From positions 1,294 through 65,293 of the forward strand of contig DAHVRZ010000003.1 in the NCBI GenBank assembly GCA_027324805.1: 64,000 bases of DNA, in the 5' to 3' direction. The DNA comes from Candidatus Parcubacteria bacterium. Lineage in GTDB: Bacteria; Patescibacteriota; Minisyncoccia; UBA6257; 2-01-FULL-56-20. Both the position numbers and the translations under genes were made by a program. Shown here one piece after another: positions 1-64,000 of this stretch. The notes under the pieces were generated by a model. It had not been told where the DNA came from, ran no database searches, and saw only the letters and a list, made by a program, of their open reading frames with translations. Positions within the stretch are counted from its first letter, which is position 1. Each line of letters starts with the position of its first letter.

Positions 1-162
1 CCTACCGGTACCGTACTTGCGGCAAACGGAGGAAATTATAATACATGGAATGGATATCTGGTGTCGAATTATTCGCTTCCCTCAACCGGAACATATACGT
101 TAAATCTTGTTCCAGTATATCCTTATACGGGAACTGCCGAAGTATATCTCACGAGCCCTTAG
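1..162 (+). CDS. 3' end of an upstream gene; hypothetical Thr/Tyr/Asn-rich C-terminus (...TGTAEVYLTSP*)
   Basis: Open frame runs from the window edge to TAG at 160-162. The AT-rich intergenic region that follows fits a gene end. Confidence 0.3.
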   Translation, partial: PTGTVLAANGGNYNTWNGYLVSNYSLPSTGTYTLNLVPVYPYTGTAEVYLTSP

Positions 163-281
163 TGTAAAAATCATTAAAATAAGAAATTGTTTATTTTTTG
201 ATTTTATCGATAATAATGAAGTTTGGAACGTATTCTTATTGGAAAAGCAGAAGATATATTTAAATACCGGCTCAGAGCGAC

Positions 282-1004
282 ATTAATGGATTCCGACGCA
301 ATGCTTTCACTCTCATCGAGCTTTTCGTGATAATCGCGATTATCGCAGTCCTTGCGGTCGCAGTGGTGCTCGTCCTCAATCCCGCTCTCCGAGCGGCGGC
401 GAGGAAGGGACTCGCGGGCGATTCCCCCCAGGGTCCACAGAAGGATTACATTGACCTTTTAAGTGTCTGTGATATTTTGGCAATAGGTCTTCCGACCTAT
501 AAGGAGGGGATTATGGGCAATCCGACCTATGGAGGTCTTGTACGGATCCAATCGCTTTTCGAAGGGTCACAATTTCCACTGCCCGACTTCCGGGTGGGGA
601 TCGACAAGGGACCGAAGCCGTTGTACGGGTGTGGTCTTCCGATGGAACATTACTTTACGAAGGGAGAACCCTCCGACCTTTCACTGCGTGCCGATGAAAG
701 CGCGCACGAAGAGGTTGATGGCGTTGCTCTATGCTGCCTTGAGGGTGGCTATGGACTCCGTTTCATTCGAGAGGTGTTCCAGCAGGCGTGTCCGCTCAAT
801 GTTGACCTTTCGCTTCCGGTCAGGGCGTCGGGCGTCAGCGTCACAATGGAAGCATACGGCGACCCCGATTTCGTGGGGTATGTGTACCTCCATTACAACA
901 AGCTTCGGGATGTTGGGCGGTACGGAGTGTCGGACCCGTCGTTCCTTGATAGGGTCAAAATGTCCATCGTGCCGTGGTGGTATGCATTCCCCGAGGCGGC
1001 ATGA
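282..1004 (+). CDS. Type IV pilin / pseudopilin-like protein with a class III (prepilin) N-terminus; non-canonical start
   Basis: In-frame translation upstream of the ORF-track start (GTG 327) reads INGFRRNAFTLIELFVIIAIIAVLAVAVVLVLNP. This is the prepilin-peptidase motif [GA]-F-T-L-I-E followed by a hydrophobic helix. There is no in-frame ATG between the stop at 261 and 327; ATT at 282 or GTG at 327 are the possible starts. An AT-rich promoter-like region lies at 170-280. Confidence 0.45.
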   Translation: MNGFRRNAFTLIELFVIIAIIAVLAVAVVLVLNPALRAAARKGLAGDSPQGPQKDYIDLLSVCDILAIGLPTYKEGIMGNPTYGGLVRIQSLFEGSQFPLPDFRVGIDKGPKPLYGCGLPMEHYFTKGEPSDLSLRADESAHEEVDGVALCCLEGGYGLRFIREVFQQACPLNVDLSLPVRASGVSVTMEAYGDPDFVGYVYLHYNKLRDVGRYGVSDPSFLDRVKMSIVPWWYAFPEAA

Positions 1005-1114
1005 GGGTCGGTTCTATGGGGTCAGGGCGTGTCTTCGAGTGACACGCCTTTTCTATTTCACTGTCCACTGCGGCATCTTGAATTTGTTTCCGGCTTCTGA
1101 TAAGATTCTTTCCT

Positions 1115-2368
1115 ATGAGGCGCCACCCAGGCCTTTTTCTTTCCATCATCGTCATCGTCGCTGTTGCGGCGGGATTTTTTGTATGGCCGAAGGGGATAGG
1201 GCAGAAGGTCCTTCCCTGGAAGGAGGGCCTCGACCTTGTCGGCGGGAGTCATCTCGTGTATCAGATTGATCTTTCGAATGTATCATCCACTGACCAGGCT
1301 TCGGTAATCGCCGGCCTCCGTGACGTCATCGAAAAGCGCATAAACCTTTTTGGCGTCAGCGAGCCGAATATCTACACGACGCAGGCGGGTAACCAGGCCC
1401 AGCTTGTGGTGGAACTTGCGGGTGTGAAGGATCTTTCCCAGGCGATCAGCGAGATCGGCCAGACGCCATTCCTGCAATTTGAGGACGTTCAGACGAACGG
1501 TTCGAGTACGCAGTATATTCCGACGAATCTTACGGGTCAGTATGTGACGGGGGCAACCCTTTCTTTTGACGCGACGACGAATGCACCCCAGGTGGACATC
1601 AATTTCAACGGTGAAGGCGCTCAGATATTCGACGAAATGACGAAGGCGGATGTCGGTAAGCAGATTGCGATCTTCCTCGACGGCCAGCTCCTCGAGGCGC
1701 CGGTGGTCCAACAGGAGATCTCGGGCGGTAAGGCGACGATCAGCGGCAACTTCACCATCGCGACTGCTCAGCAGTTCGTCCAGCAGTTCAATGCGGGTGC
1801 ACTTCCGGCGCCGATCACGCTCATCAGCCAGCAGACGATAAGCCCGACGCTCGGTTCGAATTCCCTGAAGGGTGTGCTCGTTGCCGGTCTCATCGGTACG
1901 CTTCTTGTCATGCTCTTCATGATCTTCTATTACCGGCTCTTCGGCCTTTTCGCCGCGATCGCGCTCGTTATCTATGTGGCGCTCACCCTCGGCATCTTCA
2001 AGCTTTTTGGCATAACAATGACCCTCGCCGGCCTCGCGGGTTTCATACTGACCATTGGTATGGCGGTGGACGCGAACGTCCTTATTTTTGAACGCATCAA
2101 GGAGGAGCTTAAACGCGGCCTGCCACGCGTCTCCGCTGTCGAAGAAGGATTCCGCCGCGCATGGCCTTCCATCCGCGATTCGAACGCATCAACGATCATC
2201 ACCGCAATCATTCTCTATTACTTTACTTCGAGCTTCGTCCGGGGCTTCGCCCTCACGCTCCTTATCGGTGTTGTAGTGAGCCTCTTCAGCGCCATAACGA
2301 CAACGCGGCTCTTCCTCCGTCTTTTTGTGAAGGATAAACCCGCTTCGGCGAAACAAGCCACAGCATAA
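1115..2368 (+). CDS. secD: Protein-export membrane protein SecD
   Basis: N-terminal TM helix, periplasmic domain, then C-terminal 6-TM region with SecD/SecF signature segments (GLDLVGGSHLVYQ..., MAVDANVLIFERIKEE). Lies directly upstream of secF. Confidence 0.9.
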   Translation: MRRHPGLFLSIIVIVAVAAGFFVWPKGIGQKVLPWKEGLDLVGGSHLVYQIDLSNVSSTDQASVIAGLRDVIEKRINLFGVSEPNIYTTQAGNQAQLVVELAGVKDLSQAISEIGQTPFLQFEDVQTNGSSTQYIPTNLTGQYVTGATLSFDATTNAPQVDINFNGEGAQIFDEMTKADVGKQIAIFLDGQLLEAPVVQQEISGGKATISGNFTIATAQQFVQQFNAGALPAPITLISQQTISPTLGSNSLKGVLVAGLIGTLLVMLFMIFYYRLFGLFAAIALVIYVALTLGIFKLFGITMTLAGLAGFILTIGMAVDANVLIFERIKEELKRGLPRVSAVEEGFRRAWPSIRDSNASTIITAIILYYFTSSFVRGFALTLLIGVVVSLFSAITTTRLFLRLFVKDKPASAKQATA

Positions 2369-2372
2369 TCCT

Positions 2373-3278
2373 ATGAACATCGTCGGACATAAAAAAATCT
2401 GGTTTGCCATCTCCATTCTGCTCGTCGGCGCAGCCCTTGTTTCTGTTGCACTTTTCCGGTTCAACCTGGGTACCGAATTTACGGGCGGTACGCTTTGGGA
2501 GTTTTCCGTTCCAGGGCAGAGCCTTTCGCTGTCCGATGTGCAGAACGAATTCGTAAACGGTCTCAAGATCGCCGATGCGAACGTTGCCTACGATTCAACA
2601 AGCCACTCCTTCCTCGTGACATTCGGCACGCTTAATGAGGTGGGCCACCAGGCAGATCTTTCGTCGCTCAAATCCGTATGGCCGTCGTTTACGGAACTGA
2701 GCTTCCAGTCCATCAGCCCGTCGGTCGGGGCAAATCTGTTGCAGAGTTCCATTATCGCAATCATTCTGGTGCTCCTTGGTATTTCGCTTTATATCGCTTT
2801 CGCATTCCGCAAGGCATCCCGTCCGATTAGTTCGTGGAAATATGGCTGGATAACCCTCCTCACCCTGTTCCATGACGTTTCCATTCCCGCCGGCATGCTC
2901 GCCCTTCTTGGACATTTCGGAGGGATCCAGATAACGAGTAACATCATCGTGGCGCTCCTTGTTGTCATGGGCTTTTCGGTTCACGATACGATCGTCGTAT
3001 TCGATCGCATCCGTGAGAATATCCTCAATTACCGCGGTAAGGAATCGTTCCCGAAGATCGTGAACGACAGTGTGAACCAAACGCTCGCGCGTTCGATCAA
3101 CACATCCTTTACGCTCATCCTTGTGCTTCTCGCGCTCTATTTTGTCGGCCCTGCCGATCTGCAGTATTTCGTACTCACGCTTCTTGTCGGCGTGGTTACC
3201 GGTATCTACTCCTCCATCTTTATTGCAAGCCCGGCGCTCGTCGTGATCAGTCCCAAGGAAGCAAAGAAGGGGATATAG
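2373..3278 (+). CDS. secF: Protein-export membrane protein SecF
   Basis: Translation contains a SecF-type TM bundle (HDVSIPAGMLALLGHFGG, VVMGFSVHDTIVVFDRIREN). Adjacent to secD. Confidence 0.9.
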   Translation: MNIVGHKKIWFAISILLVGAALVSVALFRFNLGTEFTGGTLWEFSVPGQSLSLSDVQNEFVNGLKIADANVAYDSTSHSFLVTFGTLNEVGHQADLSSLKSVWPSFTELSFQSISPSVGANLLQSSIIAIILVLLGISLYIAFAFRKASRPISSWKYGWITLLTLFHDVSIPAGMLALLGHFGGIQITSNIIVALLVVMGFSVHDTIVVFDRIRENILNYRGKESFPKIVNDSVNQTLARSINTSFTLILVLLALYFVGPADLQYFVLTLLVGVVTGIYSSIFIASPALVVISPKEAKKGI

Positions 3279-3311
3279 GGATTTTCGGAAGGGCGGACGC
3301 CGTGAAATTGC

Positions 3312-3340
3312 TTGACTTATATAGAAAACTTCCCTATAAT
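3312..3340 (+). promoter_or_regulatory. Sigma70-like promoter: TTGACT, 17 nt spacer, TATAAT
   Basis: Near-consensus -35 TTGACT (3312-3317) and -10 TATAAT (3335-3340) with a 17-nt spacer, about 30 nt upstream of the 3370 start codon. Confidence 0.5.
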
Positions 3341-3369
3341 AGAAAAACATATAAGAGAATAGCATAACC

Positions 3370-4407
3370 ATGGCGTCCATAACGAAGCTCGTAAACACCG
3401 CGGTTGCAGGACTTAACCCCCGTCAAAAGGAGGTTATTTATGCCCGTTTCGGAATCGACAATGTTTCAGGGAAAGGCGGACAGACGTTAGCGGCGATCGG
3501 CGAGAAGCTCCATGTGACCCGCGAGCGCGTGCGCCAAATCGAGAACGGTGCCATTGTCGTTATTAAGCGCAATATCGGGCGTAGCCCCGAATTGGAGGCT
3601 GCGTTGTCCAAAATCGCAAAATTCATCGCCGGTAAAGGAGGTGTTGCGAAGAAGTCCGAGGTGGTTCGCTATGCGGCGACCATCGCCACGGGTGCCAAGG
3701 AAAACCATATCGACTTCCTCGCCGACGCTTCGGGTGTGTTTCATCTCTATCGCGAGGACGACGCGTTCCACCCTTTCTATTATGTCACCGAAAAAGATCT
3801 CAAGAATGTCCGCACGTTCGTTGAGGGATGGGTTGCATTCCTGAAGAACCGGAGGGATAAGGTCTTTGCCGAATCCTACGAGGTCCAACTCGCCGGCTTC
3901 ATGAAGACGAAGGCCATCGAGGGAGAGATCGCGGAAAATTACCTTTCTGTTTCAAAGCATATCCACAAGAACCCGTACGGGGACACCGGCCTCCGCGAAT
4001 GGCCCGAGATCAGTCCGTCGACGGTGCGCGACAAAATTTATCTTGTACTCAAAAAGAACGGTGAGCCGCTCCATTTCGAGGATATTGCGCGGCACATTAA
4101 TCTTGCGAAGTTCGATACCGAAAAGGCGCTTGCCCCTACGGTTCATAACGAACTTATAAAAGATAACCGCTTCGTGCTCGTTGGCCGCGGCCTTTACGGC
4201 CTGAAGGAGCACGGTTATGAACCGGGTACCGCGCGCGAAGTGATCGCGAAGATACTCAAGGGTAAAGGCGCTATGAACACCGCCGAGGTGATGGATGCGG
4301 TTAACAAGCAGCGCTTCTTCAAGCCGAACACGATCCTCATCAACCTCCAAAACCGGAACTTCTTCGAACGCATGCCGGACGGCAAGTATCGGGTCCGCGA
4401 ATCCTAA
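3370..4407 (+). CDS. Sigma-70 region-4-like HTH protein with a ~270 aa C-terminal domain of unknown function
   Basis: N-terminus has LNPRQKEVIYARFG...TLAAIGEKLHVTRERVRQIENGAI. This matches the sigma-70 region 4 / -35-binding HTH consensus (TLEEIG..xVTRERIRQIE). No sigma region 2 is present. Confidence 0.7.
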   Translation: MASITKLVNTAVAGLNPRQKEVIYARFGIDNVSGKGGQTLAAIGEKLHVTRERVRQIENGAIVVIKRNIGRSPELEAALSKIAKFIAGKGGVAKKSEVVRYAATIATGAKENHIDFLADASGVFHLYREDDAFHPFYYVTEKDLKNVRTFVEGWVAFLKNRRDKVFAESYEVQLAGFMKTKAIEGEIAENYLSVSKHIHKNPYGDTGLREWPEISPSTVRDKIYLVLKKNGEPLHFEDIARHINLAKFDTEKALAPTVHNELIKDNRFVLVGRGLYGLKEHGYEPGTAREVIAKILKGKGAMNTAEVMDAVNKQRFFKPNTILINLQNRNFFERMPDGKYRVRES

Positions 4408-4418
4408 TAAACAGCCCT

Positions 4419-4438
4419 ATCCGCGCTCCGGCGCGGAT
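4419..4438 (+). terminator. Hairpin (ATCCGCGC-TCCG-GCGCGGAT) after the sigma-like gene
   Basis: Perfect 8-bp inverted repeat with a 4-nt loop, 12 nt after the stop codon. No clear T-run follows; the next bases form TGTTATAAT, an extended -10-like element. Confidence 0.35.
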
Positions 4439-4458
4439 ATCTGTTATAATTGCAGTAT

Positions 4459-5811
4459 ATGGATATAGTTTGGGGCATTCTGAGCGGTGCGGGAACCGTC
4501 CTTTATTACACCTGGTGGCTCTGGGTCTTTATCATTGCGGGACCGCTTTTTGTGGAGGTGTGGCTTTTTTGGAAACAGGAAACTTTCAAACATGATATCG
4601 ATTGGGTGCTCCTTGAACTTCGGATGCCGCGCGAGGTGCGCAAAAGTCCGATGGCAATGGAGCAGGTGCTCGCAGCATTGCATTCCCTTAGGAATGCGCC
4701 GGGCGACTTCCAGGAAAAATATTTGAATGGTGAGATAACGCGATGGTTCTCGCTCGAACTGGTAAGTCTTGGCGGTGAGGTTCACTTTTATATTCGTGCA
4801 CCGCGGGGACAAAAAGACCTCGTTGAGGCCGCATTTTTCTCATATTATTCCGACGTCGAGCTTGCGGAGGTGGATGATTATGTGAGCAATCTCCCGGAAA
4901 GTATGAATGAACTTTATGAAGGAGGATATGAGCTTTGGGGGACGGAGCTTGTCCTCGCCAAAAACGAGGCATATCCTATCAAAAGCTATCTTGACTTTGA
5001 AGCACCCGAGGAGGAAAAACAGTACGATCCCATTTCAATGTTTCTCGAGGTGCTCGGCAAGGCAAAGCGGGAGGAGTTCGTTGGCATCCAGTTCGAGATC
5101 GCGCCGGCAGGCGACGAATGGAAAACGCATGGCCAGCATGTGGTCGAGGAGCTTCGTTCGAAAAAAGAAGGCGGAGGACGCGGACCGGGCGCGAGTATGG
5201 GCATCGAATTCCCGCACATCCTTCCCACCTTTCCCGTCGAAAAGCACGACGGTAAAGAAGACAGTGCTATTTCGAAAATGTTTCTCCGAACTCCGGGCGA
5301 GACCGATGTATTGAAAGCGGTCGAAGAGAACCTTTCAAAGCCGGGATTCGAGACCGTAGTCCGTTTTGTCTACACCTCGCCCAAAGAGCTTTATGCCGAC
5401 ACGTTTGCCCGTCGCGGCGTCATCGGCGCTTTCAATCAATATGCTTCTAACGACCTCAATTCGTTCAAGCAGAACGAGTATATGAGTACAAGGGCGAAGG
5501 CATGGAAGTGGCCGCATATGTTTCCATCGCGTCGCGTGTATCTTCGTCGCGAGCGGATTCTGGAATACTATCGTCACCGCGAGATCCCACCGCACGTGGG
5601 CATCGGAAAGCATTTCCTCGGGAGGTTTATGAACGGCGAACATTCAGAGCACTTCATCATGACGACCCGGTCGCTTGCGACACTGTTCCACCCGCCGACC
5701 TATCTCGTGCTTACCGCGCCGCACGTCCGCCGCATCGAAAGCCGCAAGGCGGGTCCGCCGGCCGGTCTCCCGATCTATGGCGCCGAGGAAACTATCGAAA
5801 AATTCCGATGA
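4459..5811 (+). CDS. Hypothetical membrane-anchored protein (2 N-terminal TM helices plus ~400 aa soluble domain)
   Basis: Long ORF. ATG at 4459 (MDIVWGILSGAGTVLYYTWWLWVFIIAGPLFVEVWLFW) is preferred over the ORF-track TTG at 4450. Its stop overlaps the next start (ATGA at 5808-5811). Confidence 0.6.
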   Translation: MDIVWGILSGAGTVLYYTWWLWVFIIAGPLFVEVWLFWKQETFKHDIDWVLLELRMPREVRKSPMAMEQVLAALHSLRNAPGDFQEKYLNGEITRWFSLELVSLGGEVHFYIRAPRGQKDLVEAAFFSYYSDVELAEVDDYVSNLPESMNELYEGGYELWGTELVLAKNEAYPIKSYLDFEAPEEEKQYDPISMFLEVLGKAKREEFVGIQFEIAPAGDEWKTHGQHVVEELRSKKEGGGRGPGASMGIEFPHILPTFPVEKHDGKEDSAISKMFLRTPGETDVLKAVEENLSKPGFETVVRFVYTSPKELYADTFARRGVIGAFNQYASNDLNSFKQNEYMSTRAKAWKWPHMFPSRRVYLRRERILEYYRHREIPPHVGIGKHFLGRFMNGEHSEHFIMTTRSLATLFHPPTYLVLTAPHVRRIESRKAGPPAGLPIYGAEETIEKFR

Positions 5812-6341
5812 TACCCGCACCTCCTTCCTCATTTCCGACGACGTTCTGGGGCATCTACGATTTTGTCGGGGCGATGTTTATTATGGCCGACATCGTGCTC
5901 ATTATAGGACTCGCGTATTCAGTGGCGCGATCATGGCGATTCCGACCCGGTTTCCATGCCAGCGCGGCGCATGAACACAAAGGACCAAGCAAAGCGCCTC
6001 ACAAGCCGACGATGCACGATATCGTTATGCGTGAACGCTGGCAGTCGATCGTCCATAAATTCCACACCGGCACGCCTGAAGCGTCGCGTCTCGCAATCAT
6101 CGAGGCCGATTCGCTTGTGGATACTGCACTTAAGAACATGCGGATCGAAGGAGAGCATCTCGCCGACCGGCTTTCGAATCTTGAGGATGAGGATATTAAA
6201 TCCATGCAGAAGGTCTGGCGTGCACACCGCGTGCGCAATGACCTTGTGCACACGTCGGGATTCGCCATTGCGCCGCATGATGCGGAGCGGACCATGCAGG
6301 ATTACGAAGCGTTTCTGCGGGAAATAAACGTGATCGAATAA
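5808..6341 (+). CDS. Small single-pass membrane protein (178 aa) with a possible HEPN-like Rx4H motif
   Basis: Internal ATG at 5808 overlaps the upstream stop. The ORF-track extension to 5502 lies out of context inside the previous gene. TM helix FWGIYDFVGAMFIMADIVLIIGLAYSV. C-terminal region contains WRAHRVRNDLVHTSG. Confidence 0.55.
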   Translation: MIPAPPSSFPTTFWGIYDFVGAMFIMADIVLIIGLAYSVARSWRFRPGFHASAAHEHKGPSKAPHKPTMHDIVMRERWQSIVHKFHTGTPEASRLAIIEADSLVDTALKNMRIEGEHLADRLSNLEDEDIKSMQKVWRAHRVRNDLVHTSGFAIAPHDAERTMQDYEAFLREINVIE

Positions 6342-6345
6342 CGTC

Positions 6346-7827
6346 ATGCCGAAACCGGGAAAGATCCAGATCATCAAATATGCGCCGCCGCCGCCGGAGC
6401 TTCCGATATACGGACAGGTGGACCCTGCAGAGGCTTCGTTCATTGGCCGTACGAACTACGTTGCCGCGCTCGAGGAAAAGAAGTTTGTGTTTGGCATCAA
6501 ACGCGGGGATCGCAGGCGTCATCTTTATATTATCGGGAAGAGCGGGGTGGGCAAGTCGAAACTGCTCGAACTCCTGATCCGCCAGGACATCGGTTACGGC
6601 TACGGGCTTTGCCTCATGGACCCGCATGGCGACGTGATCGACGCGATCCTCGATTTTATTCCCGAAGACCGGATAAAGGACGTTGTGATCATCGATCCAA
6701 CCGATCTCGATCATCCGGCATCCTTCAATCCACTCCAGAACATCGATCCCAGTTTCAAGCATCAGCTTGCGCAAGGACTCATCGAGGTGATGGAAAAGCA
6801 GTTCGGGGCCAACTGGACCCCGCGCCTCGAGCACGTGTTTCGTTTCACCGTCCTCGCACTCCTTGATTATCCGCACGCGACGATGCGCGGCATGATTTCC
6901 ATGCTTACCGACCGAAATTACCGCCAGAAGGTCGTCGAATATATCGACGACGACATGGTGAAGCGCTTCTGGGCGATCGAATTCGCGGATTGGTCCGAGA
7001 AGTTCGATACCGATGCGATCATCCCTCTCGTGAACAAGCTCGGTCAGTTTTTGTCCGACCCGCTCCTACGTAATATCTTCGGGCAGAAGGAGAACAAGAT
7101 AAACCTCGAGGAGTTGATGAATCAAAAAAAGATCATTCTCATCAATCTCTCGAAGGGGCGTCTCGGCGAGGAGAACGCATCGTTTCTTGGTGCGATGTTC
7201 ATCACGAAGATCAAGCAGGCCGGCATGGCGCGCGCGGCGATCCCACAGAAGGATCGGCACGATTTCTATCTTTATGTGGACGAGTTCCATAATCTCGTGA
7301 CCGAAACGTTCGAGAACATTCTTTCCGAGGCGCGCAAATATGGTCTATGCCTTACGGTTGCGCACCAATATATGGGCCAGCTCATCCCGCGCGTTCAGAT
7401 GGCTGTGCTCGGCAACGTCGGCAGTATTATCGTATTCCGCGTCGGAGGCGAGGACGCCGTGCATCTTAAGCCGGAGATGGCCCCGATCTTCGACGTAAAG
7501 GATATGATCAACCTCGGCATGCAAGAGTTTTATATCAAGATGATGATCGATGGCGAAAGCTACGATCCCTTCTCGGCCGAGACGCTCAAGGTGCTCGAAC
7601 CGCCGCACCGTTCGTTCCGCAAGGAGATCATCGAGGAATCGCGGCGGAGGTATACCATTTCCGCCGATGCCGCAAAAAAACTCATTCAGGAAGAGGAGGC
7701 GGGTATCCTGCGGAGCGCCCAGGAAAAAAGCATTATCACGGGCGGCCGCGGGACCCACGGAAACCTTTCGGGCATGGGCTCTTCCGATAATAACGGCATT
7801 GACCAACCTCCCGAGCCGTTGATATGA
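6346..7827 (+). CDS. VirD4/TraG-like (type IV coupling protein-like) P-loop ATPase, HerA/FtsK superfamily, soluble
   Basis: Walker A IIGKSGVGKSK followed by the HerA/DUF87-type CLMDPHGD motif. Walker B LYVDEFHN. TraG-D_C-like C-terminal segment (AHQYMGQL...GNVGSIIVFRVGG). No TM helix. Starts 4 nt after the upstream gene. Confidence 0.8.
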   Translation: MPKPGKIQIIKYAPPPPELPIYGQVDPAEASFIGRTNYVAALEEKKFVFGIKRGDRRRHLYIIGKSGVGKSKLLELLIRQDIGYGYGLCLMDPHGDVIDAILDFIPEDRIKDVVIIDPTDLDHPASFNPLQNIDPSFKHQLAQGLIEVMEKQFGANWTPRLEHVFRFTVLALLDYPHATMRGMISMLTDRNYRQKVVEYIDDDMVKRFWAIEFADWSEKFDTDAIIPLVNKLGQFLSDPLLRNIFGQKENKINLEELMNQKKIILINLSKGRLGEENASFLGAMFITKIKQAGMARAAIPQKDRHDFYLYVDEFHNLVTETFENILSEARKYGLCLTVAHQYMGQLIPRVQMAVLGNVGSIIVFRVGGEDAVHLKPEMAPIFDVKDMINLGMQEFYIKMMIDGESYDPFSAETLKVLEPPHRSFRKEIIEESRRRYTISADAAKKLIQEEEAGILRSAQEKSIITGGRGTHGNLSGMGSSDNNGIDQPPEPLI

Positions 7828-7858
7828 TATAGTCATAAACCTTTAACGCACCAAGAGC

Positions 7859-8050
7859 ATGTTCGTTCCCTGGTGGATCATCATTCTTGTGGGACTTCTA
7901 CTTGTCTATTTGGTGCTTATGAATGCGCATCTTCACAAGCGCGTGCGGAAACTCGAATCCGTCGTCCGTCGTCTCGAAGGTGTGAGCGAGGAGGAGGTCA
8001 AGAAGCAGATCAAGGAGCGGATGACGCAATACGATGCCGGAGGGGATTAA
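7859..8050 (+). CDS. Small membrane protein (63 aa; TM helix plus charged coiled-coil tail)
   Basis: MFVPWWIIILVGLLLVYLVLM followed by a K/E/R-rich segment. Its 3' end overlaps the start of paralog 1. Confidence 0.45.
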   Translation: MFVPWWIIILVGLLLVYLVLMNAHLHKRVRKLESVVRRLEGVSEEEVKKQIKERMTQYDAGGD

Positions 8051-9842
8051 CGCTCCGACTGGCGAAACGCGCGCATGCGCGAACTGCGACACTCCGTTCG
8101 TCATTGAACCGGAGGATTTTTTGTTCTATGAACGGATGAAGGTGCCGCCACCGACATTCTGCCCGGACTGCCGGCTGCAGCGGCGGATGGTGTTTCGCAA
8201 CGAGAGAGCACTCTATAAACGGACATGCGATCTTTGTAAAAAAGCATTGATCGGTATTTATTCGGAAGGGACGCCATTCCCGGTCTATTGCAGCGAGTGT
8301 TGGTGGAGCGACAAATGGGACCCGGAAGATTATGCGATGGAATACGATTTCGGGAAGCCGTTCTTCGCGCAATGGAAAGAACTTCAAGATCGCGTCCCTC
8401 GGCAGCATACGAACAATACGGTGACGAGCACCATTGTGAACAGTGTGTATACAAATTGCGCGGGTGATATGAAAAATTGCTATCTCGTCTTCGGTGCCAT
8501 GAACGACGAGGATAGTATGTATTCCCATTATCTCAACTATTCCCGATTCTGTGTCGATGATTTGTACGTCCTGAATTCCGAACATTGCTATGAGTGCGTT
8601 GATGTCGAACAATGCAACAATGTCCGCTGGTCCCAGTCGTGCCTCGGGTGTCGGGATTCGGCGTTCCTCTTCGATTGCCGCAACTGCAATGACTGTATCG
8701 GGTGCGTCGGCCTCCGCAATAAGCAATATCATATTTTCAATAAGCCTTACTCGAAGGAAGGATATATAAAAGAAAAAGAGAGCCTCGGGCTCGACTCCCG
8801 CGCCGGCATCGGACGATTCCGCGAACGATTTATGCGCGAACTCTATTACAAACTTCCGCGCAAGCATTATCACGGACAGATGAATAAGGATTCGACGGGG
8901 GACTATCTTTCGAATTCCGAACGTACCGAGTCCGCCTTCTATACCAAAAATGCCCGCGGTTCGAAGTATATTTTCTGGGCGCAAAATGTAAATGACGTAT
9001 ACGATTATTTCGCATGGGGCGATATGGAACTTTGCTGCGAATGCGTTTCCGGCGGCTACGGCATGCATAACTGCAAATTCACCCACACATGCTGGACAGA
9101 GCTTCGCAATGTCGATTATTCAAGTCTTTGCTTTACAGGGTCGGACCTTTTCGGATGCATCGGTATGAGAAACAAGCGTTTCTGCGTGCTCAACAAGCAA
9201 TATGGCGAAGCGGAATATCGCGATATGCGGGCGCGCATCCTGGCGCAGATGGATATTGTGCCGTATCGGGATGCACAAGGGATCGAATACCGTTATGGGG
9301 AGAATTTTCCGATCGAGCTTTCGCCTTTCGCATATGCCGATACGGTTGCACAGGAGCATTTTCCGCTTTCGTCTGACGAGATCGCGACGCGCGGTTACGG
9401 CAAGCAGGGGGCGCAGGATCATGCGAATAATGCAGTGACAAAGGGCGCGGTGGACCTCCCGGACTCCATCGAAAATGTTTCGGATACGATCCTTGATGAG
9501 GTCATCGGGTGCGCGCACAACGGGTTGTGCACGCATCAGTGTTCCAACGCATTCCGGATCATTCCCGCGGAATTGGAGTATTATCGCCACAAAGATATCC
9601 CACTACCCATGCTTTGCCATAATTGCCGCCACGGGGAGCGCGTGGCCCTCCGCAATCCTCTGAAACTTTGGCATCGGAAATGCCGCTGCTCCGGCGTACG
9701 GGATGAAGAGGGGTTGTATGTGAATAGGGGAGCTCATTTCCACGGCAAGGATGCATGCCCGAACGAATTTGAGACCTCCTATGCGCCAGACCGGCCCGAG
9801 ATCGTCTATTGCGAACAGTGCTACAACAGCGAAATCGCCTGA
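8034..9842 (+). CDS. Cysteine-rich multi-zinc-ribbon protein, paralog 1 of 5 (602 aa)
   Basis: N-terminal CxxC-x27-CxxC plus CxxC-x17-CxxC (CANCDTPFVIEPEDF...TFCPDCRLQRR...CDLCKK...PVYCSECWWSDKWDP). Internal Cys repeats end in GC.G.RNKxYxIxNKxYxxEEY. C-terminal ribbons FRIIPAELEYYRH..PLPMLCHNCRH...LWHRKCRC...CPNEFETSY..RPEIVYCEQCY. No signal peptide. Confidence 0.8.
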   Translation: MPEGINAPTGETRACANCDTPFVIEPEDFLFYERMKVPPPTFCPDCRLQRRMVFRNERALYKRTCDLCKKALIGIYSEGTPFPVYCSECWWSDKWDPEDYAMEYDFGKPFFAQWKELQDRVPRQHTNNTVTSTIVNSVYTNCAGDMKNCYLVFGAMNDEDSMYSHYLNYSRFCVDDLYVLNSEHCYECVDVEQCNNVRWSQSCLGCRDSAFLFDCRNCNDCIGCVGLRNKQYHIFNKPYSKEGYIKEKESLGLDSRAGIGRFRERFMRELYYKLPRKHYHGQMNKDSTGDYLSNSERTESAFYTKNARGSKYIFWAQNVNDVYDYFAWGDMELCCECVSGGYGMHNCKFTHTCWTELRNVDYSSLCFTGSDLFGCIGMRNKRFCVLNKQYGEAEYRDMRARILAQMDIVPYRDAQGIEYRYGENFPIELSPFAYADTVAQEHFPLSSDEIATRGYGKQGAQDHANNAVTKGAVDLPDSIENVSDTILDEVIGCAHNGLCTHQCSNAFRIIPAELEYYRHKDIPLPMLCHNCRHGERVALRNPLKLWHRKCRCSGVRDEEGLYVNRGAHFHGKDACPNEFETSYAPDRPEIVYCEQCYNSEIA

Positions 9843-9852
9843 GACTTTTTCC

Positions 9853-11559
9853 ATGAACGCCGAAGAAAAGACCTGTCAGAATTGCAAAGCGGCGTTCACG
9901 GTTGAGCCGGAGGATTTTTCATATTATGAGAAAGTGAAGGTGCCGCCGCCGACGTTCTGCCCGGACTGCCGGCTGCAGCGCCGGCTCGCATTCATGAATC
10001 TCTCGAACCTTTACCGCCGGAAATGCGATCTTTGTAAAAAGGACGGGCTATCCATGTTCCACCTCTCTGCGCCGTACAGAGTATATTGCCACGAATGCTG
10101 GTGGTCGGACGCATGGGATCCTTTCGAGTATGGCCGCGATGTGGATTTCAGCAGGCCATTCCTAGAGCAATATAACGAGCTTTTGCACGAAGTGCCCGTT
10201 ATTGGGCTTACGGTTGACACGACGAACGTGAATTCGCCATACGTGAACCTTGCGGGACACGTAAAGAATTCATATCTCATATTTCATGCCGACTTCGACG
10301 AGGATTGCCTCTATGGATTTTATGTCGTGAACAATAAGAGCCTCGTCGATTGCTCGCTCATGATGAACTCGGAGCTCTGCTACGATTCCATGCACGCGTA
10401 CAAGTGCAGTGGATGTGTCGGATTGCGAAGCCAGGTGACGGAGTCGCTGAACAGCGCCTTCCTTAAGGATTGTGATAATTGCCAGGATTGCTTCGGGTCG
10501 GCGAATCTTCGAGGGAAGAAATACTATATCTTCAATGAGCCGTATTCCCGCGAGGGATATATCGAGGAGATGAAAAAGTGGAACCTTGGCTCATATGCGA
10601 TTTACAAGGATGCCGAACGCCGCGCGAACGAGGCATGGAAGAGCGTGCCGCCATGCCCGTATTTCATGGATTTCTCGGTGAACTGTACGGGGAATAATAT
10701 TTTCGAATCGAAGAACTGCAGGGATTCGTTCGAAGTGATCGCCGCCCAGGATTCGCGGTTTGTCATGATGCAATATCTGCCGACCACGAAAGATTGTTAT
10801 GACACGACGAGTTGGGGGAATAATGCGTCGCTGTGCTATGAGGCATCGAATGTCGGAGAAGGTGCGGCACAGGTCCGTTTTTCGCAGGAGTCGGGGATTA
10901 ATGCGTTCGATATCGAGTACTCGAAAGCGGCGCTGAACGGCGCGCGGCACCAGTTCGGATGCAGTGCCATCCGCAAAACGCCGTACTGCATCCTCAATAA
11001 GGCCTATTCGGAAAATGAATACAAGATACTTCGGAAGAAGGTGATCGCACATATGGACGCGATGCCGTATACCGATATGGCGGGAAATATTTATCGCTAC
11101 GGTGAATTTTTTCCGCTGGAATTCATGCCGTTCCCGTACAATATTACCCTGGCAAACAGCTTCTTTCCGCTCGCCAAAGAAAAGGCGGTGGCGAAAGGAT
11201 TGCGTTGGCATGATGACGAACCGTCGACGTATGCGACAACAATAAAGGCCGCCGACCTCCCCGATCATATCAGGGATATCGATGATGCCATCCTGAAGGA
11301 AGTGATTGCTTGTGCGAAGTGCGGTCGGGGGTATCGTGTCATCGAAGCAGAGCTGCGTTTTCTGAAGGGCCGCAATCTGCCGTTGCCGCGCGAGTGCCCG
11401 TTCTGCCGTATTGCGGAAAAGATAGGGCTTTGGGCGGCACGCCGGAAAATGACGGAGCGAAACTGCGCGGAATGCGGCGCGACATTCGAGGCGTGCTATA
11501 CCCAGGCCGAAGCGCCGCGGATCCTTTGTAAAAGCTGCTGGCAGAAACAGCTTCCGTAA
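9853..11559 (+). CDS. Cysteine-rich multi-zinc-ribbon protein, paralog 2 of 5
   Basis: Start taken at internal ATG (MNAEEKTCQNCKAAFTVEPEDF...), which matches the other paralogs. The ORF-track start at 9751 overlaps paralog 1. Same conserved N- and C-terminal Cys motifs. Confidence 0.8.
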   Translation: MNAEEKTCQNCKAAFTVEPEDFSYYEKVKVPPPTFCPDCRLQRRLAFMNLSNLYRRKCDLCKKDGLSMFHLSAPYRVYCHECWWSDAWDPFEYGRDVDFSRPFLEQYNELLHEVPVIGLTVDTTNVNSPYVNLAGHVKNSYLIFHADFDEDCLYGFYVVNNKSLVDCSLMMNSELCYDSMHAYKCSGCVGLRSQVTESLNSAFLKDCDNCQDCFGSANLRGKKYYIFNEPYSREGYIEEMKKWNLGSYAIYKDAERRANEAWKSVPPCPYFMDFSVNCTGNNIFESKNCRDSFEVIAAQDSRFVMMQYLPTTKDCYDTTSWGNNASLCYEASNVGEGAAQVRFSQESGINAFDIEYSKAALNGARHQFGCSAIRKTPYCILNKAYSENEYKILRKKVIAHMDAMPYTDMAGNIYRYGEFFPLEFMPFPYNITLANSFFPLAKEKAVAKGLRWHDDEPSTYATTIKAADLPDHIRDIDDAILKEVIACAKCGRGYRVIEAELRFLKGRNLPLPRECPFCRIAEKIGLWAARRKMTERNCAECGATFEACYTQAEAPRILCKSCWQKQLP

Positions 11560-11565
11560 CGCATA

Positions 11566-13353
11566 ATGATAGAAAATATGGAAACAAAGGTTTGTGCGAA
11601 TTGCGGAACGAAGTTCGAAGTCTCGTCCCAGGCGTCGGCGTTCCAGGCGAAGATCGGGGTGCCCTCGCCAACGTTCTGTCGCGACTGCCGCGTGGCGCGC
11701 CGCATGGCATTCCGCAATGAACGAGTGCTTTATAAAAAGAAGTGCGACGCGCCGGGGCACGATGAGATGATTGTTTCCGTCTTTGCGACGGAGAGCAAGC
11801 AACGCACCTACGACCACGCGGCATGGTGGGGTGACGCATGGGATCCTCTCGATTATGGTCGCGATATTGATTTCACCAAGCCGTTTCTCCAGCAGATCAG
11901 GGAGCTTTGGCCCGAGGTGCCTGACGTTTCGGTTCTCAATATCAACCCGGTAAACAGCGATTACTGCAACATCACCGAAGGTAACAAGAACTGCTATCTC
12001 GTTTACGGCGGCGACTTCAATGAGAACACGTCCTATTCGACCTATATCTTTCGCAGTAAGGAGTCGCTCGACACGTATTGGATACAGAACTCAGAATTCA
12101 ATTATGAGACGATTGATTGCACCGAAGGTTCGAAGCTCCTCTGGAGCCGCTACTGCGAAGGCTGTTATAACAGTGCATTCTTGTTCAATTGTCGCCACTG
12201 CCACGACTGCTTTGGCTGCGCGAATCTCGTGAATAAATCCTACTGCTTTTTCAATGAGCAGCTTACCAAGGAGGAATATGAAAAAAGGATCAAGGAATTC
12301 GATCTCTCAAGCCATGAGGGTGTGGAGCGAGCAAGGGCCCGATTCGCGGAACATTCCCTCAAATATCCCCGGCGTTTTGCGCGGATGATCAAGGCGGTGA
12401 ATTCGACCGGCGACAATATTGAGAATTGCCGCAATTGCGAGCGCTGTTTCGATGTTTTCCAGGGTGCCGAAAATTGCTCGGACGTTTTCCTTGTCTATTC
12501 GAACGTGAAGGACAGCATTGATGCGGACCACTGCGGACAGGCAAGCGAGCTCGCATACGAATCCTCGGCGGTGTATCCGGGCAGTCGCGTGCTTTTCTCG
12601 CGTTTCATCTTTAATGCGAATAATATCCAGTATTCCTACAACTGCCACAACTCCAACGATCTTTTCGGATGCATCGGTATCCGCAACAAGCAGTACTGCA
12701 TCCTCAACAGGCAATATTCAAAAGAAGAGTACGAGGGACTGGTGCCGAAGATCATCCGGCATATGAAGGAAATGCCGTATATTGACAGTCGGGGCATAAA
12801 ATACGGCTACGGAGAATTCTTTCCTGTGGAATTTTCACCGTTCGCATACAATGAGACGATCGCGCAGGAAATGTACCCGATCTCCCAAGGGCAGGCGGAA
12901 CAGTATGGCCTCCCGTGGCGCGCCCCGGAAGAAAAAGGATATGCGCCGACGAAGCACGCAAATGAACTTCCTGATCGCATTGCGGATGTGGACGATTCGA
13001 TCCTTAAGGAGATCATCGAGTGCTCGCACGGAGGAAATTGCAACGATCAGTGCACGAGGGCGTTCCGGATCATACCCTCAGAGCTTGCGTTCTACCGCCA
13101 TCTTGGCATTCCGCTCCCGCGCCTTTGTCCGATGTGCCGACACTTCGAGCGTGTCCGCCGGCGCAATCCGTATCGCCTCTGGCACCGGAAGTGCCAGTGT
13201 GCCGGAGCGGCGACCGAGAGAGGGGATTATAAGAATCTTGGCATGCATGCGCACGGCCAAGCGCACTGCGCGAATGAATTCGAAACGAGCTACGATCCGA
13301 AGCGGCCGGAAGCCGTATATTGCGAGGAGTGCTACCAGCAGGAGGTTATGTGA
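11566..13353 (+). CDS. Cysteine-rich multi-zinc-ribbon protein, paralog 3 of 5
   Basis: MIENMETKVCANCGTKFEV...TFCRDCRVARR...WWGDAWDP. The second N-terminal ribbon is degenerate: its Cys residues are lost. C-terminus FRIIPSELAFYRHLGIPLPRLCPMCRH...LWHRKCQC...CANEFETSYDPKRPEAVYCEECY. Confidence 0.8.
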   Translation: MIENMETKVCANCGTKFEVSSQASAFQAKIGVPSPTFCRDCRVARRMAFRNERVLYKKKCDAPGHDEMIVSVFATESKQRTYDHAAWWGDAWDPLDYGRDIDFTKPFLQQIRELWPEVPDVSVLNINPVNSDYCNITEGNKNCYLVYGGDFNENTSYSTYIFRSKESLDTYWIQNSEFNYETIDCTEGSKLLWSRYCEGCYNSAFLFNCRHCHDCFGCANLVNKSYCFFNEQLTKEEYEKRIKEFDLSSHEGVERARARFAEHSLKYPRRFARMIKAVNSTGDNIENCRNCERCFDVFQGAENCSDVFLVYSNVKDSIDADHCGQASELAYESSAVYPGSRVLFSRFIFNANNIQYSYNCHNSNDLFGCIGIRNKQYCILNRQYSKEEYEGLVPKIIRHMKEMPYIDSRGIKYGYGEFFPVEFSPFAYNETIAQEMYPISQGQAEQYGLPWRAPEEKGYAPTKHANELPDRIADVDDSILKEIIECSHGGNCNDQCTRAFRIIPSELAFYRHLGIPLPRLCPMCRHFERVRRRNPYRLWHRKCQCAGAATERGDYKNLGMHAHGQAHCANEFETSYDPKRPEAVYCEECYQQEVM

Positions 13354-13390
13354 CAAAAAAAGACCCGCCAAACCAAAAAGGTTCGTCGGG

Positions 13391-14014
13391 TCAGGATAGA
13401 GCGATCATGGGACGCTGTTTCCGCTTCAGTATCCAAATGAAGACAAGAACAGTGGAGCACATCATCATGGCGCGGATGGGATAGAGCGTCGCAAGGAGAT
13501 CGTGGCCCGAAGCCGCAACATAGATGCCAAGGATCGCGGCGGCCATTTCCGCGGTCCAAATGGACGGCGGCTCCGGCGTGCCCGGCCGCTTCCATGTCCA
13601 CAGTCGGCGATAGGTCGGATAATAGGCGACCGTCATGACGACCTGGAACCCTCCGACGCCCACGAGCGGCATATGCACCTCCAGCCAGGCAATGAAGGTT
13701 GCGGCGGAGATGGCAAGGCATATCCATTCGTTCGGATGGAATCGGATGCCTTCCTTTCGGTTTTTCACAATGAGCGTCCCGAGAATGAAGGTCACTGCGA
13801 GACAGTCCGTCGTATTCGCGACGTTGCGCACAAGATCGTGCGACGGCGCCGAAAGATAGGTGACGAGGCTCATGATGACGCCTATTTCAAAGATGATCCA
13901 GGTTGCGATCGGCGGATGCGCTTCTCCGCGGGCGATCTTCAGACAATAGGCCCCTCCCATGAAAAGGATAAGGGAGGCGGACGCCATCGCCGCAAAGGAT
14001 GGGAGCAGTCCCAT
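13391..14014 (-). CDS. Polytopic integral membrane protein (about 6 TM helices), hypothetical; opposite strand inside the array
   Basis: 207-aa ORF with repeated hydrophobic helices. Convergent with paralog 3 and divergent from paralog 4. Confidence 0.55.
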   Translation of the reverse strand: MGLLPSFAAMASASLILFMGGAYCLKIARGEAHPPIATWIIFEIGVIMSLVTYLSAPSHDLVRNVANTTDCLAVTFILGTLIVKNRKEGIRFHPNEWICLAISAATFIAWLEVHMPLVGVGGFQVVMTVAYYPTYRRLWTWKRPGTPEPPSIWTAEMAAAILGIYVAASGHDLLATLYPIRAMMMCSTVLVFIWILKRKQRPMIALS

Positions 14015-14102
14015 AACATCCTCCAGGGAGTGGATTTGCTGGCCGAATTATAACCAATGTACGCAATTTATGCAATATGGTACGATAAGCGATATTGAGC
14101 AT

Positions 14103-15836
14103 ATGGATCAGACGACCGCAACCTGCACGAGCTGTAAATCGCCGTTCGTGATCGAATCCGATGACCTCATTTTCTATAAAAAATTCGGTGTCCCTGCGCC
14201 GAAGATGTGCTTTTTTTGCCGTTCGCGTCTCCGCCTCGCATTCAAGAATGAACGATCGTATTACCATCGAAGGTGCGACAAATGCGGTAAAGAAACCATC
14301 TCGATGTACAGCACGAATAAACCATATGCCGTATGGTGCTACGATTGCTGGTTCTCCGATGATTGGGATGCCGCGGAATATGCGCGGGACTATGATCCTT
14401 CAAAACCGTTTCTTGAACAATTCGCCGAACTTTGGCGCTCGATGCCCAAGGTAGCACTCATCGGCGTTCGCAACGTGAACTCCGAGTATGTGAATATTTC
14501 GGCGGACAATAAGGAATGTTATATGATCGTGGAATCTTCGAACAATGAGAATTGCGCCCATTGCTATTGGATCCAACAATGCCATGACTGCGTTGACACT
14601 TCGTTTGCGCACCGCACGGAACTTTCCTATGAGAGCGACGATTGCTATAGCTGCTATGGTTTACGCTACAGCAAAGGATGCAGTGACAGCCGGGACAGTT
14701 TTTTTCTCCTTGATTGTCGGGGATGTTCGGATTGCATCGGTTGCATGAATCTTCGCAATAGAAAATATTGCATATTCAACGAGCAACTCACAAAGGAGGA
14801 ATATGAGAAGGCGAAGGACGGTATGCGGCTCGATACGGCGAGCGGTGTCGCGGCGGTCGGGAAGAATTTTTCAGACTTTGTGAAAACCCAGCCACTTCGT
14901 TATGCGGAGGTCTACAACGCTCCCGGATCGAGCGGCGATTATATCAACAATGCGAAAAATTGTCGTTATTGTTTTCATTGCTATGAATCCGAGGATTCTA
15001 AATACGGCGTCCATGTATGGGAAGGGGCGAAGGACTGCATGGATGTCGATACTGCCGGCCGCGGCGCCGAACACGTATACAATGCCATCAATTCCGGCAT
15101 CAATGTTTCGCATTACGTAGGTACGGCCGTCTGCTGGAGCTGTTCGTTCATGGAATATTCCTATTATTGCTTCAATTCAAACCATTGCTTCGGTTCCGTT
15201 GGACTCAGGAAAAAAGATTATCACATTCTTAATAAGCCATATGAGAAGGAGGAATTTGAAGTGTTGAGAGGAAAAATAGTCGCCGAGATGCGGGGAAAAG
15301 GGGAATATGGAGAATTTTTCCCGCCGGCCATAAGCACATTCGGTTACAACGAAAGTGCTGCGCAGGAGCAGTTTCCCCTTACGAAGGAAGGGGCCATCGC
15401 GCTCGGATTCTCATGGGAAGATACGCCGCGCGGAACATTTGGCAAAGAGACCATAGCATGGGAGAGCATCCCCGACTCGATACGGGACCTCGGAGCCTTG
15501 GATCCGGCAAAGGAAGTGTTTTTGTGCACCAAGTGTTCGAAGAACTATCGGATTATCCCGGCCGAACTGCAATTCTATAAGCGGCTCGAGATACCTTTAC
15601 CGCGGCTTTGCCCCGATTGCAGGCATGAACGCCGCTTTGCCGCGCGCGGACCGAACCAGCTCTTTGAGCGCTCATGTAGCTGTTCGGGGTATGGATTGGC
15701 CGGTAGCACCTATGCGAACGCTTCGCGCCATTTCCATGGCAATGGCGAATGTCCCAACAAATTTATGACAAATTATACTCCAGATTATGATGGCATGGTG
15801 TACTGTGAGCAATGCTATAACGCTGAAATTACATGA
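14103..15836 (+). CDS. Cysteine-rich multi-zinc-ribbon protein, paralog 4 of 5
   Basis: Start at ATG 14103 (MDQTTATCTSCKSPFVIESDDLIFYKKFGVPAPKMCFFCRSR...; ATG 14070 is an alternative). The ORF-track start at 13959 overlaps the minus-strand membrane gene. Family motifs conserved through the C-terminal ...GMVYCEQCYNAEIT. Confidence 0.8.
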   Translation: MDQTTATCTSCKSPFVIESDDLIFYKKFGVPAPKMCFFCRSRLRLAFKNERSYYHRRCDKCGKETISMYSTNKPYAVWCYDCWFSDDWDAAEYARDYDPSKPFLEQFAELWRSMPKVALIGVRNVNSEYVNISADNKECYMIVESSNNENCAHCYWIQQCHDCVDTSFAHRTELSYESDDCYSCYGLRYSKGCSDSRDSFFLLDCRGCSDCIGCMNLRNRKYCIFNEQLTKEEYEKAKDGMRLDTASGVAAVGKNFSDFVKTQPLRYAEVYNAPGSSGDYINNAKNCRYCFHCYESEDSKYGVHVWEGAKDCMDVDTAGRGAEHVYNAINSGINVSHYVGTAVCWSCSFMEYSYYCFNSNHCFGSVGLRKKDYHILNKPYEKEEFEVLRGKIVAEMRGKGEYGEFFPPAISTFGYNESAAQEQFPLTKEGAIALGFSWEDTPRGTFGKETIAWESIPDSIRDLGALDPAKEVFLCTKCSKNYRIIPAELQFYKRLEIPLPRLCPDCRHERRFAARGPNQLFERSCSCSGYGLAGSTYANASRHFHGNGECPNKFMTNYTPDYDGMVYCEQCYNAEIT

Positions 15837-16105
15837 TTGAAACCGACATAGCGAATGAAATAAATACGATTAAAGAACGTAATCGTCGCGTGGAAGCGGA
15901 TAAGGCTTGGGAGAGGAGTATGCTTCGGATAGGCTCTATCACCGTTATCACATATATCATTGCGGCGTTCGTTATGTATACTATCGGGGTCAATGGATAT
16001 CTCCTGAATGCACTCATCCCGTCCATTGGATATTTTCTCTCCACTCAATCGCTTCCTGCAATAAAACAATGGTGGATCCGCCGTTGCTATAAAAAAGAGA
16101 AATGA
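15833..16105 (+). CDS. Small membrane protein (90 aa), translationally coupled on both sides
   Basis: ATGA overlap with the paralog 4 stop (15833-15836) and with the paralog 5 start (16102-16105). N-terminal charged helix followed by 2 hydrophobic segments. Confidence 0.5.
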   Translation: MIETDIANEINTIKERNRRVEADKAWERSMLRIGSITVITYIIAAFVMYTIGVNGYLLNALIPSIGYFLSTQSLPAIKQWWIRRCYKKEK

Positions 16106-17895
16106 ACGCCGCCGAAACAAAGATCTGCTTAAACTGCGATGCGGTCTTCACTATTGAGCTGGAGGATTTTGCGTTCTACGGTAAATTGAACGTTCCACCG
16201 CCAACGCGATGCCCCCGCTGCCGGCTTCGGCGACGGCTTTCCTTCATGAACGAGCGGTCGCTTTACCGAAGCATATGCGCACATTGCGGGAAGAAGATCC
16301 TCTCGGTTTTTTCGCCAGGCTCCCGCCGCCTCGTATACTGTCCTGCTTGCTGGTGGTCTGATGTCTGGGATCCGATGGACTACGGCACCCAATACGATTT
16401 TTCGCGCCCATTCTTCGCCCAATACAGGGAGCTTCTCGAAAGGATCCCGCATCCTTCGCGGGAAACGGTCGAAAGCACTCTCGTGAACAGTGATTATTGC
16501 AATATCACGTCGTACCTCAAAAATTCTTACCTCGTCTTCAATTCGGACTATGATGAGGATTGTGCGTACAGCTCTTACTTGGAACGAAGTTCCCGTTGTG
16601 TTGATATTACGATGGGAGATCTTTCGGAACTTTGCTACGAAAGCCATAATATCTACAAATGCAATCGCGTTATTTTCTCCGACAACTGCAATGAGTGTGT
16701 CGACGTCGCATTCTCGAAGGATTGCATTGGATGCGAACATTGCTTCGGATGCGTGAACCTGCGAAACAAGCAGTATTATATTTTCAACCGGCCATTCACC
16801 AAAGAGACGTATTTCCAGGAGATTGAAAAATACGACATTGGATCGTATAGGGTCCGGCAGGAACTGACCGAACGACTCAATGCGCTCAGCCGCTCCCTGC
16901 CCAAACGATATGCGCATGGCCTTAAAAATCTGAATGTGAAGGGGGATTTCATTTTCAATTCCAAAAATGTCACGGAAAGCTATGAGGTGACCGACGCGAA
17001 GGACTGCAAATACTGTCATTTCCTTTTCATCGCCTCCACAAACGATGCTTATGATTTTACGATGTGGGGCGGGGGTGCCGAGCGCGTATATGAATGCATG
17101 GGTACCGGAGGAGGGCAGAGCGATATCCGTTTCTGTTACGAATGCTGGTCCTCCGATACGCGCAATCTCGAATACTGTATGTATTCTCAAGGAAGCGACC
17201 TTTTCGGATGCATGGGGGTGCGAAAGAAACAGTATTGCATTCTCAATAAACAATATTCAAAAGAGGAATACGAGGCGCTCCACAGCCGGATACTTGAGCA
17301 GATGAGATCAATGCCTTACATTGACGCAAAGGGAAATACGTATTCGTACGGCGAATTTTTTCCATCGGAAATATCGCCATTCAATTATCGCGAGACGATG
17401 GCGCAGATGTACTTTCCGCTTACGCAGGCGGAAGTTGTCGCGCAGGGATTCAATGGCAAGCATTTTGACGAGGCGAAGCATTACGATATAAGCATTGACG
17501 CCCCCGGATTGCCGGACAACATAAAAGACGTTCGGGATTCTATAACCGATGAGATTATAGGATGCGTCCATCGGGGGACATGCGGGGAGCAGTGCACGAC
17601 GGCGTTCAGGATCACGCCGACCGAACTTGAGTTCTATCGGCATATGGGCTTGCCTCTGCCGAGGTTATGTCCCAATTGCCGTCATTATGCACGGTTGTCC
17701 GACGGTCCCGGTTTGGATTTTTTCGAACGGCAATGCATGTGTCTTGGTCAAAGCTCCAAAGAGGGGCATTATCGGAACCTCTCGGTGCACGCTCACGGCG
17801 TTCATCCATGCACCAACACCTTTGAAACCGCGTATGCTCTCGATCGTCGCGAGACCGTCTATTGCGAACAGTGCTATCAGGCGGAAACGGTATGA
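16102..17895 (+). CDS. Cysteine-rich multi-zinc-ribbon protein, paralog 5 of 5
   Basis: MNAAETKICLNCDAVFTIELEDFAFYGKLNVPPPTRCPRCRLRRR...LVYCPACWWSDVWDP...FRITPTELEFYRHMGLPLPRLCPNCRH...CTNTFETAY..RRETVYCEQCY. Confidence 0.8.
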   Translation: MNAAETKICLNCDAVFTIELEDFAFYGKLNVPPPTRCPRCRLRRRLSFMNERSLYRSICAHCGKKILSVFSPGSRRLVYCPACWWSDVWDPMDYGTQYDFSRPFFAQYRELLERIPHPSRETVESTLVNSDYCNITSYLKNSYLVFNSDYDEDCAYSSYLERSSRCVDITMGDLSELCYESHNIYKCNRVIFSDNCNECVDVAFSKDCIGCEHCFGCVNLRNKQYYIFNRPFTKETYFQEIEKYDIGSYRVRQELTERLNALSRSLPKRYAHGLKNLNVKGDFIFNSKNVTESYEVTDAKDCKYCHFLFIASTNDAYDFTMWGGGAERVYECMGTGGGQSDIRFCYECWSSDTRNLEYCMYSQGSDLFGCMGVRKKQYCILNKQYSKEEYEALHSRILEQMRSMPYIDAKGNTYSYGEFFPSEISPFNYRETMAQMYFPLTQAEVVAQGFNGKHFDEAKHYDISIDAPGLPDNIKDVRDSITDEIIGCVHRGTCGEQCTTAFRITPTELEFYRHMGLPLPRLCPNCRHYARLSDGPGLDFFERQCMCLGQSSKEGHYRNLSVHAHGVHPCTNTFETAYALDRRETVYCEQCYQAETV

Positions 17896-17942
17896 CCGCG
17901 GCTTCAGGCCGCGCCCAAATAGTGTTATAATTGTTTTGAGAT

Positions 17943-20105
17943 ATGGCTCCTTTGTCACCTCAATCGACCGAACTCGAGAACAACGTCATTTATTTTGCGA
18001 GGACGAATTTCAGGAATTCGAGCCATCTTTTCGGTATCAAGCGCGCCGACCGGAGGCAACATACCTATGTGGTAGGGAAGACGGGTACGGGCAAAAGCTC
18101 GATGCTCAATAATATGATCGTGCAGGACGTTGCGAATGGCGAAGGTGTTTGTGTGGTTGACCCCCACGGCGAGCTTGTCGAAGGCATCCTCGACAAAATC
18201 CCCGAGGAGCGCATGAAGGATGTGGTCTATTTCAATCCGGCCGATCCCGATTTTCACGTCGGTTTCAATATCCTTGAGCTTCCCGACCCGAAATATAAGC
18301 ATCTTGTCGCCTCGGGCCTTATGGCCATCTTTACGAAAATATGGGCGGGTGTGTGGTCCGCCAGGATGGAATACATACTTAATAATTGCATTTTAGCGCT
18401 CCTCGATACGCCGGGCTCGACGCTTCTCGGCATTCCGCGGCTCCTGAGCGACAAAACCTACCGGCAGAAGATCATCGGGAATGTAAAAGATCCCGTGGTG
18501 AAGGCGTTTTGGATAAACGAGTTCGAGAGCTGGCAGGACCGGTTCCGCAATGAGGCGATCGCGCCGATCCAAAACAAAGTGGGACAGTTCCTTTCGACGT
18601 CGCTCGTACGCAACATCGTCGGACAGTCGAAGAGCACGATCGATGTGTTCGATATCATGAACGAAGGAAAGATATTCCTTGTGAACGTCTCGAAGGGGCG
18701 CATCGGCGAGGACAACTCCGCGCTTCTCGGCGCAATGCTCATCACGAAGATCCAGCTCGCCGCCATGGAACGCGTGCGTATCCCCGAAGAAGACCGCGTG
18801 GATTTTTATCTTTACGTCGACGAGTTCCAGAACTTTGCGACCGACTCCTTTGCGGGGATCTTGTCGGAAGCGCGCAAATACCGCCTTAACCTCACGCTCG
18901 CGCACCAGTATATCGGACAGCTTGTGACCGATACCTCGACGCGCGTACGCGATGCTATTTTCGGCAACGTGGGGACGATGATCGTATTCCGCGTCGGGGC
19001 TACGGATGCGGAATTCCTCGAAAACGAATTTTCCCCGGAGTTTACAATCGAGGACATTGTAAACCTGCCAAACTACCATATCTATATCAAACTCATGGTG
19101 GACGGGGTGACCGCAAGACCATTCTCGGCAATGACATTGCCGACATTCAAGGTAAAGTCCTCCGAGGTTATGCAGGAAGATATCATTAAGATGTCCCAGA
19201 AGTATTATGCCCGGCCGCGCGAGGCGATCGAGGCCGAGATCAATCGTTGGAGCGGCATTATGGACGCCGCCGGCTCTCCCGTCGAAGCCGCTCCAAGCGG
19301 AGGGGGGAGCGGCGGATCCGCGGAGCGGCCGGTGACGACGCCGGATGGCTTGGTGCAGAAGACCGCGCCGATTGCAACCGCTTCCGGCATCCGCTATCAG
19401 GCTGTTTGTTCGTCGTGCGGCAACCTTACGACGCTTCCGTTCGAACCGACACCCGGCCGCCCCGTCTATTGTCGGGATTGCATGAAGAAAATCGAATCAG
19501 GGGAGATAAAACCCGTCCGCGCAACATGGAGTCCTTCAAAAGGATCTTCGGTTCGCGCAAAAGAACGATCCACCGAGGCGCTGAGTCGTCTCGGCATCGA
19601 ATTCGCCGCGGAAGAGCCATCGCATTCGTCCGACGGCTCTTCAATGCCTCCCCGACAACCTTCAATGCCGCTGCCCCGCCGTCCACGGAGACCGATCGGT
19701 CCGACACCCGCCCCTTCATCATTACCGGATTCGATCCCGTCGAAGAGTCCTTCGAAGCCCGTTGCGCCACGATCCTTGGCAACACAACCGTCTTCGGGAG
19801 GATCGGAGGCGCAACAAGAGACCATTTCGCTTGTCGAACTTACGAAGCCGCAAGAGAAATCGGTTCAAAAATCAAAACATCCTCCCCATGCCGAAGTGAA
19901 TATCGCATCCCTGCGCGATGCCATCCGCGCATCGCTTGCCGCGGATCTCGGCGCCGCGTCGTCCGGTGATGCATCCGATGACGGTTTTGGAGTGACACCT
20001 CCGCTGTCGGAAAACGATGTCGCCCGGCCAAAGGAATCTCCGGCGGCGAATGTAAATAACGACGATGAAGACTACGAAGAAGACCATTCGCGCCGGAACC
20101 GTTAA
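17943..20105 (+). CDS. VirD4/TraG-like P-loop ATPase (paralog of 6346-7827) with C-terminal zinc ribbon and long disordered P/S/acidic tail
   Basis: Walker A VVGKTGTGKSS followed by CVVDPHGE. Walker B LYVDEFQN. AHQYIGQL...GNVGTMIVFRVGA. C-terminal CSSCGNLTTLPFEPTPGRPVYCRDCMKK (CxxC-x18-CxxC), then ~210 aa low-complexity tail ending NNDDEDYEEDHSRRNR. Confidence 0.8.
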   Translation: MAPLSPQSTELENNVIYFARTNFRNSSHLFGIKRADRRQHTYVVGKTGTGKSSMLNNMIVQDVANGEGVCVVDPHGELVEGILDKIPEERMKDVVYFNPADPDFHVGFNILELPDPKYKHLVASGLMAIFTKIWAGVWSARMEYILNNCILALLDTPGSTLLGIPRLLSDKTYRQKIIGNVKDPVVKAFWINEFESWQDRFRNEAIAPIQNKVGQFLSTSLVRNIVGQSKSTIDVFDIMNEGKIFLVNVSKGRIGEDNSALLGAMLITKIQLAAMERVRIPEEDRVDFYLYVDEFQNFATDSFAGILSEARKYRLNLTLAHQYIGQLVTDTSTRVRDAIFGNVGTMIVFRVGATDAEFLENEFSPEFTIEDIVNLPNYHIYIKLMVDGVTARPFSAMTLPTFKVKSSEVMQEDIIKMSQKYYARPREAIEAEINRWSGIMDAAGSPVEAAPSGGGSGGSAERPVTTPDGLVQKTAPIATASGIRYQAVCSSCGNLTTLPFEPTPGRPVYCRDCMKKIESGEIKPVRATWSPSKGSSVRAKERSTEALSRLGIEFAAEEPSHSSDGSSMPPRQPSMPLPRRPRRPIGPTPAPSSLPDSIPSKSPSKPVAPRSLATQPSSGGSEAQQETISLVELTKPQEKSVQKSKHPPHAEVNIASLRDAIRASLAADLGAASSGDASDDGFGVTPPLSENDVARPKESPAANVNNDDEDYEEDHSRRNR

Positions 20106-20124
20106 AAGGAAAGCGTCCCACGGG

Positions 20125-20811
20125 GTGCAGTTCCATATTCTTACGGTTTTCCCGGAGATGTTCGGCTCGTACCTTGGCGAGTCGCTCTTTAAGCGAGCAC
20201 AAAGAGAAGGTCTCGTTTCGGTGAATCTGATGAATATCAGGGATTTTACCGATGATCGCCATAATAAAGTGGACGACCGGCCTTTCGGGGGCGGACCCGG
20301 CATGGTGCTCAAGGTTCAGCCCATTTGGGCGGCCCACGAGGCAATCCTCAAAAACATAGCACGAAAGGGATCAAAAAAATCCAAAGGGAAGACGAAAACA
20401 CGGACCGTTCTATTTTCCACGCGCGGAAAGAAACTCGATGCCGTGCACGCACGACGGCTGGCAATGTACGACCATCTTATCCTCGTGTGCGGACGCTATG
20501 AAGGCGTCGATGAGCGCGTGGCGGACCACATCGCCGATGAGGAGGTATCGATAGGGGATTACGTTCTTTCCGGCGGTGAGTTGCCGGCGCTTGTGCTTAT
20601 GGAAACAGTAAGTCGACATATTCCTGGCTTTCTAGGAAAAGAAGAGTCACTCGAGGAGATCAATGGCTCGTTTCCGACCTTTACACGGCCTGAAGTTTTC
20701 GTTCCTGGAACAAAGAAAGGTAAGGCCTGGAAGGTCCCGGACGTCCTTCTGTCGGGAGACCATAAAAAGATAGCTGAATGGCGTACATCGCACGGCGATA
20801 AAAAACTTTAG
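20125..20811 (+). CDS. trmD: tRNA (guanine37-N1)-methyltransferase TrmD
   Basis: VQFHILTVFPEMF..., GGGPGMVLK, CGRYEGVDERV, LSGGELPALVLMETV are TrmD SPOUT motifs. GTG start at 20125 is preceded by AAAGGAAAG; ATG at 20065 is an alternative that would overlap the ATPase. Confidence 0.85.
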   Translation: MQFHILTVFPEMFGSYLGESLFKRAQREGLVSVNLMNIRDFTDDRHNKVDDRPFGGGPGMVLKVQPIWAAHEAILKNIARKGSKKSKGKTKTRTVLFSTRGKKLDAVHARRLAMYDHLILVCGRYEGVDERVADHIADEEVSIGDYVLSGGELPALVLMETVSRHIPGFLGKEESLEEINGSFPTFTRPEVFVPGTKKGKAWKVPDVLLSGDHKKIAEWRTSHGDKKL

Positions 20812-20845
20812 CTTTCCTTGATCCCGCATCCGGTATGGTTGAAGG

Positions 20846-22063
20846 ATGCGGACCTTCGTGCGCTCGGCGGATATTTTCCATGCGTGCATGGCGTCGTTCC
20901 TTCTGGGGGCGCTTGTTGTCGTGCACGGTTGGAACCGAGCGATGCCATTTTTCCTTTTGACAGCCGTGGTGATTGTCGGCATAGCAAGCTTGCGGATATC
21001 CGTGCGGACGGTGATGGTCGCCTGCGGCATATTGGCAACATTCCTTTTCTCAGTGATATATTGCCATGCCCGTCTTACGTTGCCATATTCAAACACATCA
21101 TCCTATGTTTCCGGATTATCGCTTACGGAACGTTTGGCGCTTTCCCGCGGTTTTGCGTTGTTGTCATACCGAAATGCGGCGCTTCTCGGGGCATTCATCG
21201 GCGGATCGACGCGGAGGCTCCCTCCTGATATGAGGGGTGGGATGGCGAATTCGGGAACTTCCTATCTTGTGGGTATGTATGGATACAAATTACATCTGCT
21301 TGTTGAAACGATTGCCGCGGTCTGCGCGTTTGTCGTTCCTAAAATGGTCGGTAAAATTGCGGGACTTGCCATGGCCGCATGTTTTGTTATCACTGCAGGC
21401 GCGCCGATTTCCGCGGTCCGTGCGGGGATAATGATCATATTCGTATCGCTTGCCGAGCTTGCCGGAAGACGCGCTGATCGCATTGCCGCACTCACCCTTT
21501 CGGCGTTCGTTATGGTCGCATGGGATCCCGCAGTATGTGGAAGCGTGGGCTTTCTTCTTTCATTCCTTAGCCTTCTTGGAATATATACGCTCGCACCGGC
21601 GCTCAAAGAATGCGCTATTATTTATGCCACGCGTATCCGGTCTGCGATGGTTCCCGTCGTTGCGGATTCACGCATTGGACGCATGGTTGGTGCGATATTC
21701 GGATTCCATGCGACCGCTTCTGCTGCAGTGAATCTCGCGATCCTCCCCGTGATCGCGCGGCTGGATGGCTCCTTTCCTTTGATATCGTTCGCATCGAATG
21801 TTTTTGCCGCGTTGCCATTCGGGGTCATGCTCGGATTGGGTGCCGGGCTCGCCGCCGCAGGGGTTACCATTCCTTCTGTTGCTATTCTTTTCATATTTCC
21901 GCTCAATGTCATTCTTGGATACGAGACGATGGTTATTCGTGTGACCGCGGCTGTGCCCTTCGATATTTCCGGCATAGCATTCCCGCCGCCCGTAATGGCG
22001 ATATATTATGCGGGACTTATGGTATTTGCGTGGCGATTCAGGAGGATAAAACGGCGTGCATAG
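20846..22063 (+). CDS. comEC: ComEC/Rec2-like competence-domain integral membrane protein (lacks MBL domain)
   Basis: Polytopic membrane protein with a ComEC-like core region (MANSGTSYLVGMYGYKLHLL...). Followed by a separate MBL-fold gene. Confidence 0.6.
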   Translation: MRTFVRSADIFHACMASFLLGALVVVHGWNRAMPFFLLTAVVIVGIASLRISVRTVMVACGILATFLFSVIYCHARLTLPYSNTSSYVSGLSLTERLALSRGFALLSYRNAALLGAFIGGSTRRLPPDMRGGMANSGTSYLVGMYGYKLHLLVETIAAVCAFVVPKMVGKIAGLAMAACFVITAGAPISAVRAGIMIIFVSLAELAGRRADRIAALTLSAFVMVAWDPAVCGSVGFLLSFLSLLGIYTLAPALKECAIIYATRIRSAMVPVVADSRIGRMVGAIFGFHATASAAVNLAILPVIARLDGSFPLISFASNVFAALPFGVMLGLGAGLAAAGVTIPSVAILFIFPLNVILGYETMVIRVTAAVPFDISGIAFPPPVMAIYYAGLMVFAWRFRRIKRRA

Positions 22064-22080
22064 AAGGGATACGGACGACC

Positions 22081-22983
22081 ATGAAACAACCTATTCATCA
22101 AAGATTATTATTATTTTTGTTTATTGCGGCTTTTGTTATGGGGGATATCCTATCCTGGTATCGGATTCTTTTTGTGCCGCTGGTCGAAAATGCAGCGATA
22201 TATCCGATCATGCATTTCTTCGACGTGGGACAGGGAGATGCCGAACTTGTCTCATTTGGGGACGGCACGAATATTCTCACCGACGCCGGCCCAAGCGGTC
22301 CCGTCATTCTTGGCGCACTTGATTCGGTCCTTGGTTCGCGGGACCGTTCGATAGATATCATCATCATTTCGCAACCATCCGCCTCCCACTTCGGAGGCCT
22401 TCAGGATATAGTGGACCATTATCGCGTTGGTGCGATCGTCTATAACGGGAGGGATGCACCGCCCGGTGTTTCGGCGTGGCCGACGCTCCTTGAAAAGATA
22501 TCGGCCAAAATGATCCCGCTTATCACGCTGGGGGAAGGGGATCGTCTGCGCATCGGTACCTTGGGAGAGGTGGATATTCTTTCTCCGGGCCGTGAGCGTG
22601 CCGAAAGCCAGGAGCTCGGCGATACGGGCATCGTGCAGCTCGTTACAACAGACAAATTTCGGGCGCTTTTCACTGCCGATATAGGATCCGGCGTCGAAAA
22701 TGCCCTCGTGGCGCGGTATGGGATGTCATTACATGCCGATATCCTTAAAATCTCGCACAACGGATCAAAAAACTCCTCGGGAGCGGCATTTCTTTCGGCA
22801 GTATCGCCGCACATGGCGATCATAGAGGTTGGCGCAAAGAATTTCTACCATCAGCCGTCTGCCGAGACGCTTATTCGCATCGTTTCATCGACATCCGCAA
22901 GGGTCTTCCGGACGGATGAGGATGGAACCGTGACGGTATTCCGGGCTTCGGACGGTATACTTTCCGCGGTTGCCGCGCGCTGA
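22081..22983 (+). CDS. Metallo-beta-lactamase-fold protein with N-terminal TM helix (ComEC C-terminal domain-like)
   Basis: ATG at 22081 (MKQPIHQRLLLFLFIAAFVMGDILSW...). FFDVGQGDAELVSF and ...SHFGG match the ComEC MBL-domain signature (DVGQGDA). The ORF-track start at 21610 is an overlapping upstream extension. Confidence 0.7.
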   Translation: MKQPIHQRLLLFLFIAAFVMGDILSWYRILFVPLVENAAIYPIMHFFDVGQGDAELVSFGDGTNILTDAGPSGPVILGALDSVLGSRDRSIDIIIISQPSASHFGGLQDIVDHYRVGAIVYNGRDAPPGVSAWPTLLEKISAKMIPLITLGEGDRLRIGTLGEVDILSPGRERAESQELGDTGIVQLVTTDKFRALFTADIGSGVENALVARYGMSLHADILKISHNGSKNSSGAAFLSAVSPHMAIIEVGAKNFYHQPSAETLIRIVSSTSARVFRTDEDGTVTVFRASDGILSAVAAR

Positions 22984-23010
22984 TGGCGAGACTGATGGTA
23001 TAATGGAACC

Positions 23011-24549
23011 ATGACACTGCTCATTCGCAATGTGCGGATACTGGGAGGCGAAAAGGAATTCCCCGATCCCATCGATGTCTTTGTAAATGGCGATACGATC
23101 TCGGCAATCGGCAATTTTGCCAACAAGAAAGCCGATACGATTCTTGATGGCCAGGGCGGATACCTTACTCCGGGATTCATCGATATTGATTCCACATCGG
23201 ACCATTATCTTACATTGTTCGATGACAGGGGACAGGAGGATTTTATCCGGCAGGGAGTAACGACCATTATTGGCGGTATGTGTGGAGCATCGCTCGCGCC
23301 GCTTGCATACGGAACGCTCGAATCCATCCAGAAATGGGGCGATCCTTCGCGCGTGAACGTGAACTGGCACACCATGGCGGAGTTCCTTTCCGTACTCGAC
23401 GCGCGTCCGCTCGCCGTGAACTTCGGCACGCTTGCGGGGCACGCCACCATCCGTCGGGCGCTCGTCGGGGAAGCGCTCCGCGAACTCACGAAGAACGAGA
23501 TGAATGTGTTCGCGCGCATGCTCGAAGAGGCGATGAAGCAAGGAGCCTTCGGCCTTTCGACGGGACTTTCCTATGTTCACGCCCGCGCCACGACCGATCT
23601 TGAACTCAATTTTTTCACGGACGTCGTTGCCCGGTTCGGCGGAGTGTATGCGACGCATCTGCGCGACGGTGCCGCCGGTGTCGTGCGGTCCATTGAGGAA
23701 ACCGTGAGCCTCGCCAAAGAACGCGGCGTAAAAACCCTCATAAGCCATTTCATGCCGATGCTCGGCGCCGGCAAGGAATACGAAGCGGCGCTCGCGGAGA
23801 TCGAAAGTCTTCCGGCAAACATGGAATTTCGCTTTGATGCGCATCCGTTCGCCGACTCACTCCTGCCGATCTATACATTCCTTCCCGAGTGGGCCCAAAA
23901 CGGCGGTATCGGAGTGATGGTTGCGAACGTCAATGACCAGTGGCTCCTCACCCGCATAAAGAAGGATATGTCCGAACTTGATGAGGACCATTTCATCATT
24001 GCGCAGGCACCCGGGAACGAATTCCTTGTCGGCAAAACCCTTCGTGAGCTGGGAGTCACATACGGAACGGGCGATGCGCGCGATGCGGTCCTTAAGCTGA
24101 TGGCGACGACAAAAATGAAGTGTTCGGTGCTCTACCGCAATATCGACGAAGTGCTCATTGCGAAGGCGATAGGAAGCCCGCGAAGCCTTGTCGCTTCCGC
24201 CGCGCCAAGCTGGAGTCGCAGCGGGCCTGCAGGAAAAAAACGAAGATTCCGCACGGAGCGCACCACCTCAACATTCACAAAGTTCCTCGGACTTGCCGCC
24301 GGCGGCCTCATGCCGCTTGATATGGCGGTCCGTAAAATCACCACTGAACCCGCCGCGCTATTTGGACTCAAAGGGAGGGGGGTGATTAGGGAGGGAAATA
24401 TTGCCGATCTCGCATGTTTCAAAGTGGATGGACAAGCGGGCGATCCTGTCGAGGTTCTTTTTACGGTCGTGAATGGCATAACGGTCAGGGCGGGGGATGA
24501 ATTCAAGGATGTCTTTCCTGGAAAGGTCTTGCGCCATAATGCCTCCTGA
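23011..24549 (+). CDS. Amidohydrolase-family N-acyl-D-amino-acid deacylase (D-aminoacylase)-like protein
   Basis: MTLLIRNVRILGG...VFVNGDTISAIG...GGYLTPGFIDIDSTSDHY is a D-aminoacylase-type N-terminus. C-terminal ...GNIADLACF. Confidence 0.7.
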   Translation: MTLLIRNVRILGGEKEFPDPIDVFVNGDTISAIGNFANKKADTILDGQGGYLTPGFIDIDSTSDHYLTLFDDRGQEDFIRQGVTTIIGGMCGASLAPLAYGTLESIQKWGDPSRVNVNWHTMAEFLSVLDARPLAVNFGTLAGHATIRRALVGEALRELTKNEMNVFARMLEEAMKQGAFGLSTGLSYVHARATTDLELNFFTDVVARFGGVYATHLRDGAAGVVRSIEETVSLAKERGVKTLISHFMPMLGAGKEYEAALAEIESLPANMEFRFDAHPFADSLLPIYTFLPEWAQNGGIGVMVANVNDQWLLTRIKKDMSELDEDHFIIAQAPGNEFLVGKTLRELGVTYGTGDARDAVLKLMATTKMKCSVLYRNIDEVLIAKAIGSPRSLVASAAPSWSRSGPAGKKRRFRTERTTSTFTKFLGLAAGGLMPLDMAVRKITTEPAALFGLKGRGVIREGNIADLACFKVDGQAGDPVEVLFTVVNGITVRAGDEFKDVFPGKVLRHNAS

Positions 24550-24551
24550 GC

Positions 24552-25697
24552 ATGTCGCCACGCGCACGTTCTTCATCCTCAACCAAAGCGCCCACCGCGA
24601 AAAGACTTCGGGCGGGCGCCCCCGACTATTTTCTTCTTGCGATCTTTGCAATACTCATCGTCTTTGGCCTTGCCATGCTCGCTTCCGCATCTTCCGACCT
24701 GGGAAAGATCCAATTCAACAACAGTTATTACTACATCGAACACCAGTTGCTCTACGGGCTTACGATCGGCGTTCTGGGATTTTTTGTTGCATATAAAATA
24801 AATTATCAGAGATTCAAAAAACTGGCGTTTATCCTTCTTCTTGTCAGTCTTTTCTTCCTTGTGCTCGTGTTCACGCCCCTTGGATCGGTAGTGAACAGTA
24901 CGAATCGTTGGCTCCGTTTCGGCCCGTTGAGCTTTCAGCCCGCCGAGCTTATGAAGCTTACCTATCTCATTTATCTTGGGGCGTGGCTATCAAATGCGAA
25001 ATTCAAACGCGCCACAGACCTCCAGTCGGGGTTCCTTCCGTTCGCGATCGTTTCGGGTATTATTGCGGCGCTTCTTATTCTTCAGCCGGCGACGAGTACC
25101 GTTGCCATCCTCATTGCCTCGGGCCTCGTCGTTTACTTTGTAAGCGGTGCTCCTTTCAGATATATCCTCACATTCATTGGCATCGGCATTGCGGTCATCG
25201 CACTCGTCATTCTCGCTACGCCATACCGCCGCGCGCGCATCGAGGGATTCCTCAATAAAGGATCGAATGTCCAAGGGCAGAACTACCAGGTGGACCAGGC
25301 GCTTATCGCCATCGGCTCCGGCGGAGTTGCGGGTGTCGGCTACGGTCAGTCGGCGGTCAAAGCGAGCTATCTGCCCGACCCGATCGACGATTCGATCTTT
25401 GCCGTTATTGCCGAAGAACTCGGCTTCATCGGGGCCGCGTCGCTCGTCGTGCTTTTTGCGCTGCTCACCTTCCGGATGTTCCAGCTTGCACGGCGGATAG
25501 GGGATCAGTTCGGGCGGCTCCTCCTTATCGGCTTCGGCACCGTGATCGCGTTCCAGGCATTGGTGAATATGGCATCGATCTCCGGCGTTATTCCGCTCAC
25601 CGGCGTACCGCTGCCCTTTGTAAGCTACGGCGGCACCGCGCTCGCCGTATTTACGACGATGATGGGATTATCACTGAACATCTCGCGATACGCATGA
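24552..25697 (+). CDS. ftsW: SEDS-family peptidoglycan glycosyltransferase FtsW/RodA
   Basis: Polytopic membrane protein with RWLRFGPLSFQPAELMKL and PLPFVSYGGTA (SEDS signature). Next to murG. Confidence 0.85.
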   Translation: MSPRARSSSSTKAPTAKRLRAGAPDYFLLAIFAILIVFGLAMLASASSDLGKIQFNNSYYYIEHQLLYGLTIGVLGFFVAYKINYQRFKKLAFILLLVSLFFLVLVFTPLGSVVNSTNRWLRFGPLSFQPAELMKLTYLIYLGAWLSNAKFKRATDLQSGFLPFAIVSGIIAALLILQPATSTVAILIASGLVVYFVSGAPFRYILTFIGIGIAVIALVILATPYRRARIEGFLNKGSNVQGQNYQVDQALIAIGSGGVAGVGYGQSAVKASYLPDPIDDSIFAVIAEELGFIGAASLVVLFALLTFRMFQLARRIGDQFGRLLLIGFGTVIAFQALVNMASISGVIPLTGVPLPFVSYGGTALAVFTTMMGLSLNISRYA

Positions 25698-25710
25698 TAT
25701 CATTAGTGCT

Positions 25711-26853
25711 ATGGCCGATACGGAAAAGTTTTTGATGGTCTTCACGGGCGGCGGAAGCGGTGGCCATGTCTATCCGCTCATCGCCGTTTCCGAAGCCCTC
25801 CGGAAGCGCCTCGCCGCGCTCAATGCGCCGTACGAGTATTTTTATATGGGGCCGAAGGACCAATATGCCTCGTTGCTTGCCGAGCAGGGGATGGCCATAC
25901 GTCCGATCACTGCCGGCAAGGTGCGGCGCTACCTTTCACTTCAGAATATCCTCGACATCCCGAAGTTCATTATCGGGTTCATCCAGTCGCTTTGGGGATT
26001 ATATGTGATCATGCCCGACATCGTTTTCTCGAAAGGAGGTACGGGATCGCTCGGGGTCGTCATAGCCGCGTGGTTCTATCGCATTCCCGTGCTCATCCAT
26101 GAATCCGATGCCCAGCCGGGCCTTAATAACCTTCTCTCCGCGCGTTTTTCGCGCGAGATATTCGTGAGCTTTGATCGCGCGGCAAAGTATTTCAATCCCG
26201 CGATCACCAAAGTCGTCGGGTCGCCGCTCCGCCCCGACCTTCTCGCACAACGGACCACGCGCGAGCTTGCCAAGGAAAATCTCGGATTCGACCCCTCGAA
26301 ACCGCTCGTTCTCATTCTTGGTGGTTCTCAGGGTTCGACACGCATCAATGAGTTTATTCTCGCGAATTTTGCCGAGCTTCTCAGGCGAACTCAGGTACTC
26401 CACCAGACCGGCCAAGCGAATTTCGCCGACGTTGAAAAGCTTTCCCACGCCGCTCTTCTTGAGACAGGCACGGAAAGCCGTTACCAGGCAGTGCCGTACT
26501 TCGCCGGCACTTTGGCCATGGCGATGACCGCGGCGGATCTCGTCATATCGCGCTCCGGCAGTTCCGTGTTCGAACTCGCGGCATTCGGCCTTCCCTCCAT
26601 CCTTATTCCTCTTGCCGAATCGGCAAACGGACACCAGCTTATCGATGCGGAGGAGTTTGCAAAGACGGGCGCAGCAATCGTGATCGAAGAGGAAAATCTT
26701 TTGCCAGGAATCTTTTTCGGCCAGATCGATCGTATCCTTTCCGATGACGGTTTGCGCGCCAAAATGAGCGCGGCCTCGGCGAAGTTTTTTATTCCGAATG
26801 CGGCCGAAACGATAGCTGGCGACATCATCGCCATCGTTGCCGCGACCGAATAA
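25711..26853 (+). CDS. murG: Undecaprenyl-PP-MurNAc-pentapeptide-UDPGlcNAc GlcNAc transferase MurG
   Basis: FTGGGSGGHVYPLIAV... is the G-loop. C-terminal ...GGSQGS... matches GT28 MurG. Confidence 0.9.
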   Translation: MADTEKFLMVFTGGGSGGHVYPLIAVSEALRKRLAALNAPYEYFYMGPKDQYASLLAEQGMAIRPITAGKVRRYLSLQNILDIPKFIIGFIQSLWGLYVIMPDIVFSKGGTGSLGVVIAAWFYRIPVLIHESDAQPGLNNLLSARFSREIFVSFDRAAKYFNPAITKVVGSPLRPDLLAQRTTRELAKENLGFDPSKPLVLILGGSQGSTRINEFILANFAELLRRTQVLHQTGQANFADVEKLSHAALLETGTESRYQAVPYFAGTLAMAMTAADLVISRSGSSVFELAAFGLPSILIPLAESANGHQLIDAEEFAKTGAAIVIEEENLLPGIFFGQIDRILSDDGLRAKMSAASAKFFIPNAAETIAGDIIAIVAATE

Positions 26854-26915
26854 AGCGCCCGAATAGCTATTGATCCGGATGGATTTTTCTTCGATTTTGT
26901 GGTAAAATAGGCCTC

Positions 26916-28475
26916 ATGGAACTTTCTGCGGTAAAAACCGTGGCACCAAGCCTTGCGACCGAACCCGCGCTTGCTCCGGCAGAGGAGGATGAAAAGGTGC
27001 GCGTTCGCATCGCTCCGAGCCCGACGGGACCTCTCCATATCGGTACCGCTCGCACAGCCCTCTTTAATTGGCTTTTTGCCCGCCAGCAAGGCGGCAAATT
27101 TATTCTGCGCATCGAAGATACGGACAAGGAACGCTCCGAGAAGCAATATGAGCAGATGATCTTCGATGGCCTTTCCTGGCTCGGTTTCGATTGGGACGAA
27201 GGGCCGACCCTGAATACCGACGGGACCATCGGTCCGGACAAGGGCGCATTCGGTCCATATCGGCAGAGCGAACGAACCGCCATCTACCGCAAATACATCC
27301 AGGAACTTCTTGAAAAAGGGGAGGCGTATTATTGTTATTGCACCAAAGAGGATATTGAAGCCCAGCGGCAGGCGATGCTTGAGGCCGGCCTTCCGCCGCG
27401 CTACAGCGGTCATTGCCGCAACCTTACGCCGCCGCCCGACCGGAAGCCCGAAGTGATCCGTTTTAAGATACCGGAGATAAAAGTGGAGTTCACTGACATG
27501 ATTCACGGCAAAGCGTCGTTCGATGCCGCACTGCTCGGCGACCAGGTGATCGCGAAGGACCTCGATACGCCGCTCTATAATTTTGCGGTCGTGGTGGACG
27601 ATGCGCTCATGAGGATAACGCACGTCATCCGCGGTGACGATCATTTTTCGAATACACCGAAACAGATTCTCGTTCAACGCGCGCTTGGATTCCCGACGCC
27701 GCAATACGCCCATTTGCCGCTCATCCTGAACCCTGACCGGAGCAAGATGTCCAAACGGTTTTCTGACGTCGCACTCGCAAACTACCGCGAGCGGGGTTAC
27801 CTGCCCGATGCAATAGTCAATTTCCTCGGCCTCCTTGGCTGGCATCCGAAGGATGACCATGAGATATTCGACCGTGCGTTCGCGGTGGCGAATTTCGATA
27901 TCGCGCGCGTACAGAAGACCGGCGCCATCTTCAATGAGGAGAAGCTTGACTGGTTGAACCGCGAACATATGAAGGCCATGCCGATCGGTGAATTGGCCGC
28001 GCTCGTGAAGCCTTTCTTCGCAAAGGCCGGCATCGAAACCGCCGCGGCGGAGGTCCTCGATGATGGAAACGGATCAATGTTCGAACGGGCGGTTGCACTC
28101 CAGCTCGCCCGGGCTAAGACGCTTGCCGAGATCGCGGAGTCGGCCCGATTCCTTTTTGTGATGCCTTCCTACGAGCCAAAACTCCTGTGCTGGAAAGATT
28201 CTGCGCCGAACGATGCGCAGGACGCGCTTCGTGATGCCCAACAGGCGCTCACCGAACTTGATCAAGCGGGATTTTCATCTCGCGAAGCGCTCATGAATGC
28301 GCTCGCGCCCGCGACCGACGCACGAGGCAGGGGAGCGGTACTCTGGCCGCTCCGCGTTTCGCTCTCCGGCCAAAGCGCGTCTCCCGACCCCATGGAGATC
28401 ATGCAGGTTCTCGGTAAAACCGAATCGCTTAGGCGGATCGCGTCCGCGATCGCCGCGCTCGGATCAATGGGATAG
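26916..28475 (+). CDS. gltX: Glutamate--tRNA ligase
   Basis: RVRIAPSPTGPLHIGTARTALFNWLFAR...FILRIEDTD (HIGH region) and KMSKR (KMSKS motif). Confidence 0.9.
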   Translation: MELSAVKTVAPSLATEPALAPAEEDEKVRVRIAPSPTGPLHIGTARTALFNWLFARQQGGKFILRIEDTDKERSEKQYEQMIFDGLSWLGFDWDEGPTLNTDGTIGPDKGAFGPYRQSERTAIYRKYIQELLEKGEAYYCYCTKEDIEAQRQAMLEAGLPPRYSGHCRNLTPPPDRKPEVIRFKIPEIKVEFTDMIHGKASFDAALLGDQVIAKDLDTPLYNFAVVVDDALMRITHVIRGDDHFSNTPKQILVQRALGFPTPQYAHLPLILNPDRSKMSKRFSDVALANYRERGYLPDAIVNFLGLLGWHPKDDHEIFDRAFAVANFDIARVQKTGAIFNEEKLDWLNREHMKAMPIGELAALVKPFFAKAGIETAAAEVLDDGNGSMFERAVALQLARAKTLAEIAESARFLFVMPSYEPKLLCWKDSAPNDAQDALRDAQQALTELDQAGFSSREALMNALAPATDARGRGAVLWPLRVSLSGQSASPDPMEIMQVLGKTESLRRIASAIAALGSMG

Positions 28476-28522
28476 AGAGATTGTCGTATCAGTAAAAACG
28501 TTCTATCATAATTTCATAGGCA

Positions 28523-29014
28523 ATGAACAAAACTTTTCCCGCGTTCGTTGCGTCGGTTATCGCAGCTATGCCGCTGGTCGTTTTTATTGTGTTTGTGGGT
28601 GCAGTTCCGAAAGAGGCTCACGCGTATGCCGTAGGACCCGTCGCCCCATCCGCGAACAATTCCGGAGCTCCCATCGGCCAGGGATACGATTTTACGAACT
28701 CATTTCAGAATCTTGTATCGTCATTTACATCATTTTTTAACAACATCAAAAGTACCAACAGCACCCTATCGATCTCCGGCAATTCCGCAGGGACATCGAA
28801 CGGCGTGCCGCAAGGCGTCACGGTCACCGTGGATTGGCAATCGTATTTGAGTCGTTTCGATACATGGTTCTATGGCGCGACCGGCGTGAATATAGGAGGG
28901 CTGACCAATTTCGTGATCAACTTTTTCGCTTGGTTGTTCGGGATGCTACAAGGGGTTGTGGCATGGATTGCTAATTTTCTTACCGGAGCTATTCGACAGA
29001 CCAGCGGGGCATAA
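28523..29014 (+). CDS. Hypothetical secreted/membrane protein (signal peptide plus C-terminal hydrophobic hairpin)
   Basis: Signal peptide MNKTFPAFVASVIAAMPLVVFIVFVGAVPKEAHA. C-terminal ~35 aa hydrophobic segment. Confidence 0.45.
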   Translation: MNKTFPAFVASVIAAMPLVVFIVFVGAVPKEAHAYAVGPVAPSANNSGAPIGQGYDFTNSFQNLVSSFTSFFNNIKSTNSTLSISGNSAGTSNGVPQGVTVTVDWQSYLSRFDTWFYGATGVNIGGLTNFVINFFAWLFGMLQGVVAWIANFLTGAIRQTSGA

Positions 29015-29156
29015 GTTTCTCCTTTTTCATTCGCGCCTGAATATATGTCGTAAAATATATCTTGTGCGACAGATAGTATTTTGCGATTAGCTCTTTTCCC
29101 TTTTGATCCTGGCAACCTATTTTATAAGGATTGCTGAATCATATATAATTACCGCA

Positions 29157-30569
29157 ATGATTTCACAAAAAAACCATTCTCCGCAACGATCGGCATATTT
29201 CATCGGTATTGGCGGTATTGGGATAAGCTATCTCGCCCGCTATTTGGCAGATAAAGGATGGCGCGTTTCCGGTTCCGATGCCCAAAGGAGTTCCATCACC
29301 AATGAACTCAATAAAGAAGGTATAAAGGTTAAAATTGGGCACAGTAAGGCCGATTTTGGCCTCAAAACGGCCCCAGGAGAGGTTTTTGACCGCATTATCT
29401 ATAATAGAGCCATTCGACCGGATAACCCCGAATTTAAGGCTGCCCATAAGGCGAATATACCCCTTATTCCCTATGCCGAGGCACTCGGGGAGATTACGCA
29501 ACAATATGAAACTATTGCCATAACCGGATCGCATGGGAAAAGCACGACCACCGCGTTGTCGGCGGTGACGCTTATACGTGCCAAACTCGATCCGACGGTC
29601 TTTGTGGGCACAAAGTTGCCGGATCTTGGGGGTAGGAATATTCGCATCGGTAAGAGCAAATGGCTCGTCCTTGAGGCCGACGATTACCAGGCTGCATTTC
29701 TCAGTTACTCCCCTTCGATCGCGATCGTCACGAATATTGACCGCGAGCACATGGATTTCTATAAAACATTCGTGAACGTAAAACGCGCGTTCCTTGGGTT
29801 CCTCGCTCGTACGCGACAAGGAGGCACGCTCATCCTGAACAGGGATGACGCGCCGCTATGGTCGCTCCGTGCAAAAATCACGGTCCTTGCCAAAAAAAAT
29901 GCGCTCACGGTGATTTGGTATTCCCGTACCGATGCGGTGGCGGCGCGCGTTAAAAAGCATCTTTCCCTTTCCGGCCCGCACAACCTTTCGAATGCGCTCG
30001 CCGCGTATGCTCTCGGGAGACGGTTGAATATTCCGCAGACGAAGATACTCGCCGCGCTTCACTCCTATCGCGGCGCATGGCGGCGGATGGAATACCGCGG
30101 CGACGTAAAAATGGGCGTGACATCGGTGAAGATATTCGACGATTATGCGCACCATCCATCGGAGATCAAAGCTACCATCGCCGCATTCCGCGAAAAGTTT
30201 CCGCATGCGCCGCTCCTTGTGGCATTCCAGCCGCATCAGGCCCGCCGTCTCGAGGTGCTTTTCAAGGAATTCCAGGGTGCATTCGATGGCGCGGATGTGG
30301 TATGGATCTCGCCCATCTATAAGGTGGCCGGTCGGGATGAAGACGCAAGGCTCGATTCGGCCGCTCTCGTCCGCGCCATACAGAAGCGTTCCCCTGCTCG
30401 ACTCGTGTTCTATCTCGAGGATCTGAAGCGTCTCGGTATCGCGCTAAAAGAAATCATTGCCACTCCCCTTTTTCGGAATCAAAAGCAGGCAGTGCTCGTT
30501 ATGATGGGTGCCGGAAATATCGTTGGGCAGACTGACGGATTGCTGCTGAAACACAACTATAAAAAATGA
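29157..30569 (+). CDS. murC: UDP-N-acetylmuramate--L-alanine ligase MurC
   Basis: FIGIGGIGISYLARYLADKGWRVSGSD, ITGSHGKSTT and DYAHHPSEI are Mur ligase motifs. Start at ATG 29157 is preferred over 29103. Confidence 0.85.
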   Translation: MISQKNHSPQRSAYFIGIGGIGISYLARYLADKGWRVSGSDAQRSSITNELNKEGIKVKIGHSKADFGLKTAPGEVFDRIIYNRAIRPDNPEFKAAHKANIPLIPYAEALGEITQQYETIAITGSHGKSTTTALSAVTLIRAKLDPTVFVGTKLPDLGGRNIRIGKSKWLVLEADDYQAAFLSYSPSIAIVTNIDREHMDFYKTFVNVKRAFLGFLARTRQGGTLILNRDDAPLWSLRAKITVLAKKNALTVIWYSRTDAVAARVKKHLSLSGPHNLSNALAAYALGRRLNIPQTKILAALHSYRGAWRRMEYRGDVKMGVTSVKIFDDYAHHPSEIKATIAAFREKFPHAPLLVAFQPHQARRLEVLFKEFQGAFDGADVVWISPIYKVAGRDEDARLDSAALVRAIQKRSPARLVFYLEDLKRLGIALKEIIATPLFRNQKQAVLVMMGAGNIVGQTDGLLLKHNYKK

Positions 30570-31333
30570 TCGAAGATCCGAAGACACTCGAAGAATTCAA
30601 GGAACAATCAGGGTACATCATTGATGATCTATGGTATCCGCGTGTCACAAAGATCGTGACGATCAAGGCAAAGCCGGCGCTCTATTATTACTATGGCGAA
30701 GCGAAAAGCTACAAGGCGGCGCAGCTCGCGACGGAGCAATCCGCGCGCGAAGGCACGATGATCCATGAAGCGGTCGAAGGGCTGCTCCTCGACAAGAATC
30801 CGCAGGTTCCAGCCGCTATCGTGCCGGCGGTCAAGTCGTTCAGTGCATTCATGATGGCAAATCGGATCGAGGTGGCACCGGAGCTCGTTGAGCGGCGCAT
30901 CGTGAATTACGATCATCGTTACGCGGGTACTGTGGATGCAATCGCACGGATCGGCGGAAAGCTTGGCGTACTTGATATAAAAACATCGGCGTCCGTATAT
31001 CGCGACTATTCCCTCCAGACATCGGCATATATGGATGCGTTGAAGGACGAATTCCCGGAACTTTCCACTCGCTGGATCCTGCGTATCGACCAGATCCAAC
31101 GGTGCGTGCAATGCAATGCAATGCGGCGCGTAAAAGGAGGGGTTGAGAAAGTGAAAGTTGATTGGCGCGATCCCGCTATGCGTCGATGCATCCACGAGTG
31201 GGGTGATCCGTTCGGCGAGATCGAGCTTAAAGAATTTCCCGGCTGGCAGAATGATTTCCTCGCATTTTTGGGTGCAAAAAAGCTTTGGGAATGGGAGAAC
31301 GAGGACTGGCTCACCAAGGCGGGATACCTTTGA
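30566..31333 (+). CDS. PD-(D/E)XK nuclease-superfamily protein (Cas4/RecB-nuclease-like) with C-terminal Cys cluster
   Basis: GTVDAI (D), LDIKTS (D/E-x-K) and QTSAYM (QxxxY) arranged as in RecB/Cas4 nuclease cores. Followed by CVQCN...C. ATGA overlap with murC. Confidence 0.55.
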   Translation: MIEDPKTLEEFKEQSGYIIDDLWYPRVTKIVTIKAKPALYYYYGEAKSYKAAQLATEQSAREGTMIHEAVEGLLLDKNPQVPAAIVPAVKSFSAFMMANRIEVAPELVERRIVNYDHRYAGTVDAIARIGGKLGVLDIKTSASVYRDYSLQTSAYMDALKDEFPELSTRWILRIDQIQRCVQCNAMRRVKGGVEKVKVDWRDPAMRRCIHEWGDPFGEIELKEFPGWQNDFLAFLGAKKLWEWENEDWLTKAGYL

Positions 31334-31487
31334 AACACCGGAGGGCTCCATAGCGTATAATAAAAAGGAACAGCCGGAGTTTTAATGCCTTTCAAAGGTC
31401 GACAAAACAGAAAAGCAAAGGCATTGGCACCCCGACTTTTGAGTTTTTGGTCTTAAAACCCTTAATTAACCCCTATCTACTTAAACC

Positions 31488-31772
31488 ATGCGAAAGACCA
31501 TCCTTTGGGCGATTATAGCCATTATTGTGGTCGGCGGCGGAATATGGTGGTGGGCGGCGACCAGGAATCCCGCTGCGTCACCTTCCAATCCCCCGCTCTC
31601 GACGAATCAAGCAACAAATCCGGTTCCTACATCTTCCCTTCCCCAGGGCAACTCCAATCAGGCGATCTCTCAGGAAATGACGAGTATCAATGCGCAGATG
31701 AATGGCCTCAGTTCCGACACGGCCAACATCAGCTCCAGCCTGAACGATCAGCCGATACAGCAGGCGCAATAA
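31488..31772 (+). CDS. Small membrane-anchored protein (94 aa), hypothetical
   Basis: MRKTILWAIIAIIVVGGGIWWWAA followed by a P/S/N-rich tail. Confidence 0.4.
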   Translation: MRKTILWAIIAIIVVGGGIWWWAATRNPAASPSNPPLSTNQATNPVPTSSLPQGNSNQAISQEMTSINAQMNGLSSDTANISSSLNDQPIQQAQ

Positions 31773-31778
31773 CGAACC

Positions 31779-32696
31779 ATGCATACCATGAACAAACAAT
31801 TCATCCATAAATTAGCGGGAATGGCCGCAGGTACGGCATTGCTTGCCGCCGGAGCGGCCATGCCGGCATTTGCCGTGACTGCGAACGTCGGCGCCGGGCT
31901 TGGCGCATCTGCGGGAATTTCCACGAGTGCCCCCGGTATCGGTCACGAACGCGCCGGTCTGTCGGCGAATGCGAGTGGCACGATCGGCATCGGCATTAAA
32001 GGAGCCTCGGTAACGACGATAATGAAGCGCGCGAATGAGGAGATCACTCGCCGCATTACGGCTCTTAATAATCTCAGTGTGCGCATAGGAGCTATGGTGC
32101 GATTGTCCAGCGGTGAACGGGAGAATCTTTCCTCTGCTATTGGGTCGCAGATTGCAGCGCTCAACGCGTTAAAAACGAAGATCGACGCCGATGTGTCCGC
32201 CAATAACACAACGACGCTTAAAGCGGATGTGCAATCGATTATAACGTCGTATCGCACTTTCATGCTTGTCATTCCGCAGGGCGCCATTGAAGCGGCCGCG
32301 GATCGGATACTCTCCATTTCCGGGATAATGAGTGACTTGAGCACCAAGCTTTCGTCTCGCATTTCCGCGGCGGCAGCCGCGGGCAATAATGTAAGCGCAT
32401 CGCAGACGGCACTTGCGGACATGAATGCGAAGCTATCCGATGCGAATACACAGGTACAGGCCGCCAATGCAGAGGTGGTGTCCCTCACTTCCGACAATGG
32501 GAGTTCAACGATAATGCAGGCGAACACCGCAGCACTGCAGGATGCGCGTGCCAAAATCGTCGCATCCCAGCACGACCTTATCGCCGCGCGGACCGATGCA
32601 ATGACGATCATCAAAGCGCTCGGCGGCTATAAGGTTCCGGTAAGCGCTACGACGACGGCAACGGTTTCATCTTCCGCCTCGACGAGCGCTCACTAA
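31779..32696 (+). CDS. Secreted Ala/Ser/Thr-rich, predicted helical protein, hypothetical
   Basis: Signal peptide MHTMNKQFIHKLAGMAAGTALLAAGAAMPAFA, then low-complexity A/S/T-rich sequence with a heptad-like pattern. A strong terminator follows. Confidence 0.55.
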   Translation: MHTMNKQFIHKLAGMAAGTALLAAGAAMPAFAVTANVGAGLGASAGISTSAPGIGHERAGLSANASGTIGIGIKGASVTTIMKRANEEITRRITALNNLSVRIGAMVRLSSGERENLSSAIGSQIAALNALKTKIDADVSANNTTTLKADVQSIITSYRTFMLVIPQGAIEAAADRILSISGIMSDLSTKLSSRISAAAAAGNNVSASQTALADMNAKLSDANTQVQAANAEVVSLTSDNGSSTIMQANTAALQDARAKIVASQHDLIAARTDAMTIIKALGGYKVPVSATTTATVSSSASTSAH

Positions 32697-32718
32697 AAGA
32701 ACCGTTCGTTGACCGGAT

Positions 32719-32748
32719 AAAAAAGCCGCCGAAGGGCGGCTTTTTTTA
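32719..32748. terminator. Bidirectional rho-independent terminator (GCCGCC-GAAG-GGCGGC between an A-run and a T-run)
   Basis: AAAAAAGCCGCCGAAGGGCGGCTTTTTTT lies between convergent genes ending at 32696 (+) and 32765 (-). Confidence 0.75.
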
Positions 32749-32764
32749 TGACCCGTTATATTAT

Positions 32765-33463
32765 TTATTGCCAGACCTCGGTGATGGGGATCGTCGATGT
32801 CGATTTCACAATGGGCATTCCTGATGTCGAATTTGCGGGCGCTGCGGCTATCGTTCCCACCTCCGCCGTCCAAACACTCGAAGAATTATTGATAGTGAAG
32901 ATATTCAGATCGCTTCCAAGCGGACCCGGTGCACATCCAAAAGAAGGAATATCGCCGCTTTGGGTTATGGGAAGGGTCCCGGTGTAGGGCGAGCAAAGCG
33001 TACCTCCTTGCAGTTCGATCAGCCATGCATTGTCGGAAGGCTGGTTGCCTTGTACTGGCTGTGACGCGGGAAGTGGTTTTGTGAGGGCGAGAACGAACGT
33101 CGAAGTGGAAGCGGGATCCAACGGATTTACATTGCAAAGCAATTTTTGCTGTCCGGGAATCTGGAAGCATGGATCACTGACCGCATTGCCGACCGTACAT
33201 CGCCAAGCGTCGCCTCGAAACGGTGCCGAGATGGAATTGGTCCAGCAGGACCCTTGATGAACAGGGGTGGAGCTTGCCGGTATCGGTGCAACATATTGAA
33301 TGATCTGGGTTGCCGCCGAAGCGGGCGCGGTCGTTGCCGAATTCGAGGATGTCGCTGATGGCGATATGGGAGCGCTTACTGGTCCCGCGAAAAATTCGCC
33401 GATGCCGAAAATGACGACAAGTACGAGAACGATGACGATGATGATTTTGTTCGTGTTCTTCAT
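32765..33463 (-). CDS. Secreted/membrane-anchored hypothetical protein
   Basis: N-terminal TM/signal MKNTNKIIIVIVLVLVVIFGIGEFFA, followed by S/T/P-rich sequence. Confidence 0.5.
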   Translation of the reverse strand: MKNTNKIIIVIVLVLVVIFGIGEFFAGPVSAPISPSATSSNSATTAPASAATQIIQYVAPIPASSTPVHQGSCWTNSISAPFRGDAWRCTVGNAVSDPCFQIPGQQKLLCNVNPLDPASTSTFVLALTKPLPASQPVQGNQPSDNAWLIELQGGTLCSPYTGTLPITQSGDIPSFGCAPGPLGSDLNIFTINNSSSVWTAEVGTIAAAPANSTSGMPIVKSTSTIPITEVWQ

Positions 33464-33482
33464 TGTGCGGATACCGGGGCGT

Positions 33483-34229
33483 TTATATGAACGTGAACGT
33501 GCTGATGATATTTTTCATGAGAGCGTCTATTGTTGCTCCGTTGAATGGTTTGAGATTATACGATTGCGGATAATTCATGATTTGTGCGGAATGGATGGTA
33601 TATTCGATCGCGTAGCATTTGCCGGCGTGAAGGGTCCGATAGCTTGTCGTATCATAATAATTCCCCGCCCCGGCATCGGATGACTTGAATACGGTGAAGG
33701 TAACGCCGTTGATGGTCGTCGTCGAAGTGGCGTTTTGCAACGGTCCCCCATTCGTATCGGGTACAAGACATTGCGCGACCGCCGTATTTGCACCACTCGC
33801 GCCGATGGTGAGGGTCGCATCAATGAAATTCGTTTGTGGCTCGAACGCCCGCGGAACGGTGAGCGTAAAATATTGGATACCTTTCGTGCTGTTTGAACCG
33901 AGGCGCCAATCTGTTGATGGTGCGGTTGAATAATTATCCTGCGTATCGAAATCAATCGGATAAGCGACACTAAAACCGCCGCGCGTGTTGTTGGTATCAG
34001 TTTGCCATTCGGACGGCGTCACATAATACGGAATAAGCGCACCGGACGTGGATTGCGTTTGAATCGCTGATAGGCCGGCCGAGGAAAGGAATTCACTATT
34101 GGCCTGTCCGGCCATTTGCCCGTACAGGATTCCGAGCCAAAGGCCGATGAACGGAAAAATCACAAACAACGCCATCGAAAGAGCTTTGGAATACCAGGTC
34201 ACCTTATGCCACTTTATTTTCATATTCAT
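33483..34229 (-). CDS. Secreted/membrane-anchored hypothetical protein
   Basis: N-terminal TM/signal ...ALSMALFVIFPFIGLWLGILYG. Rich in T/S/N/G. Confidence 0.5.
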   Translation of the reverse strand: MNMKIKWHKVTWYSKALSMALFVIFPFIGLWLGILYGQMAGQANSEFLSSAGLSAIQTQSTSGALIPYYVTPSEWQTDTNNTRGGFSVAYPIDFDTQDNYSTAPSTDWRLGSNSTKGIQYFTLTVPRAFEPQTNFIDATLTIGASGANTAVAQCLVPDTNGGPLQNATSTTTINGVTFTVFKSSDAGAGNYYDTTSYRTLHAGKCYAIEYTIHSAQIMNYPQSYNLKPFNGATIDALMKNIISTFTFI

Positions 34230-34319
34230 TGAATTATTATACCATACCGCAGGATATCATTGAAAAAAGGAGCCTTCTTGGATATGATATCCGCAGTTCC
34301 GCAATAGGAGGTACGTTTT

Positions 34320-34733
34320 TTGATGCTGATAAAAACAGCAACCATCGTTCTTGCATTTGCATTCTTCGCCGCGCTTACGATGACGAAAAAGAGCGGCGGA
34401 CATCTCCGCCGGATGGGATATCCCCACAACGATCATCCCGTCTCTCGGCATAGACGATGGGGATTATGCACGGGCATGCTCATGGTGGTGACCGTGGGAT
34501 TCATCGAGGGATTTGTCGTACGGCGCTTCGGCAGGCAGCACACTCCCCTTTTTTGGATGCACCTTGTCCCCTCGATCGCATGCGCCGTCTTCTTCGTCCT
34601 TGCTGCCGTATTCAATGGCAGATGGAACGAAAATGATCCCTCGCTCCATCGTATATTCGGCACAATCGCGTGGTATTGCGGTATTGTATCACTGATACTC
34701 GGTGTTGCAGACATCGCTTGGCTCCATCCTTGA
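34320..34733 (+). CDS. Small integral membrane protein (3-4 TM), hypothetical
   Basis: Hydrophobic helices throughout (TATIVLAFAFFAALTM, LMVVTVGFIEGFVV, IACAVFFVLAAVF, WYCGIVSLILGV). Confidence 0.45.
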   Translation: MMLIKTATIVLAFAFFAALTMTKKSGGHLRRMGYPHNDHPVSRHRRWGLCTGMLMVVTVGFIEGFVVRRFGRQHTPLFWMHLVPSIACAVFFVLAAVFNGRWNENDPSLHRIFGTIAWYCGIVSLILGVADIAWLHP

Positions 34734-34789
34734 AATTCCGGATGGGCCTTTTTTATCGTGAATCTCGTAAAAAACAGCTCAAAAGTGCG

Positions 34790-35536
34790 TCAGACCTGTA
34801 TCTTCGAGAAAGAATAACTTGCAAGGGCAAGGAACACTATCGTGACGGAACCAAGCACGACGAGGTCCATGCCGATACCGAATATGCCGTTGTTCACAAG
34901 CAGGATGCGGAATGAATCAATGCCATATGAGAGAGGATCGAATCTCACGATCCCCGCAAGCACGGTGGGCAATCCCTGAACCGGGAAAAGTGCGCCGGAA
35001 AGGAAGAAGAGCGGCATGACAAGGAAATTCATGATGAGTTGGAACCCCTGCATATCGTCGAGGTTTGATGCGACGAACGCGCCAAGCGCCGCAAAAAGGA
35101 GTGCTACAAGGAGCATGAAAAGAATGGCGACGGGAACAAGTCCCCAATTGGCCGGGCGAAAGCCGGCGATTATGACAATCACGAGGACGACGACCCCTTG
35201 GATCGTTGCGACGGTGGCGCCGCCGAGCGTTCGGCCAAACATGATGGCAAGGCGGTTCACCGGTGCGACGAGTGTTTCTTTGAGGAAGCCGAATTGTCGA
35301 TCCCAGATCATCTGAATGCCGGAGAAGATGGCGGTGAAAATAATACTCATACCGATAATGCCGGGTGCAAGAAAGTCGAAGTAGTTCCCCGCCCCCGCTT
35401 TCTGGAAGATCGGCCCAAGACCGTATCCCAATGCGAGCAGGAACAATATCGGCTGTCCAAGCGATCCGATGATGCGAGATTTCGATCGGAGATAGCGCTT
35501 TACTTCCCGCAGCCACATAATATAGATCGTTTTCAT
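34790..35536 (-). CDS. ABC-2 type transporter permease
   Basis: 6-TM ABC-2 permease pattern. Immediately downstream of the ABC ATPase on the same strand. Confidence 0.8.
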   Translation of the reverse strand: MKTIYIMWLREVKRYLRSKSRIIGSLGQPILFLLALGYGLGPIFQKAGAGNYFDFLAPGIIGMSIIFTAIFSGIQMIWDRQFGFLKETLVAPVNRLAIMFGRTLGGATVATIQGVVVLVIVIIAGFRPANWGLVPVAILFMLLVALLFAALGAFVASNLDDMQGFQLIMNFLVMPLFFLSGALFPVQGLPTVLAGIVRFDPLSYGIDSFRILLVNNGIFGIGMDLVVLGSVTIVFLALASYSFSKIQV

Positions 35537-35551
35537 GGTCGTATGGTCTTT

Positions 35552-36355
35552 TTATCGCCTGCCGCCTCTCCACATCCTTCCGTGGGCGCGCATTCGTTCC
35601 GTGACACTCGACTCTTCTTCGCGGATCACCCGCCCCGTAAGTTCAAGGAATGCGTCTTCAAGAGATTCCTTACCGGTCTTATCCTTGAGCTCCTGGGCGG
35701 TACCCATCGCGATGATTTTTCCATGGTCAATGATCGCAATCCGCTGTGCGATCCGTTCCGCTTCTTCCATGTAGTGCGTAGTGAAAAAGACGGTAATGCC
35801 TTCCGTTCTATTGAGCTCCTCGAGATAGCTCCACATATGGTTGCGCGTCTGCGGGTCAAGACCGAGCGTCGGTTCGTCGAGAAAAATCACGGCGGGATGA
35901 TGGAGTAGGCCTCGCGCGATCTCGAGACGGCGCTTCATGCCACCCGAAAATTCTTTGACAAGGCTTTTGCGGCGATCCCAGAGCTCCACGAATTCCATGA
36001 GTTGTTGTATCCGCTCTCGGCGGAGTTTCGTCGGAACGCCGTAAAGTACGCCGTGAAATTCCATATTTTCCTCTGCGGTGAGCTCGTCGTCGAGACTTGG
36101 ATCCTGGAATACGATGCCGAACGAATGGCGTACAGCATCGGGATCCGTGGCGGCATCGTTGCCATTAAGCGTTATTTCGCCGCCCGTAGGAGCGAGTATG
36201 GTAGTGAGCATCTTGATGGTGGTGGACTTCCCTGCCCCGTTCGGTCCCAGGAACGCGAATATCTCGCCTTTTTTGACATTAAACGAGATATCGTCCACGG
36301 CGGTGAAATCGCCGAAGCGTTTGACCAGATTCTTCACTTGAATGATGTCCTCCAT
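35552..36355 (-). CDS. ABC transporter ATP-binding protein (ABC-2/DrrA-like)
   Basis: Walker A GPNGAGKST, ABC signature FSGGMKRRL, Walker B IFLDEPT. Confidence 0.9.
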   Translation of the reverse strand: MEDIIQVKNLVKRFGDFTAVDDISFNVKKGEIFAFLGPNGAGKSTTIKMLTTILAPTGGEITLNGNDAATDPDAVRHSFGIVFQDPSLDDELTAEENMEFHGVLYGVPTKLRRERIQQLMEFVELWDRRKSLVKEFSGGMKRRLEIARGLLHHPAVIFLDEPTLGLDPQTRNHMWSYLEELNRTEGITVFFTTHYMEEAERIAQRIAIIDHGKIIAMGTAQELKDKTGKESLEDAFLELTGRVIREEESSVTERMRAHGRMWRGGRR

Positions 36356-36467
36356 ATTGCGTAAGTATGTTTATTATAATCTATAATTATTAAATTACTT
36401 AACTATCACTGTGGATAACTTTCTCAAGGGTTACAAAATACCGCTTCATATGGTATGATACGGCAAT

Positions 36468-38048
36468 ATGGATACATTAATAACACGGCTCGGATTTGGC
36501 AGGAAAAGGCTTATCATCACTGTCGTCGTCGTGCTTCTCGTCGTCGTGGGCATCTATTTTTTTATAGTGTCGAAGAGCGGCTCCAAATATCAGTTCGTAT
36601 CGGTTTCGCGCGGAACGATCACTCAGGTGGTGAGCGTGACGGGCAATACAACACCCATCCATAGCGTTGATCTTTCTTTTCCTTCCGGAGGCACAATCGT
36701 CGCAGTATATAAAAACGCCGGGGATAACGTGAGTTCCGGAGGTGTTCTCGTTGAGCTCGATACGAGAGGGCTTCAGGCTCAGCTCGCGCAGGCCCAGGCG
36801 CAGGTTGATTCGGCCCAGGCGACACTCGAGAACCTCCAGGCCGGTTCGACACAGCAGGATATCCAAGTGTCCCAGGCAGCCCTTGCCGCTGCTCGGCAAA
36901 CGCTCGCCAATACGTATATGAGCATTCCGAACGCCGTTATGGATGCGTATGCAAAAGCGAACGATGCGGTCCGAAACCAGATCGGCTCGTTCTACAGCAA
37001 TCCGGATTCAAGCAATCCCCAGCTTACGTTCCCGGTGAGCGATTCGCAGGTGGTCAATAATGCACAGAGTGAACGCGTCCAGGTGGGAGGAGAACTGAAT
37101 ACGTGGGCGACGGAGACCGCCGCGCTATCCTCCTCGACCGCCACCTATTCAACCTCGACACTCAAGGCGGCGATAGCGGCGTCGGCATCGCACCTTGCGG
37201 TCATTTCGATAATGCTCAATACCGATGCGACGGCAGTGGTGGATGCCACGGGTATGAGTGCGAGCTCCTCGGCCACTTACAAGAATGCCATTGCAAATGC
37301 CATTACTGAGGTGAATGGGGCGGCTGACGCAATCACAACCCTCCAGCAGAACATCGCTTCAGAAGAAGCGGCAATCCTGCAGGCACAGGCCCAGCTCAAT
37401 GTGACACTCTCGGGTTCGACTCCTCAGGCAATCGCTGCCCAGCAGGCTCAGGTGGAGCAGGCCCAGGCAAATGTGCAGGACATCAAAGTGCAGATCGCCA
37501 ATGCGACGCTCTCCTCCCCCATCAATGGCGTGGTTACGGTACAAAACGCTAAGGTTGGGCAGGTCGCGGTTGCCGGTCAGACGATTACGTCGGTTATTTC
37601 CAATAATAATTTCGAGGTTGATGCCTATGTTCCTGAAACGGATATCGGCAAAGTGGCGATCGGAGATGCCGTCGATATGACGTTCGATGCGTTCCCCGGC
37701 GAGACGTTTGCGGGCAAAGTCTTCTATATTGACCCGGCAGAAACGATACAGAGCGGCGTCGTGGATTATCTCGTGAAGGTATCGTTCAATACATTGGACA
37801 TGCGCATCAAAAGCGGACTTACGGCGAATCTCGATATAAAGACGCAGACCGATGAGAATGCCCTCATTCTTCCCCAGTATGCGGTCGTCCAGAATGTGAG
37901 CGGCACGTACGTGGATGTCCTCCAAAATGGCAAAGAGATGCAGATTCCGGTGACACTCGGCATACGTGACCAGAACGGCAACGTGGAGGTATCCTCGGGT
38001 GTAACGGAAGGCGAACAGGTCATCAATGTCGGATTAAAGACGCAATAG
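36468..38048 (+). CDS. HlyD/MacA-family periplasmic adaptor (membrane fusion) protein
   Basis: N-terminal TM. Long A/Q-rich coiled-coil (LQAQLAQAQAQVDSAQ...). C-terminal beta-barrel segments typical of membrane-fusion proteins. Upstream of MacB-like genes. Confidence 0.75.
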   Translation: MDTLITRLGFGRKRLIITVVVVLLVVVGIYFFIVSKSGSKYQFVSVSRGTITQVVSVTGNTTPIHSVDLSFPSGGTIVAVYKNAGDNVSSGGVLVELDTRGLQAQLAQAQAQVDSAQATLENLQAGSTQQDIQVSQAALAAARQTLANTYMSIPNAVMDAYAKANDAVRNQIGSFYSNPDSSNPQLTFPVSDSQVVNNAQSERVQVGGELNTWATETAALSSSTATYSTSTLKAAIAASASHLAVISIMLNTDATAVVDATGMSASSSATYKNAIANAITEVNGAADAITTLQQNIASEEAAILQAQAQLNVTLSGSTPQAIAAQQAQVEQAQANVQDIKVQIANATLSSPINGVVTVQNAKVGQVAVAGQTITSVISNNNFEVDAYVPETDIGKVAIGDAVDMTFDAFPGETFAGKVFYIDPAETIQSGVVDYLVKVSFNTLDMRIKSGLTANLDIKTQTDENALILPQYAVVQNVSGTYVDVLQNGKEMQIPVTLGIRDQNGNVEVSSGVTEGEQVINVGLKTQ

Positions 38049-38051
38049 CGG

Positions 38052-38762
38052 ATGATCGACGTAAGGGATCTCAAGAAGGACTATATCGACGAAGGTGAGG
38101 TCACTTCGGCACTGCGGGGCGTCTCATTCACCATCAATAAGGGTGATTTTGTTTCCATCATGGGACCATCGGGTTCCGGGAAGTCCACGCTCGTGCAGAT
38201 ATTGAGCTTTCTCGACCGCCCCACCGGCGGAACGTATACGTTCTTTGGTCGGAAGACGGACGATCTTTCGGACATTGAGCTTGCCCATATCCGCAACAAA
38301 AGTATCGGATTCGTGTTTCAATCCTTCAATCTCCTGACGCGCCTCACCTCGTACGAAAACGTGGAGATCCCGCTCATCTACTCGGGTGTGCCGGTGGCAT
38401 CACGAAAAAAAATGATCGAGGATGCGATCCGTTCGGTCGGACTTGAGGAAAAAATATATGTGGAGACCGCGAAGTTGTCCGGTGGCCAGAAGCAACGCAT
38501 TGCGATCGCTCGCGCGCTCGTGAACGACCCCGACATCATCTTTGCCGACGAGCCGACCGGAAACCTTGATTCGGTCTCCGGCGCCCAGGTTATGAGCATC
38601 CTCGATGGTCTGAACCGCAATGGTCGCACCGTGATTCTTGTCACCCATGAGACCAATACGGCGGAATTCGCCGACAGGATCATCCGCCTCCGCGACGGGG
38701 TGCTTGAGAGCGATACGCCGGTCAAAAATCCCCATCGTTCCCGGGAACAATTTGCAAAATAA
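38052..38762 (+). CDS. MacB/LolD-family ABC ATP-binding protein
   Basis: GPSGSGKST, LSGGQKQRIAIARAL, IIFADEPTGNLD. Confidence 0.9.
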   Translation: MIDVRDLKKDYIDEGEVTSALRGVSFTINKGDFVSIMGPSGSGKSTLVQILSFLDRPTGGTYTFFGRKTDDLSDIELAHIRNKSIGFVFQSFNLLTRLTSYENVEIPLIYSGVPVASRKKMIEDAIRSVGLEEKIYVETAKLSGGQKQRIAIARALVNDPDIIFADEPTGNLDSVSGAQVMSILDGLNRNGRTVILVTHETNTAEFADRIIRLRDGVLESDTPVKNPHRSREQFAK

Positions 38763-38776
38763 CCCACAACACGACA

Positions 38777-40024
38777 ATGCGCGTTTCCGACCTCGTACGA
38801 TCATCCAAAGCAACCCTGAAACACGGAAAGATGCGTTCGCTTTTGACGATGCTCGGCATCGTGATCGGTATCTCCTCCGTCATTATCCTCATGTCGATCG
38901 GCGCGTCTGCTCAGGACTATATTCTGAATCAGGTACAGGGACTCGGTTCGAACCTCGTCATCATCATCCCCGGCGGCTCGAATAACGGCCGCCTTTCGTC
39001 CCCCGCCCAAGCGCAGGGCATCATCATTACGAGCCTGAAGCAGCAGGATGCCGATGCGCTCGCGCGCGATCCATCGATATCGGCGGTGACGGAAGAGGTT
39101 CGGGGACAGGCTGCGGCCACGTTTCAGGACAACAGTCTGACCGTAACATTCGACGGCGTCCCCGCAAACTTTTTCACCGTACGCAACTTCGGCGTTGCAA
39201 AAGGCTATCCTTTTACCGCCGATGATGTTGCGTCATACAACCACGTTGCGGTCATCGGTTCGTCCCTTGCCGATACGCTCTTCGGGGCCGGATCAAATCC
39301 AGTTGGACAGTATATCAACGTAAAAAACATTCAATTCCGTGTGGTCGGGGTACTCGAGAAGAAAGGTACCGGTGCATTCGGTATCGACCAGGATAATCTT
39401 GTGCTGGTGCCGATCACGGTAGCGCAGACACAGATGCTGGGTATCACCTATTTCAACGACATCATGGTACAGGCGAACGATGCCTACAATATCGATTTCG
39501 TGAAAGCGCGCGTCCAAACAATTCTGGAGCAAGACCACGGGATTACCGACCCCAATAAGGATGATTTCACCATCGAAACCCAGCAGGACGTTCTGTCGCT
39601 CCTTGGTAATATCACATCCATATTGACGCTTTTTCTCGCCGCAATAGCCTCCATCTCGCTCATTGTCGGCGGCATCGGTATTATGAACATCATGCTCGTT
39701 TCGGTCATTGAACGTACGCGGGAGATCGGACTCAGGAAATCCGTCGGCGCGACCGACGGGGATATCCTTCAGCAGTTTCTTGTAGAATCGGTCATGCTCA
39801 CGTTCGTAGGCGGAGTGATCGGTATCGCGCTCGGTGCGCTTGTCGTAAGTGCGGCATGGCTTATTATCAATAATATTGCCGCCATCTCCTGGACCTTCGA
39901 GTTCCCGCTTTCCGCGATTATGCTCGCAGTCGCCGTATCGTCCGTGACCGGCATCGCGTTCGGACTTTATCCCGCGCGGCAGGCGGCAAAGAAAAGTCCA
40001 GTGGAAGCTCTTAGGTACGAATAG
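38777..40024 (+). CDS. MacB/FtsX-family ABC permease
   Basis: N-terminal TM, large periplasmic domain, C-terminal FtsX 3-TM bundle (IGGIGIMNIMLVSVIERTREIGLRKSVGAT). Confidence 0.85.
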   Translation: MRVSDLVRSSKATLKHGKMRSLLTMLGIVIGISSVIILMSIGASAQDYILNQVQGLGSNLVIIIPGGSNNGRLSSPAQAQGIIITSLKQQDADALARDPSISAVTEEVRGQAAATFQDNSLTVTFDGVPANFFTVRNFGVAKGYPFTADDVASYNHVAVIGSSLADTLFGAGSNPVGQYINVKNIQFRVVGVLEKKGTGAFGIDQDNLVLVPITVAQTQMLGITYFNDIMVQANDAYNIDFVKARVQTILEQDHGITDPNKDDFTIETQQDVLSLLGNITSILTLFLAAIASISLIVGGIGIMNIMLVSVIERTREIGLRKSVGATDGDILQQFLVESVMLTFVGGVIGIALGALVVSAAWLIINNIAAISWTFEFPLSAIMLAVAVSSVTGIAFGLYPARQAAKKSPVEALRYE

Positions 40025-40030
40025 CAAAAA

Positions 40031-40065
40031 ATCCCCGCATCATCGTTCGGGATGCGGGGATTTTG
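40031..40065. terminator. Bidirectional rho-independent terminator (11-bp stem ATCCCCGCATC/GATGCGGGGAT)
   Basis: AAAAAATCCCCGCATCATCGTTCGGGATGCGGGGATTTTG lies between convergent genes. Confidence 0.7.
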
Positions 40066-40073
40066 TGTGGCTA

Positions 40074-40496
40074 TTATTTCCTTCGGACCACCTTCTTTTT
40101 CACTGCCTTCGTTGCTGCGGAACGTCGGCGGACCGCTTTTTTGGGAGCCGCCTTCCCCTTGGCAAACTGCTGTGCATTCTTCTGTATCGCATTCCATTGC
40201 GCCTTGAGTTCCTTGCCGGCGACAACGAGATCGCGCGCGCTCACATCTTCAAGAGAACCGTAGTGCTTGATAACTTCGTCGACAATTGTCTTGTACTGCG
40301 CTTCGCCAAGGCGTTTGGCGGCCTTTGTTCTTTTGGCCACCTCAACGCGTGCCTTCTTTGCCCACGACTTCATTTTCGCCTGGTTCTTTTTGTCCGAAAG
40401 GAGATATGCGCCTGCCGATGCGGCGAGCAACGCCGCCGTGATCGCGCCGCCGATTTCGGCACCTTTCACTATTTTTGCCTTTTTTGCCTTATTCAT
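40074..40496 (-). CDS. Lys/Ala-rich basic protein with an N-terminal hydrophobic segment (histone H1-like tail), hypothetical
   Basis: MNKAKKAKIVKGAEIGGAITAALLAASAGAYLL, then a highly basic K/A/R-rich sequence ending KKAVRRRSAATKAVKKKVVRRK. Confidence 0.5.
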   Translation of the reverse strand: MNKAKKAKIVKGAEIGGAITAALLAASAGAYLLSDKKNQAKMKSWAKKARVEVAKRTKAAKRLGEAQYKTIVDEVIKHYGSLEDVSARDLVVAGKELKAQWNAIQKNAQQFAKGKAAPKKAVRRRSAATKAVKKKVVRRK

Positions 40497-40506
40497 AATA
40501 TGAATC

Positions 40507-40803
40507 TTATTTCCTTGTCTTTGATACCGACCTTTTTGATGATGGCTTGACCCTCTTCATGAGTGTTTTGAAAAAAAGCATGAGCCGCTCCAGTCGAAAC
40601 CCTTCGCGTTTTACATCATCGCGCAGGCCGGCAATGTCCCCGCGGAACAATATCGTTTCTTCCTTCACTTGTTTCGTTATCTCGCGCACGTCGGAAAGGA
40701 CTTTTGAGAGATAGATCAGCGCAACCGTAAGAGCCGTTCCGACAAGGACAACCACGATGGTCGTCACGAAGAAAAAGATATCCGCATGGATCAGTGTGCT
40801 CAT
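40507..40803 (-). CDS. Small membrane protein with coiled-coil (DUF948-like), hypothetical
   Basis: N-terminal TM (IFFFVTTIVVVLVGTALTVALIYL), then a charged helical region. The family assignment is a guess. Confidence 0.45.
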   Translation of the reverse strand: MSTLIHADIFFFVTTIVVVLVGTALTVALIYLSKVLSDVREITKQVKEETILFRGDIAGLRDDVKREGFRLERLMLFFKTLMKRVKPSSKRSVSKTRK

Positions 40804-40844
40804 AGGAAGATTATACCACAGAAAAAACGGCGTACATCATATCT

Positions 40845-42011
40845 TCATATCCCCAATCGATCAAGAGCCTTCCGCTTGTCCGCAAGCGGGAGGCGGGTTT
40901 TTCGCACGGCTTCGCCGAGTATTGATATTGTTTGGTCGTACGTGCGCCGATCGACGGGATACGGGGTTGCGTCCTTGCCGCCGTGAGCAAAGCTATAGCG
41001 CGCCGGATCCTCGTATGATGGCGCCGCCCCGTAAATGATCTCGCCGACGAGCGCGAGAGCCCGGACAGTCTTTGCGCCGACGCCTTCCGTCGCCACGAAT
41101 TTCTCATAATTCTCCGGTTTTTCGTCGGTTACTTTCGCCAATATTTTTTCAAGATAGTTGCTTTTGGCGAAATCCTCATGGATGACGGGATGATATTTGA
41201 ACTCGCTCGTCTCGAGATTGAGAAGGGTAAGCTGCTGGCTCGGTCGGCCATCGCCGCCGATCCGAACCTTTGCCATTTGGGAAAGCCGTGATGAATATTT
41301 TCTGAGAAGCTGGATATCTTTCATGAGTGTCGCGTAGCCTGCTTTCACGAGTTCCGTCGAAATATCGCGCGATTTGTCGCTTTTCGCCGCGCTCATATCA
41401 AGTACGGTCTTTAATGTGATCGGCGACGATATGCCCGAATGCGGATCGGAAACGAGATCGCTCACGTTTTCCGAAAACCAATGATATCGCCGCGCCGTCT
41501 GTGCTTCGGTATTCATTCCCTGCTGTACGACCGCCCATGCACCATTACGCGAAAAAAAGAATGCATGATGGTAAAGTTGGAAACCGTCCTGCACGAGCGC
41601 GGAATCCACTTTCGCGCTCATCTTCGAGTTATAGACGAGATTATTCGTCTGTGAGACGGGTAATGCCAGCCGTTCGCCCCATTGCATAATCTCGTCCGGC
41701 GTTTTGCGGGATGTCTTTCCTTTGCCGCCCGCGATCACGATACCGAAGTCCGCTTCATGTCCGCGGATTGCTTCTTTGAGTGCCGCAGTGAGAATCGTGG
41801 TGAGCCCACTCGCGTTCCAATCGAACGCGAGTACTGTTCCGAGCGACTGGAACCAAACCGGGTCGGCGATCCGCTTCACAAATTCATCCGGACCGTATTC
41901 GGCAACGAGCACATACATCATTTCGCGCCCAAGCTTCACCATACGCTCGAAAAGCCATGGCGGACAATGGCCGCTGTCGAGTCCGAACGAGGCTATCCCG
42001 CGCTGGATCAT
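40845..42011 (-). CDS. Conserved hypothetical protein (388 aa; possibly DUF763-like)
   Basis: Long ORF with no recognised catalytic motifs. The family guess is tentative. Confidence 0.5.
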   Translation of the reverse strand: MIQRGIASFGLDSGHCPPWLFERMVKLGREMMYVLVAEYGPDEFVKRIADPVWFQSLGTVLAFDWNASGLTTILTAALKEAIRGHEADFGIVIAGGKGKTSRKTPDEIMQWGERLALPVSQTNNLVYNSKMSAKVDSALVQDGFQLYHHAFFFSRNGAWAVVQQGMNTEAQTARRYHWFSENVSDLVSDPHSGISSPITLKTVLDMSAAKSDKSRDISTELVKAGYATLMKDIQLLRKYSSRLSQMAKVRIGGDGRPSQQLTLLNLETSEFKYHPVIHEDFAKSNYLEKILAKVTDEKPENYEKFVATEGVGAKTVRALALVGEIIYGAAPSYEDPARYSFAHGGKDATPYPVDRRTYDQTISILGEAVRKTRLPLADKRKALDRLGI

Positions 42012-42049
42012 GCCTTTATTATACTCCTTCGCCGAACCGAATTATCGGA

Positions 42050-43585
42050 TCATTGCTCCCCTTCCAAAAGCCTTGCAAGAAGGCGCACCGGCGTACCGAG
42101 ACCGCCTTTTGCGAGATGCTCCTCTTCGATCGAGGTCATGCGCGGCGCAATATCGAGATGAACCCAGGGATAGATCTGTTTCCCTTTTTCATCCTTCGTA
42201 AACTGCCAGAGAAATGTCGCTGCCGTACTTGCACCGCCGCCAGCGCCGGGCTTGCCCGCATTCGCCCAGTCAGCGAAGGTCCCTCGTATGTCATTTTCGT
42301 AATCGGCGGAAAGCGGAAGCGGCCATACGGGGTCGACGACCGCGTCGCCGAGCGCGCGGAACTTTTCCTCCAGTTCTTTGTCCGTGGTGAAAAGGCCCGT
42401 ATAGCGCAGACCGAGTGCTGCCATAGCGGCGCCGGTGAGGGTTGCGACATCGACGACAAGTGAAGGGTCGTATCTCTTTGCGTACTCGAGCGCATCCGAA
42501 AGGATCACGCGCCCTTCGGCATCCGTGTTCAATACCTCGATCGTTTTGCCGTTCATGGTGCGGAGAAGGTCGCCGGGGCGATAGCTCGATCCGGACGGCA
42601 TATTCTCGACTGCCGGAACGAGAGCTACGATGTTTTTTTTGACGCCCAGCCGCGCCGCAGCCGCAAGCGCATGGATCACTGCGGCTCCGCCGCTCATGTC
42701 CATATGCATCTCATAAATATGGTCGCTGCCTTTCAGGTTGAGGCCGCCGGTATCGAAGGTTACACCCTTGCCGACAAGCACGATCGGTTTCTCGCCCTTC
42801 GCGCCGGCCATGTATTCGAGGATGATGAAGCGAGGCGGTACCACCGAGCCTTGACCCACGCCAAGGACGCCGCCCATACCGAGCCTTTTCATTTCCGGTA
42901 CGCCGAGAATGGTCGCCTTTACGGCCTTACCGAGGGATTTGGCCGTATCCTGCGCGTGCTTCGCGAGCAGATCCGGCGTCATATCGCCGCCGGGCATGTT
43001 CTGCAGCGTTCGACACATGTTCGTCTCTTCGCCGATCACAAGGCCTCGGCGGATACCCTCTTTCATCGCGGCGAATTGCTCCTTTGAAGGTTCCTTTGGG
43101 ACAAGGAATTGTATTTCCGAAAGCGGCTTGGGTGCCGAAGGGGCTTTCGTCTTATATTCGTCGTAGGCGAAATTGGCCATGACGGCATTCGTCGAGCAAA
43201 CTTCATAAATGTCCGCGGTCATTGTCGCTGTCGGCGCAACGCCCGCTTCACAGGCGATGCGTGCGATATGTTCCCGCCGTGCGGTCTGCACCGCGATACG
43301 CACTCCCATAGCGGCAGCCTTCGTTTCCTTTGCCGCATCTCCCGACCGCGCCCCAAGCCCCACGGCAATGATCCGCCTTCCGGTTCCGGGAAGCGTGAAC
43401 ACCTTTGAATCCCCTTCTCTCAATTTCAATTGGTCCGCGAGGGCAGGGGCGGAAAGATACTTCCGTTCCGCCGCATTCAAAATCTTCCATAAAAGGCTGG
43501 CGGTCGGGGCTTCTTTCTCCCAAAGGAGGAATACCGGTGCGGCGTCCTTTTTCAGCGTATCGGAAATTAAAATGGAAAATGGCAT
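42050..43585 (-). CDS. pepA: Leucyl aminopeptidase, M17 family
   Basis: NTDAEGRVILSDAL is the M17 signature (NTDAEGRL). VGKGVTFDTGG. Confidence 0.9.
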   Translation of the reverse strand: MPFSILISDTLKKDAAPVFLLWEKEAPTASLLWKILNAAERKYLSAPALADQLKLREGDSKVFTLPGTGRRIIAVGLGARSGDAAKETKAAAMGVRIAVQTARREHIARIACEAGVAPTATMTADIYEVCSTNAVMANFAYDEYKTKAPSAPKPLSEIQFLVPKEPSKEQFAAMKEGIRRGLVIGEETNMCRTLQNMPGGDMTPDLLAKHAQDTAKSLGKAVKATILGVPEMKRLGMGGVLGVGQGSVVPPRFIILEYMAGAKGEKPIVLVGKGVTFDTGGLNLKGSDHIYEMHMDMSGGAAVIHALAAAARLGVKKNIVALVPAVENMPSGSSYRPGDLLRTMNGKTIEVLNTDAEGRVILSDALEYAKRYDPSLVVDVATLTGAAMAALGLRYTGLFTTDKELEEKFRALGDAVVDPVWPLPLSADYENDIRGTFADWANAGKPGAGGGASTAATFLWQFTKDEKGKQIYPWVHLDIAPRMTSIEEEHLAKGGLGTPVRLLARLLEGEQ

Positions 43586-43587
43586 GG

Positions 43588-43872
43588 TTAAGCGAGATTT
43601 TTAAGATAATATTCTTCCGTCTCTTTGTGATAGCCCAATATCCCCATCGCGCAAAGCTGCTTCATTCCCTCGGAAAACGCCGATTCGGTGAATGCGGGAG
43701 TTCTTTTGTCGGCTTCGAAAACCTTTTTTAATTCGGCGGCGGTAAACGGGCGGCGGCTGATCGGATCGATGCCATTCTCTATGAAATTACCTATTTCCGC
43801 GGTTGCAACATCGGCATCGCTGATAACCTCATTGCCTTCGGGAAAACCGTTTTCGTATGAATTTGTCGCCAT
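43588..43872 (-). CDS. Small hypothetical protein (94 aa)
   Basis: ORF immediately upstream of pepA on the same strand. No motifs recognised. Confidence 0.35.
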   Translation of the reverse strand: MATNSYENGFPEGNEVISDADVATAEIGNFIENGIDPISRRPFTAAELKKVFEADKRTPAFTESAFSEGMKQLCAMGILGYHKETEEYYLKNLA

Positions 43873-43925
43873 ATCCCATCACTATCGCACAATCATTATA
43901 TGATGGCAATTCGATCCAAAAAACA

Positions 43926-45023
43926 TCAAAGAAGCCCACTCACATCCCGTATGGTGAGTGCGATCATCAGCGCAAGGAGGAGTGCAAAACCGATTCCGTT
44001 CACCCACGCCTCCACCTTATACGGCAGCGGCGACCGTTTGATCTTTTCGATAAGGATGACGACAAAACGTCCACCATCGAGCGCGGGGAATGGGATAAGG
44101 TTCACAACCATAAGATTGAGCGATATGACGCCGATGAATTGAAGGAGATATGCGAGGCCGATGCTGCCGGTCTCTTCGGCGACGGAAAATATTCCGACCG
44201 GGCCGACGATGCCGGCAGGGATGGATGCGTGCGTGAAGACCTGCTGGATGAGGGTCCAGAATGCTTGTATGGTCATGATGGAAATATCCCACGCAGCAAC
44301 GATTCCATCGCGGAATGCCGCGAAAACCCCTTCCCGCGGAGCGCCGCCTTCTTCGAGTGCCACGCCGATGGCGCCCTGATCAGGCCCGACATTCGTCCGT
44401 GGCGTCACCGTAAAGTCCAACTCTTTATTGTTCCTCAGAACGACAACCGTAACAGGCGTTCCTTTATGAGCATTGATGTAATCGATGAACGATTGCATGT
44501 TGGTGTAGCCTTTCACGATATCGCCCGCCTGGAAGCCTGCAGCTGCAGCAGGAGACCCCTGCTGGGTTCCGGCGATGATGAGCGATTGCGGCACGCCTAC
44601 CATGAGAACGATGGATATGAACAGCCATCCAAGAATGAAATTGGTGAAGACGCCCGCAAGAATGATCGCGCTCTTCTTCCATGCCGGTTGGGTATAGAAT
44701 TGGCGCCGAGGATCCGCAGGCGTTGCGGGAGTGATCGGCTTCGGCAGTGCAGGATTTCGCAATGCAGGATTGCCGGGATCTCCGCCTCCCTCAAGCATCT
44801 CGAACTCGCCGCGCTCGCCTGCAATCCGCACAAAACCACCGAACGGCAGCCAGTTTATGCTGTATTCCGTATCCCCGATCTTCTTGGCGGCGATGCGCGG
44901 CGGAAAACCGAAACCGAACTCGTCAACCTGGAGTCCGAAGATTTTCGCCGCAAAAAAATGGCCGGCTTCGTGACCGAGCACAAGGAGCGAAAGTCCGACG
45001 ATGACGATGATTGCGATCAGCAT
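43926..45023 (-). CDS. rseP: RseP-type site-2 protease (M50 zinc metalloprotease) with PDZ domain
   Basis: VLGHEAGHFFAAK (HExxH in a TM helix), central PDZ-like region, C-terminal LDGG motif. Confidence 0.85.
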   Translation of the reverse strand: MLIAIIVIVGLSLLVLGHEAGHFFAAKIFGLQVDEFGFGFPPRIAAKKIGDTEYSINWLPFGGFVRIAGERGEFEMLEGGGDPGNPALRNPALPKPITPATPADPRRQFYTQPAWKKSAIILAGVFTNFILGWLFISIVLMVGVPQSLIIAGTQQGSPAAAAGFQAGDIVKGYTNMQSFIDYINAHKGTPVTVVVLRNNKELDFTVTPRTNVGPDQGAIGVALEEGGAPREGVFAAFRDGIVAAWDISIMTIQAFWTLIQQVFTHASIPAGIVGPVGIFSVAEETGSIGLAYLLQFIGVISLNLMVVNLIPFPALDGGRFVVILIEKIKRSPLPYKVEAWVNGIGFALLLALMIALTIRDVSGLL

Positions 45024-45034
45024 GTATATGGATA

Positions 45035-45595
45035 TTATTCTCCAAGTTCGCCGATCTTATTCTTGAACATGCTTTCGATGTCGCCGTTCGCTTTATCGGT
45101 CGCCTTCTGGACCTTTTCGCGGCCACGGAAGTCGTCATCCTCGGTGATGATCCCGGAAGTCTTCGAATCCTTGAGGCGCTTCATTGCATCTTCGCGCCTC
45201 GCGCGGATCTGGATGCGCGCGGATTCCGCCATCTTGCCGACAAGTTTACCGAGCTCCTCCCTGCGTTCGTTTCCAAGCGGCGAAAGCGTGCAGCGGATAT
45301 TTTGGCCGTCATTCGTTGTTGAAAGGCCGAGATGGGCAGCTTCGATCGCTTTCACGATCGGCGCGGTCGCGCCGGAATCCCAGACGGTTATCTGGATCGT
45401 GCGTGGCGGAAGTACCGAAAGCGATCCAAGCTCACGAATGCTGAGCGTCTGGTCGTAAAGGCTGAGGCGGATATCCTGTACCATGTCCGGCGAAGGCTTA
45501 TTGCCTCTGATCTGCGCGATCTCCTGTTTGAATTTTCCGGTAACGCCGGCAAGAGCCGCCTCAAAATCTTTTATTATATCTTCCGTTATGGTCAT
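45035..45595 (-). CDS. frr: Ribosome recycling factor
   Basis: RRF-like coiled-coil and domain sequence (IRCTLSPLGNERREELGKLVGKMAESARIQIRARREDAMKRLK). Start taken at MTITEDIIKD...; the ORF track extends to 45649. Confidence 0.85.
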   Translation of the reverse strand: MTITEDIIKDFEAALAGVTGKFKQEIAQIRGNKPSPDMVQDIRLSLYDQTLSIRELGSLSVLPPRTIQITVWDSGATAPIVKAIEAAHLGLSTTNDGQNIRCTLSPLGNERREELGKLVGKMAESARIQIRARREDAMKRLKDSKTSGIITEDDDFRGREKVQKATDKANGDIESMFKNKIGELGE

Positions 45596-45629
45596 TGAGA
45601 GAGGTTTTAATGGTGAAGACTCGCTTATT

Positions 45630-46499
45630 TTAACGCATAAGCGCTTCAAGCTGCAACCGTGGGTTTAATGTGAAGTTTCCCGCATTTTCCGAAAGGCGGA
45701 GGGCTTTATGCCAGAATGCCGCCTTGGCGGCCGAAGGGGTTTCCCAGGCAAGTACCGTGACGAGAGTCTCAAGGAATCTCCGCATGCTGAAATCTTCCGG
45801 CTCGATCAATTTCTTTATGAAGTCCTTGCGGGTTGCAGGCGTTGTTTTGATAAACTGTTCGGCGCGTTCAAGTTCGGCGCGGAATGCGTCGTCGTTTGCG
45901 AGTCGCCATGCAAGGCCTGGCTTCCCGAGTGCACGCTTTGCGAACGTCACTGCTTTTGTTTTTGCAATACCTTGGTCTTGGATAAGCCATCGCTCGACCG
46001 TCGCCCGTGGAATCGTCCCGAGATACAACCGGGGAAGGCGCGATAAGATCGTCGGGAGAATGGCATCCGGATCGGATGTGGCAAGGATAAGGAGGGATGA
46101 TGACGGAGGCTCCTCGGTGATCTTGAGAAGCGCGTTCTGCGCTTCGATCGTAAGGAGGTCGGCGTTGTCGATGACGAGCGTCCGCCGCATGCTCGTATTG
46201 GGCTTTTGCCAGAGGAAATTCTTTACTTCGCGTACGGCATCGATGCCTATCGTGTCGCCGCTCGCATCCGGATCGAGTCTGTGCATGAACGCAAGGTCGA
46301 TGACCTTAATATCCTGCAGTACCTCATTCTCAGCCGGCGGAGAGAATACTCCCTTCTCAAGGAATTTCCCGAGTGCGAGGGCGACGGTTCGTTTGCCGAC
46401 CATGGACGGACCATGAAAAATATAACCGTGACCGAGTCGGCCGGCTTCGATCAATCCATTCAGATCCTTGATGATTACTTCGTGGCCAATGAGTGCCAT
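45630..46499 (-). CDS. holB: DNA polymerase III delta-prime-like clamp-loader subunit
   Basis: GHGYIFHGPSMVGKRTVALALGKFL and ...LVIDNADLL are AAA+ clamp-loader motifs. Confidence 0.7.
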   Translation of the reverse strand: MALIGHEVIIKDLNGLIEAGRLGHGYIFHGPSMVGKRTVALALGKFLEKGVFSPPAENEVLQDIKVIDLAFMHRLDPDASGDTIGIDAVREVKNFLWQKPNTSMRRTLVIDNADLLTIEAQNALLKITEEPPSSSLLILATSDPDAILPTILSRLPRLYLGTIPRATVERWLIQDQGIAKTKAVTFAKRALGKPGLAWRLANDDAFRAELERAEQFIKTTPATRKDFIKKLIEPEDFSMRRFLETLVTVLAWETPSAAKAAFWHKALRLSENAGNFTLNPRLQLEALMR

Positions 46500-46522
46500 A
46501 TGGCCTTAGTTTAACGTAAAAC

Positions 46523-47530
46523 CTATCGCTTGTTCAAAAGCGTCCGCTTATAGGTGTCGAGATGGTTCAAAATAAGTCCGGTACCCTTCGCGACGCAGAA
46601 CAGCGGATCTTCGGCAACATATGCCTGCACGCCAAGGAAGCGTTCGAAGAATTCGGGGAGGTGATGAAGCTGGACCGAGCCGCCCGAAAGGATGATCCCC
46701 TTCTCCATAATGTCCGCCACAAGCTCGGGCGGCGTCACGTTGAAAACATTTTGCACCGAGGTTGCGATGTCGATGAGAAGCGGATTGAGCGCCTCGGCGA
46801 TCTCGTTTGAATTGATGACGATATCCTTCGGAAGGCCGGTCACAAGGTCGCGGCCGCGCACCTGGTATTCCATCTTTTCCTTGGTCGGCATAGCCGAACC
46901 GATCTCTATCTTCACTTGTTCGGCGGTCTGTTCGCCGATCGCGAGCGCATATTTCTTCTTTACGTAATCCATGATCGCCTGATCGAACTTGTTGCCGGCA
47001 ATGCGAAGCGAGTTCCAGGAAACGATGTTACCGAGTGCGATCACCGCTTGTTCAGAAGTGCCGCCACCGATATTGATGATCATATTCCCAGAACGCGCAT
47101 TGATCGGAATGCCGGCGCCCAGTGCTGCAAGAATCGGCTCGCGAACAATGAATGCATTTCCGGCTCCCGCTTCTCGGGCCGCATTCATCACGGCACGGCG
47201 TTCGGTCTGCGTGATGCCCGCCGGCACGGAAATCACAACGTCCGGCTTGATTATATTAAACCAGCCCGATGCCTTGCTGATGAAATAGGTGAGCATCGCC
47301 TTCGTTATGTAATAATCGGCAATCACGCCGTCTTTTAAAGGACGATATGCCACGATCTCGTCGGGTGTCCGTCCGATCATCTCCTTCGCCTCGGAACCGA
47401 CGGCGAGCACCCCATTATCGGGCTTTGTGAGGGCGACGATCGTTGGTTCATTGATGATGAAGCCGCGCCCAGGCACGAAAACAACGGTATTGGCCGTTCC
47501 CAAATCGATGCCGATTTTCTTTCCAAACAT
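46523..47530 (-). CDS. mreB: Rod shape-determining actin homolog MreB
   Basis: MFGKKIGIDLGTANTVVFV... and AREAGAGNAFIVREPILAALGAGIP are MreB signatures. Start at the internal ATG; the ORF track extends to 47641. Confidence 0.85.
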   Translation of the reverse strand: MFGKKIGIDLGTANTVVFVPGRGFIINEPTIVALTKPDNGVLAVGSEAKEMIGRTPDEIVAYRPLKDGVIADYYITKAMLTYFISKASGWFNIIKPDVVISVPAGITQTERRAVMNAAREAGAGNAFIVREPILAALGAGIPINARSGNMIINIGGGTSEQAVIALGNIVSWNSLRIAGNKFDQAIMDYVKKKYALAIGEQTAEQVKIEIGSAMPTKEKMEYQVRGRDLVTGLPKDIVINSNEIAEALNPLLIDIATSVQNVFNVTPPELVADIMEKGIILSGGSVQLHHLPEFFERFLGVQAYVAEDPLFCVAKGTGLILNHLDTYKRTLLNKR

Positions 47531-47663
47531 GCTGCTTATTGTAGGCGAAATCGGGCGAAATTGCAAAAATAAATACAAAGATAGAACTGCCTCAAAACCG
47601 TCATCAATTAAAAAGCCCGTACGTCTTCTGCGTACGGGCACCTCCTTCCTGCCACGGCTGTTG

Positions 47664-48098
47664 TCATGCCGGGATCCGTTCCTGCGCGGAAACGGTCATT
47701 GTGGTTTCCGGGACATTTTCATATCGGGGAATTTTTCCGGGGACAAATGACCCCTTCACGAGCCGGAACGCGGCTTCGAGAGAAACAGGAATGAATCCAT
47801 GGCGCGGATCATCGAATTTCGGAATGAAAAGATACGCGTCCTCTACCTCGCAACCGCATATCAGTTTCGCATGATCATCCATTGAACCCGTAACAAGCTC
47901 TCCCAGCGCTTCCTGGCGCGCGGGATTGTCGGTGAAAAACATGGTGAGACGCGGCATGGCGCGCCTCTCGTCCGCCTCTCCTTGTCCGGCGAGGACCGAC
48001 CGCGGATGCTCGTATAGCCACCATTCCCGGAAATCGATTTCTGCAACGATTGCAACGACGCCATTGCTCTCGCATTGGCGAATTTTCGGTTTGCCCAT
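47664..48098 (-). CDS. Hypothetical protein (144 aa)
   Basis: Start at MGKPKIRQ.... The upstream part of the ORF-track frame lies within the murA gene end and is unlikely to be coding. Confidence 0.35.
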   Translation of the reverse strand: MGKPKIRQCESNGVVAIVAEIDFREWWLYEHPRSVLAGQGEADERRAMPRLTMFFTDNPARQEALGELVTGSMDDHAKLICGCEVEDAYLFIPKFDDPRHGFIPVSLEAAFRLVKGSFVPGKIPRYENVPETTMTVSAQERIPA

Positions 48099-48165
48099 GG
48101 GATAACCCTCCAAAACAGCTGGCCAAAGTATAGCCCAAACAGATTGCCGATTCAATTCGACGGCA

Positions 48166-49482
48166 TTATCCTCGGGCGATGTCCGCCCCAAGCTGCCGAA
48201 GGCGGTCATCGATGCGTTCGTACCCCCGATCGATTTCCTCGGCGCCGTTGATCTCGGAAACGCCCTTTGCGACGAGCGCTGCAAGAATATCCACGATCCC
48301 GGACCGGAGATCGCGCACGGTAAGGTTTGCCGACTCGAGCGGTGTCGGTCCTTCGATAATGGCGAAATGATGGAACCCCTTCCCCTCAAAGCGGCAGGGA
48401 TCGTTCGGCGGGCAGGCATCGGAAACTTTTATGTTCGCTCCCATTCGGTTCAGGTCTTCCGCATATGCAAAACGGTTCTCATAGATGGTCTCGTGGATGG
48501 TCGAAATTCCTTTCGCCTGGGTGAGGAGCACCGCAAGCGGCTGCTGCCAGTCGGTCATGAAACCGGGATGGGTATCGGTGCGTACGTCGAGCGGCGTAAG
48601 GTGGCCGCCAAATGAACTGTTCGGTGCACGCCAGAATGCGATGCCGTCCTCCGCAACCTCATATTCGCCGCCGAGCCGCCGCACGGTATTGAGGAATGTG
48701 ATGAGATGTTCCTGCACGGCGCCCTTCAGTTTGATGCGGCCGTTGGTCGCAATCGCGAGGCATGCCAGCGAAACAGCCTCGTTGCGGTCGGGCATCACGC
48801 GGTGCGTTGTGCCATGGAGCTTCGACACGCCCTCGATCATGATCGTCCTTGGCGGACAAAGCTCGATGATTGCGCCCATCTTCTGGAGCAGCTTCACAAG
48901 ATCGATGATCTCGGGCTCGAGCGCCGCGTTCTTGATGACGGTCTTCCCCTTGGCGAGCACCGCGGCGAGCATGACATTCTCTGTTGCACCGACGCTCGGG
49001 AAACGCAGTTCGATCTCGGCGCCGCGGAGGCCGCCATCCGGCGCCCATGCATGGAAACTCGTCGGCGTTTCTTCAATGCGCACTCCGAGCTTTTGGAGCC
49101 CTGAAAGGTGGATATCCACCGGCCTCGGACCTATTTTATCCCCTCCCAGTACCGGCACTTCCGCTTCGCCGGTCCGCGCAAGGAGCGGACCGAGCGCGAG
49201 GATCGGAATACGGTTGCGGCGGGAAAGCTGCGTAACCCGGTTGTTCTTTATGGAAGGCGTGGCGATGCTTGCGGTCGGACCGGCGATATCGACTTCGCTC
49301 CCGATGGATCGCAGCAGCTCGTAAACGATATCAAGTTCCCCTATTGCCGGAACGCTTTTGAAAATGCATTGTTCCTCGGTAAGAAGCGATGCGACGAACA
49401 TTTTCGATGCGGCGTTTTTCGCGCCGCCCACGGCCACTTCGCCAAAAAGCGGTTTTCCGCCTTTAACGATAAACGTTGCCAT
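48166..49482 (-). CDS. murA: UDP-N-acetylglucosamine 1-carboxyvinyltransferase MurA
   Basis: MATFIVKGGKPLFGEVAVGGAKNAA... is an EPT-family N-terminus. Full-length 438 aa. Confidence 0.9.
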   Translation of the reverse strand: MATFIVKGGKPLFGEVAVGGAKNAASKMFVASLLTEEQCIFKSVPAIGELDIVYELLRSIGSEVDIAGPTASIATPSIKNNRVTQLSRRNRIPILALGPLLARTGEAEVPVLGGDKIGPRPVDIHLSGLQKLGVRIEETPTSFHAWAPDGGLRGAEIELRFPSVGATENVMLAAVLAKGKTVIKNAALEPEIIDLVKLLQKMGAIIELCPPRTIMIEGVSKLHGTTHRVMPDRNEAVSLACLAIATNGRIKLKGAVQEHLITFLNTVRRLGGEYEVAEDGIAFWRAPNSSFGGHLTPLDVRTDTHPGFMTDWQQPLAVLLTQAKGISTIHETIYENRFAYAEDLNRMGANIKVSDACPPNDPCRFEGKGFHHFAIIEGPTPLESANLTVRDLRSGIVDILAALVAKGVSEINGAEEIDRGYERIDDRLRQLGADIARG

Positions 49483-50881
49483 GGAGATATTCGCCGAGAT
49501 TCGTAATGGGCACGCGCTCCTGTTCGCCGGTGTCGCGGTCGCGGACGGTCACGGTATCCTTTTTTTCATTCCCGCCTTCACCGAGCGTGTCGAAATCCAC
49601 AGTTACGCAGAACGGCGTCCCGATCTCATCTTGCGCATAATAGCGTTTGCCGATGTTCCCGCGGTCATCCCATGCCACCGGAAAGCGTTTCTGAAGCTCA
49701 TCATGGATGTCGCGGGCCTTTTCAACGAGCGCCGGCTTGTTCGCCAGGAGCGGGAACACGGCGACTTTGTATGGTGCGATGCGCGGAGGCAGTTTGAGGT
49801 AAACGCGATCATTCTCCTCGCGATAGCTTTCGAGCATTGTCATTGCCATAAGGCGGTTTATCCCCACCGCCGGTTCGATCACGTGCGGTACGAATTTTTT
49901 ACCGGTTGCGGGATCGGTATAGGAAAGATCGATACCGGAAAATTTCATATGCTGGTTAAGATCATAATCGGTCCTATAAGCAAGGCCCCAGAGTTCTTTG
50001 AAACCAAACGGGAATCGGTACTCAAGGTCCTCCGTCCGTTTGCTGTAAAAACTGCGCTCCTCGTCGCCGTGCTCACGCCAGCGGAGATTTTCCTTTGAAA
50101 CGCCAAGCGTACCCGTCACGAACGCCTCCATATCCTCCTTCCACTTTTCAAAAAGCGGCTTCCATTCGGTCAACTCGGGATTGAAGAAATACTCGATCTC
50201 CGCTTGCTCGAATTCGAGTGTGCGGAATATCCAATTCCCTTTTGTGATCTCGTTACGGAAACTCTTGCCGAGCTGGCCGACGCCAAACGGCAGTTTTACG
50301 CGCGTTGAGTCGGTGATGTTCTTGAAAGCCACGAAAATACCCTGCGCCGTCTCACCGCGGAGATATACCTTCGATTGCGACTCCGGCACGATGCCGACAT
50401 GCGTCTCGAAAAGGAGGTTGAATTTGCGCACCGGCGTCCAATCGAATGAGCCGCATACGGGACATTTTATCTTGTTTGTCTGGATGATCTCGTCAAGCTC
50501 AAACTCCTTCTTTCCCTCGACGCCCATGCTCTCATTTCTCTCCTCGAAGTGATTTTCAATAAGATGGTCTGCGCGCGTGCGCGTGTGGCATTTTTTGCAC
50601 TCGATCATGGCATCCGAAAACCCCGAAGCATGACCCGACGCTTCCCAAACTTTGGGATGGAGGATGATGGATGAGTCGAGTCCCACCATATCGCCCCGCC
50701 CTTGCACGAACGTCCGCCACCATTCGTTCTGAATGTTGCGCTTCAGCTCCGCGCCCACCGGCCCGTATTCATAGGAATTGGCAAGCCCGCCGTAGATTTC
50801 CGAGCCGGGAAAGACAAAACCGCGCCTCTTTGCGAGCGCCACTATTTTTTCCATCAATATGTCGGTCTTTTTCTCATCCAT
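49463..50881 (-). CDS. glyQS: Glycine--tRNA ligase (dimeric class II, GlyQS type)
   Basis: IVALAKRRGFVFPGSEIYGGLANSYEYGPVGAELKRNI... Class II motifs. C-terminal anticodon-binding domain. Confidence 0.9.
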   Translation of the reverse strand: MDEKKTDILMEKIVALAKRRGFVFPGSEIYGGLANSYEYGPVGAELKRNIQNEWWRTFVQGRGDMVGLDSSIILHPKVWEASGHASGFSDAMIECKKCHTRTRADHLIENHFEERNESMGVEGKKEFELDEIIQTNKIKCPVCGSFDWTPVRKFNLLFETHVGIVPESQSKVYLRGETAQGIFVAFKNITDSTRVKLPFGVGQLGKSFRNEITKGNWIFRTLEFEQAEIEYFFNPELTEWKPLFEKWKEDMEAFVTGTLGVSKENLRWREHGDEERSFYSKRTEDLEYRFPFGFKELWGLAYRTDYDLNQHMKFSGIDLSYTDPATGKKFVPHVIEPAVGINRLMAMTMLESYREENDRVYLKLPPRIAPYKVAVFPLLANKPALVEKARDIHDELQKRFPVAWDDRGNIGKRYYAQDEIGTPFCVTVDFDTLGEGGNEKKDTVTVRDRDTGEQERVPITNLGEYLHGNVYR

Positions 50882-50954
50882 GGGTTTGGTTTATTATTTG
50901 GAATTCTCTGTTCCGTTGAGCAATACAATTTGGAGTTCTGAAGTGCGGCGATCC

Positions 50955-52895
50955 CTATGGTGTGACGGTACGAGCACCGCTGCCGCCGACCGAATGGTCG
51001 TTTGGCAGCGCGGTCGTCACCGCATCTGCGCTTATATCGAACGAACCTCCCGTCCATGTATCGCTCGCCACAAGCGTCGCTTTTCCAAGAAGTGTCACGT
51101 CGCTCCCAACCTGATTGACTGCCGGCGTATTCGCCACCGTGAATACTGCCTTGATTGGTGCGTCAATGACTCCCGTACCCGCGGGGATATAAGGAATGGT
51201 CCACGTGACAAGTCCTGTCCCGGAATCATAGGTTGGCGTCGAGGTCGTTCCGGTGCTCGAGGCAACGGCAAGGAGGGTGGTTCCCGACTGGAGATAAGCG
51301 GATACGGTGACGCTCGAAGCATCCGTCGAATAGTTCGTTATTGCCCAATCAATCGTATAGTCCGTTTCCTGGTTCACTTTTGGCGGATACGGACCGGACT
51401 TCCAATACCCCCCAGAAGTGAATGCCATCTCCCCGCCAACTTTGTTCCGGATGGCAATCGTAGAGACGGTACTTGAACCGGAAGCTCCCGGGATGACCGA
51501 CGGCGATTGAATGGTCCCCGTGAGGGTAAGCGAATAGTCTTTATCGCTCGCCAGACGGATCGGGAACTTCGATTGCGTCTTTATGTCAAACGAAACCGAG
51601 CCGGACTGTCCGGGGGCGAGTGATGCGAGTGCGGGTGTGTTTGCCGTATACCATGTGATCGTATTCGTCCGTGAATTGAACGCGCCGGAGGTTTGAAGGG
51701 AGGCAAAATCATACATTGAACCCGAAAGTGCAGCAGATATTTTAACACTCGAAAGGGTTACGGCTGAATTGTTCGTATAGGTGAGGATGTAATGAATACT
51801 ATCACCCACCGTAGAAACATATCCCTGTTTATTGTTCGCGCTGATTTCAAGTTCAAGCGGAGAAGGCACGAGCGTGAAACTTACCGGCTGGATGTTTGAT
51901 GCATACTTCGTACCGCCGAGTACGGTGTATGCCGTCCCGGTAAACTGGTATTGCGCCTGGGACGGACCGACAATCGCTCCGGTGACCGTAATGGAACCTC
52001 CCTGTCCCGGTGAAAGTTTGCCGACATCCCACATGCCTTCCGATGATGCCGTCGCCGCAGTGTCCGTCGCCAGTGCGACACTGCTCGTCGCGAACGTATA
52101 TGCCGGCGGATATTGGAGGACGATTTCCGCATCATCGATCGTCTGTCCGCTGTTATTCGAATAGCTCATGGTGATTGGGAATGGCTGTCCGCTCACGATA
52201 TTGGTCGGCGCGGAATAATTCAGCCCGAACTGCGATTGATCCGGCGTGAAGCTTGCCGACTGCGTACTTTGATAAGTCGTCGAAGGTGTCTTCGGAGTGC
52301 TGTAAATAAGCTTTGCGGAAAGTGAATAAAGCTGCGAGGCGGTTCCCGTAACGATGAGGGTCGAGCTCTGCGATGCTACGGCGCCGGGTGCGATATCGCC
52401 AAGGGAATATTCCTGGACCTGTGTCGAGGAATCGCTTCCGAGGAACTGGACGCCCTGCGGAAGCTGAAGTGTGACCACCGCGCCGGTAAGGGTCGATTTG
52501 GAATCGTTCGCTGCGGAAATCAAAACGGTGAATGGTATGCCGACGGAAATGCCTGAGGGAGGCGCGATGGTAAGTACCGTGGCAGGCTGAGCGGGCGGGC
52601 GCGTGAGAATGAATGCTGCCGCAACGGCGCCTATTACGACAACGATACCGATTCCAAAAACCCAGAGCCCCCAGCGGCTCATAAAAGAACGCTTATGGGG
52701 AGGCTCGATATTGAGCGTCTCGCGCGGTTCCGCATCCGAAAGCGATCCTCCATTCGATGGCGCCGAGGAAGACGAAGGAGATGCGGCGGGTGTGACGGAC
52801 GAAATCGGCGATTTCTCCGTCAATGAGCGTGCCGCGCCCGGAAGGTTCGGGTTATCTTTGCCCGTCCAAACACCGTTGGGATTATAGGGAGACAT
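50955..52895 (-). CDS. Large membrane-anchored surface protein with repeated beta-rich (DUF11-like) segments, hypothetical
   Basis: N-terminal S/P-rich cytoplasmic region, one TM (WGLWVFGIGIVVVIGAVAAAFIL), then ~550 aa of T/S/G/V-rich repeats (LTGTIQSP.., TVSAYLQSGT..). Confidence 0.55.
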   Translation of the reverse strand: MSPYNPNGVWTGKDNPNLPGAARSLTEKSPISSVTPAASPSSSSAPSNGGSLSDAEPRETLNIEPPHKRSFMSRWGLWVFGIGIVVVIGAVAAAFILTRPPAQPATVLTIAPPSGISVGIPFTVLISAANDSKSTLTGAVVTLQLPQGVQFLGSDSSTQVQEYSLGDIAPGAVASQSSTLIVTGTASQLYSLSAKLIYSTPKTPSTTYQSTQSASFTPDQSQFGLNYSAPTNIVSGQPFPITMSYSNNSGQTIDDAEIVLQYPPAYTFATSSVALATDTAATASSEGMWDVGKLSPGQGGSITVTGAIVGPSQAQYQFTGTAYTVLGGTKYASNIQPVSFTLVPSPLELEISANNKQGYVSTVGDSIHYILTYTNNSAVTLSSVKISAALSGSMYDFASLQTSGAFNSRTNTITWYTANTPALASLAPGQSGSVSFDIKTQSKFPIRLASDKDYSLTLTGTIQSPSVIPGASGSSTVSTIAIRNKVGGEMAFTSGGYWKSGPYPPKVNQETDYTIDWAITNYSTDASSVTVSAYLQSGTTLLAVASSTGTTSTPTYDSGTGLVTWTIPYIPAGTGVIDAPIKAVFTVANTPAVNQVGSDVTLLGKATLVASDTWTGGSFDISADAVTTALPNDHSVGGSGARTVTP

Positions 52896-53406
52896 GTAAT
52901 GATATTACCGCACTCTCGCGGGTTTTCAAAGGGAGTTTGCGGATGCAAGTATCACAGAAAAATTCCTGGCGCGGAATATAGAAATGCATCCCCTTGCGCG
53001 TCCCGCACGACGCGCAAAGTGCATCCTCGGGGTCCCAACCAAGCACGGCGAATGCCGCTCTCCAGGAAAAACTCCTCTCGGCGATCATACGCCATATCCC
53101 CGGTTCGGGCTGCCCTTCGGGCAAAAGCATACTTAAAAATTGCAGGTTAATAATGGAAATACCGGCCATCCCTTCTTTTAATGCATCGATGATCTGTGTC
53201 CCGTGCGCCTCAATAAAACGCACACGGAGCACCGTTCCGGGCTCGAGATGTGGCGCAAGCTTTGATGTGATCTTTCGGGAACTCTTCGCTTTGCCGGTCA
53301 TCCTGCCGAACCGTTCGGTGAACAGTGTATACCGTCCGTCGAGGTCACCCTGTGGATATTTCCTGAGCGAAACGGCGGACGTGACATATTCCTGCATACG
53401 AGCCAT
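52882..53406 (-). CDS. recO: RecO-like DNA repair protein (short form)
   Basis: N-terminal OB-fold-like region. C-terminal CASCG...x17...CDTC Zn motif as in RecO. At 174 aa it is shorter than typical RecO. Confidence 0.45.
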   Translation of the reverse strand: MARMQEYVTSAVSLRKYPQGDLDGRYTLFTERFGRMTGKAKSSRKITSKLAPHLEPGTVLRVRFIEAHGTQIIDALKEGMAGISIINLQFLSMLLPEGQPEPGIWRMIAERSFSWRAAFAVLGWDPEDALCASCGTRKGMHFYIPRQEFFCDTCIRKLPLKTRESAVISLHVSL

Positions 53407-53447
53407 TGTAGCACAATGACCGGTCGTGTTTACGGATGATCACAACC

Positions 53448-54716
53448 CTATTTACCGGCGTTGTAAAGAATTTTGACCTCGGGAGAGCTTAGGGCGCTAC
53501 TGTACATCCGGACCCCTTCGATCTGTCCGCTGAAATAATTACCACCACAGGGATCGGTCCCTATGTCAATATTGGGTGGAGACGTCAACGATCCCGTATT
53601 GCTCACGACTCCGGTCGCCTGTACTGCGCCATCAACATAGAGGACGATAGCGCCCGTACTTTTCACGCGGGTTGCGGTCAAAAAATGCCAATTTCCGTCG
53701 GCGAAGTTCGTACTGCCGGTGATGGTCGTGTCGGGATTCCCGATTCCGAACATGATCTGTCCCGAGCTGTTTATTGATGTACCAAAATCATTGACAACAC
53801 CGCAAACTTCGCCGCTCACGATCTGCCGGCCGTTGTACCATTGACCGCTTCCGCCTCCCACGGTCGTTGTTTTGAACCACGCGGTCATAGTGAAATCATC
53901 CTGAATAACCCTTGGCAGTGAAACGTAATCGTTACTGCCGTTGAAATTCCCGGCATAGGCCTGATTGTTTCCCGGGCTGTAATAATAAGGAGTCGATCCA
54001 CCCCATGTTCCGTTTTGATTGTTTCCGGAACTATCTATCGCTGTTGTACCGGATCCTTCATTGAGCGGCCAATAACCGACGATGCCTTGTATATTGTAAA
54101 TGCTGCCGGGACCGTAATCCAAAGGCTCGAGTGTAAGGCTCGTACCTTTGGCATAAACGCTGGACAGAGATGCTCCGTCCTTTGAGATCACATCGCCGCT
54201 CCCTCCTTTTTGATATTTAGTCGATTCCATCGCAGCGGTTACCTCGTAATAGGTACCGTCGGTGGTGTAGGTATAGTAAAGATCGGAAGAAGGGTTATTT
54301 GTCGGATCGACCGGGAGGGATCCGAAAGGGGCGCCGGCGCTGATGGCCGAGAAATTGACAGGAACCCATCCGGTACCATTTACATTCCTATAACTTCCGA
54401 AAGGGGCACAACCCCAGACATTTCCGGAACCTAAGAATGGCAAACCGAGATCGCCACAAGTGGAGGATGCATCGGGAACGGACATCTGGACGGTGTAAGG
54501 AGTGCCCACGGAATATCCCGCCGCGCTCAGCTGGTCGGTCTGATAGACGCTCAAAGCCGAATCAAGGGTCGCCATATCGGCAACACGGGTCGCATCGCGG
54601 GACTGTGCCAATAATTGGCCGGGGTTGAGGGCTATCACGACAACAATCGCGAGGATCGATATGATGGCGATGACGACAAGGAGCTCAAGAAGGGTGAAAC
54701 CGGAAGAATTTTTCAT
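53448..54716 (-). CDS. Type IV pilin-like protein with C-terminal LamG/concanavalin-like lectin domain
   Basis: Start at MKNSSGFTLLELLVVIAIISILAIVVV (prepilin motif G-FTLLE). C-terminal GNFNGSNDYVSLP...TMTAWFK...DGNWHFLTATR...LYVDGA...GQIEGVRMYSSALS matches the LamG-fold pattern. The ORF-track extension to 54929 overlaps the next gene. Confidence 0.7.
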   Translation of the reverse strand: MKNSSGFTLLELLVVIAIISILAIVVVIALNPGQLLAQSRDATRVADMATLDSALSVYQTDQLSAAGYSVGTPYTVQMSVPDASSTCGDLGLPFLGSGNVWGCAPFGSYRNVNGTGWVPVNFSAISAGAPFGSLPVDPTNNPSSDLYYTYTTDGTYYEVTAAMESTKYQKGGSGDVISKDGASLSSVYAKGTSLTLEPLDYGPGSIYNIQGIVGYWPLNEGSGTTAIDSSGNNQNGTWGGSTPYYYSPGNNQAYAGNFNGSNDYVSLPRVIQDDFTMTAWFKTTTVGGGSGQWYNGRQIVSGEVCGVVNDFGTSINSSGQIMFGIGNPDTTITGSTNFADGNWHFLTATRVKSTGAIVLYVDGAVQATGVVSNTGSLTSPPNIDIGTDPCGGNYFSGQIEGVRMYSSALSSPEVKILYNAGK

Positions 54717-54723
54717 GATATTC

Positions 54724-55959
54724 CTAGTTGCCGGCGTTATAGAGAGATTTGATCTCCGAAGCGCTGAGGGCGCGATTGTAGACCCGCATATCTTGCATGG
54801 CACCATTGAAATATTCCACTCCGTCATACCCCTTGCCCAACTGCTCATGATCGGTGCCATAGGAGAATGTCTGCTTGTTCGTACCGCTTCCCACAGCAGT
54901 ACCGTTGATATAGAAAACATAATTACCATTGCTGTCGTATGTTACAGCAACAAAAACCCATGTCCCTGCCGGGACGGTGCTGGCCGAAGACCCAATGCTC
55001 ACTTGACCCTGCTTTAAAAGTTCGAGATCATTCGCGGAATTATCGCGAAATTCATAATAACCATCACCCCAACCGCTCCCGCCGAACATTGCACGAGTGG
55101 CATTATTATTGACCGCATCAATCCATGCGGTCAATGTAAAAGTTTGGAGTTGGAGCGATGCGGGAATTCCGAGATCAACGACATCGTTTGATCCGTTGAA
55201 ATTTCCCGCATACGACCCATTCCTTCCCGTTGTGTAGTATGGGGTCGTACCACCCCAAGTTCCGTTATTCCCGCTCCCCGACAGGTCGGCGGCCGTCGTA
55301 CCGGCACCTTCATTGAGCGGCCAATAACCGACGAGACCTGGGACACTGCCAGGACCGTAATCCAGCGGTTCGAGGGCAACATTGGTGCCTTCCGCATAGA
55401 CCGTAGAAAGGGCTGCTCCATCTCCAGTAATGACATCCGCGCCCCCTCCTTTTTGATATTTGGCCGACTCCATCGCAGCCGTAACCTCATATTGAGTGCC
55501 GTTTGTTGTGTAGGTATAAAAAAGATGGGAAGAGGTGTTATTGGTAGGATCGATAGGAAGCGATCCGAAAGGGGCGCCACCGGCAATAGCGGAGAAATTC
55601 ACGGGAATCCAACCGGTACCATTGACATTGCGAAACGTGGAAAAAGGAGAACAACCCCAGGTATATCCTGCAGGCATGGACATAAGCTGCAGATCGCCGC
55701 AGGTTGAAGAAGAGTCGGGAATCGACATATAAACCGTAAAGGGCGTACCAAGCGAATATGTCTTCGTTCTCGCCTGATCGGCCGAATAAAGGTCCAATGC
55801 AGAATTGATGGTTGCTATATCCGATATCCGACTGGCGTCGTGGGACTGCGCGATCAGCTGGACAGGCTTGATGACAAGGACCACCATAACGGCAAGGATC
55901 GTAATGATGGCAACCACAATGAGAAGCTCGATAAGAGTGAAGGCCTTGCGGGAAATCAT
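54724..55959 (-). CDS. Type IV pilin-like protein with C-terminal LamG/concanavalin-like lectin domain (paralog)
   Basis: MISRKAFTLIELLIVVAIITILAVMVV (prepilin N-terminus). C-terminal GNFNGSNDVVDLG...TLTAWID...GTWVFVAVTYD...FYINGT...GAMQDMRVYNRALS. Confidence 0.7.
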   Translation of the reverse strand: MISRKAFTLIELLIVVAIITILAVMVVLVIKPVQLIAQSHDASRISDIATINSALDLYSADQARTKTYSLGTPFTVYMSIPDSSSTCGDLQLMSMPAGYTWGCSPFSTFRNVNGTGWIPVNFSAIAGGAPFGSLPIDPTNNTSSHLFYTYTTNGTQYEVTAAMESAKYQKGGGADVITGDGAALSTVYAEGTNVALEPLDYGPGSVPGLVGYWPLNEGAGTTAADLSGSGNNGTWGGTTPYYTTGRNGSYAGNFNGSNDVVDLGIPASLQLQTFTLTAWIDAVNNNATRAMFGGSGWGDGYYEFRDNSANDLELLKQGQVSIGSSASTVPAGTWVFVAVTYDSNGNYVFYINGTAVGSGTNKQTFSYGTDHEQLGKGYDGVEYFNGAMQDMRVYNRALSASEIKSLYNAGN

Positions 55960-55987
55960 TATTAAATTGTATCAGATTCGAACGTTG

Positions 55988-56071
55988 TGCGTCGGGTAGG
56001 ATTCGAACCTACGTAGCCCAATGGGCGACAGATTTACAGTCTGTTGCGATTGACCACTCCGCCACCGACGC
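55988..56071 (-). tRNA. tRNA-Tyr (anticodon GTA), long variable arm
   Basis: Reverse complement folds into a cloverleaf. Acceptor GCGTCGG/CCGACGC. Anticodon stem ACAGA/TCTGT with loop CTGTAAA (GTA). Long variable arm GCCCATTGGGC. T-arm GTAGG-TTCGAAT-CCTAC. Discriminator A; no encoded CCA. Confidence 0.85.
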
Positions 56072-56073
56072 AA

Positions 56074-56439
56074 TTATTCCCTGGGATCCGGCGAAGAAGG
56101 ATGTTCTTCTTTGCCCTCACTATTCTGCCCCGAAATCTCCTTGAAATCAATATTCGTATTCGCTCGATTCTCCTTCGGTTGGACCTTCCGCAGGCCTTTC
56201 GCGATGGAGTTGTCCAGACGAAGAAGGATGATCTTCGCGCGTCGAAGGAACTTCAGTACGAAATTATTGAATGCCGCGTCGATCTTTTCCGGAAGTTCGG
56301 AATGGGCCCAGCGTTCGAATGCACTCTTCGTGTCGGCATCCGCACTGGATTCCTCGATGCGCGGCAATGCACGCACGGTGATGTAAAGCACCGTACCAAG
56401 ACAGATCATAAGGATGAGCGAAAAGATGAACTCAACCAT
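56074..56439 (-). CDS. Small N-terminally membrane-anchored hypothetical protein
   Basis: MVEFIFSLILMICLGTVLYITV, then a charged region. Confidence 0.35.
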   Translation of the reverse strand: MVEFIFSLILMICLGTVLYITVRALPRIEESSADADTKSAFERWAHSELPEKIDAAFNNFVLKFLRRAKIILLRLDNSIAKGLRKVQPKENRANTNIDFKEISGQNSEGKEEHPSSPDPRE

Positions 56440-56446
56440 CCTTCTA

Positions 56447-56908
56447 TTATACCTCCAAACGGAAGAACTTGTTCACGGTGATGTTCTCGCCAGTCTTTGC
56501 TATTACCTCACCGATAATATCCTTCACGGTTTTTGATTCATCCCGCACATATGGCTGGGCAAGGAGCTCATCCACGGTTTCGGGAGCGGCAGCCGCAATA
56601 TGCATCGCAAGGTCATGCGCCATGGCGCGGAACGGTTCGGAGCGGACAACAAAATCGGTTTCGGCCCGGATATCGAGGAGTACGCCGATACGCTCGTTGT
56701 GCACATACGATTCGACGAGACCTGCGCCCGCTTCGCGGCCGGCTCTCTTTTCCACCTTCTCGAGGCCCTTCTCGGCAATGATGGCCTTGGCGCGATCAAA
56801 ATCGCCTTCGGCATCAATGAGCGCCTTGCGGCAATCCATTACGCCGGCACCCGTCGCCTCGCGAAGTTTCTGCACCGCTTCCGCGGTAACTTTGTTCGTT
56901 TCCGCCAT
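56447..56908 (-). CDS. tsf: Elongation factor Ts (short form)
   Basis: N-terminal UBA-like AVQKLREATGAGVMDCRKALIDAEGDFDRAKAII. Single dimerisation domain. Downstream of rpsB. Confidence 0.85.
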   Translation of the reverse strand: MAETNKVTAEAVQKLREATGAGVMDCRKALIDAEGDFDRAKAIIAEKGLEKVEKRAGREAGAGLVESYVHNERIGVLLDIRAETDFVVRSEPFRAMAHDLAMHIAAAAPETVDELLAQPYVRDESKTVKDIIGEVIAKTGENITVNKFFRLEV

Positions 56909-56934
56909 GATGTTAAATTTTTAAAAATTGGTTC

Positions 56935-57744
56935 TTACTTTCCGGAATCCTTCGCTTCTTCCTTCGGGGCAGCATCTTTTGCGGCAGCCGCCTTGGCCGC
57001 GGCAGCAGCGCGGAGCTTCATGCCTTCTGCGACCGCGCCATCAATCTTGCCAAGGAACCACTCGATACTGAGTTTCGCCTTATCGTTTCCGGGCACGAGG
57101 TAATCGATCATATCCGGATCGACATCCACATTGGCGAACGAAACGACAGGGATCTTCTTGATCATCGCCTCGCGCACCGCGGTATCGTGCAGTACAGGAT
57201 CCACTACGATAAGGATATCCGGCTCGCGGGTCAGCATTTCAAGCCCTCCCATAAGCTCCTCGAGGCGCGCAAGGTCCTTTTCAAGCTCCAAGCGCTCCTT
57301 CTTCGTATATTTATCAAGTGCATGGGACGCTATGTCGGCGCGAAGCTTCTTCATATAATCGATCCGTTTGGCGATGTTGCGATAATTCGTTATCGTACCG
57401 CCGACCCAACGGGTCGTCACATACGGGAAGGCGTACTTCTTCGCGAGATCGGTGATCGCCTTGTCCGCGGCGGCGACCGCACCGACAAAAAGTACGAGTG
57501 CACCCGAGCCAACTTTCTCAGTCACGAATCCCGCGGCTTCCGCCACGGCATCTTCCGTCTTCTGTAGATTGATGATCTCGATGCCGCCACGGTTCGCGAG
57601 GACATACTGCTTCATCTTCGGATTCGTCTTATTTTTCTTGCGGCCATAGAAAACACCCGCGTCCATCATTTCGCGGGAAGCTTCCGTAGGATACGCCGCC
57701 TGAGGCGCCTCGGTCTGGGTGGGGGTGATTATCTCGTCTGCCAT
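56935..57744 (-). CDS. rpsB: 30S ribosomal protein S2 with K/A-rich C-terminal extension
   Basis: Core S2 sequence (..VFYGRKKNKTNPKMKQYV..., GALVLFVG...). C-terminal AAAAKAAAAKDAAPKEEAKD. Confidence 0.9.
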   Translation of the reverse strand: MADEIITPTQTEAPQAAYPTEASREMMDAGVFYGRKKNKTNPKMKQYVLANRGGIEIINLQKTEDAVAEAAGFVTEKVGSGALVLFVGAVAAADKAITDLAKKYAFPYVTTRWVGGTITNYRNIAKRIDYMKKLRADIASHALDKYTKKERLELEKDLARLEELMGGLEMLTREPDILIVVDPVLHDTAVREAMIKKIPVVSFANVDVDPDMIDYLVPGNDKAKLSIEWFLGKIDGAVAEGMKLRAAAAAKAAAAKDAAPKEEAKDSGK

Positions 57745-57809
57745 ACGAAGGACATTATAGCAGACGGTTAAGAATGGTCAAGCTGTGGAAATGCGGGTGG
57801 CTGAAAGGA

Positions 57810-58874
57810 TCAATGCGAAAGGAAAAAAATCACGAGCCCGAGGCCTACAAAAAGCGCCGAGATGATCCAAAAGCGCATCGTCACCTGGGATTCCGGCCAG
57901 CCAAGAGCTTCAAAGTGATGGTGTATCGGCGCCGATCGGAACACTTTTTTGCCGTGGCGAAGCTTCTTTGAGGCAACCTGGATGATGACCGACAGCGATT
58001 CCATAACAAGAATGACGGCGAAAAACGGCAGGAGGAGTGTCGTGTTTGTGAGCATTGCGATCGTACCGATCGTCACGCCGAGCGCCATCGAGCCGGTATC
58101 CCCCATGATGAATTTCGCCGGATAGATGTTGTACCAAAGGAATGCGAGGAGGGCACCGACCGTGACGCCGCCGAACGCGGCAAGGTTATAGAGATGAAGA
58201 TGGAACGCGACCGCGACAAGCGCAAGGAATGTGAAAAGCGATACACCGCCAAGGAGACCGTCGAGGCCGTCGGTCTCGTTGGCGCTGAAAGCGCTCGCAA
58301 AAATAATGAAAATGAAAAGCGGTAAATACCACCAGCCGATCGTCACGTCGCCGATGAACGGAATATCGAGGGTGTTCCAGCCAAGGCGGAAGTAGAACCA
58401 CCATGCGCCGATCGCAGCAGCGATGAGATACATGATCGATTTATGCCGCACTTTAAGGCCGCCGCCGTTCGCGCCGCCGATATGAAGGACCCCAAGCCAG
58501 TCATCGAGGAGGCCGAGAATCGCGGCAATGAGCATCGCGGCGATCGGCAAATAGGTTTCCCCGCGATCCACGAAACTGAAGTAATGCCACCATCCGTCGA
58601 AGATATGATTACCGATGTCAAAAATGAGCGCAAGACCGAGCACCGTAGACCAGACAATGACGCCGGCGCCCGTGATCGCCCCTTCCTTGTTCTTGTGGAG
58701 GCTTTGGAAGACCGGCGTGTCGTCGCCGTTGCGGAGCTGCTTCCCAAAATGGTAATGCCGAAGGAACTTCAGCCAAAGGGGAGTTACCGCGAGTGCCACA
58801 ACGAACGCGACGGCGGTAAGGATCGTTACGCGCTCCGCCTGCAGAAGAAGAAGTGAATGGAAGATGGGGGTCAT
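57810..58874 (-). CDS. mraY: Phospho-N-acetylmuramoyl-pentapeptide transferase MraY
   Basis: 10-TM protein with MraY motifs (DDWLG, NAFNLIDGLDGL-like SANETDGLDGL, HHHFE). Confidence 0.9.
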   Translation of the reverse strand: MTPIFHSLLLLQAERVTILTAVAFVVALAVTPLWLKFLRHYHFGKQLRNGDDTPVFQSLHKNKEGAITGAGVIVWSTVLGLALIFDIGNHIFDGWWHYFSFVDRGETYLPIAAMLIAAILGLLDDWLGVLHIGGANGGGLKVRHKSIMYLIAAAIGAWWFYFRLGWNTLDIPFIGDVTIGWWYLPLFIFIIFASAFSANETDGLDGLLGGVSLFTFLALVAVAFHLHLYNLAAFGGVTVGALLAFLWYNIYPAKFIMGDTGSMALGVTIGTIAMLTNTTLLLPFFAVILVMESLSVIIQVASKKLRHGKKVFRSAPIHHHFEALGWPESQVTMRFWIISALFVGLGLVIFFLSH

Positions 58875-59926
58875 TTATAATTCATTGTAAACCAATCCAG
58901 GAGTTTTGTGGTATCGGAAAAACGTTCGGCGGTATCGCCGGCACCAAGGACGATGATGAGTACGGGCTTCCCGCCATAGCGAAACATTGAAAGCAAATTG
59001 TCGCGGGCCTCGGGAATATAGCCCGTTTTCCCGCCGATAAAGTTCGCATCTCCCGCGAACTGGTTGATGCTTCTCACATCAACATTGGTATTGTTTGCGA
59101 AATTCGTGATCACAATATCCGGGGTATCCGTGAATTGCAAAATGGTCGGATAGCTCTCATAGACATGTGTCGCAAGGATCGCGAGGTCGTGTGCCGTGGA
59201 TTCGTTCGCGGACGAAAGACCGGATGGGTCGTTGAAATAAGTATCCGTCATCCCCCACTCCGCGGCACGCTGGTTCATCGCCGCGAGGAACTGCGAACGG
59301 CCGTAATAATCGGCGAGTGCTTCGGCTGCGACATTGCTCGACGGCATGAGCATCACATGAAGCAGGTCATAGACGGTATAGGTTCCATCCACCACGAGAT
59401 GGCCCTCTTCGGGATCCACCGCCATCATCTGCGGCGTAATAGTGATCTTCGTATCCATGCTCAGATGATCAAGTACGACCGTGGCGGTCATAAGCTTGGT
59501 AAGCGAAGCGGTCGGCCATCGGACATTCTCGTTTATATCGGCAAGATCCACACCATTCGTAATATCGCGCACAAGGATCGCCTCGCGTTCAAAATTGGGT
59601 ACCGTGGTCGTTGCAATACGAGTAAACACTGAATCTGCGGTATTCGGTTCTCCGTAATAGGGCGCGGAAGGTGTCGCTGAAGTGGCTGAAGAGCCGTCCG
59701 TTCCGGCGGGGTCGGTACTCGCGAGTGCGGCGGGCGTACCGAGCGATGAAGAAGCCGAAGTGGGGCCGAGGACGAGATGCGGCGGAATCGTCCCTGTTGC
59801 AGTACCGGATGCATCACCGGTGCCGGAAGGTGTCGCTGAAAGACCTACATACCACATTCGCGCAACAAGGATCACTATTACGGCCGTAAATAAAAAAATG
59901 AATAATTGTGGTTTCTTTCCCCTCAT
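58871..59926 (-). CDS. Serine-type D-Ala-D-Ala carboxypeptidase (S11/PBP5-like)
   Basis: N-terminal TM/signal. SxxK motif (WPTASLTKLMTA), SxN-like and KTG motifs (GGKTGY). Start at MRGKKPQLFIFLF...; the ORF track extends to 59974. Confidence 0.8.
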   Translation of the reverse strand: MRGKKPQLFIFLFTAVIVILVARMWYVGLSATPSGTGDASGTATGTIPPHLVLGPTSASSSLGTPAALASTDPAGTDGSSATSATPSAPYYGEPNTADSVFTRIATTTVPNFEREAILVRDITNGVDLADINENVRWPTASLTKLMTATVVLDHLSMDTKITITPQMMAVDPEEGHLVVDGTYTVYDLLHVMLMPSSNVAAEALADYYGRSQFLAAMNQRAAEWGMTDTYFNDPSGLSSANESTAHDLAILATHVYESYPTILQFTDTPDIVITNFANNTNVDVRSINQFAGDANFIGGKTGYIPEARDNLLSMFRYGGKPVLIIVLGAGDTAERFSDTTKLLDWFTMNYK

Positions 59927-59948
59927 GACGATACGAAAATAAAAAATA

Positions 59949-60611
59949 TCACTCACGCGGTCCCCCGTTCTCAATGCGCACCTCCCCGCTCACCGGCTGC
60001 TTGTTTTCGGCCTGTCCACCCTCCATTTTCCCTTCTTCGTTTTGCCCGCCTGCCGTCTCGAAAACGGTGAGTAATTCCTGGAATTTGCCGTATTCCGGCA
60101 GTTCTCCTCCCTCCTTCACGCCGAGGTGCTTCATAAGTTCGAAGGTTGGACGATAAAGGAATGAAGAGGGGTGTTCGGAATCCGAGAAGCGTTCCACAAG
60201 CCCGCGAATGGCAAGGCTGCGCAAAATGACGCTCGAGTTCACGCCGCGCAGATATTCGAGCTTTGCGCGTGAAATCGGTCCGAGATATGTAACGATGGCA
60301 AGTGCCTCAAGCGACGCAGGCGAGAGATCCTCCGAAACCTCCTCCTTCACGAATGCCTCAAGGATGCTGTTGAATTCGGGTTTGGTGGTCAGCTGGATCT
60401 TCTCGCGGTCGGAGATAAGCTGGAGGCCGCGATCGTTGGAAGCCAATCTTCCTTCGAGTTCCGCGACAAGCGCATCAACATCCTCTTTTTTCTCGATGCC
60501 AAGCACCGCCTGGATCTTCTTGTAGGTCAGCGGTTCGCCATGGATGAAAAGCAGGGCTTCGAGCGCGGCGCGTTGATCGGATGTTCCTTTTTCCGTCGTG
60601 GATTCGCTCAT
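59949..60611 (-). CDS. scpB: Segregation and condensation protein B
   Basis: ALEALLFIHGEPLTYKKIQAVLG... is a winged-helix ScpB signature. Adjacent to scpA. Confidence 0.85.
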   Translation of the reverse strand: MSESTTEKGTSDQRAALEALLFIHGEPLTYKKIQAVLGIEKKEDVDALVAELEGRLASNDRGLQLISDREKIQLTTKPEFNSILEAFVKEEVSEDLSPASLEALAIVTYLGPISRAKLEYLRGVNSSVILRSLAIRGLVERFSDSEHPSSFLYRPTFELMKHLGVKEGGELPEYGKFQELLTVFETAGGQNEEGKMEGGQAENKQPVSGEVRIENGGPRE

Positions 60612-61414
60612 TTTTTCTTCACAAGTATATCAGAAAATGCATCCATTTGCTCGAGGAGTATGAGCTGTTCGCGCGCGAGATGCAGAAGCGCGAGAAAGAC
60701 GACGATGCGCTCGCCGCGCGACTTATCTCCCGAAAGGCTCCCAAAATGCATATCTCCTTCTTTCTGGATTCGGTCCAGCACCTCCGAGATCTTTTCCTCG
60801 AGCGTCACGATCCGTTCCCGTATCGTTTCCGTCTCGAGTTCGTAGGTCTTTATCGTTTCGAATATCTGCTCAAGTGCCGAAGCGAGCGCCGAGGCATCGA
60901 GATTCGATCCCGGATAGAAGATGGAGTGTTCGGCAAGGAGCGCGCTTTTGCCGGCAAGATACGGCCTGCTGTAGGAACGGTGGCTCTCGTGCCAGAGTTT
61001 GTTCAATGTCTTGAGCGCCGGCTTCAACTGCTGGTAGATCTGCAATCGCGCTTCGAGGTCTTTGATGTCCGCCTCTTCCTCTTCTGTGAGCTCGAGGCCG
61101 GGAAGGAGATATTTTGATTTCAAAAAGATCAGCTTGCTCGCCACGGCAACGAAGTCGGCGAGCAGGCGCAGGTCGGCGCGGAATGCGGTCGTATTTTTAT
61201 CGTCCGTTTTGCCCGATGCGTCGGATGTATCGATGGAAGCGATGCCGATCGCGCTCTTCAGGTCTTCCAGATAGCGCAAAAAACCATCCGTGACCTTTGC
61301 AAGGCTCACGGTGTTGATGTCCATCTTTTCCGCTTCGATCAGTTCGAGCAGTTTGTCGAGCGGTCCTTTGAATTCACCGATTTGGAGTTCGTATGCCATA
61401 ACTGCATTACCCAA
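60608..61414 (-). CDS. scpA: Segregation and condensation protein A (kleisin)
   Basis: LQIGEFKGPLDKLLELIEAEKMDINTVSLAKVTDGFLRYL is the ScpA N-terminal signature. ATGA overlap with scpB. Confidence 0.85.
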   Translation of the reverse strand: MGNAVMAYELQIGEFKGPLDKLLELIEAEKMDINTVSLAKVTDGFLRYLEDLKSAIGIASIDTSDASGKTDDKNTTAFRADLRLLADFVAVASKLIFLKSKYLLPGLELTEEEEADIKDLEARLQIYQQLKPALKTLNKLWHESHRSYSRPYLAGKSALLAEHSIFYPGSNLDASALASALEQIFETIKTYELETETIRERIVTLEEKISEVLDRIQKEGDMHFGSLSGDKSRGERIVVFLALLHLAREQLILLEQMDAFSDILVKKK

Positions 61415-61465
61415 CCATCATAAAAGAAAAGGATATAAGGGGCAAACCGCGCCGGTGCGCAAATA

Positions 61466-61494
61466 TTGACTATTTTTTGTATAAAAGATATAAC
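61466..61494 (+). promoter_or_regulatory. Sigma70-like promoter: TTGACT, 17 nt spacer, TATAAC
   Basis: TTGACT (61466-61471), 17-nt spacer, TATAAC (61489-61494). RBS GAAGGGAG about 7 nt before GTG 61515. Confidence 0.45.
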
Positions 61495-61514
61495 AATTCC
61501 GAAGGGAGATTTTC

Positions 61515-61721
61515 GTGGAACATTTCAATCACGTGAAGACGGTTGTCGTGGCGAACGTACGCGCGAGCAACGAAACAATGAGGACGGACGAGATCATTGT
61601 CGATCCGGTCGCAAATCCCGCCCTCGACGAAGACATCAAGAACGGCTGGCGGATCGTGAGCGTTTTCCCGTGCGTACTTCCGAATGCCGCGGCCATCATC
61701 GCGGTGCTTGGCAAGTGCTGA
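61515..61721 (+). CDS. Small hypothetical protein (68 aa)
   Basis: GTG start with a strong upstream RBS and promoter. ORF ends before the dnaX start at 61808. Confidence 0.45.
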   Translation: MEHFNHVKTVVVANVRASNETMRTDEIIVDPVANPALDEDIKNGWRIVSVFPCVLPNAAAIIAVLGKC

Positions 61722-61807
61722 TCCGCCCTTTTTTTCGGTCCGGCGCCTCCTTATTATCATGGAGACGCCGTTTTCTTTACCCGAACCTGCTGGTGTATAA
61801 TGGTCGC

Positions 61808-62947
61808 ATGGCACAAGCGCTTTACCGCAAATACCGCCCCAAACGGCTCGAGGACGTGCTCGGACAGGACACGAACGTCGAGATACTGAAGAACGCCGCG
61901 AAGGCCGGGCGGCTCGGTCATGCCTATATTTTTTACGGTGCCCGTGGAACGGGCAAGACGACAACCGCGCGGCTCATTGCAAAGCTCCTCAACTGCGAAA
62001 AGCGCCGGAAGGAGCCTGCGTTTGCCGCCGAGGGAGAGCCGTGCAATGAATGCCGCGAATGCCTCGCGATCGACGCGCAGAACTCGATGGATGTGATCGA
62101 GATCGACGCCGCATCGAACCGGGGCATTGATGAGATCCGCAACCTCAAAGAAAGCATCAAGACCTCTCCCGCTACGGGAGCGTACAAGGTCTATATCATC
62201 GACGAAGCGCACATGCTTACCGGCGCCGCGTTCAACGCCCTCCTGAAGACGCTTGAGGAGCCGCCGGCGCATGCGGTGATCATTATGGCGACGACTGAAT
62301 TCGAAAAGTTGCCGCCCACGATCACCTCGCGCGCCCAGCGGTTCACATTCCGCAAACAACCTAAGGCGGTTATTATGGCGAAGCTCAATACCATCGCCAA
62401 AGAGGAAAAGATAAAAATCGAGCCCGCCGCATTGGAGCTCATCGCCGCCATCGGCGAAGGCAGTTTCCGCGACGCCGAATCGCTCCTTGAACAGGTATCG
62501 TCATTCTCGGACGGCGGTGCGAAAACCGCGGCGATCACGCTCGCCGACACCGAACGCATCACTGGACGCACCGGCCTGCGGAAAGTGCACGCGTTTGCGG
62601 AACTCATGATCGCAAAGGATGCGAAGGGCGCGCTCGCCTATCTCGCGGAACTGAACGACGAAGGGCATAATATCGTTCAATTTACAAAGGACCTTATCCA
62701 TTATCTCCGCAAAACACTCTCGCTTGCGATCAATCCTTCGCTCGAACAGTCGTTCGAGAAGGACCTCACGAAGGATGAACTCGCAGCCATGCGAACGCTT
62801 GGTACCTCAACCAAAGATGGTGAAGGTGCGGATAGTGCAACGCTCGTAAAGCTCATCAAAGCCCTCATCCGCGCCTACGCCGAGATGCGCTACTCCCCCT
62901 TCGCCATCGTGCCTCTCGAAGTCATGCTCGTGGAGCAGCTCGCCTGA
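61808..62947 (+). CDS. dnaX: DNA polymerase III subunit gamma/tau (short, gamma-like)
   Basis: MAQALYRKYRPKRLEDVLGQD..., GARGTGKTT (Walker A), zinc module CEKRRKEPAFAAEGEPCNECRECLAI, IIDEAHML, SRAQRF (sensor). The ORF-track start at 61466 is an out-of-context upstream extension. Confidence 0.9.
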   Translation: MAQALYRKYRPKRLEDVLGQDTNVEILKNAAKAGRLGHAYIFYGARGTGKTTTARLIAKLLNCEKRRKEPAFAAEGEPCNECRECLAIDAQNSMDVIEIDAASNRGIDEIRNLKESIKTSPATGAYKVYIIDEAHMLTGAAFNALLKTLEEPPAHAVIIMATTEFEKLPPTITSRAQRFTFRKQPKAVIMAKLNTIAKEEKIKIEPAALELIAAIGEGSFRDAESLLEQVSSFSDGGAKTAAITLADTERITGRTGLRKVHAFAELMIAKDAKGALAYLAELNDEGHNIVQFTKDLIHYLRKTLSLAINPSLEQSFEKDLTKDELAAMRTLGTSTKDGEGADSATLVKLIKALIRAYAEMRYSPFAIVPLEVMLVEQLA

Positions 62948-63013
62948 ACGGCGAAGCGAACGGTTGAAAAATTCCCGAACCTCCGTATAATAAGGAGGTT
63001 CGTTTTATCCCCT

Positions 63014-63084
63014 TGCCGGGTCGTCTAATGGTAGGACTCCAGGTTCTGGCCCTGGGTATCTTGGTTCGAATCCAGGCCCGGCAG
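63014..63084 (+). tRNA. tRNA-Gln (anticodon CTG)
   Basis: Cloverleaf: acceptor TGCCGGG/CCCGGCA (U1:A72). D-arm GTCT-AATGGTA-GGAC. Anticodon stem CCAGG/CCTGG with loop TTCTGGC (CTG). T-arm CTTGG-TTCGAAT-CCAGG. Discriminator G; no encoded CCA. Confidence 0.8.
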
Positions 63085-63088
63085 CATA

Positions 63089-63117
63089 TTGACATAAATT
63101 ATTTATTGTATTATTAT
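63089..63117 (+). promoter_or_regulatory. Sigma70-like promoter: TTGACA, 17 nt spacer, TATTAT
   Basis: Consensus -35 TTGACA (63089-63094), 17-nt spacer, TATTAT (63112-63117). Downstream RBS GGAAGGGAG before ATG 63176. Confidence 0.45.
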
Positions 63118-63175
63118 ATTTATGCCCCAGCACGGGCGCAAGCAACTTGAAATTTGAATTTTGGAAGGGAGAAGT

Positions 63176-63718
63176 ATGAGTGCAGAAACGCTGATCGCTT
63201 CGGCGGAGCAAAAACGGTACCCGCTTATCGAGGCAGGTCAATACGAGAGCGTCTATGAGTCCGCATATCGCGACCTTGAATCCTGCGTTAAAAGCAAAAA
63301 GGGATTCATCGCGAAGATTTTCTCATTCAATGATCTCTACACCATTGAAAAGAGGACATTCACCGACAAGATCATTCGCCGCAAAAAAGAAATCTTTGCT
63401 GGCGACATGATCGAGGTGATCCAAAAAAGGATTACGGAAGCCGGCTGGAAAGCGGCGACATTGGCTGAATTGATCGCTTACGAGGCCCATAATATCGATC
63501 AGCATACCTACCCCCTCTTCGCAATCGGCCTTTTCTATCGACACGGCTGGAGTTGCGGGGAACTCTCTCGAATACCCCCAACGACAGTGATCCCATTCAT
63601 TCGGAAAACGGAGACTGGGAATCGCCGGCTCGATGAATACATCGTGGCCAGTCCTTTCGGAGGCATTTCGAAACCCGACGATTTGCTGAGGCAAGGCTCC
63701 TTCCTTGCGGTACGCTGA
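63176..63718 (+). CDS. Hypothetical protein (180 aa)
   Basis: ATG at 63176 with RBS GGAAGGGAG is preferred over the ORF-track TTG at 63161. No recognisable motifs. Confidence 0.45.
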   Translation: MSAETLIASAEQKRYPLIEAGQYESVYESAYRDLESCVKSKKGFIAKIFSFNDLYTIEKRTFTDKIIRRKKEIFAGDMIEVIQKRITEAGWKAATLAELIAYEAHNIDQHTYPLFAIGLFYRHGWSCGELSRIPPTTVIPFIRKTETGNRRLDEYIVASPFGGISKPDDLLRQGSFLAVR

Positions 63719-64000
63719 TCTCCGAGAGCAATTCAGGCGGTCCTACGTCAAACTATTCGTAGTGGCCGCCTTTTTCTTAATGCGGTTCGAACATCGTCTA
63801 AGCCGGCAGCACTCTCGATATAAAAAGAGGAGCGCAATAAACATTGCGCCCCTCGGATGATGAGCGGAAAACTATCTCGGCTTATGGGAACGGTACCAGA
63901 TCGGGAGGGATATCCTTCACGCCAATACCTTTTGCTTTGGCATATCCCTTCATCCACTGAACGTTAAGGGATGCGTCCGAATCGGGCATGATCCGAAGTT

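Follow-up and report, generated by a model that had tools for sequence, protein, structure and literature searches.

The window, the whole stretch of 64,000 nucleotides of DNA that was analysed, carries at positions 4459..20105 a chromosomal membrane-ATPase module found throughout Patescibacteria, here in its Paceibacteria form: a T4SS-related ATPase system together with a previously undescribed partner family of zinc-finger proteins, the PARs. The gene order DUF8128, TM178, ATP1, PAR array (where present) and ATP2 recurs in dozens of independent loci, which argues against a chance adjacency of PARs and ATPases, and we found no description of the combination of ATPases and PAR family in the literature searched, in line with the original prediction. 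The best hypothesis we can offer, held tentatively, is that the PARs are clients of the ATPase machine.

Gene organization and genomic setting

The source is a Patescibacteria (CPR) bacterium with a tiny genome. All 12 genes of the module are found in the window, in the order and on the strands originally described: DUF8128, TM178, ATP1, s63, PAR1, PAR2, PAR3, TM207 (on the minus strand, all others being on the plus strand), PAR4, s90, PAR5 and ATP2, with the public gene calls (GCA_021793615.1, JAJYSK010000002.1) concurring with both the open reading frames and their junctions. From DUF8128 to ATP2 the junctions measure −4, 4, 31, −17, 10, 6, 37, 55, −4, −4 and 47 bp (negative values being overlaps; those at TM178 and PAR4 were computed with the public gene starts), and the earlier statement that most are overlaps or gaps under 15 bp is therefore true of 7 of the 11, the other four being 31, 37, 55 and 47 bp. 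The inventory of the module proved incomplete upstream, where a conserved gene for a 345-aa RNAP-delta-like protein (3370..4407, plus strand) with Sigma70_r4 and HARE-HTH Pfam domains and a below-threshold NCBIfam RNAP delta match lies directly 5′ of DUF8128, on the same strand, in 61 of 67 loci. A GC-rich hairpin with a 9-bp stem (4418..4439, plus strand), found in a terminator-like scan as a consensus match only, lies between this gene and DUF8128 and is possibly a terminator marking a transcription-unit boundary.

ComEC is encoded two genes downstream of the module in this window, and such neighbours invite the reading that the core module works with ComEC as a motor translocating DNA in natural transformation or in the salvage of DNA, the PARs being accessory DNA-binding or processing factors. 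In conjugation, ATPases of the T4CP type translocate DNA, and the sigma-like protein encoded upstream is DNA-binding. We nonetheless consider this reading improbable: ComEC lies within 3 kb of ATP2 in 6 of 28 loci (a distant module class among them) and is missing there from the other 22, so that its adjacency is a minority arrangement and may be inherited gene order; a weak local NCBIfam match to CedD, an archaeal DNA-import ATPase, is limited to the P-loop region; and the PARs, while having basic helices behind their zinc knuckles, are acidic overall (pI about 6) and resemble no known DNA-binding or nuclease fold.

The ATPases and their membrane partners

ATP1 (493 aa, 6346..7827) and ATP2 (720 aa, 17943..20105), both identified with Pfam and NCBIfam models, are 46% identical, score above the Pfam gathering thresholds for TrwB_AAD_bind, T4SS-DNA_transf, TraG-D_C and DUF87, and retain intact Walker A (GKSGVGKS/GKTGTGKS) and Walker B (YVDEF) motifs. 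With type IV coupling proteins (VirD4/TrwB/TraD/TraG) they have the P-loop core in common, ATP1 giving a weak TrwB match in the PDB. They differ in that a hydrophobicity scan finds no TM segment, including the N-terminal TM domain of coupling proteins, and the description of both as soluble VirD4/TraG-like ATPases is thereby upheld; in that their partner is a protein of predicted VirB4-NTD-like fold; in that relaxase or mating-pair-formation genes are not nearby here; and in that each genome encodes the two soluble paralogs and a third one fused to DUF8128. ATP2 further differs in its layout: a T4CP-like ATPase (aa 1 to ~445) is followed by a treble-clef CxxC-x17-CxxC zinc finger (aa 485–516, nt 19395–19490; 54 bits to zf_Tbcl_2 and 56 bits to TIGR04272) and a long, disordered Ser/Pro-rich tail with an acidic end. 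VirB4-type NCBIfam models match the ATPases at E 2e-4 to 6e-3 only, and FtsK_SpoIIIE falls below threshold. Compared to VirB4/TrwK, the ATPase half is thus nearer T4CP by sequence, the protein is split over two genes, and VirB3, VirB6 and VirB8 genes are not beside the module. Type VII (ESX) secretion is likewise a poor parallel: the ATPases are T4CP-type rather than multidomain FtsK/SpoIIIE-type like EccC, no matches to WXG100-like, EccB, EccD or MycP families were found, and the PARs are 600-aa zinc proteins where the tandem ESX substrates are helical hairpins.

DUF8128 (450 aa, 4459..5811, frame open from 4450) is the N-terminal half of a T4CP-like ATPase, split off as a protein of its own. 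It has membrane helices at its N-terminus followed by a cytoplasmic domain, for which modeling predicts a VirB4-N-terminal-domain-like fold; sequence comparison with VirB4 N-terminal domains gives no similarity. Among window ORFs of at least 150 aa there is no match to VirB4, VirB6, VirB8 or relaxase families, and the original prediction that these are missing therefore stands for sequence motifs, but not for the predicted fold of DUF8128. Proteins of ~790 aa carrying both PF26449 and PF10412, that is, DUF8128-ATPase fusions, occur in CPR (hhalign 98%, E 2e-13), and the C-terminal motif of DUF8128 recurs as PPPPELPIYG at the N-terminus of ATP1. A single profile, phrog_5156, spans DUF8128 (E 1.4e-10) as well as ATP1 (E 4e-56) and ATP2 (E 6e-60), and both halves are therefore fused in one phage protein; identity to the phage proteins (Bacillus phage SPO1 gp27.4, phage G gp156) is about 23–27%, and SPO1 gp27.4 is a ~900-aa homolog of matching layout, its direct hhalign comparison being weak (probability 23%).

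In the 36 loci whose sequence extends at least 6 kb past DUF8128, an ATPase lies 3′ of it in 33 and TM178 follows it in 22. TM178 (177 aa, 5808..6341, TM at residues 14–43), earlier noted as a 178-aa TM protein, is indeed a membrane protein, single-pass and with a cytoplasmic helical domain, but it also belongs to the conserved core as a partner protein, and 42 of 49 homologs keep its R-N-x3-H motif. Its matches to HEPN Pfam models are sub-threshold and a PDB profile search returned no HEPN among its matches; it may tentatively be called HEPN-like. The remaining membrane proteins are less regular. Homologs of s63 (63 aa, 7859..8050; a TM helix at the N-terminus, then a charged tail in the cytoplasm) lie directly 3′ of ATP1 in eight other loci, and one of s90 (90 aa, 15833..16105, overlapping its neighbours by 4 bp at each end) within the PAR array of another. 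TM207 (13391..14014), polytopic by its hydrophobic segments and without a match in family searches, breaks the PAR array on the opposite strand and has homologs adjoining PARs in four loci.

The PAR family

PAR1 (602 aa, 8034..9842), PAR2 (568 aa, 9853..11559), PAR3 (595 aa, 11566..13353), PAR4 (588 aa by public gene call, 14070..15836) and PAR5 (597 aa, 16102..17895) bear out the predicted five tandem soluble Cys-rich paralogs: of ~600 aa each, they contain 32–38 Cys (38 in PAR1), the other four are 38–46% identical to PAR1, and a Kyte–Doolittle scan finds no hydrophobic segment. In each, two homologous zinc-finger pairs bracket a 400-aa duplicated β-solenoid, the second pair being preceded by a linker. 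The terminal fingers (treble-clef, Cys4 sites) are conserved, PAR2 lacking an insert in the last one, and the solenoid core is variable. The CxxC-x17-CxxC domain (zf_Tbcl_2; TIGR04272, PF23477), clear in ATP2, is paired and solenoid-flanking in the PARs, where the match is near threshold (25.5 bits) and in PAR5 just under it. As anticipated, the family has no counterpart among characterised Pfam, NCBIfam, PADLOC and PDB families, and Foldseek returned nothing at E < 0.5. Known β-solenoids (curli CsgA, ice-binding proteins, left-handed β-helix acyltransferases, trimeric autotransporter heads) align with low scores and rmsd values of up to 12 Å; the PARs share no sequence similarity with them and have neither an acyltransferase hexapeptide Pfam match nor a signal peptide, or any other recognisable secretion signal.

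Thousands of homologs (2,294 clusters at 50% identity) are confined to Patescibacteria. Their tandem arrays reach at least 17 genes and are strictly co-directional (all 294 PAR ORFs with their anchor), and 98.5% of PARs have their closest relative in another locus rather than in their own array, from which we infer that the paralogs are ancient and non-redundant. PAR5 falls in one subfamily cluster (≥50% identity) with the sole PAR retained between ATP1 and ATP2 of another locus. The variable middle and conserved ends are sensor-like and, with the conserved TM178 motif and weak matches of the ATPases to the PADLOC models mad8, HerA and DndH, would fit a defence or conflict system having PAR solenoids as sensor repertoire and HerA/FtsK-type ATPases plus a putative membrane HEPN-like RNase, TM178, as effectors. 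This is very unlikely in our estimate, since the subfamilies, ~62% identical between loci (most from different genomes), are not of the fast-turnover kind, the genes around the module are a constant housekeeping set (SecDF, the sigma-like gene, TrmD) rather than those of a mobile or variable island, the PADLOC matches are generic to P-loops, PADLOC holding no PAR, DUF8128 or TM178 model, and the HEPN assignment is below threshold.

PARs as candidate clients of the module

The pairing of ATPases with PARs holds as synteny far above chance, but the PARs are accessory and not core, because ATP1 and ATP2 adjoin directly, PAR-free, in several genomes (seven loci) and most arrays lie away from ATPases. 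PARs occur in 15 of 22 DUF8128-TM178-type loci and never in distant DUF8128-plus-ATPase modules. Among 80 PAR-anchored 22-kb loci, 23 contain a module gene, against a rough chance expectation of at most about 7% (assuming 2–3 such genes per ~0.9-Mb genome), an enrichment of about four-fold or more; the other 57 have no module gene, nor an ATPase within 10 kb, and singleton PARs are surrounded by unrelated housekeeping genes. PARs entered the module independently at several positions: between DUF8128 and ATP1 (three loci), between TM178 and ATP1 (one), between ATP1 and ATP2 (many), 3′ of ATP2 (four) and beside the fused DUF8128-ATPase paralog (three). The zinc finger of ATP2 is present in 15 of 21 loci with PARs and 7 of 24 without (Fisher p = 0.007, phylogenetic non-independence being ignored), and on ATP1 in 0 of 47.

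These three observations, enrichment, repeated insertion and the correlated ATP2 finger, count against a reading without mechanistic coupling, in which the PARs are cytoplasmic zinc-binding proteins (enzymes, or binders of nucleic acid or protein) whose arrays pile up in housekeeping operons that are co-directional, highly expressed and permissive, with the interval from ATP1 to ATP2 as one such site. That reading, which we find somewhat doubtful, draws on the 57 module-free PAR loci, the PAR-free modules and the presence of CutA1, an M17 aminopeptidase and a cytidylyltransferase in the ATP1-ATP2 interval of other loci, and that interval may be no more than a part of a long co-directional operon that tolerates insertions. 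[quoted passage not shown]

Were the PARs clients, ATP1/ATP2 rings would be tethered to the cytoplasmic membrane face by DUF8128 and TM178, a role that the N-terminal domain of VirB4 fills in T4SS; the motor would recognise the PARs by their conserved zinc-finger ends, possibly using the homologous finger and tail of ATP2, and would either bring them to the membrane, or through it, on its own or feed them into the canonical T4SS that these genomes encode elsewhere. Function would then reside in the surface of the variable solenoid, with different specificities supplied by the many ancient subfamilies. T4SS substrates are thought to cross unfolded, and the folded zinc fingers at the PAR termini are atypical for such substrates; the ATPase-free PAR loci, the PAR-free modules, the unrelated genes sharing the interval and the lack of a polytopic channel protein constant across loci also speak against clients. 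ATP1 and ATP2 are probably among the 5,713 Patescibacteria "T4CP homologues" counted previously, orphans at about 2 per genome whose role was left open and of which that in a cultivated Saccharibacterium is not essential (PMC12102498), another point against clients. The PAR-containing module is a concrete lead on these "orphan coupling proteins" of Patescibacteria.

Gene order and chromosomal setting

Listing and translation of the ORFs in the window reproduced the gene order of the original prediction, namely a DUF8128 protein, the membrane protein TM178, the VirD4/TrwB-like ATPase ATP1, the small protein s63, the Cys-rich paralogs PAR1–PAR3, TM207 on the opposite strand, PAR4, s90, PAR5 and the second ATPase, ATP2. 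Public gene calls (JAJYSK010000002.1, GCA_021793615.1; in reverse orientation to the window) give these products 450, 177, 493, 63, 602, 568, 595, 207 (opposite strand), 588, 90, 597 and 720 aa, respectively. Junctions within the module are tight, with overlaps of 4–17 bp or gaps of 4–55 bp, and ATP2 overlaps trmD by 41 bp. Upstream, SecD and SecF precede a gene for a sigma70-region-4 protein with a HARE-HTH (RNAP-delta-like) domain (3370–4407, + strand), which lies directly 5′ of the DUF8128 gene on the same strand in 61/67 loci, distant module classes included, and may be a component or a regulator of the system. Downstream follow TrmD, ComEC, placed two genes after ATP2 and encoded by a pair of ORFs (20846–22063, competence channel domain, and 22138–22983, metallo-β-lactamase domain, both on the + strand), FtsW, MurG, GluRS and MurC, and further on MreB, MurA, ProRS, RecO, S2, ScpAB and DnaX. 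The region is thus chromosomal core of a Patescibacteria genome, a mobile element or genomic island being ruled out by the flat GC content across the window (0.48–0.57), the housekeeping flanks and the conserved upstream neighbours. In 6/28 loci ComEC is found no more than 3 kb from ATP2, and this proximity would fit a DNA-uptake motor acting together with ComEC, a reading we consider improbable.

A scan of the window for transcription signals returned 21 promoter-like sites (14.9 ± 3.2 in shuffled sequence) and 20 terminator-like sites (21.1 ± 4.2 in shuffled sequence), neither clearly in excess, and two features alone were singled out. The first is a strong terminator-like hairpin at 4418–4439, on the boundary between the sigma-like gene and the DUF8128 gene. 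The second, at 7799–7828 (+; 10/12 match, extended −10 TG), is the best + strand promoter-like site within the module; located just ahead of s63 and the PAR array, it is a hint that transcription might also start inside the module. Elsewhere in the window a DUF11/DUF7619 surface-type protein (50955–52895, − strand) lies two genes from a pilin-like protein (53448–54929, − strand) with an N-terminal methylation motif and a lectin-like Laminin_G_3 domain, a RecO-like gene (52882–53406) being placed between them; each of the two is a candidate for a role at the cell surface or in host contact.

A split membrane ATPase

ATP1 (6346–7827) and ATP2 (17943–20105) are 46% identical across 432 residues, and both exceed the Pfam cut-offs for TrwB_AAD_bind (34.3 and 48.4 bits, respectively; cut-off 20.5), T4SS-DNA_transf (25.4 and 30.4; cut-off 20.1) and TraG-D_C (23.8 and 28.5; cut-off 22), as well as the gathering score of DUF87. 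A PDB search detected TrwB alone, and faintly. All NCBIfam equivalog cut-offs (250–650 bits) are missed widely, and the two proteins are therefore divergent members of the type IV coupling protein (T4CP)-like group. VirB4-type ATPase models gave marginal local matches (TrbE, E 1.8e-4, 19.5 bits vs 1020; CD1110 VirB4-like, E 5.6e-3; Mbov_0397, E 2.3e-4), and the hallmarks of Type VII (ESX/Ess) systems, comprising an FtsK/SpoIIIE-type multi-NBD ATPase, EccB/D/E or EssA/B partners and WXG100 substrates, were not found. ATP2 carries in addition a Zn finger (CxxC-x17-CxxC, treble-clef), clearly matched by zf_Tbcl_2 at 54.1 bits (cut-off 27) and TIGR04272 at 56.1 bits (cut-off 36), and a long tail that is rich in Ser and Pro and acidic at its end. 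Orphan T4CP-like ATPases have been reported at about two in nearly every Patescibacteria genome, with 148 of the 5,713 T4CP homologues across the phylum located near virB4, and the same study left open the possibility that they were "exapted for other functions" (PMC12102498).

Neither ATPase contains a hydrophobic segment, and the N-terminal transmembrane anchor that a T4CP bears on the same chain is thus lacking; here, in contrast, the membrane anchor resides on the separate DUF8128 gene, and is fused to the ATPase only in a third paralog at other loci. The 453-aa protein of this first gene was assigned to PF26449 (DUF8128), and its AlphaFold model (32-sequence alignment; pLDDT 79, pTM 0.76) predicts long N-terminal membrane helices and an α/β cytoplasmic domain, with a fold like that of the VirB4 N-terminal domain (NTD). 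Profile searches linking DUF8128 to VirB4 returned noise, so that the link is structural only. The original prediction had stated that VirB4, relaxase and channel genes are absent: no such family was found among ORFs of at least 150 aa in the 64-kb window, but the predicted VirB4-NTD-like fold of DUF8128 qualifies the VirB4 part of that statement. Whereas VirB4 is a single chain, its NTD-like and ATPase parts are split over two genes here, and relatives possess a fused form of ~790 aa.

That DUF8128 and the ATPase represent the halves of a single unit is shown by three independent lines of evidence. First, the phage profile phrog_5156 (824 positions) matches DUF8128 over positions 78–298 (E 1.4e-10) and, with positions ~394–810, both ATP1 (E 4e-56) and ATP2 (E 6e-60). 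Second, in L011 (L-numbers denote fetched homologous loci, mostly from other Patescibacteria, or CPR), a ~790-aa protein aligns with DUF8128 over residues 29–364 (hhalign 98%, E 2e-13) and with the ATPase over 375–713. Third, this fused PF26449+PF10412 form is widespread, with an unusually high identity of 66–82% across genera, and shares long contigs with split modules. Beyond these three lines, the motif PPxxLP[IVM][YF]G is present both in the disordered tail at the C-end of DUF8128 (5740–5811) and at the N-end of ATP1 (6376–6410; 32/48 homologs), and in 0/49 homologs of ATP2; it could be a scar of gene fission or a shared docking peptide. With its matches to the ATPases and DUF8128 alike, phrog_5156 indicates that the fused form appears to be present in Bacillus phages as well. 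Phage homologs of the ATPase half come from large Bacillus phages and include SPO1 gp27.4 (~900 aa; L162), phage G gp156 and proteins of CP-51 and D6E. In SPO1 gp27.4 an N-terminal stretch of ~417 residues precedes the ATPase match; its direct alignment with DUF8128 is weak (hhalign probability 23%), and the phage link thus relies on the phrog_5156 profile. Some of these phage homologs are annotated, mistakenly, as MsbA.

The third, fused DUF8128-ATPase paralog (~790 aa; L011:12983–15355, L020, L043 and L164–L166) sits mostly in housekeeping contexts, with no Pfam match to VirB3/6/8 beside it, and is preceded by a conserved helical protein of ~135–150 aa. As a constant neighbour of the PARs it was rejected, since three long-contig loci contain no PAR.

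TM178 (5808–6341, + strand) consists of one TM helix and a cytoplasmic domain, and follows DUF8128 in 22/36 loci with sufficient downstream sequence. An R-N-x3-H motif, conserved in 42/49 homologs, resembles the HEPN RNase motif, and the HEPN models HEPN_Cthe2314 and HEPN_Swt1 score 16.3 bits (threshold 27.1) and 14.7 bits (threshold 27.5). A PDB profile search retrieved no HEPN protein and yielded sub-threshold Rpb5-N matches alone, so that the HEPN assignment is tentative. As for the remaining small proteins, homologs of s63, s90 and TM207 are met sporadically beside ATP1 or PARs. In PADLOC-DB v2 the ATPases match generic P-loop models (mad8, HerA, DndH), and PARs, DUF8128, TM178 and the small proteins have no match; a defence system, to which these weak ATPase matches and the HEPN-like hints in TM178 might point, is in our estimate highly improbable. 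Taking the predicted fold of DUF8128 into account, we regard the nature of the core as secure: it is a membrane ATPase module of the split VirB4-NTD/T4CP-like kind and of ancient origin in Patescibacteria.

The PAR family and its arrays

PAR2–PAR5 are 38–46% identical to PAR1. A profile search with the family gave more than 6,000 matches, those named by their source all being "hypothetical protein" and the organisms named all Patescibacteria (Paceibacteria, Lipton-, Jorgensen-, Uhr-, Giovannoni-, Staskawicz-, Nomura- and Sungbacteria). In one MAG series some record titles, such as "Saccharibacteria" and "Gammaproteobacteria", are probably unreliable. An exhaustive search of cluster representatives retrieved 2,294 clusters at E ≤ 1e-30 and 5,332 at E ≤ 1e-3. 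The expectation that the Cys-rich family lies outside characterised families was borne out, with nothing significant in Pfam, NCBIfam, PADLOC or PHROGs; matches to phrog_9336 and phrog_15341 (E about 1e-3) were dismissed, and the sole Pfam domain encountered in PARs is an occasional zf_Tbcl, with matches to the CxxC-x17-CxxC/zf_Tbcl_2 finger just sub-threshold at 25.5 and 16.7 bits. A 60-sequence PAR profile found no match in the PDB at E ≤ 1, Foldseek with the PAR model found nothing at E < 0.5, and comparison of the PAR core with left-handed β-helix acyltransferases and other named β-solenoid families gave no significant structural or sequence match. In the literature searched, the family is not described.

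The AlphaFold model of a PAR is confident (pLDDT 86, pTM 0.87), and the β-solenoid, like the VirB4-NTD assignment of DUF8128, derives from predicted models. According to hhalign, the predicted Zn-finger pairs at the two termini are homologous to each other (99.7%, E 1e-25), and so are solenoid units 1 and 2 (99.9%, E 6e-36). Across 300 full-length sequences three Cys4 sets are 89–99% conserved, and conservation is highest at the ends and lowest in the solenoid. PARs are mildly acidic and possess neither a hydrophobic segment nor an evident signal peptide. One 731-aa PAR from the representatives search (P0388) begins with a GNAT acetyltransferase domain and has several of its Zn-knuckle cysteines replaced; it represents either a fusion, which would be rare, or two genes merged in gene calling.

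In 80 PAR-anchored loci, where ORFs were called mechanically as longest ORFs and labelled by best phmmer match to window proteins, all 294/294 PAR ORFs are co-directional with the anchor, with a maximum of 11 full-length copies per locus. At the start of a single-cell-genome contig (JALLOO010000001.1, 421–28967; L015 and L007, which overlap, taken together), at least 17 co-directional PARs in tandem occupy about 29 kb, or ~3% of a genome of about 0.9–1 Mb. Neighbours within a locus share ~44% identity vs ~62% for the best match in another locus, which rules out recent tandem duplication or gene conversion. For 98.5% of PARs the nearest relative is found in a different locus. Grouping of the 300 sequences at 50% identity gives 94 clusters, and only 12/295 share both cluster and locus with another copy. 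Thus, the arrays are assemblies of ancient, non-redundant subfamilies and not recent amplifications. The order of these subfamilies is shuffled (94 clusters), with no conserved order found, and PARs are therefore not fixed-position subunits of a conserved gene order.

Association of PARs with the ATPase module

The proposed synteny of Cys-rich homologs with VirD4-like ATPases was borne out as a preference: PARs have a module gene in their vicinity in 23/80 PAR loci, and 57/80 contain no ATPase within 10 kb. Among DUF8128-TM178 loci with at least 6 kb of downstream sequence, 15/22 carry PARs. L001, L096, L102 and L129 display the complete order DUF8128-TM178-ATP1-(s63)-PAR(n)-ATP2; L068 shows, from the contig edge, ATP1, seven PARs and ATP2, and L006, L026, L049, L056, L084, L094, L113 and L138 follow the order up to the PAR array, ATP2 being outside the fetched sequence. 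This recurrence and the counts of 23/80 and 15/22 speak against co-location of PARs and ATPase module without coupling, as do the occurrence of PARs at several other module positions, also beside the fused paralog, and the distribution of the ATP2 Zn finger (15/21 loci with PARs vs 7/24 without; p = 0.007, phylogenetically uncorrected). We consider such uncoupled co-location unlikely, if by no means far-fetched, as the 57 PAR loci mentioned favour it, ATP1 and ATP2 are adjacent without a PAR in seven loci, distant DUF8128+single-ATPase modules are free of PARs, and PAR neighbours are usually absent from the fused paralog. In the same direction points the recurrence, among PARs between ATP1 and ATP2, of CutA1, an M17 aminopeptidase, a cytidylyltransferase-like gene and a ~98-aa ORF (L008, L026, L027, L049, L086, L089, L092, L096, L098, L100, L102, L129, L138 and others), which may signal a theme around metals, CutA1 being associated with divalent-ion tolerance, or no more than an operon that is permissive. 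We regard as secure that PARs, their solenoid being a predicted one, form a new, very large Zn-finger/β-solenoid family whose nesting in the module is preferential and not obligatory.

The most economical functional reading, which we put forward tentatively, sees PARs as clients of the motor, their conserved ends being what the ATPase would recognise. A more specific proposal, that PARs are cargo or building blocks of an unrecognised CPR-specific export or assembly apparatus driven by the split VirB4/T4CP-hybrid ATPase, is a long shot. One possible form of such an assembly is a heteropolymeric β-solenoid surface filament or adhesin repertoire, in which PARs would be joined head-to-tail by the homologous Zn-finger pairs at both ends, with specificities for host contact supplied by the subfamilies, ancient and dozens in number.

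Patescibacteria account for a large part of bacterial diversity, and the PAR family, with thousands of 50%-identity clusters, ranks among the larger uncharacterised families specific to them; at least 17 PAR genes on one contig represent a striking commitment for a minimal genome. The orphan T4CP-like ATPases gain a defined architecture, with a DUF8128 half resembling the VirB4 NTD in its predicted fold, a conserved single-pass partner and split as well as fused forms, and PARs become a candidate client family for them. Should there be no functional link, the PAR family and the predicted DUF8128-VirB4 relationship would nevertheless supply new annotations for thousands of "hypothetical proteins". 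If the link between PARs and ATPases is functional, it would represent a new route by which epibionts export or deploy proteins or handle DNA, and should the export or assembly reading be true, the module would represent a secretion or assembly system of a new class and fill a major gap in the picture of epibiont–host interaction in Parcubacteria.

Follow-up and report, generated by a model that had tools for sequence, protein, structure and literature searches.

Tandem Array of Paralogs

Five neighboring genes for large cysteine-rich proteins in the genome of a Candidatus Parcubacteria bacterium raise the question of what family they form, how their products are built, and which partners these may serve. 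The window, i.e., the whole analyzed stretch of 64,000 nucleotides, contains at positions 8034–17895 five co-directional ORFs of the plus strand, encoding proteins of 568–602 aa with 32–38 Cys each. The five genes are one family, as a preliminary description of the locus had proposed: the pairwise identity is 37–47%, the scores against the family HMM (697–889 bits) are far beyond chance, and the shared blocks are also recovered as direct repeats at the DNA level. The sequence blocks that the same description assigned to all five proteins are not literally common to them: in paralog 3, the F.IE.EDF.FY block deviates and three Cys are missing.

Paralog 1 (8034–9842, plus strand; 602 aa, subfamily S3, 866 bits) has the complete set of terminal zinc modules plus a C208/211/214/217 cluster; a protein 89–90% identical to it (P0001) is present elsewhere. 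Paralog 2 (9853–11559, plus strand; 568 aa, S5) is a short form, whose last module is a plain CxxC-x17-CxxC with a ~22-aa insert missing, and from which the C547/H563/H565 and H490/C494 ligand sets are absent; its start was corrected from 9751 (mechanical ORF) to 9853, the start of the deposited gene, which encodes an identical protein (P0002). Paralog 3 (11566–13353, plus strand; 595 aa, S0) is devoid of three Cys in the second N-terminal module, which reads C-x2-P-G-H...Y-D-H and keeps its fold in the model (pLDDT 91–96 over aa 56–100). Paralog 4 (14103–15836, plus strand; 577 aa, S7) has neither H490/C494 nor the C370/C379 pair; its start was set by homology at the ATG at 14103, since this matches the family N-terminus, instead of 13959 in the mechanical ORF list. 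Paralog 5 (16102–17895, plus strand; 597 aa, S1) served for the structure model. Genes within arrays are spaced by 6–10 nt; the array of the window is interrupted by a minus-strand membrane ORF (13391–14014, 207 aa). The best promoter-like site of the region (7799–7828, plus strand), a consensus match only, with 10/12 matches and an extended -10 TG, is situated 206 nt upstream of paralog 1.

Domain Architecture and Predicted Fold

Each protein is, with good support, a soluble cytoplasmic unit of pseudo-duplicated structure, with a pair of zinc modules at both ends of two solenoid repeats. Similarly well supported is the order of its parts, given here for paralog 5: an N-terminal pair formed by a zf_Tbcl-type treble clef (N1, aa 1–52) and a CxxC-x17-CxxC finger (N2, aa 53–100); two homologous β-solenoid repeats of ~140 aa (R1, aa 106–244, and R2, aa 257–396), each terminated by a conserved FGCxGLRNKxYCILNxxY hairpin plus a helix; a conserved linker (aa 399–483); and a homologous C-terminal zinc pair (C1, aa 484–536, and C2, aa 537–597). 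The two internal repeats, suspected from the outset, are reproduced by hhalign with a probability of 99.9% (E 6e-36), and the N-terminal and C-terminal modules are homologous as well (99.3%, E 3e-20). AlphaFold2 models have pLDDT 89.6 and pTM 0.91 for paralog 5, and pLDDT 86.9 and pTM 0.88 for paralog 3. A search of the five paralogs for hydrophobic segments yielded none, the maximum Kyte–Doolittle mean over 19 residues being below 1.0 in all, in agreement with the initial view of soluble proteins devoid of signal peptides and transmembrane helices. Column statistics show a mean entropy of 1.5 bits for N1 versus 2.2–2.35 bits for the solenoids; the hairpins have 0.9–1.6 bits.

Judging by the model, the terminal modules are of the treble-clef type, not rubredoxin-like ribbons; of the preliminary assignment, the paired zinc modules at both termini hold and the ribbon type does not. 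A treble clef combines a zinc knuckle and a β-hairpin with a helix whose N-terminus bears the last two ligands, and this is what DSSP of the paralog 5 model shows, the second CxxC of every terminal module being located at a helix start. In N1, C9/C12 are near strands E5–8 and E15–18, and C37/C40 are within H38–46; the corresponding pairs of N2, C1, and C2 are C80/C83 in H81–84, C523/C526 in H524–534, and C588/C591 in H589–596, respectively.

Cysteines and Predicted Zinc Sites

Three Cys4 sites are near-universal: N1 (97–99% conserved), C2 (99%), and C1 (92–100%). The N2 site, with the spacing C59-x2-C62-x17-C80-x2-C83, has the four-ligand unit of CxxC-x17-CxxC domains; its C62, C80, and C83 are all-or-none over the 426 members (r = 1.0), being present in 53%. 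Since this holds throughout the family, and the orthologues of paralog 3 in other genomes (62–72% identical) have the same N2 state, the absence of these Cys from paralog 3, correctly noticed at first and taken for divergence after duplication, is an old subfamily trait and not a recent decay.

Cysteine conservation reaches 90% or more in just 16 columns, which make up the cap sites and hairpins. Solenoid columns contain 25–85% Cys, are mutually uncorrelated (r about 0–0.3), and exchange Cys for Ser, Val, Thr, Ala, or Leu among members; hence, the solenoid Cys appear to be mostly core-ladder packing residues of the β-solenoid, not fixed metal sites, and the numerous additional CxxC pairs, earlier counted as metal-binding, mostly lose this role. 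From the alignment, it is well supported that zinc would hold the caps and that coil cysteines would mostly serve packing. Small M. mazei proteins with the same domain type bind Zn by ICP-MS (PMC12704099).

Family Distribution and Comparison With Known Families

The family comprises more than 6,000 clusters at 90% identity, all labeled Patescibacteria, which are bacteria of tiny genomes, and all “hypothetical,” with 1 to at least 9 copies per array. Its core (~400 aa) has no match in Pfam, NCBIfam, PADLOC, PHROGs, or PDB (by sequence and fold), no homologue was found in IMG/VR, INPHARED, or PLSDB, and our literature search retrieved no paper on it. Thus, the family, which had not been recognized at first reading either, is with good support large, Patescibacteria-specific, and not previously described. 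The window paralogs are 51–72% identical to proteins of other genomes versus 37–47% to their array neighbors, and the subfamily order is S3-S5-S0-S7-S1 in the window and S15-S2-S5-S7-S1 in the array of locus L003. It is well supported that the five genes are five old subfamilies held together in operon-like arrays rather than recent copies. Neither the family size nor the link to VirD4-like ATPases described below was within reach of a reading of this sequence alone.

The only Pfam and NCBIfam families matched, below the cut-offs, are zf_Tbcl (PF13451) and zf_Tbcl_2 (PF23477)/TIGR04272 (“probable treble clef”). The family termini match their CxxC...CxxC spacing, N2 exactly, with the second CxxC at a helix N-terminus in the model. 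The best match to zf_Tbcl_2 is at aa 52–84 of paralog 5, with 25.5 bits for Pfam (cut-off 27) and 21.9 bits for TIGR04272 (cut-off 36), while paralogs 4 and 5 score 13.4–13.5 bits with zf_Tbcl (gathering cut-off 24 bits). Among the 73 members scanned against Pfam, 19 match zf_Tbcl_2 and 16 match zf_Tbcl at E ≤ 0.01 (best E for zf_Tbcl, 3.7e-6); a precomputed PF13451 match exists in 3 of 120 homologues. However, zf_Tbcl-type domains account for only ~200 of the ~600 residues, and the known zf_Tbcl and zf_Tbcl_2 families, which have no assigned function, consist mostly of appendages or of small proteins that stand alone.

A Foldseek search with the family fold produced nothing significant. Insect antifreeze β-helices (CfAFP 1m8n, TmAFP 1ezg), ryegrass IRI (3ult), and CsgA (8c50) are secreted, disulfide-bonded, and have ice-binding or amyloid faces, whereas the family, 5–13% identical to such short β-solenoids, has no signal peptide, and its Cys columns are not fixed and show no correlation in pairs. 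A secreted disulfide-bonded helix of the antifreeze type was therefore rejected, given no hydrophobic N-terminus and uncorrelated Cys of 25–85% occupancy that exchange with Ser, Val, or Thr. Hexapeptide-repeat (LbH) acyltransferases (LpxA/LpxD, GlmU, PglD) and γ-carbonic anhydrases are trimers, whereas here two solenoids are joined in one zinc-capped chain; no Hexapep match in the 73 members and no significant fold match speak against a hexapeptide-repeat acyltransferase, and no catalytic His motif was seen. A metallothionein-like sink, expected to be small with ~20–30% Cys and few aromatic residues, disagrees with 5.6–6.6% Cys, an aromaticity of 0.13, and a length of 568–602 aa. Known anti-phage defense or phage families were discarded as well, with no match to PADLOC HMMs and only two marginal short PHROGs matches (E about 1e-3).

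Genomic Context and Neighboring ATPases

The array is flanked by two VirD4/TrwB-like (T4CP-like) ATPases, encoded on the same strand. ATPase 1 (6346–7827, plus strand; 493 aa), a soluble protein, is directly upstream, and its gene flanks arrays in other genomes too. ATPase 2 (17943–20105, plus strand; 720 aa) starts 47 nt after paralog 5 and has a long Pro/Ser-rich tail and a bona fide zf_Tbcl_2/CxxC-x17-CxxC finger at aa 485–516 (PF23477, 54.1 bits with cut-off 27; TIGR04272, 56.1 with cut-off 36); outside the family, the N2-module HMM matches such ATPase fingers only. Both are distant split T4CP homologues, far under the NCBIfam cut-offs, and have no membrane domain of their own; a weak CedD-like match was also seen. 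The DUF8128-like protein (4450–5811, plus strand; PF26449 on orthologues) has one N-terminal hydrophobic segment and, together with ATPase 1, covers the fused phage family phrog_5156; therefore, it probably serves as the membrane anchor, and thus as one half, of a split coupling-protein-like unit. Between these two genes, a single-pass membrane protein of ~178 aa (cluster c5; 5805–6341, plus strand) is conserved at 9 loci.

The sandwich of an ATPase, an array, and a zinc-finger ATPase also occurs in loci L001 and L003, and is seen in two gene orders, beside secDF and a sigma-like gene, or between dnaK and dnaJ. In 29 of 83 loci, the distance between the array and an ATPase is at most 3 kb, and the same applies to 11 of the 19 arrays with at least four copies; by chance, roughly a few percent would be expected if each ~1-Mb genome had about two of these genes. 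The sample, analyzed with crude ORF calling, is biased, as it consists of the 80 proteins that best match paralog 5. All 32 adjacent ATPase–family pairs are co-directional; no single subfamily consistently adjoins the ATPase. Among the loci in which both array flanks extend over 5 kb or more, the proportion is 6/30, hence, many family copies are dispersed, e.g., in locus L002, beside uvrC and fmt/def. Part of the synteny may be gene order inherited within Parcubacteria-type lineages.

Two further neighbors were observed: in 9 loci, arrays are directly preceded by a gene for CutA1 (divalent-ion tolerance; median distance 34 bp), and the window has comEC downstream of ATPase 2, at a distance of 0.7 kb, comEC being absent from the neighbor gene clusters common to many loci.

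Possible Role of the Family

Tentatively, we infer that the family provides cytoplasmic zinc-stabilized scaffold or adaptor subunits that work with exapted coupling-protein ATPases. The conserved caps, hairpins, and linker would then be a constant chassis, and the more variable solenoid faces would differ between subfamilies. The paralogs would jointly serve the adjoining split VirD4/TrwB-like module, formed by the DUF8128-like membrane anchor, the small membrane protein, ATPase 1, and ATPase 2, the last with a CxxC-x17-CxxC finger like those of the family caps; probably, they would present ligands to this motor, which would have been exapted from conjugation in these bacteria, or regulate it.

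Bactofilins polymerize, and ring complexes use paralogous subunits; likewise, the paralogs could be subunits of a stand-alone hetero-oligomeric β-solenoid scaffold or filament in the cytoplasm, with the ATPase adjacency reduced to inherited synteny. This would suit arrays of distinct old subfamilies in partly conserved order with 6–10 nt spacing, the pseudo-symmetric architecture with homologous caps at both ends, and the many copies far from any ATPase, yet we consider it unlikely, as ATPases are enriched near arrays in two gene orders and strictly co-directional, and a copy number of 1 to at least 9 is unusual for a complex of fixed stoichiometry. Binding of DNA or RNA by the four zinc modules, in support of DNA translocation or uptake by FtsK/TrwB-type motors, is suggested by the conserved Arg after the second CxxC (CRxxRR, CRHxxR), by the neighboring comEC, and by the ATPases themselves, since TrwB-type ATPases are DNA translocases and a weak CedD-like match is seen here; however, the paralogs are acidic (pI 5.7–6.1), the caps (net charge -5 to +6) show no consistent positive charge, the comEC adjacency is not recurrent, and there is no match to any known nucleic-acid-binding family, which makes such a role improbable.

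Equally improbable is metal buffering or storage, with Zn, Cu, or Cd sequestered by Cys and His in organisms with few metal-homeostasis genes. The 32–38 Cys and 10–18 His per protein, 5–9 copies per array, and the CutA1 gene upstream of arrays would fit, but Cys makes up only ~6% of residues against 13% aromatics, the highly conserved Cys columns are all in cap sites and hairpins, those of the solenoids show no correlation and have Ser, Val, or Thr in place of Cys, and a specific, fold-dependent role is indicated by the conservation of many residues other than ligands and by the stability of old subfamilies. Tightly folded multi-zinc proteins are poor translocation substrates, which argues against export of the diversified paralogs as effectors recruited by the VirD4-like ATPases for delivery to host cells by the Patescibacteria type IV secretion system (T4SS). 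Like the genes of T4CP (VirD4/TrwB/TraD) partners, which include substrates, adaptors, and relaxosome accessory factors, the family genes adjoin such ATPases co-directionally, and the lack of a Sec signal is typical of T4SS substrates; however, no known adaptor, relaxase, or effector resembles the family in sequence or fold, the ATPases here are soluble, split, and not beside a T4SS channel (a Pfam scan of window ORFs revealed neither virB4 nor channel genes, and no virB4-like gene was seen among annotated neighbor clusters), and the paralogs do not evolve fast but are old and shared, in conserved form, by different genera. A conserved T4SS is present in the epibiotic Patescibacteria, but most of their T4CP homologues are encoded at a distance from virB4, and that of Southlakia is non-essential for epibiotic growth (PMC12102498); export is, in our opinion, hardly probable.

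Returning to scaffold or adaptor subunits, it is possible, if rather doubtful, that the solenoid arrays, the DUF8128-like anchor, the small membrane protein, and the two ATPases form an unrecognized Patescibacteria-specific machine, a motor derived from conjugation by exaptation, with the old zinc-capped paralogs as client-recognition or structural subunits. If real, it would explain the approximately two “orphan” T4CP homologues per Patescibacteria genome; 5,713 VirD4-like homologues are reported in 2,918 genomes, only 148 of them near virB4, and their exaptation is considered possible (PMC12102498).

Five Cysteine-Rich Paralogs in the Window

The plus strand carries five ORFs of 568–602 aa at positions 8034–17895 (paralogs 1–5, in gene order). 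The intergenic gaps are 10, 6, 749, 265, and 47 nt, the last one separating paralog 5 from the gene of an ATPase (ATPase 2). The paralogs are pairwise 37–47% identical, score 697–889 bits against the family HMM, contain 32–38 Cys each (5.6–6.6% of residues), and have pI of 5.7–6.1; no hydrophobic segment is seen in any of the five, and direct repeats in the DNA recapture both the blocks common to the paralogs and the internal duplication. Hence, the preliminary description of five related Cys-rich genes, whose products lack a transmembrane helix or a signal peptide, is correct in its essentials. The start of paralog 2 is at 9853, as in the deposited gene, and its protein is identical to P0002, a homolog from GCA_021793615.1 (contig JAJYSK010000002.1). 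For paralog 4, the most likely start, judging by the fit to the family N-terminus, is the ATG at 14103.

The 749-nt gap between paralogs 3 and 4 contains an antisense ORF of 207 aa (13391–14014, minus strand) with about six hydrophobic segments and no Pfam or NCBIfam match. It has one homolog only among 83 related loci (L038, 20972–21571) and thus is not a regular component of the arrays. Scans for promoters (20 promoter-like sites vs. 14.6 expected) and terminators (13 terminator-like sites vs. 15.5 expected) were uninformative.

Domain Architecture

At the level of profile–profile alignment, the family proteins show two nested duplications. Solenoid repeat R1 (aa 106–244; here and below, the numbering of paralog 5) aligns with repeat R2 (aa 257–396) with probability 99.9% and E = 6e-36, which bears out the internal repeats suspected earlier, and the N-terminal module (aa 1–104) aligns with the C-terminal one (aa 470–597) with probability 99.3% and E = 3e-20. 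The AlphaFold2 model of paralog 5, built from a 123-sequence alignment, is a single compact body (pLDDT 89.6, pTM 0.91), with R1 as the sole less certain part (66–78); the model of paralog 3 has pLDDT 86.9 and pTM 0.88. In all four terminal modules of the model (N1, N2, C1, and C2) the second CxxC marks the start of a helix, a treble-clef signature, and the core is composed of short-stranded coils. Conservation peaks at N1, both hairpins, and part of the linker, and is minimal at the solenoid rungs. Overall, the family proteins are soluble and combine a duplicated beta-solenoid with flanking zinc-type caps.

Foldseek yielded no PDB match with E < 0.18, and the PDB sequence-profile search produced nothing for the core; among viral models (BFVD), matches were limited to zinc-ribbon proteins of 40–70 aa, again with none for the core. 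The caps have the defining spacing and topology of the treble-clef fingers zf_Tbcl and zf_Tbcl_2, but score below the curated cut-offs and therefore are not filed as members by score. The core resembles a beta-solenoid, but falls outside both the hexapeptide acyltransferases and the secreted antifreeze helices by their membership tests, and the family as a whole falls outside the metallothioneins. Twin homologous solenoids with paired treble-clef zinc modules at each end represent a new architecture among beta-solenoid proteins; the combination of this architecture with paralog arrays beside orphan coupling-protein ATPases is undescribed.

Cysteines and Putative Zinc Sites

In the alignment of 426 full-length members, the ligand sets of N1 (C9/12/37/40), C1 (C488/498/523/526), and C2 (C545/570/588/591) have occupancy of 97–99, 92–100, and 99%, respectively. 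The N2 set C62/80/83 is all-or-none (r = 1.0, 53%), and the fourth N2 position, C59, is present in 83% of members. Two further sets are optional, C547/H563/H565 (r = 1.0, 77%) and H490/C494 (r = 1.0, 59%). The states of N2 and of the optional sets are subfamily signatures. This applies to paralog 3, where the Cys residues of the second N-terminal site were rightly noted as absent, but the state, taken earlier as a sign of divergence after duplication, is characteristic of its subfamily. In the N2-less group to which it belongs, a conserved C-x2-P-G-H...Y-D-H (aa 60–88 of paralog 3) replaces the Cys residues and could supply Cys, His, and Asp ligands in their stead; the fold of this region is retained in the paralog 3 model (pLDDT 91–96).

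Other solenoid columns contain 25–85% Cys, are uncorrelated, and swap Cys with Ser, Val, Thr, Ala, and Leu; by this substitution pattern, the residues behave as those of a core ladder. Fixed zinc tetrads or disulfide pairs in the solenoid are ruled out by the lack of co-occurrence among the 426 members, hence, of the additional CxxC pairs reported previously, the Cys residues are present, but most of those in the solenoid are not fixed sites. The exceptions are found at the end of R1 (C211/C214, 92–96%; C208/C217, 77–86%) and at the end of R2 (C370/C379, 92–95%); C208/C211/C214/C217 and C370/C379 may form additional sites. We infer zinc binding by the family proteins from the conservation and, by analogy, from ICP-MS zinc data for small CxxC-x17-CxxC proteins of Methanosarcina mazei (PMC12704099).

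Family Size and Distribution

The profile search of 5.8 billion proteins yielded more than 6,247 matches. The matches listed are all of approximately 570–630 aa, and those listed with a source name, i.e., Paceibacterota, Jorgensen-, Lipton-, Uhr-, and Pacebacteria, Minisyncoccia, or "Patescibacteria group," are all annotated as "hypothetical protein." The 1.84 billion 50% representatives, searched exhaustively with the HMM, gave 5,344 matches with E ≤ 1e-3, of which 2,304 have E ≤ 1e-30; the best 150 are all full-length and have the same canonical architecture. In GTDB species genomes, the scan confirmed at least 582 family loci; of the 80 that were listed, every taxon-named record belongs to a Patescibacteria lineage, except one short contig labelled as Gammaproteobacteria. 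The family is confined to Patescibacteria. The exceptional contig (L019, CAYJLM010000079.1, 7.4 kb, "uncultured Gammaproteobacteria") carries a pair of full-length family genes plus one short match, and is probably mis-binned, as the family is otherwise exclusive to Patescibacteria.

Searches of IMG/VR, INPHARED phages, and PLSDB plasmids yielded no relatives. Scans of Pfam (also with 73 members), NCBIfam, PADLOC, and PHROGs retrieved no curated family for the core; together with the lack of a PDB match, this agrees with the initial impression of an unrecognized family, and no description of it was found in the literature.

The representative search also retrieved P0262, a 731-aa protein with a GNAT-like acetyltransferase N-terminus on a family member, the single fusion among the matches seen. 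Half of its Cys ligands are lost, the second Cys of each terminal CxxC being replaced (C-x2-S, C-x2-E). It may be either a fusion variant that lacks zinc or an artefact of gene calling in which two genes were merged.

Arrays and Subfamilies

The locus sample comprised the 80 best matches to paralog 5, with genes called as simple ORFs. At least two copies are found within ±10 kb in 55 of 84 sources (83 fetched loci and the window), nearly all array copies being on one strand; the longest array has nine tandem copies (locus L021). The window paralogs are 51–72% identical to proteins from other genomes and 37–47% identical to their array neighbors; since orthologs elsewhere are closer, the copies are not recent, and we reject arrays of recent amplifications or of fast-evolving variable genes. 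Clustering assigns the window array to five subfamilies, in the order S3-S5-S0-S7-S1, and the array of a second genome (L003) to S15-S2-S5-S7-S1. Hence, the family is organized as sets of old paralogs. Some family genes are interrupted and read as two neighboring ORFs (L010, 1790–3535; L017, 6596–7692; L080, 525–2339), owing perhaps to a frameshift, pseudogenization, or an assembly error; such cases would point to a degree of turnover among array genes.

Association With VirD4-Like ATPases

Upstream of the paralogs, the window contains, in this order, secD, secF, a sigma-r4/HARE-HTH gene, a gene for a DUF8128-like protein with an N-terminal hydrophobic segment (4450–5811, plus strand), a gene for a small single-pass membrane protein, and the gene of a soluble VirD4/TrwB-like ATPase (ATPase 1; 6346–7827, plus strand). 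The paralogs are followed by VirD4/TrwB-like ATPase 2 (17943–20105, plus strand), whose CxxC-x17-CxxC finger scores above the threshold and whose tail is Pro/Ser-rich, and then by trmD and comEC. One phage family, phrog_5156 (824 aa), is matched over its N-terminal half by the DUF8128-like protein and over its C-terminal half by ATPase 1; the coupling-protein-like unit, which some phages encode in fused form, is therefore split in the window. Beyond the family itself, the fingers of the ATPases are the sole matches of the N2-module HMM. No virB4 was found among the window ORFs scanned against Pfam. The sigma-70 region 4/HARE-HTH (RNA polymerase delta-like) protein (3370–4407, plus strand) is a conserved feature: its gene precedes the DUF8128-like/ATPase genes not only in the window but also in 11 related loci.

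The cluster of ATPases and DUF8128-like proteins, lumped together by single-linkage clustering, is by far the commonest neighbor (37 of 84 sources, window included; median distance 374 bp). In separate phmmer counts, which correct for this merging, 29 of 83 loci have an ATPase no more than 3 kb from the array, and the same holds for 11 of 19 arrays of four or more copies. Of the 30 loci whose array is flanked by 5 kb or more on each side, only 6 have an ATPase nearby, and dispersed family copies exist. Adjacent ATPase–family pairs are co-directional in all cases (32/32). The ATPase–array–ATPase sandwich is also seen in L001 (one copy) and L003 (five copies). The family lies between the two ATPases, or next to them, in two distinct gene orders, one adjoining secDF and the other, in Nomurabacteria-type genomes (L022, L031, L040, L046, and L076), between dnaK and dnaJ. 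A single fixed subfamily as the ATPase neighbor is rejected, as the neighbors belong to S0, S1, S2, S4, S8, S12, and others. Generally, family genes are strongly enriched beside split, soluble VirD4-like ATPases, as judged against a chance expectation that is only roughly estimated from published counts. In a 2025 survey, VirD4-like ATPases of Patescibacteria are abundant, mostly unlinked to type IV secretion genes, and possibly exapted, and the Southlakia homolog is not essential for epibiotic growth (PMC12102498).

Possible Role

We tentatively suggest that the conserved caps, hairpins, and linker would form a constant chassis, that the variable solenoid faces would provide subfamily-specific specificity, and that the proteins could serve the ATPase module, which has the finger domain in common with them, as cytoplasmic scaffold or adaptor subunits. 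That the family marks a new ATPase-centered system seems more doubtful. A stand-alone hetero-oligomeric scaffold, with the ATPase synteny merely inherited, is unlikely, if somewhat less so than the remaining options. Metal buffering might be suggested by the gene of CutA1 (divalent-ion tolerance) directly upstream of arrays in nine loci (median 34 bp; e.g., L021, 4367–4681), including some of the secDF order, CutA1 being absent from the window; the Cys pattern argues against it, and we consider this role improbable. Equally hard to accept is an exported cargo of the coupling protein, given the old, conserved paralogs, the multi-zinc fold, and the lack of channel genes nearby. Nucleic-acid-binding helpers of a DNA motor would be at odds with the acidic pI and the inconsistent charge of the caps, and such a function is very unlikely. 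DNA mimicry or general nucleic-acid binding is weakened by the mild and inconsistent charge.

Patescibacteria have genomes of about 1 Mb with very little redundancy. In some lineages, up to nine copies of approximately 1.8 kb per array occupy, by a rough estimate, about 2% of such a genome, and the family comprises thousands of public sequence clusters, all labelled "hypothetical." This cost and the conservation likely reflect biological importance for these epibionts, and the recurrent place between VirD4-like ATPases makes the latter a concrete candidate partner.

Other Feature of the Window

The region 50955–55959 (minus strand) encodes two pilin-like proteins with an N-terminal methylation motif and a Laminin_G_3 domain, adjoined by a DUF11 repeat protein. 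These genes probably form a surface cluster related to type IV pili.

Follow-up and report, generated by a model that had tools for sequence, protein, structure and literature searches.

A CxxC-x17-CxxC zinc finger tethered to one of two coupling-protein-like ATPases in a Patescibacteria operon

The window analysed here, i.e. the whole stretch of 64,000 nucleotides from a Candidatus Parcubacteria contig, encodes two coupling-protein-like ATPases, the second of which (ATPase-2) carries a CxxC-x17-CxxC zinc finger. By its profile scores the finger is a canonical member of TIGR04272/PF23477, a family already catalogued. The best explanation as a whole, to which we give roughly one chance in two, is that an orphan coupling-protein-like motor recruits its substrates through the finger as a tethered arm. 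Taken alone the finding is the re-discovery of an annotated domain and ordinary; its value is that of an entry point. The finger marks which of the two orphan ATPases bears a recruitment-type appendage, helps to define a conserved Patescibacteria operon and offers a concrete handle for asking what orphan Patescibacteria motors move. Feature coordinates are compiled in Table 1.

Table 1. Features of the ATPase-2 locus, in window coordinates.
Feature	Position (nt)	Strand	Details
mem453	4450..5811	+	single-pass membrane protein; N-terminal TM segment aa 17-35
tm177	5808..6341	+	small membrane protein with a single TM segment; position between mem453 and ATPase-1 conserved
ATPase-1	6346..7827	+	493 aa; T4CP-like paralogue of ATPase-2 without finger; PF10412 and DUF87 matches
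Paralog P1	8034..9842	+	602 aa; PAR.hmm 816 bits
P1 fingers	A 8067-8186, B 8211-8315, A' 9537-9629, B' 9750-9830	+	
Paralog P2	9853..11559	+	568 aa from ATG 9853 (ORF opens 9751)
P2 fingers	A 9868-9984, B 10009-10110, A' 11311-11415, B' 11458-11544	+	
Paralog P3	11566..13353	+	595 aa
P3 fingers	A 11584-11703, B 11728-11835, A' 13048-13143, B' 13264-13338	+	B Cys-less
Paralog P4	14106..15836	+	576 aa from ATG 14106 (public call starts ~14070, 588 aa)
P4 fingers	A 14118-14225, B 14262-14363, A' 15525-15635, B' 15750-15818	+	
Paralog P5	16102..17895	+	597 aa
P5 fingers	A 16117-16236, B 16261-16362, A' 17590-17685, B' 17809-17880	+	
ATPase-2	17943..20105	+	720 aa; T4CP-like (TrwB/VirD4/HerA-fold) P-loop ATPase with C-terminal extension
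ATPase-2 catalytic region	17943..19262	+	aa 1-440; pLDDT mostly 80-96
ATPase-2 linker	19263..19391	+	aa 441-483 (~45 residues), disordered, G/S/P-rich; AF2 and conservation
ATPase-2 zinc finger	19395..19490	+	aa 485-516; CxxC-x17-CxxC, predicted treble clef; family profiles and AF2
ATPase-2 tail	19491..20102	+	aa 517-720, mostly disordered; conservation over 120 homologues, AF2

ATPase-2 and its zinc finger

The ORF and the public gene call of ATPase-2 are identical. PF10412 TrwB_AAD_bind matches it at 48.4 bits (vs 20.5), and TrwB (1e9s) is the top PDB fold match of its AF2 model (TM 0.63). A Walker A motif (GKTGTGKS), a Walker B-like motif (YLYVDEFQNF) and an all-alpha insert lie within the catalytic region. 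ATPase-2 and ATPase-1 share 46% identity across 432 aa, and neither possesses a hydrophobic 19-mer or a TM segment. The linker 3' of the catalytic region (pLDDT < 50 at aa 443-470 in AF2) varies in length and is poorly conserved among homologues.

Nucleotides 19401-19490 translate to AVCSSCGNLTTLPFEPTPGRPVYCRDCMKK, aa 487-516 of ATPase-2. The initial annotation had described this segment as a C-terminal zinc ribbon with CxxC-x18-CxxC spacing. The zinc finger itself is real, with 56.1 bits for NCBIfam TIGR04272 (cxxc_cxxc_Mbark; cut-off 36) and 54.1 bits for Pfam PF23477 (zf_Tbcl_2, described as a 'probable treble clef zinc finger'; GA 27). Its cysteines C489, C492, C510 and C513 (nt 19407-19481, codons starting at 19407, 19416, 19470 and 19479) are arranged as C489-x2-C492-x17-C510-x2-C513, hence x17 by residue count from C492 to C510, and the finger is not C-terminal, being followed by 207 further residues. 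The AF2 model (pLDDT 90-95; strands 482-488 and 495-498; helix 511-519) places the second CxxC at the N-terminus of the helix and predicts a treble clef, not a classical two-hairpin zinc ribbon. The finger is present in all 120 best ATPase-2 homologues, 119 of them with x17 spacing, and its four cysteines are invariant in 99 of 99 aligned homologues. Many of these proteins are already named "CxxC-x17-CxxC domain-containing protein" at NCBI and JGI. The charge of the finger is mildly basic (6 K+R vs 4 D+E, aa 484-525).

Zinc ligation by the four cysteines is putative for ATPase-2; small Methanosarcina mazei proteins of the same family bind zinc according to ICP-MS (PMC12704099). Apart from zinc binding, neither a solved structure nor a functional study was found for any PF23477 member, and literature searches under the names PF23477, TIGR04272, IPR026363 and zf_Tbcl_2 returned no paper. 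The tail profile gives no score higher than 14.4 bits among 177,635 distinct PDB sequences; the finger has no solved relative by sequence.

Zinc modules regulate other ring ATPases, e.g. the zinc-binding domain of ClpX. By analogy the ATPase-2 finger might be a regulatory or structural module of the ATPase (autoinhibition, ring stabilisation, redox or zinc sensing), unrelated to substrates and neighbours. The invariant cysteines and the very strong conservation of the finger sequence are consistent with such a role, which is nevertheless improbable: the disordered linker of variable length parts the finger from the catalytic domain, finger copy number can vary (the ATPase fragment P0255 bears two fingers) and ATPase-1 works without a finger. 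ATPase-1 has 2 Cys and no zinc-finger family match, in agreement with the initial annotation.

The region 3' of the finger retains several short motifs, namely KIxxGExxP directly adjoining the finger, LxxLGIEF (aa 544-553), SLxxL (aa 629-633) and ExxIxxLRxAIxxSL (aa 651-665). L547, G551, I552, E553, L630, L633, L657 and L665 are near-invariant in the homologue alignment, and AF2 models helices at 538-548 and 654-672. An amphipathic helix common to this tail (aa 648-672) and the small proteins of the finger family was rejected: compared with the LNxKLDxILxLL motif, which 45 out of 150 small proteins with the finger possess, the top score was 0.4 bits, the level of shuffled sequences.

Distribution of the finger family

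A profile of the ATPase tail matches 6,879 protein clusters at E <= 1e-3, for the most part small R/G-rich proteins from archaea and Patescibacteria. The top scores belong to proteins of 87-364 aa, rich in R and G and bearing 2-5 tandem copies, that come from Thermoplasmatota archaea and from Buchananbacteria. ATPase-2 shares with the family the exact spacing, the VPFxPxxGRPVYCxxC signature and the predicted treble clef, but has a single copy, which a tether joins to a motor domain of 440 aa. The initial annotation took the domain shared by motor and neighbours as an argument that they function together. Because the module is promiscuous, this evidence is weak, and the finger occurs too widely to be, on its own, proof that ATPase-2 and the paralogs work together.

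Fingers of the beta-helix paralogs

The paralogs encoded between the two ATPases are cysteine-rich beta-helix proteins of ~600 aa, both ends of which are capped by a zf_Tbcl-like finger and then a divergent PF23477-type finger. The AF2 model of P5 reaches pLDDT 92.9 and pTM 0.92. The family comprises at least 8,000 sequence clusters, has no Pfam family and no PDB fold match; huge and unannotated, it is built from the same two types of predicted treble-clef finger. The first ribbon has a CxxC-x24-CxxCR layout with the second knuckle at a helix N-terminus (AF2), as in PF13451 zf_Tbcl; of 60 N-terminal modules scanned in isolation, 58 match this family at E <= 1, the best at 5.2e-6; the window copies score 18.2 bits, under the gathering score of 24.

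Four of the five window paralogs contain a second N-terminal CxxC-x17-CxxC, at aa 65-89 of P1, 92-116 of P2 (counted from ORF 9751), 106-130 of P4 and 59-83 of P5, which ends in VYCxxC or, for the fourth paralog, in VWCxxC. These four thus have the spacing of the ATPase-2 finger, while P3 has lost the cysteines. Among paralog homologues this finger is intact in 83 of 107 and Cys-less in the remaining 24 (22%). Further, P2 B' is a clean CAEC-x17-CKSC.

Whether the likeness exceeds generic CxxC...CxxC spacing depends on the level of comparison. In Smith-Waterman alignments the ATPase-2 tail is clearly similar to P5 (z 6.4, 0 of 300 Cys-fixed shuffles as high), whose finger B is the closest in the window, but P1 and P4 are marginal (z ~2.5, 5-6 of 300 shuffles as high) and the top alignments with P2 and P3 fall elsewhere than the second N-terminal ribbon; the pairwise similarity that had been proposed is clearly significant for one paralog and marginal or misplaced for the other four. 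Full-length scans likewise favour generic spacing, leaving most paralogs below the Pfam gathering score: P5 obtains 25.5 bits with PF23477 (< 27) and 21.9 bits with NCBIfam TIGR04272 (below 36), and P1, P2 and P4 have no reported match to either.

At profile level, in contrast, spacing alone is scarcely credible as an explanation, and the similarity noted earlier holds. With an HMM built from 119 ATPase tails, the 81 real paralog fingers average 18.1 bits and reach at most 29.4, against 1.9 +/- 3.2 bits for Cys-fixed shuffles; 86% of the real fingers lie above the 99th percentile of the null. Two hhalign comparisons of the ATPase tail with the paralogs' second finger give probabilities of 97.4% (E 1.4e-11) and, in the other case, 96.2% (E 2.7e-9), the alignments staying in register for 29-30 columns; the first ribbon reaches 8.5% only, and the many internal CxxC pairs of the paralogs do not match. 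As isolated N-terminal modules, P5 rises to 30.4 bits with PF23477 (> 27) and 42 of 60 paralogs match it at E <= 1. A paralog-finger HMM run over ~130 kb in six frames finds the ATPase tail as its only match outside the paralogs, and reversed and shuffled paralog controls as well as a PDB-wide control likewise speak against generic spacing. By these profile comparisons the second N-terminal finger of the paralogs is a divergent homologue of the ATPase-2 finger, and the C-terminal copy is homologous too, more weakly. The first ribbon is, by the same sequence comparisons, unrelated to it. Recent domain exchange between the ATPase and a neighbouring paralog was rejected: the ATPase-2 finger obtains 54-56 bits with the family models but 17-25 bits with the HMM of the paralog finger, and so lies far nearer to the consensus of the family.

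Operon structure and synteny

A recurrent Patescibacteria operon consists of a sigma-r4/HARE-HTH protein, mem453, tm177, ATPase-1 and then the finger-bearing ATPase-2. It is conserved in L071, L078, L055, L024, L032, L082, L085, L091 and L093, and a literature search found nothing describing it. At 13 loci with both ATPases, exactly one of the pair bears the finger. Zero to nine beta-helix paralogs, varying in number by locus, lie between or beside the two motors. mem453, tm177 and tm63 each have a single TM segment. mem453 is syntenic in 16 GTDB loci plus L085, L091 and L093, and matches phrog_5156 at positions 78-298, both ATPases matching the same phrog at positions 394-810, from which it follows that a fused form exists elsewhere. 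mem453 is probably the in-trans membrane anchor of the motor.

A T4CP-like ATPase is found in 16 of 31 paralog-centred loci (other species, full 10-kb flanks), against a chance expectation of ~4% (about two such genes per ~1-Mb genome). The juxtaposition of motor and paralogs is thus not due to chance, as had been argued initially, and gene order is better evidence for their link than the shared finger. In the opposite direction, of the 24 metagenome loci centred on the tail and no shorter than 10 kb, 15 hold paralogs, and paralog arrays also stand beside the finger-bearing ATPase in L001-L003. The link is not obligatory because L085, a close relative the tail of which is 95% identical to that of the window ATPase-2, keeps operon and finger without paralogs (sigma/HARE-HTH, mem453, tm177, ATPase-1, tm63, ATPase-2 with finger, trmD).

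The initial annotation envisaged heterotypic docking between ribbons, in which the ATPase-2 finger would dock on its homologue in the array proteins, thereby recruiting them to the motor. Such docking is decidedly unlikely. It would agree with the profile-level homology of the fingers, with the arrays beside finger-bearing ATPases and with their copy number of 0-9, a variation typical of cargo or effector families. However, not only L085 but also L091, L093, L112, L118, L123 and L125 have the finger-bearing ATPase without paralogs at the locus, and the partner finger is Cys-less in 24 of 107 paralog homologues and in P3. In the paralog model, furthermore, the second N-terminal finger is predicted to be part of a rigid, high-confidence body (pTM 0.92, pLDDT 94-97) and not a free module, and the ATPase-2 finger is far more like free-standing family members than like the paralog finger. 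A common nucleic-acid ligand of motor and neighbours, also put forward at the outset, is possible, though putative.

Relation to known motors

Type IV coupling proteins (T4CPs) have defining features listed in PMC7431656. ATPase-2 possesses their fold features, a Walker A/B nucleotide-binding domain plus an all-alpha domain, and shares the P-loop NBD and all-alpha fold with TrwB of R388, VirD4, TraD and DotL. Its Pfam matches are PF10412, PF02534 and PF12696, and the structural PDB matches of its model are led by TrwB, followed by HerA, Cag-beta and DotL. Like TraD and DotL, ATPase-2 has a C-terminal extension beyond the motor. In those two proteins the extension recruits substrates or adaptors, that of TraD binding TraM. 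Unlike T4CPs, ATPase-2 lacks an N-terminal TMD, the membrane part being encoded separately and possibly provided in trans by mem453; two paralogous ATPases per operon and the zinc-finger tail are further differences. All curated NCBIfam T4CP models remain far below cut-off (TIGR03743 best, 53.7 vs 366 bits; NF045973, 43.5 vs 250). The 64-kb window contains just two ATPases of the FtsK/HerA/VirB4 class, and VirB4, relaxase or other T4SS genes are absent from it and from the gene tables of L001, L003 and L084.

The hexameric DNA translocases HerA and FtsK provide the second-best structural matches (4d2i, 8xau, 9x1m) and a DUF87 match, but in sequence ATPase-2 is closer to TrwB-type models. In contrast to HerA, including defence-associated HerA, ATPase-2 has none of the known HerA partners, such as NurA and Sir2, nearby. 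A known defence system was rejected as well: PADLOC gives only weak HerA and mad8 matches for the ATPases, and neither the paralogs nor the membrane proteins are matched. Across 2,918 genomes of Patescibacteria 5,713 VirD4-like T4CPs have been counted, about two genes per genome and only 148 of them near virB4, for which exaptation "cannot be ruled out" (PMC12102498).

Proposed role of the finger

In the preferred reading, the finger and the motifs following it would form a flexible arm recruiting substrates or adaptors, with six arms per presumed hexamer, the hexamer being assumed from the fold. The arm may work like the C-terminal extensions of TraD and DotL, an analogy with T4CP tails in general that involves no sequence similarity, and mem453 would supply the membrane anchor in trans. 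Nucleic acid, or a partner bound to nucleic acid, is the preferred ligand of the finger because T4CP, HerA and FtsK motors act on DNA, and because elsewhere the finger occurs most often as tandem copies within small basic proteins rich in R and G. The array proteins would be frequent but dispensable neighbours, likelier clients or co-factors of the motors than finger-docked partners.

The arm could also be a pure protein adaptor with no nucleic-acid role, finger, LGIEF and LRxAIxxSL binding ATPase-1, mem453 or secretion substrates. T4CP tails are protein-docking sites, and the DotL tail binds adaptors. Short linear motifs conserved within a disordered tail, a finger that is not strongly basic and the very name of PF12696 ('TraM recognition site of TraD and TraG') suit this alternative, which we hold to be a tentative possibility of some substance; against it, the finger elsewhere occurs mainly in R/G-rich proteins resembling nucleic-acid binders.

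The recruitment-arm reading may be extended, although doubtfully, to a Patescibacteria-wide undescribed membrane machine, composed of a split coupling-protein-like motor, in which mem453 and tm177 join ATPase-1, and of another motor that selects substrates by its tethered PF23477 finger, and handling DNA/RNA or the zinc-finger-capped beta-helix proteins. If so, the shared finger would be a recognition handle common to motor and clients, and the orphan T4CP genes, some two in each Patescibacteria genome and left unexplained in the literature, would gain a function.

Just downstream of ATPase-2 lie split ComEC genes (20846-22983). A linkage with ComEC and DNA uptake was rejected: conserved synteny does not support it, because ComEC adjacency is limited to 4 of ~80 loci, all related by shared local synteny, and is lineage-local.

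Position, family and fold of the ATPase-2 finger

The finger of the TrwB/VirD4-like ATPase-2 (translation AVCSSCGNLTTLPFEPTPGRPVYCRDCMKK) has its motif cysteines at C489, C492, C510 and C513, i.e. CxxC-x17-CxxC. The CxxC pair reported in the initial annotation stands, with a spacer of 17 instead of 18 residues. The finger had also been called C-terminal; it lies inside a C-terminal extension, with 207 residues beyond the motif. ATPase-1, the paralogous motor, possesses two cysteines and no such motif, as had been recognised.

With 56.1 bits against NCBIfam TIGR04272 ('CxxC-x17-CxxC domain', cut-off 36) and 54.1 bits against Pfam PF23477 (zf_Tbcl_2, 'probable treble clef zinc finger', gathering score 27), the finger is almost certainly a textbook member of this family. 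PF23477 is present in all 120 best ATPase-2 homologues (identity 59-78%; Jorgensen-, Pace-, Brenner-, Liptonbacteria and Minisyncoccia), the x17 spacing is kept in 119 of them, and the four cysteines are invariant in a 99-sequence alignment. Many homologues are already labelled 'CxxC-x17-CxxC domain-containing protein' by NCBI or JGI; finger and fusion to ATPase-2 are annotated in public databases, and the core observation is not new. A sequence search of the PDB returned no solved structure of the PF23477 family (top match 14.4 bits, E 0.23). ICP-MS has demonstrated that two small CxxC-x17-CxxC proteins of Methanosarcina mazei bind zinc (PMC12704099).

In the AlphaFold2 model, built with a 99-sequence alignment, the catalytic domain (aa 1-440) is confident and followed by a disordered linker (aa 443-470, pLDDT < 50). 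The finger is predicted at pLDDT 90-95, with strands at 482-488 and 495-498 and a helix at 511-519. With the second CxxC placed at the N-terminus of this helix, the modelled fold corresponds to a treble clef and not to a classical two-hairpin zinc ribbon. The remaining tail is disordered, yet retains the conserved short motifs KIxxGExxP, LxxLGIEF, SLxxL and ExxIxxLRxAIxxSL. A 364 aa fragment from another metagenome (P0255) combines an ATPase-2-type C-terminus with two fingers separated by a P-rich spacer; the copy number of the finger on the motor tail is therefore variable.

Finger match between ATPase-2 and the array proteins

The five array proteins (P1-P5) have an N-terminal pair of treble-clef fingers, one of zf_Tbcl type (CxxC-x24-CxxCR) and, 18 residues later, an x17 finger, followed by a central Cys-rich beta-helix and the same finger pair repeated at the C-terminus. 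Clustered at 90% identity, their family numbers at least 8,000 clusters, every one of them 'hypothetical'; it has no Pfam entry, and no PDB fold matches it significantly. A motif resembling CxxCxGCxxLRNKxYCIxNKxYxKEEY, a possible metal-binding site, occurs twice in each paralog.

P1, P2, P4 and P5 carry the second N-terminal CxxC-x17-CxxC, which closes with VYCxxC or, in P4, with VWCxxC; in P3 the cysteines of this finger are gone. Pairwise sequence support for the proposed resemblance to the ATPase-2 finger is thin: compared with Cys-fixed shuffles, P5 alone is distinct (z 6.4, 0/300), P1 and P4 are borderline, and the best alignments of P2 and P3 fall elsewhere. At profile level the match is clear. 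An HMM built from 119 ATPase tails gives 81 paralog fingers a mean score of 18.1 bits (Cys-keeping shuffles 1.9 +/- 3.2), 86% of them above the 99th percentile of the null, and the reverse test, a paralog-finger HMM on the window ATPase-2 tail, gives 24.6 bits (null 3.5 +/- 3.4). Hhalign aligns both families in register (97.4%, E 1.4e-11; 96.2%, E 2.7e-9 with the tool's own alignments). Within the paralogs, matches of the tail HMM are confined to the second N-terminal finger and its C-terminal copy; neither the first ribbon nor any of the numerous internal CxxC pairs is hit. When the window and three other loci are translated in all six frames, the ATPase tail is the sole match of the paralog-finger HMM beyond the paralogs themselves. 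Isolated N-terminal modules of 60 paralogs match PF23477 in 42 cases and PF13451 (zf_Tbcl) at the first ribbon in 58, and that of P5 exceeds the PF23477 gathering score (30.4 bits). Together, profile, hhalign and isolated-module tests indicate a likeness beyond generic CxxC spacing, and the resemblance originally proposed holds.

Distribution of the finger

A ribbon-only profile against 1.84 billion representatives retrieves 6,879 clusters at E <= 1e-3, of which 1,064 reach <= 1e-10. Judged by these searches, the PF23477 finger is a specific yet promiscuous module. The best 150 matches (P0241-P0390) range from 87 to 364 aa in length and almost always contain 2-5 finger copies; R/G-rich composition was seen in those inspected, PF23477 in ten of ten tested. 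Named sources are one Thermoplasmatota archaeon and Buchananbacteria. Small ORFs of this type make up about half of 80 metagenome loci found with the tail profile. These small proteins appear to form an abundant, unstudied class of putative nucleic-acid binders among archaea and Patescibacteria. Near the C-terminus, 45 of the 150 carry a short amphipathic motif, LNxKLDxILxLL.

The shared domain had been taken to argue that motor and neighbours function together. It is weak evidence for this, because the module is promiscuous, the ATPase-2 copy resembles the family consensus far more than it does the paralog finger, the metal ligands of the paralog finger are lost in 24 of 107 homologues as well as in P3, and in the paralog AlphaFold2 model (pLDDT 92.9, pTM 0.92) the finger belongs to a rigid body. 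Rather than docking finger to finger, the paralogs more likely serve the motors as clients or co-factors.

The motor, its operon and a proposed role

The catalytic part of ATPase-2 is structurally most similar to TrwB (1e9s, TM 0.63), then HerA, Cag-beta and DotL, and is 46% identical to ATPase-1. Unlike type IV coupling proteins it possesses no TMD, and it scores far under the cut-offs of curated TraD/VirD4 models; no T4SS or relaxase genes are seen nearby in the window or the gene tables of compared loci. This picture agrees with a survey in which only 148 of 5,713 VirD4-like genes from 2,918 Patescibacteria genomes lie near virB4, and which does not exclude exaptation (PMC12102498).

Coordinates of the ATPase operon and neighbouring features
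Feature	Position	Strand	Remarks
Operon parts	3370-7827 and 17943-20811; 1-7144 in L085
mem453	4450-5811		single-pass membrane protein; matched by phrog_5156
ATPase-1	6346-7827		finger-less; matched by phrog_5156
tm63	7859-8050	+	63-aa ORF, one TM segment, after ATPase-1; gene in public record
P1-P5	8034-17895		structure model from P5, 16102-17895
Multi-pass membrane protein	13391-14014	-	207 aa; interrupts array between P3 and P4
90-aa ORF	15833-16105	+	one TM segment; between P4 and P5; gene in public record
ATPase-2	17943-20105	+	ORF, 720 aa
ATPase-2 finger	19401-19490		aa 487-516
ComEC	20846-22983	+	split in two: Competence domain (405 aa) and Lactamase_B (281 aa); immediately downstream of trmD/ATPase operon

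The operon order is sigma70-r4/HARE-HTH protein, mem453 (single-pass), tm177 (small TM), ATPase-1, tm63, 0-9 paralogs, finger-bearing ATPase-2 and trmD. The first three genes keep their synteny with ATPase-1 across many loci, and two further loci (L001, L003) share ATPase-1, 5-6 paralogs and the finger-bearing ATPase-2 in the same order within unrelated outer flanks. A T4CP-like ATPase occurs in 16 of 31 paralog-centred loci (other species, full 10-kb flanks), with either ATPase first; the finger sits on exactly one ATPase in all 13 loci with both. Among 24 tail-centred loci spanning 10 kb or more, 9 lack paralogs. The close relative L085, whose tail shares 95% identity with that of the window ATPase-2, keeps the operon complete from its sigma-like gene through trmD; tm63 alone lies between the two ATPases, and paralogs are absent. 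The array is thus an optional insert between two motors, and the paralogs are dispensable neighbours.

Each ATPase-2 subunit carries one tethered finger, a treble clef in the AlphaFold2 model, conserved with its flanking motifs; the operon, likewise conserved, also encodes membrane partners and a second motor lacking the finger. By analogy with the C-terminal extensions of TraD and DotL, finger and tail might act as a flexible recruitment arm (probability roughly 0.5). Its ligand could be nucleic acid or a nucleic-acid-bound partner; a nucleic-acid ligand for the finger is only a tentative suggestion. New but incremental are the assignment of the array-protein fingers, present as a pair at either end, to divergent PF23477 and zf_Tbcl modules, the restriction of the finger to one of two motors, and a conserved operon with an optional array. 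The uncharacterised operon is a more interesting object than the finger itself.

The phage profile phrog_5156 (824 positions, function unknown) matches mem453 with positions 78-298 and the ATPases with 394-810; some viral proteins therefore combine the two, which here are seemingly split into separate genes, and this suggests that mem453 provides the membrane part missing from both ATPases. The 207-aa membrane protein has no Pfam family; homologues adjoin the finger-bearing ATPase in two other loci (L096, L113), and one more occurs in L043. Tm63 is conserved in L001 and L085. Adjacency of ComEC to the trmD/ATPase operon recurs only in 4 related loci.
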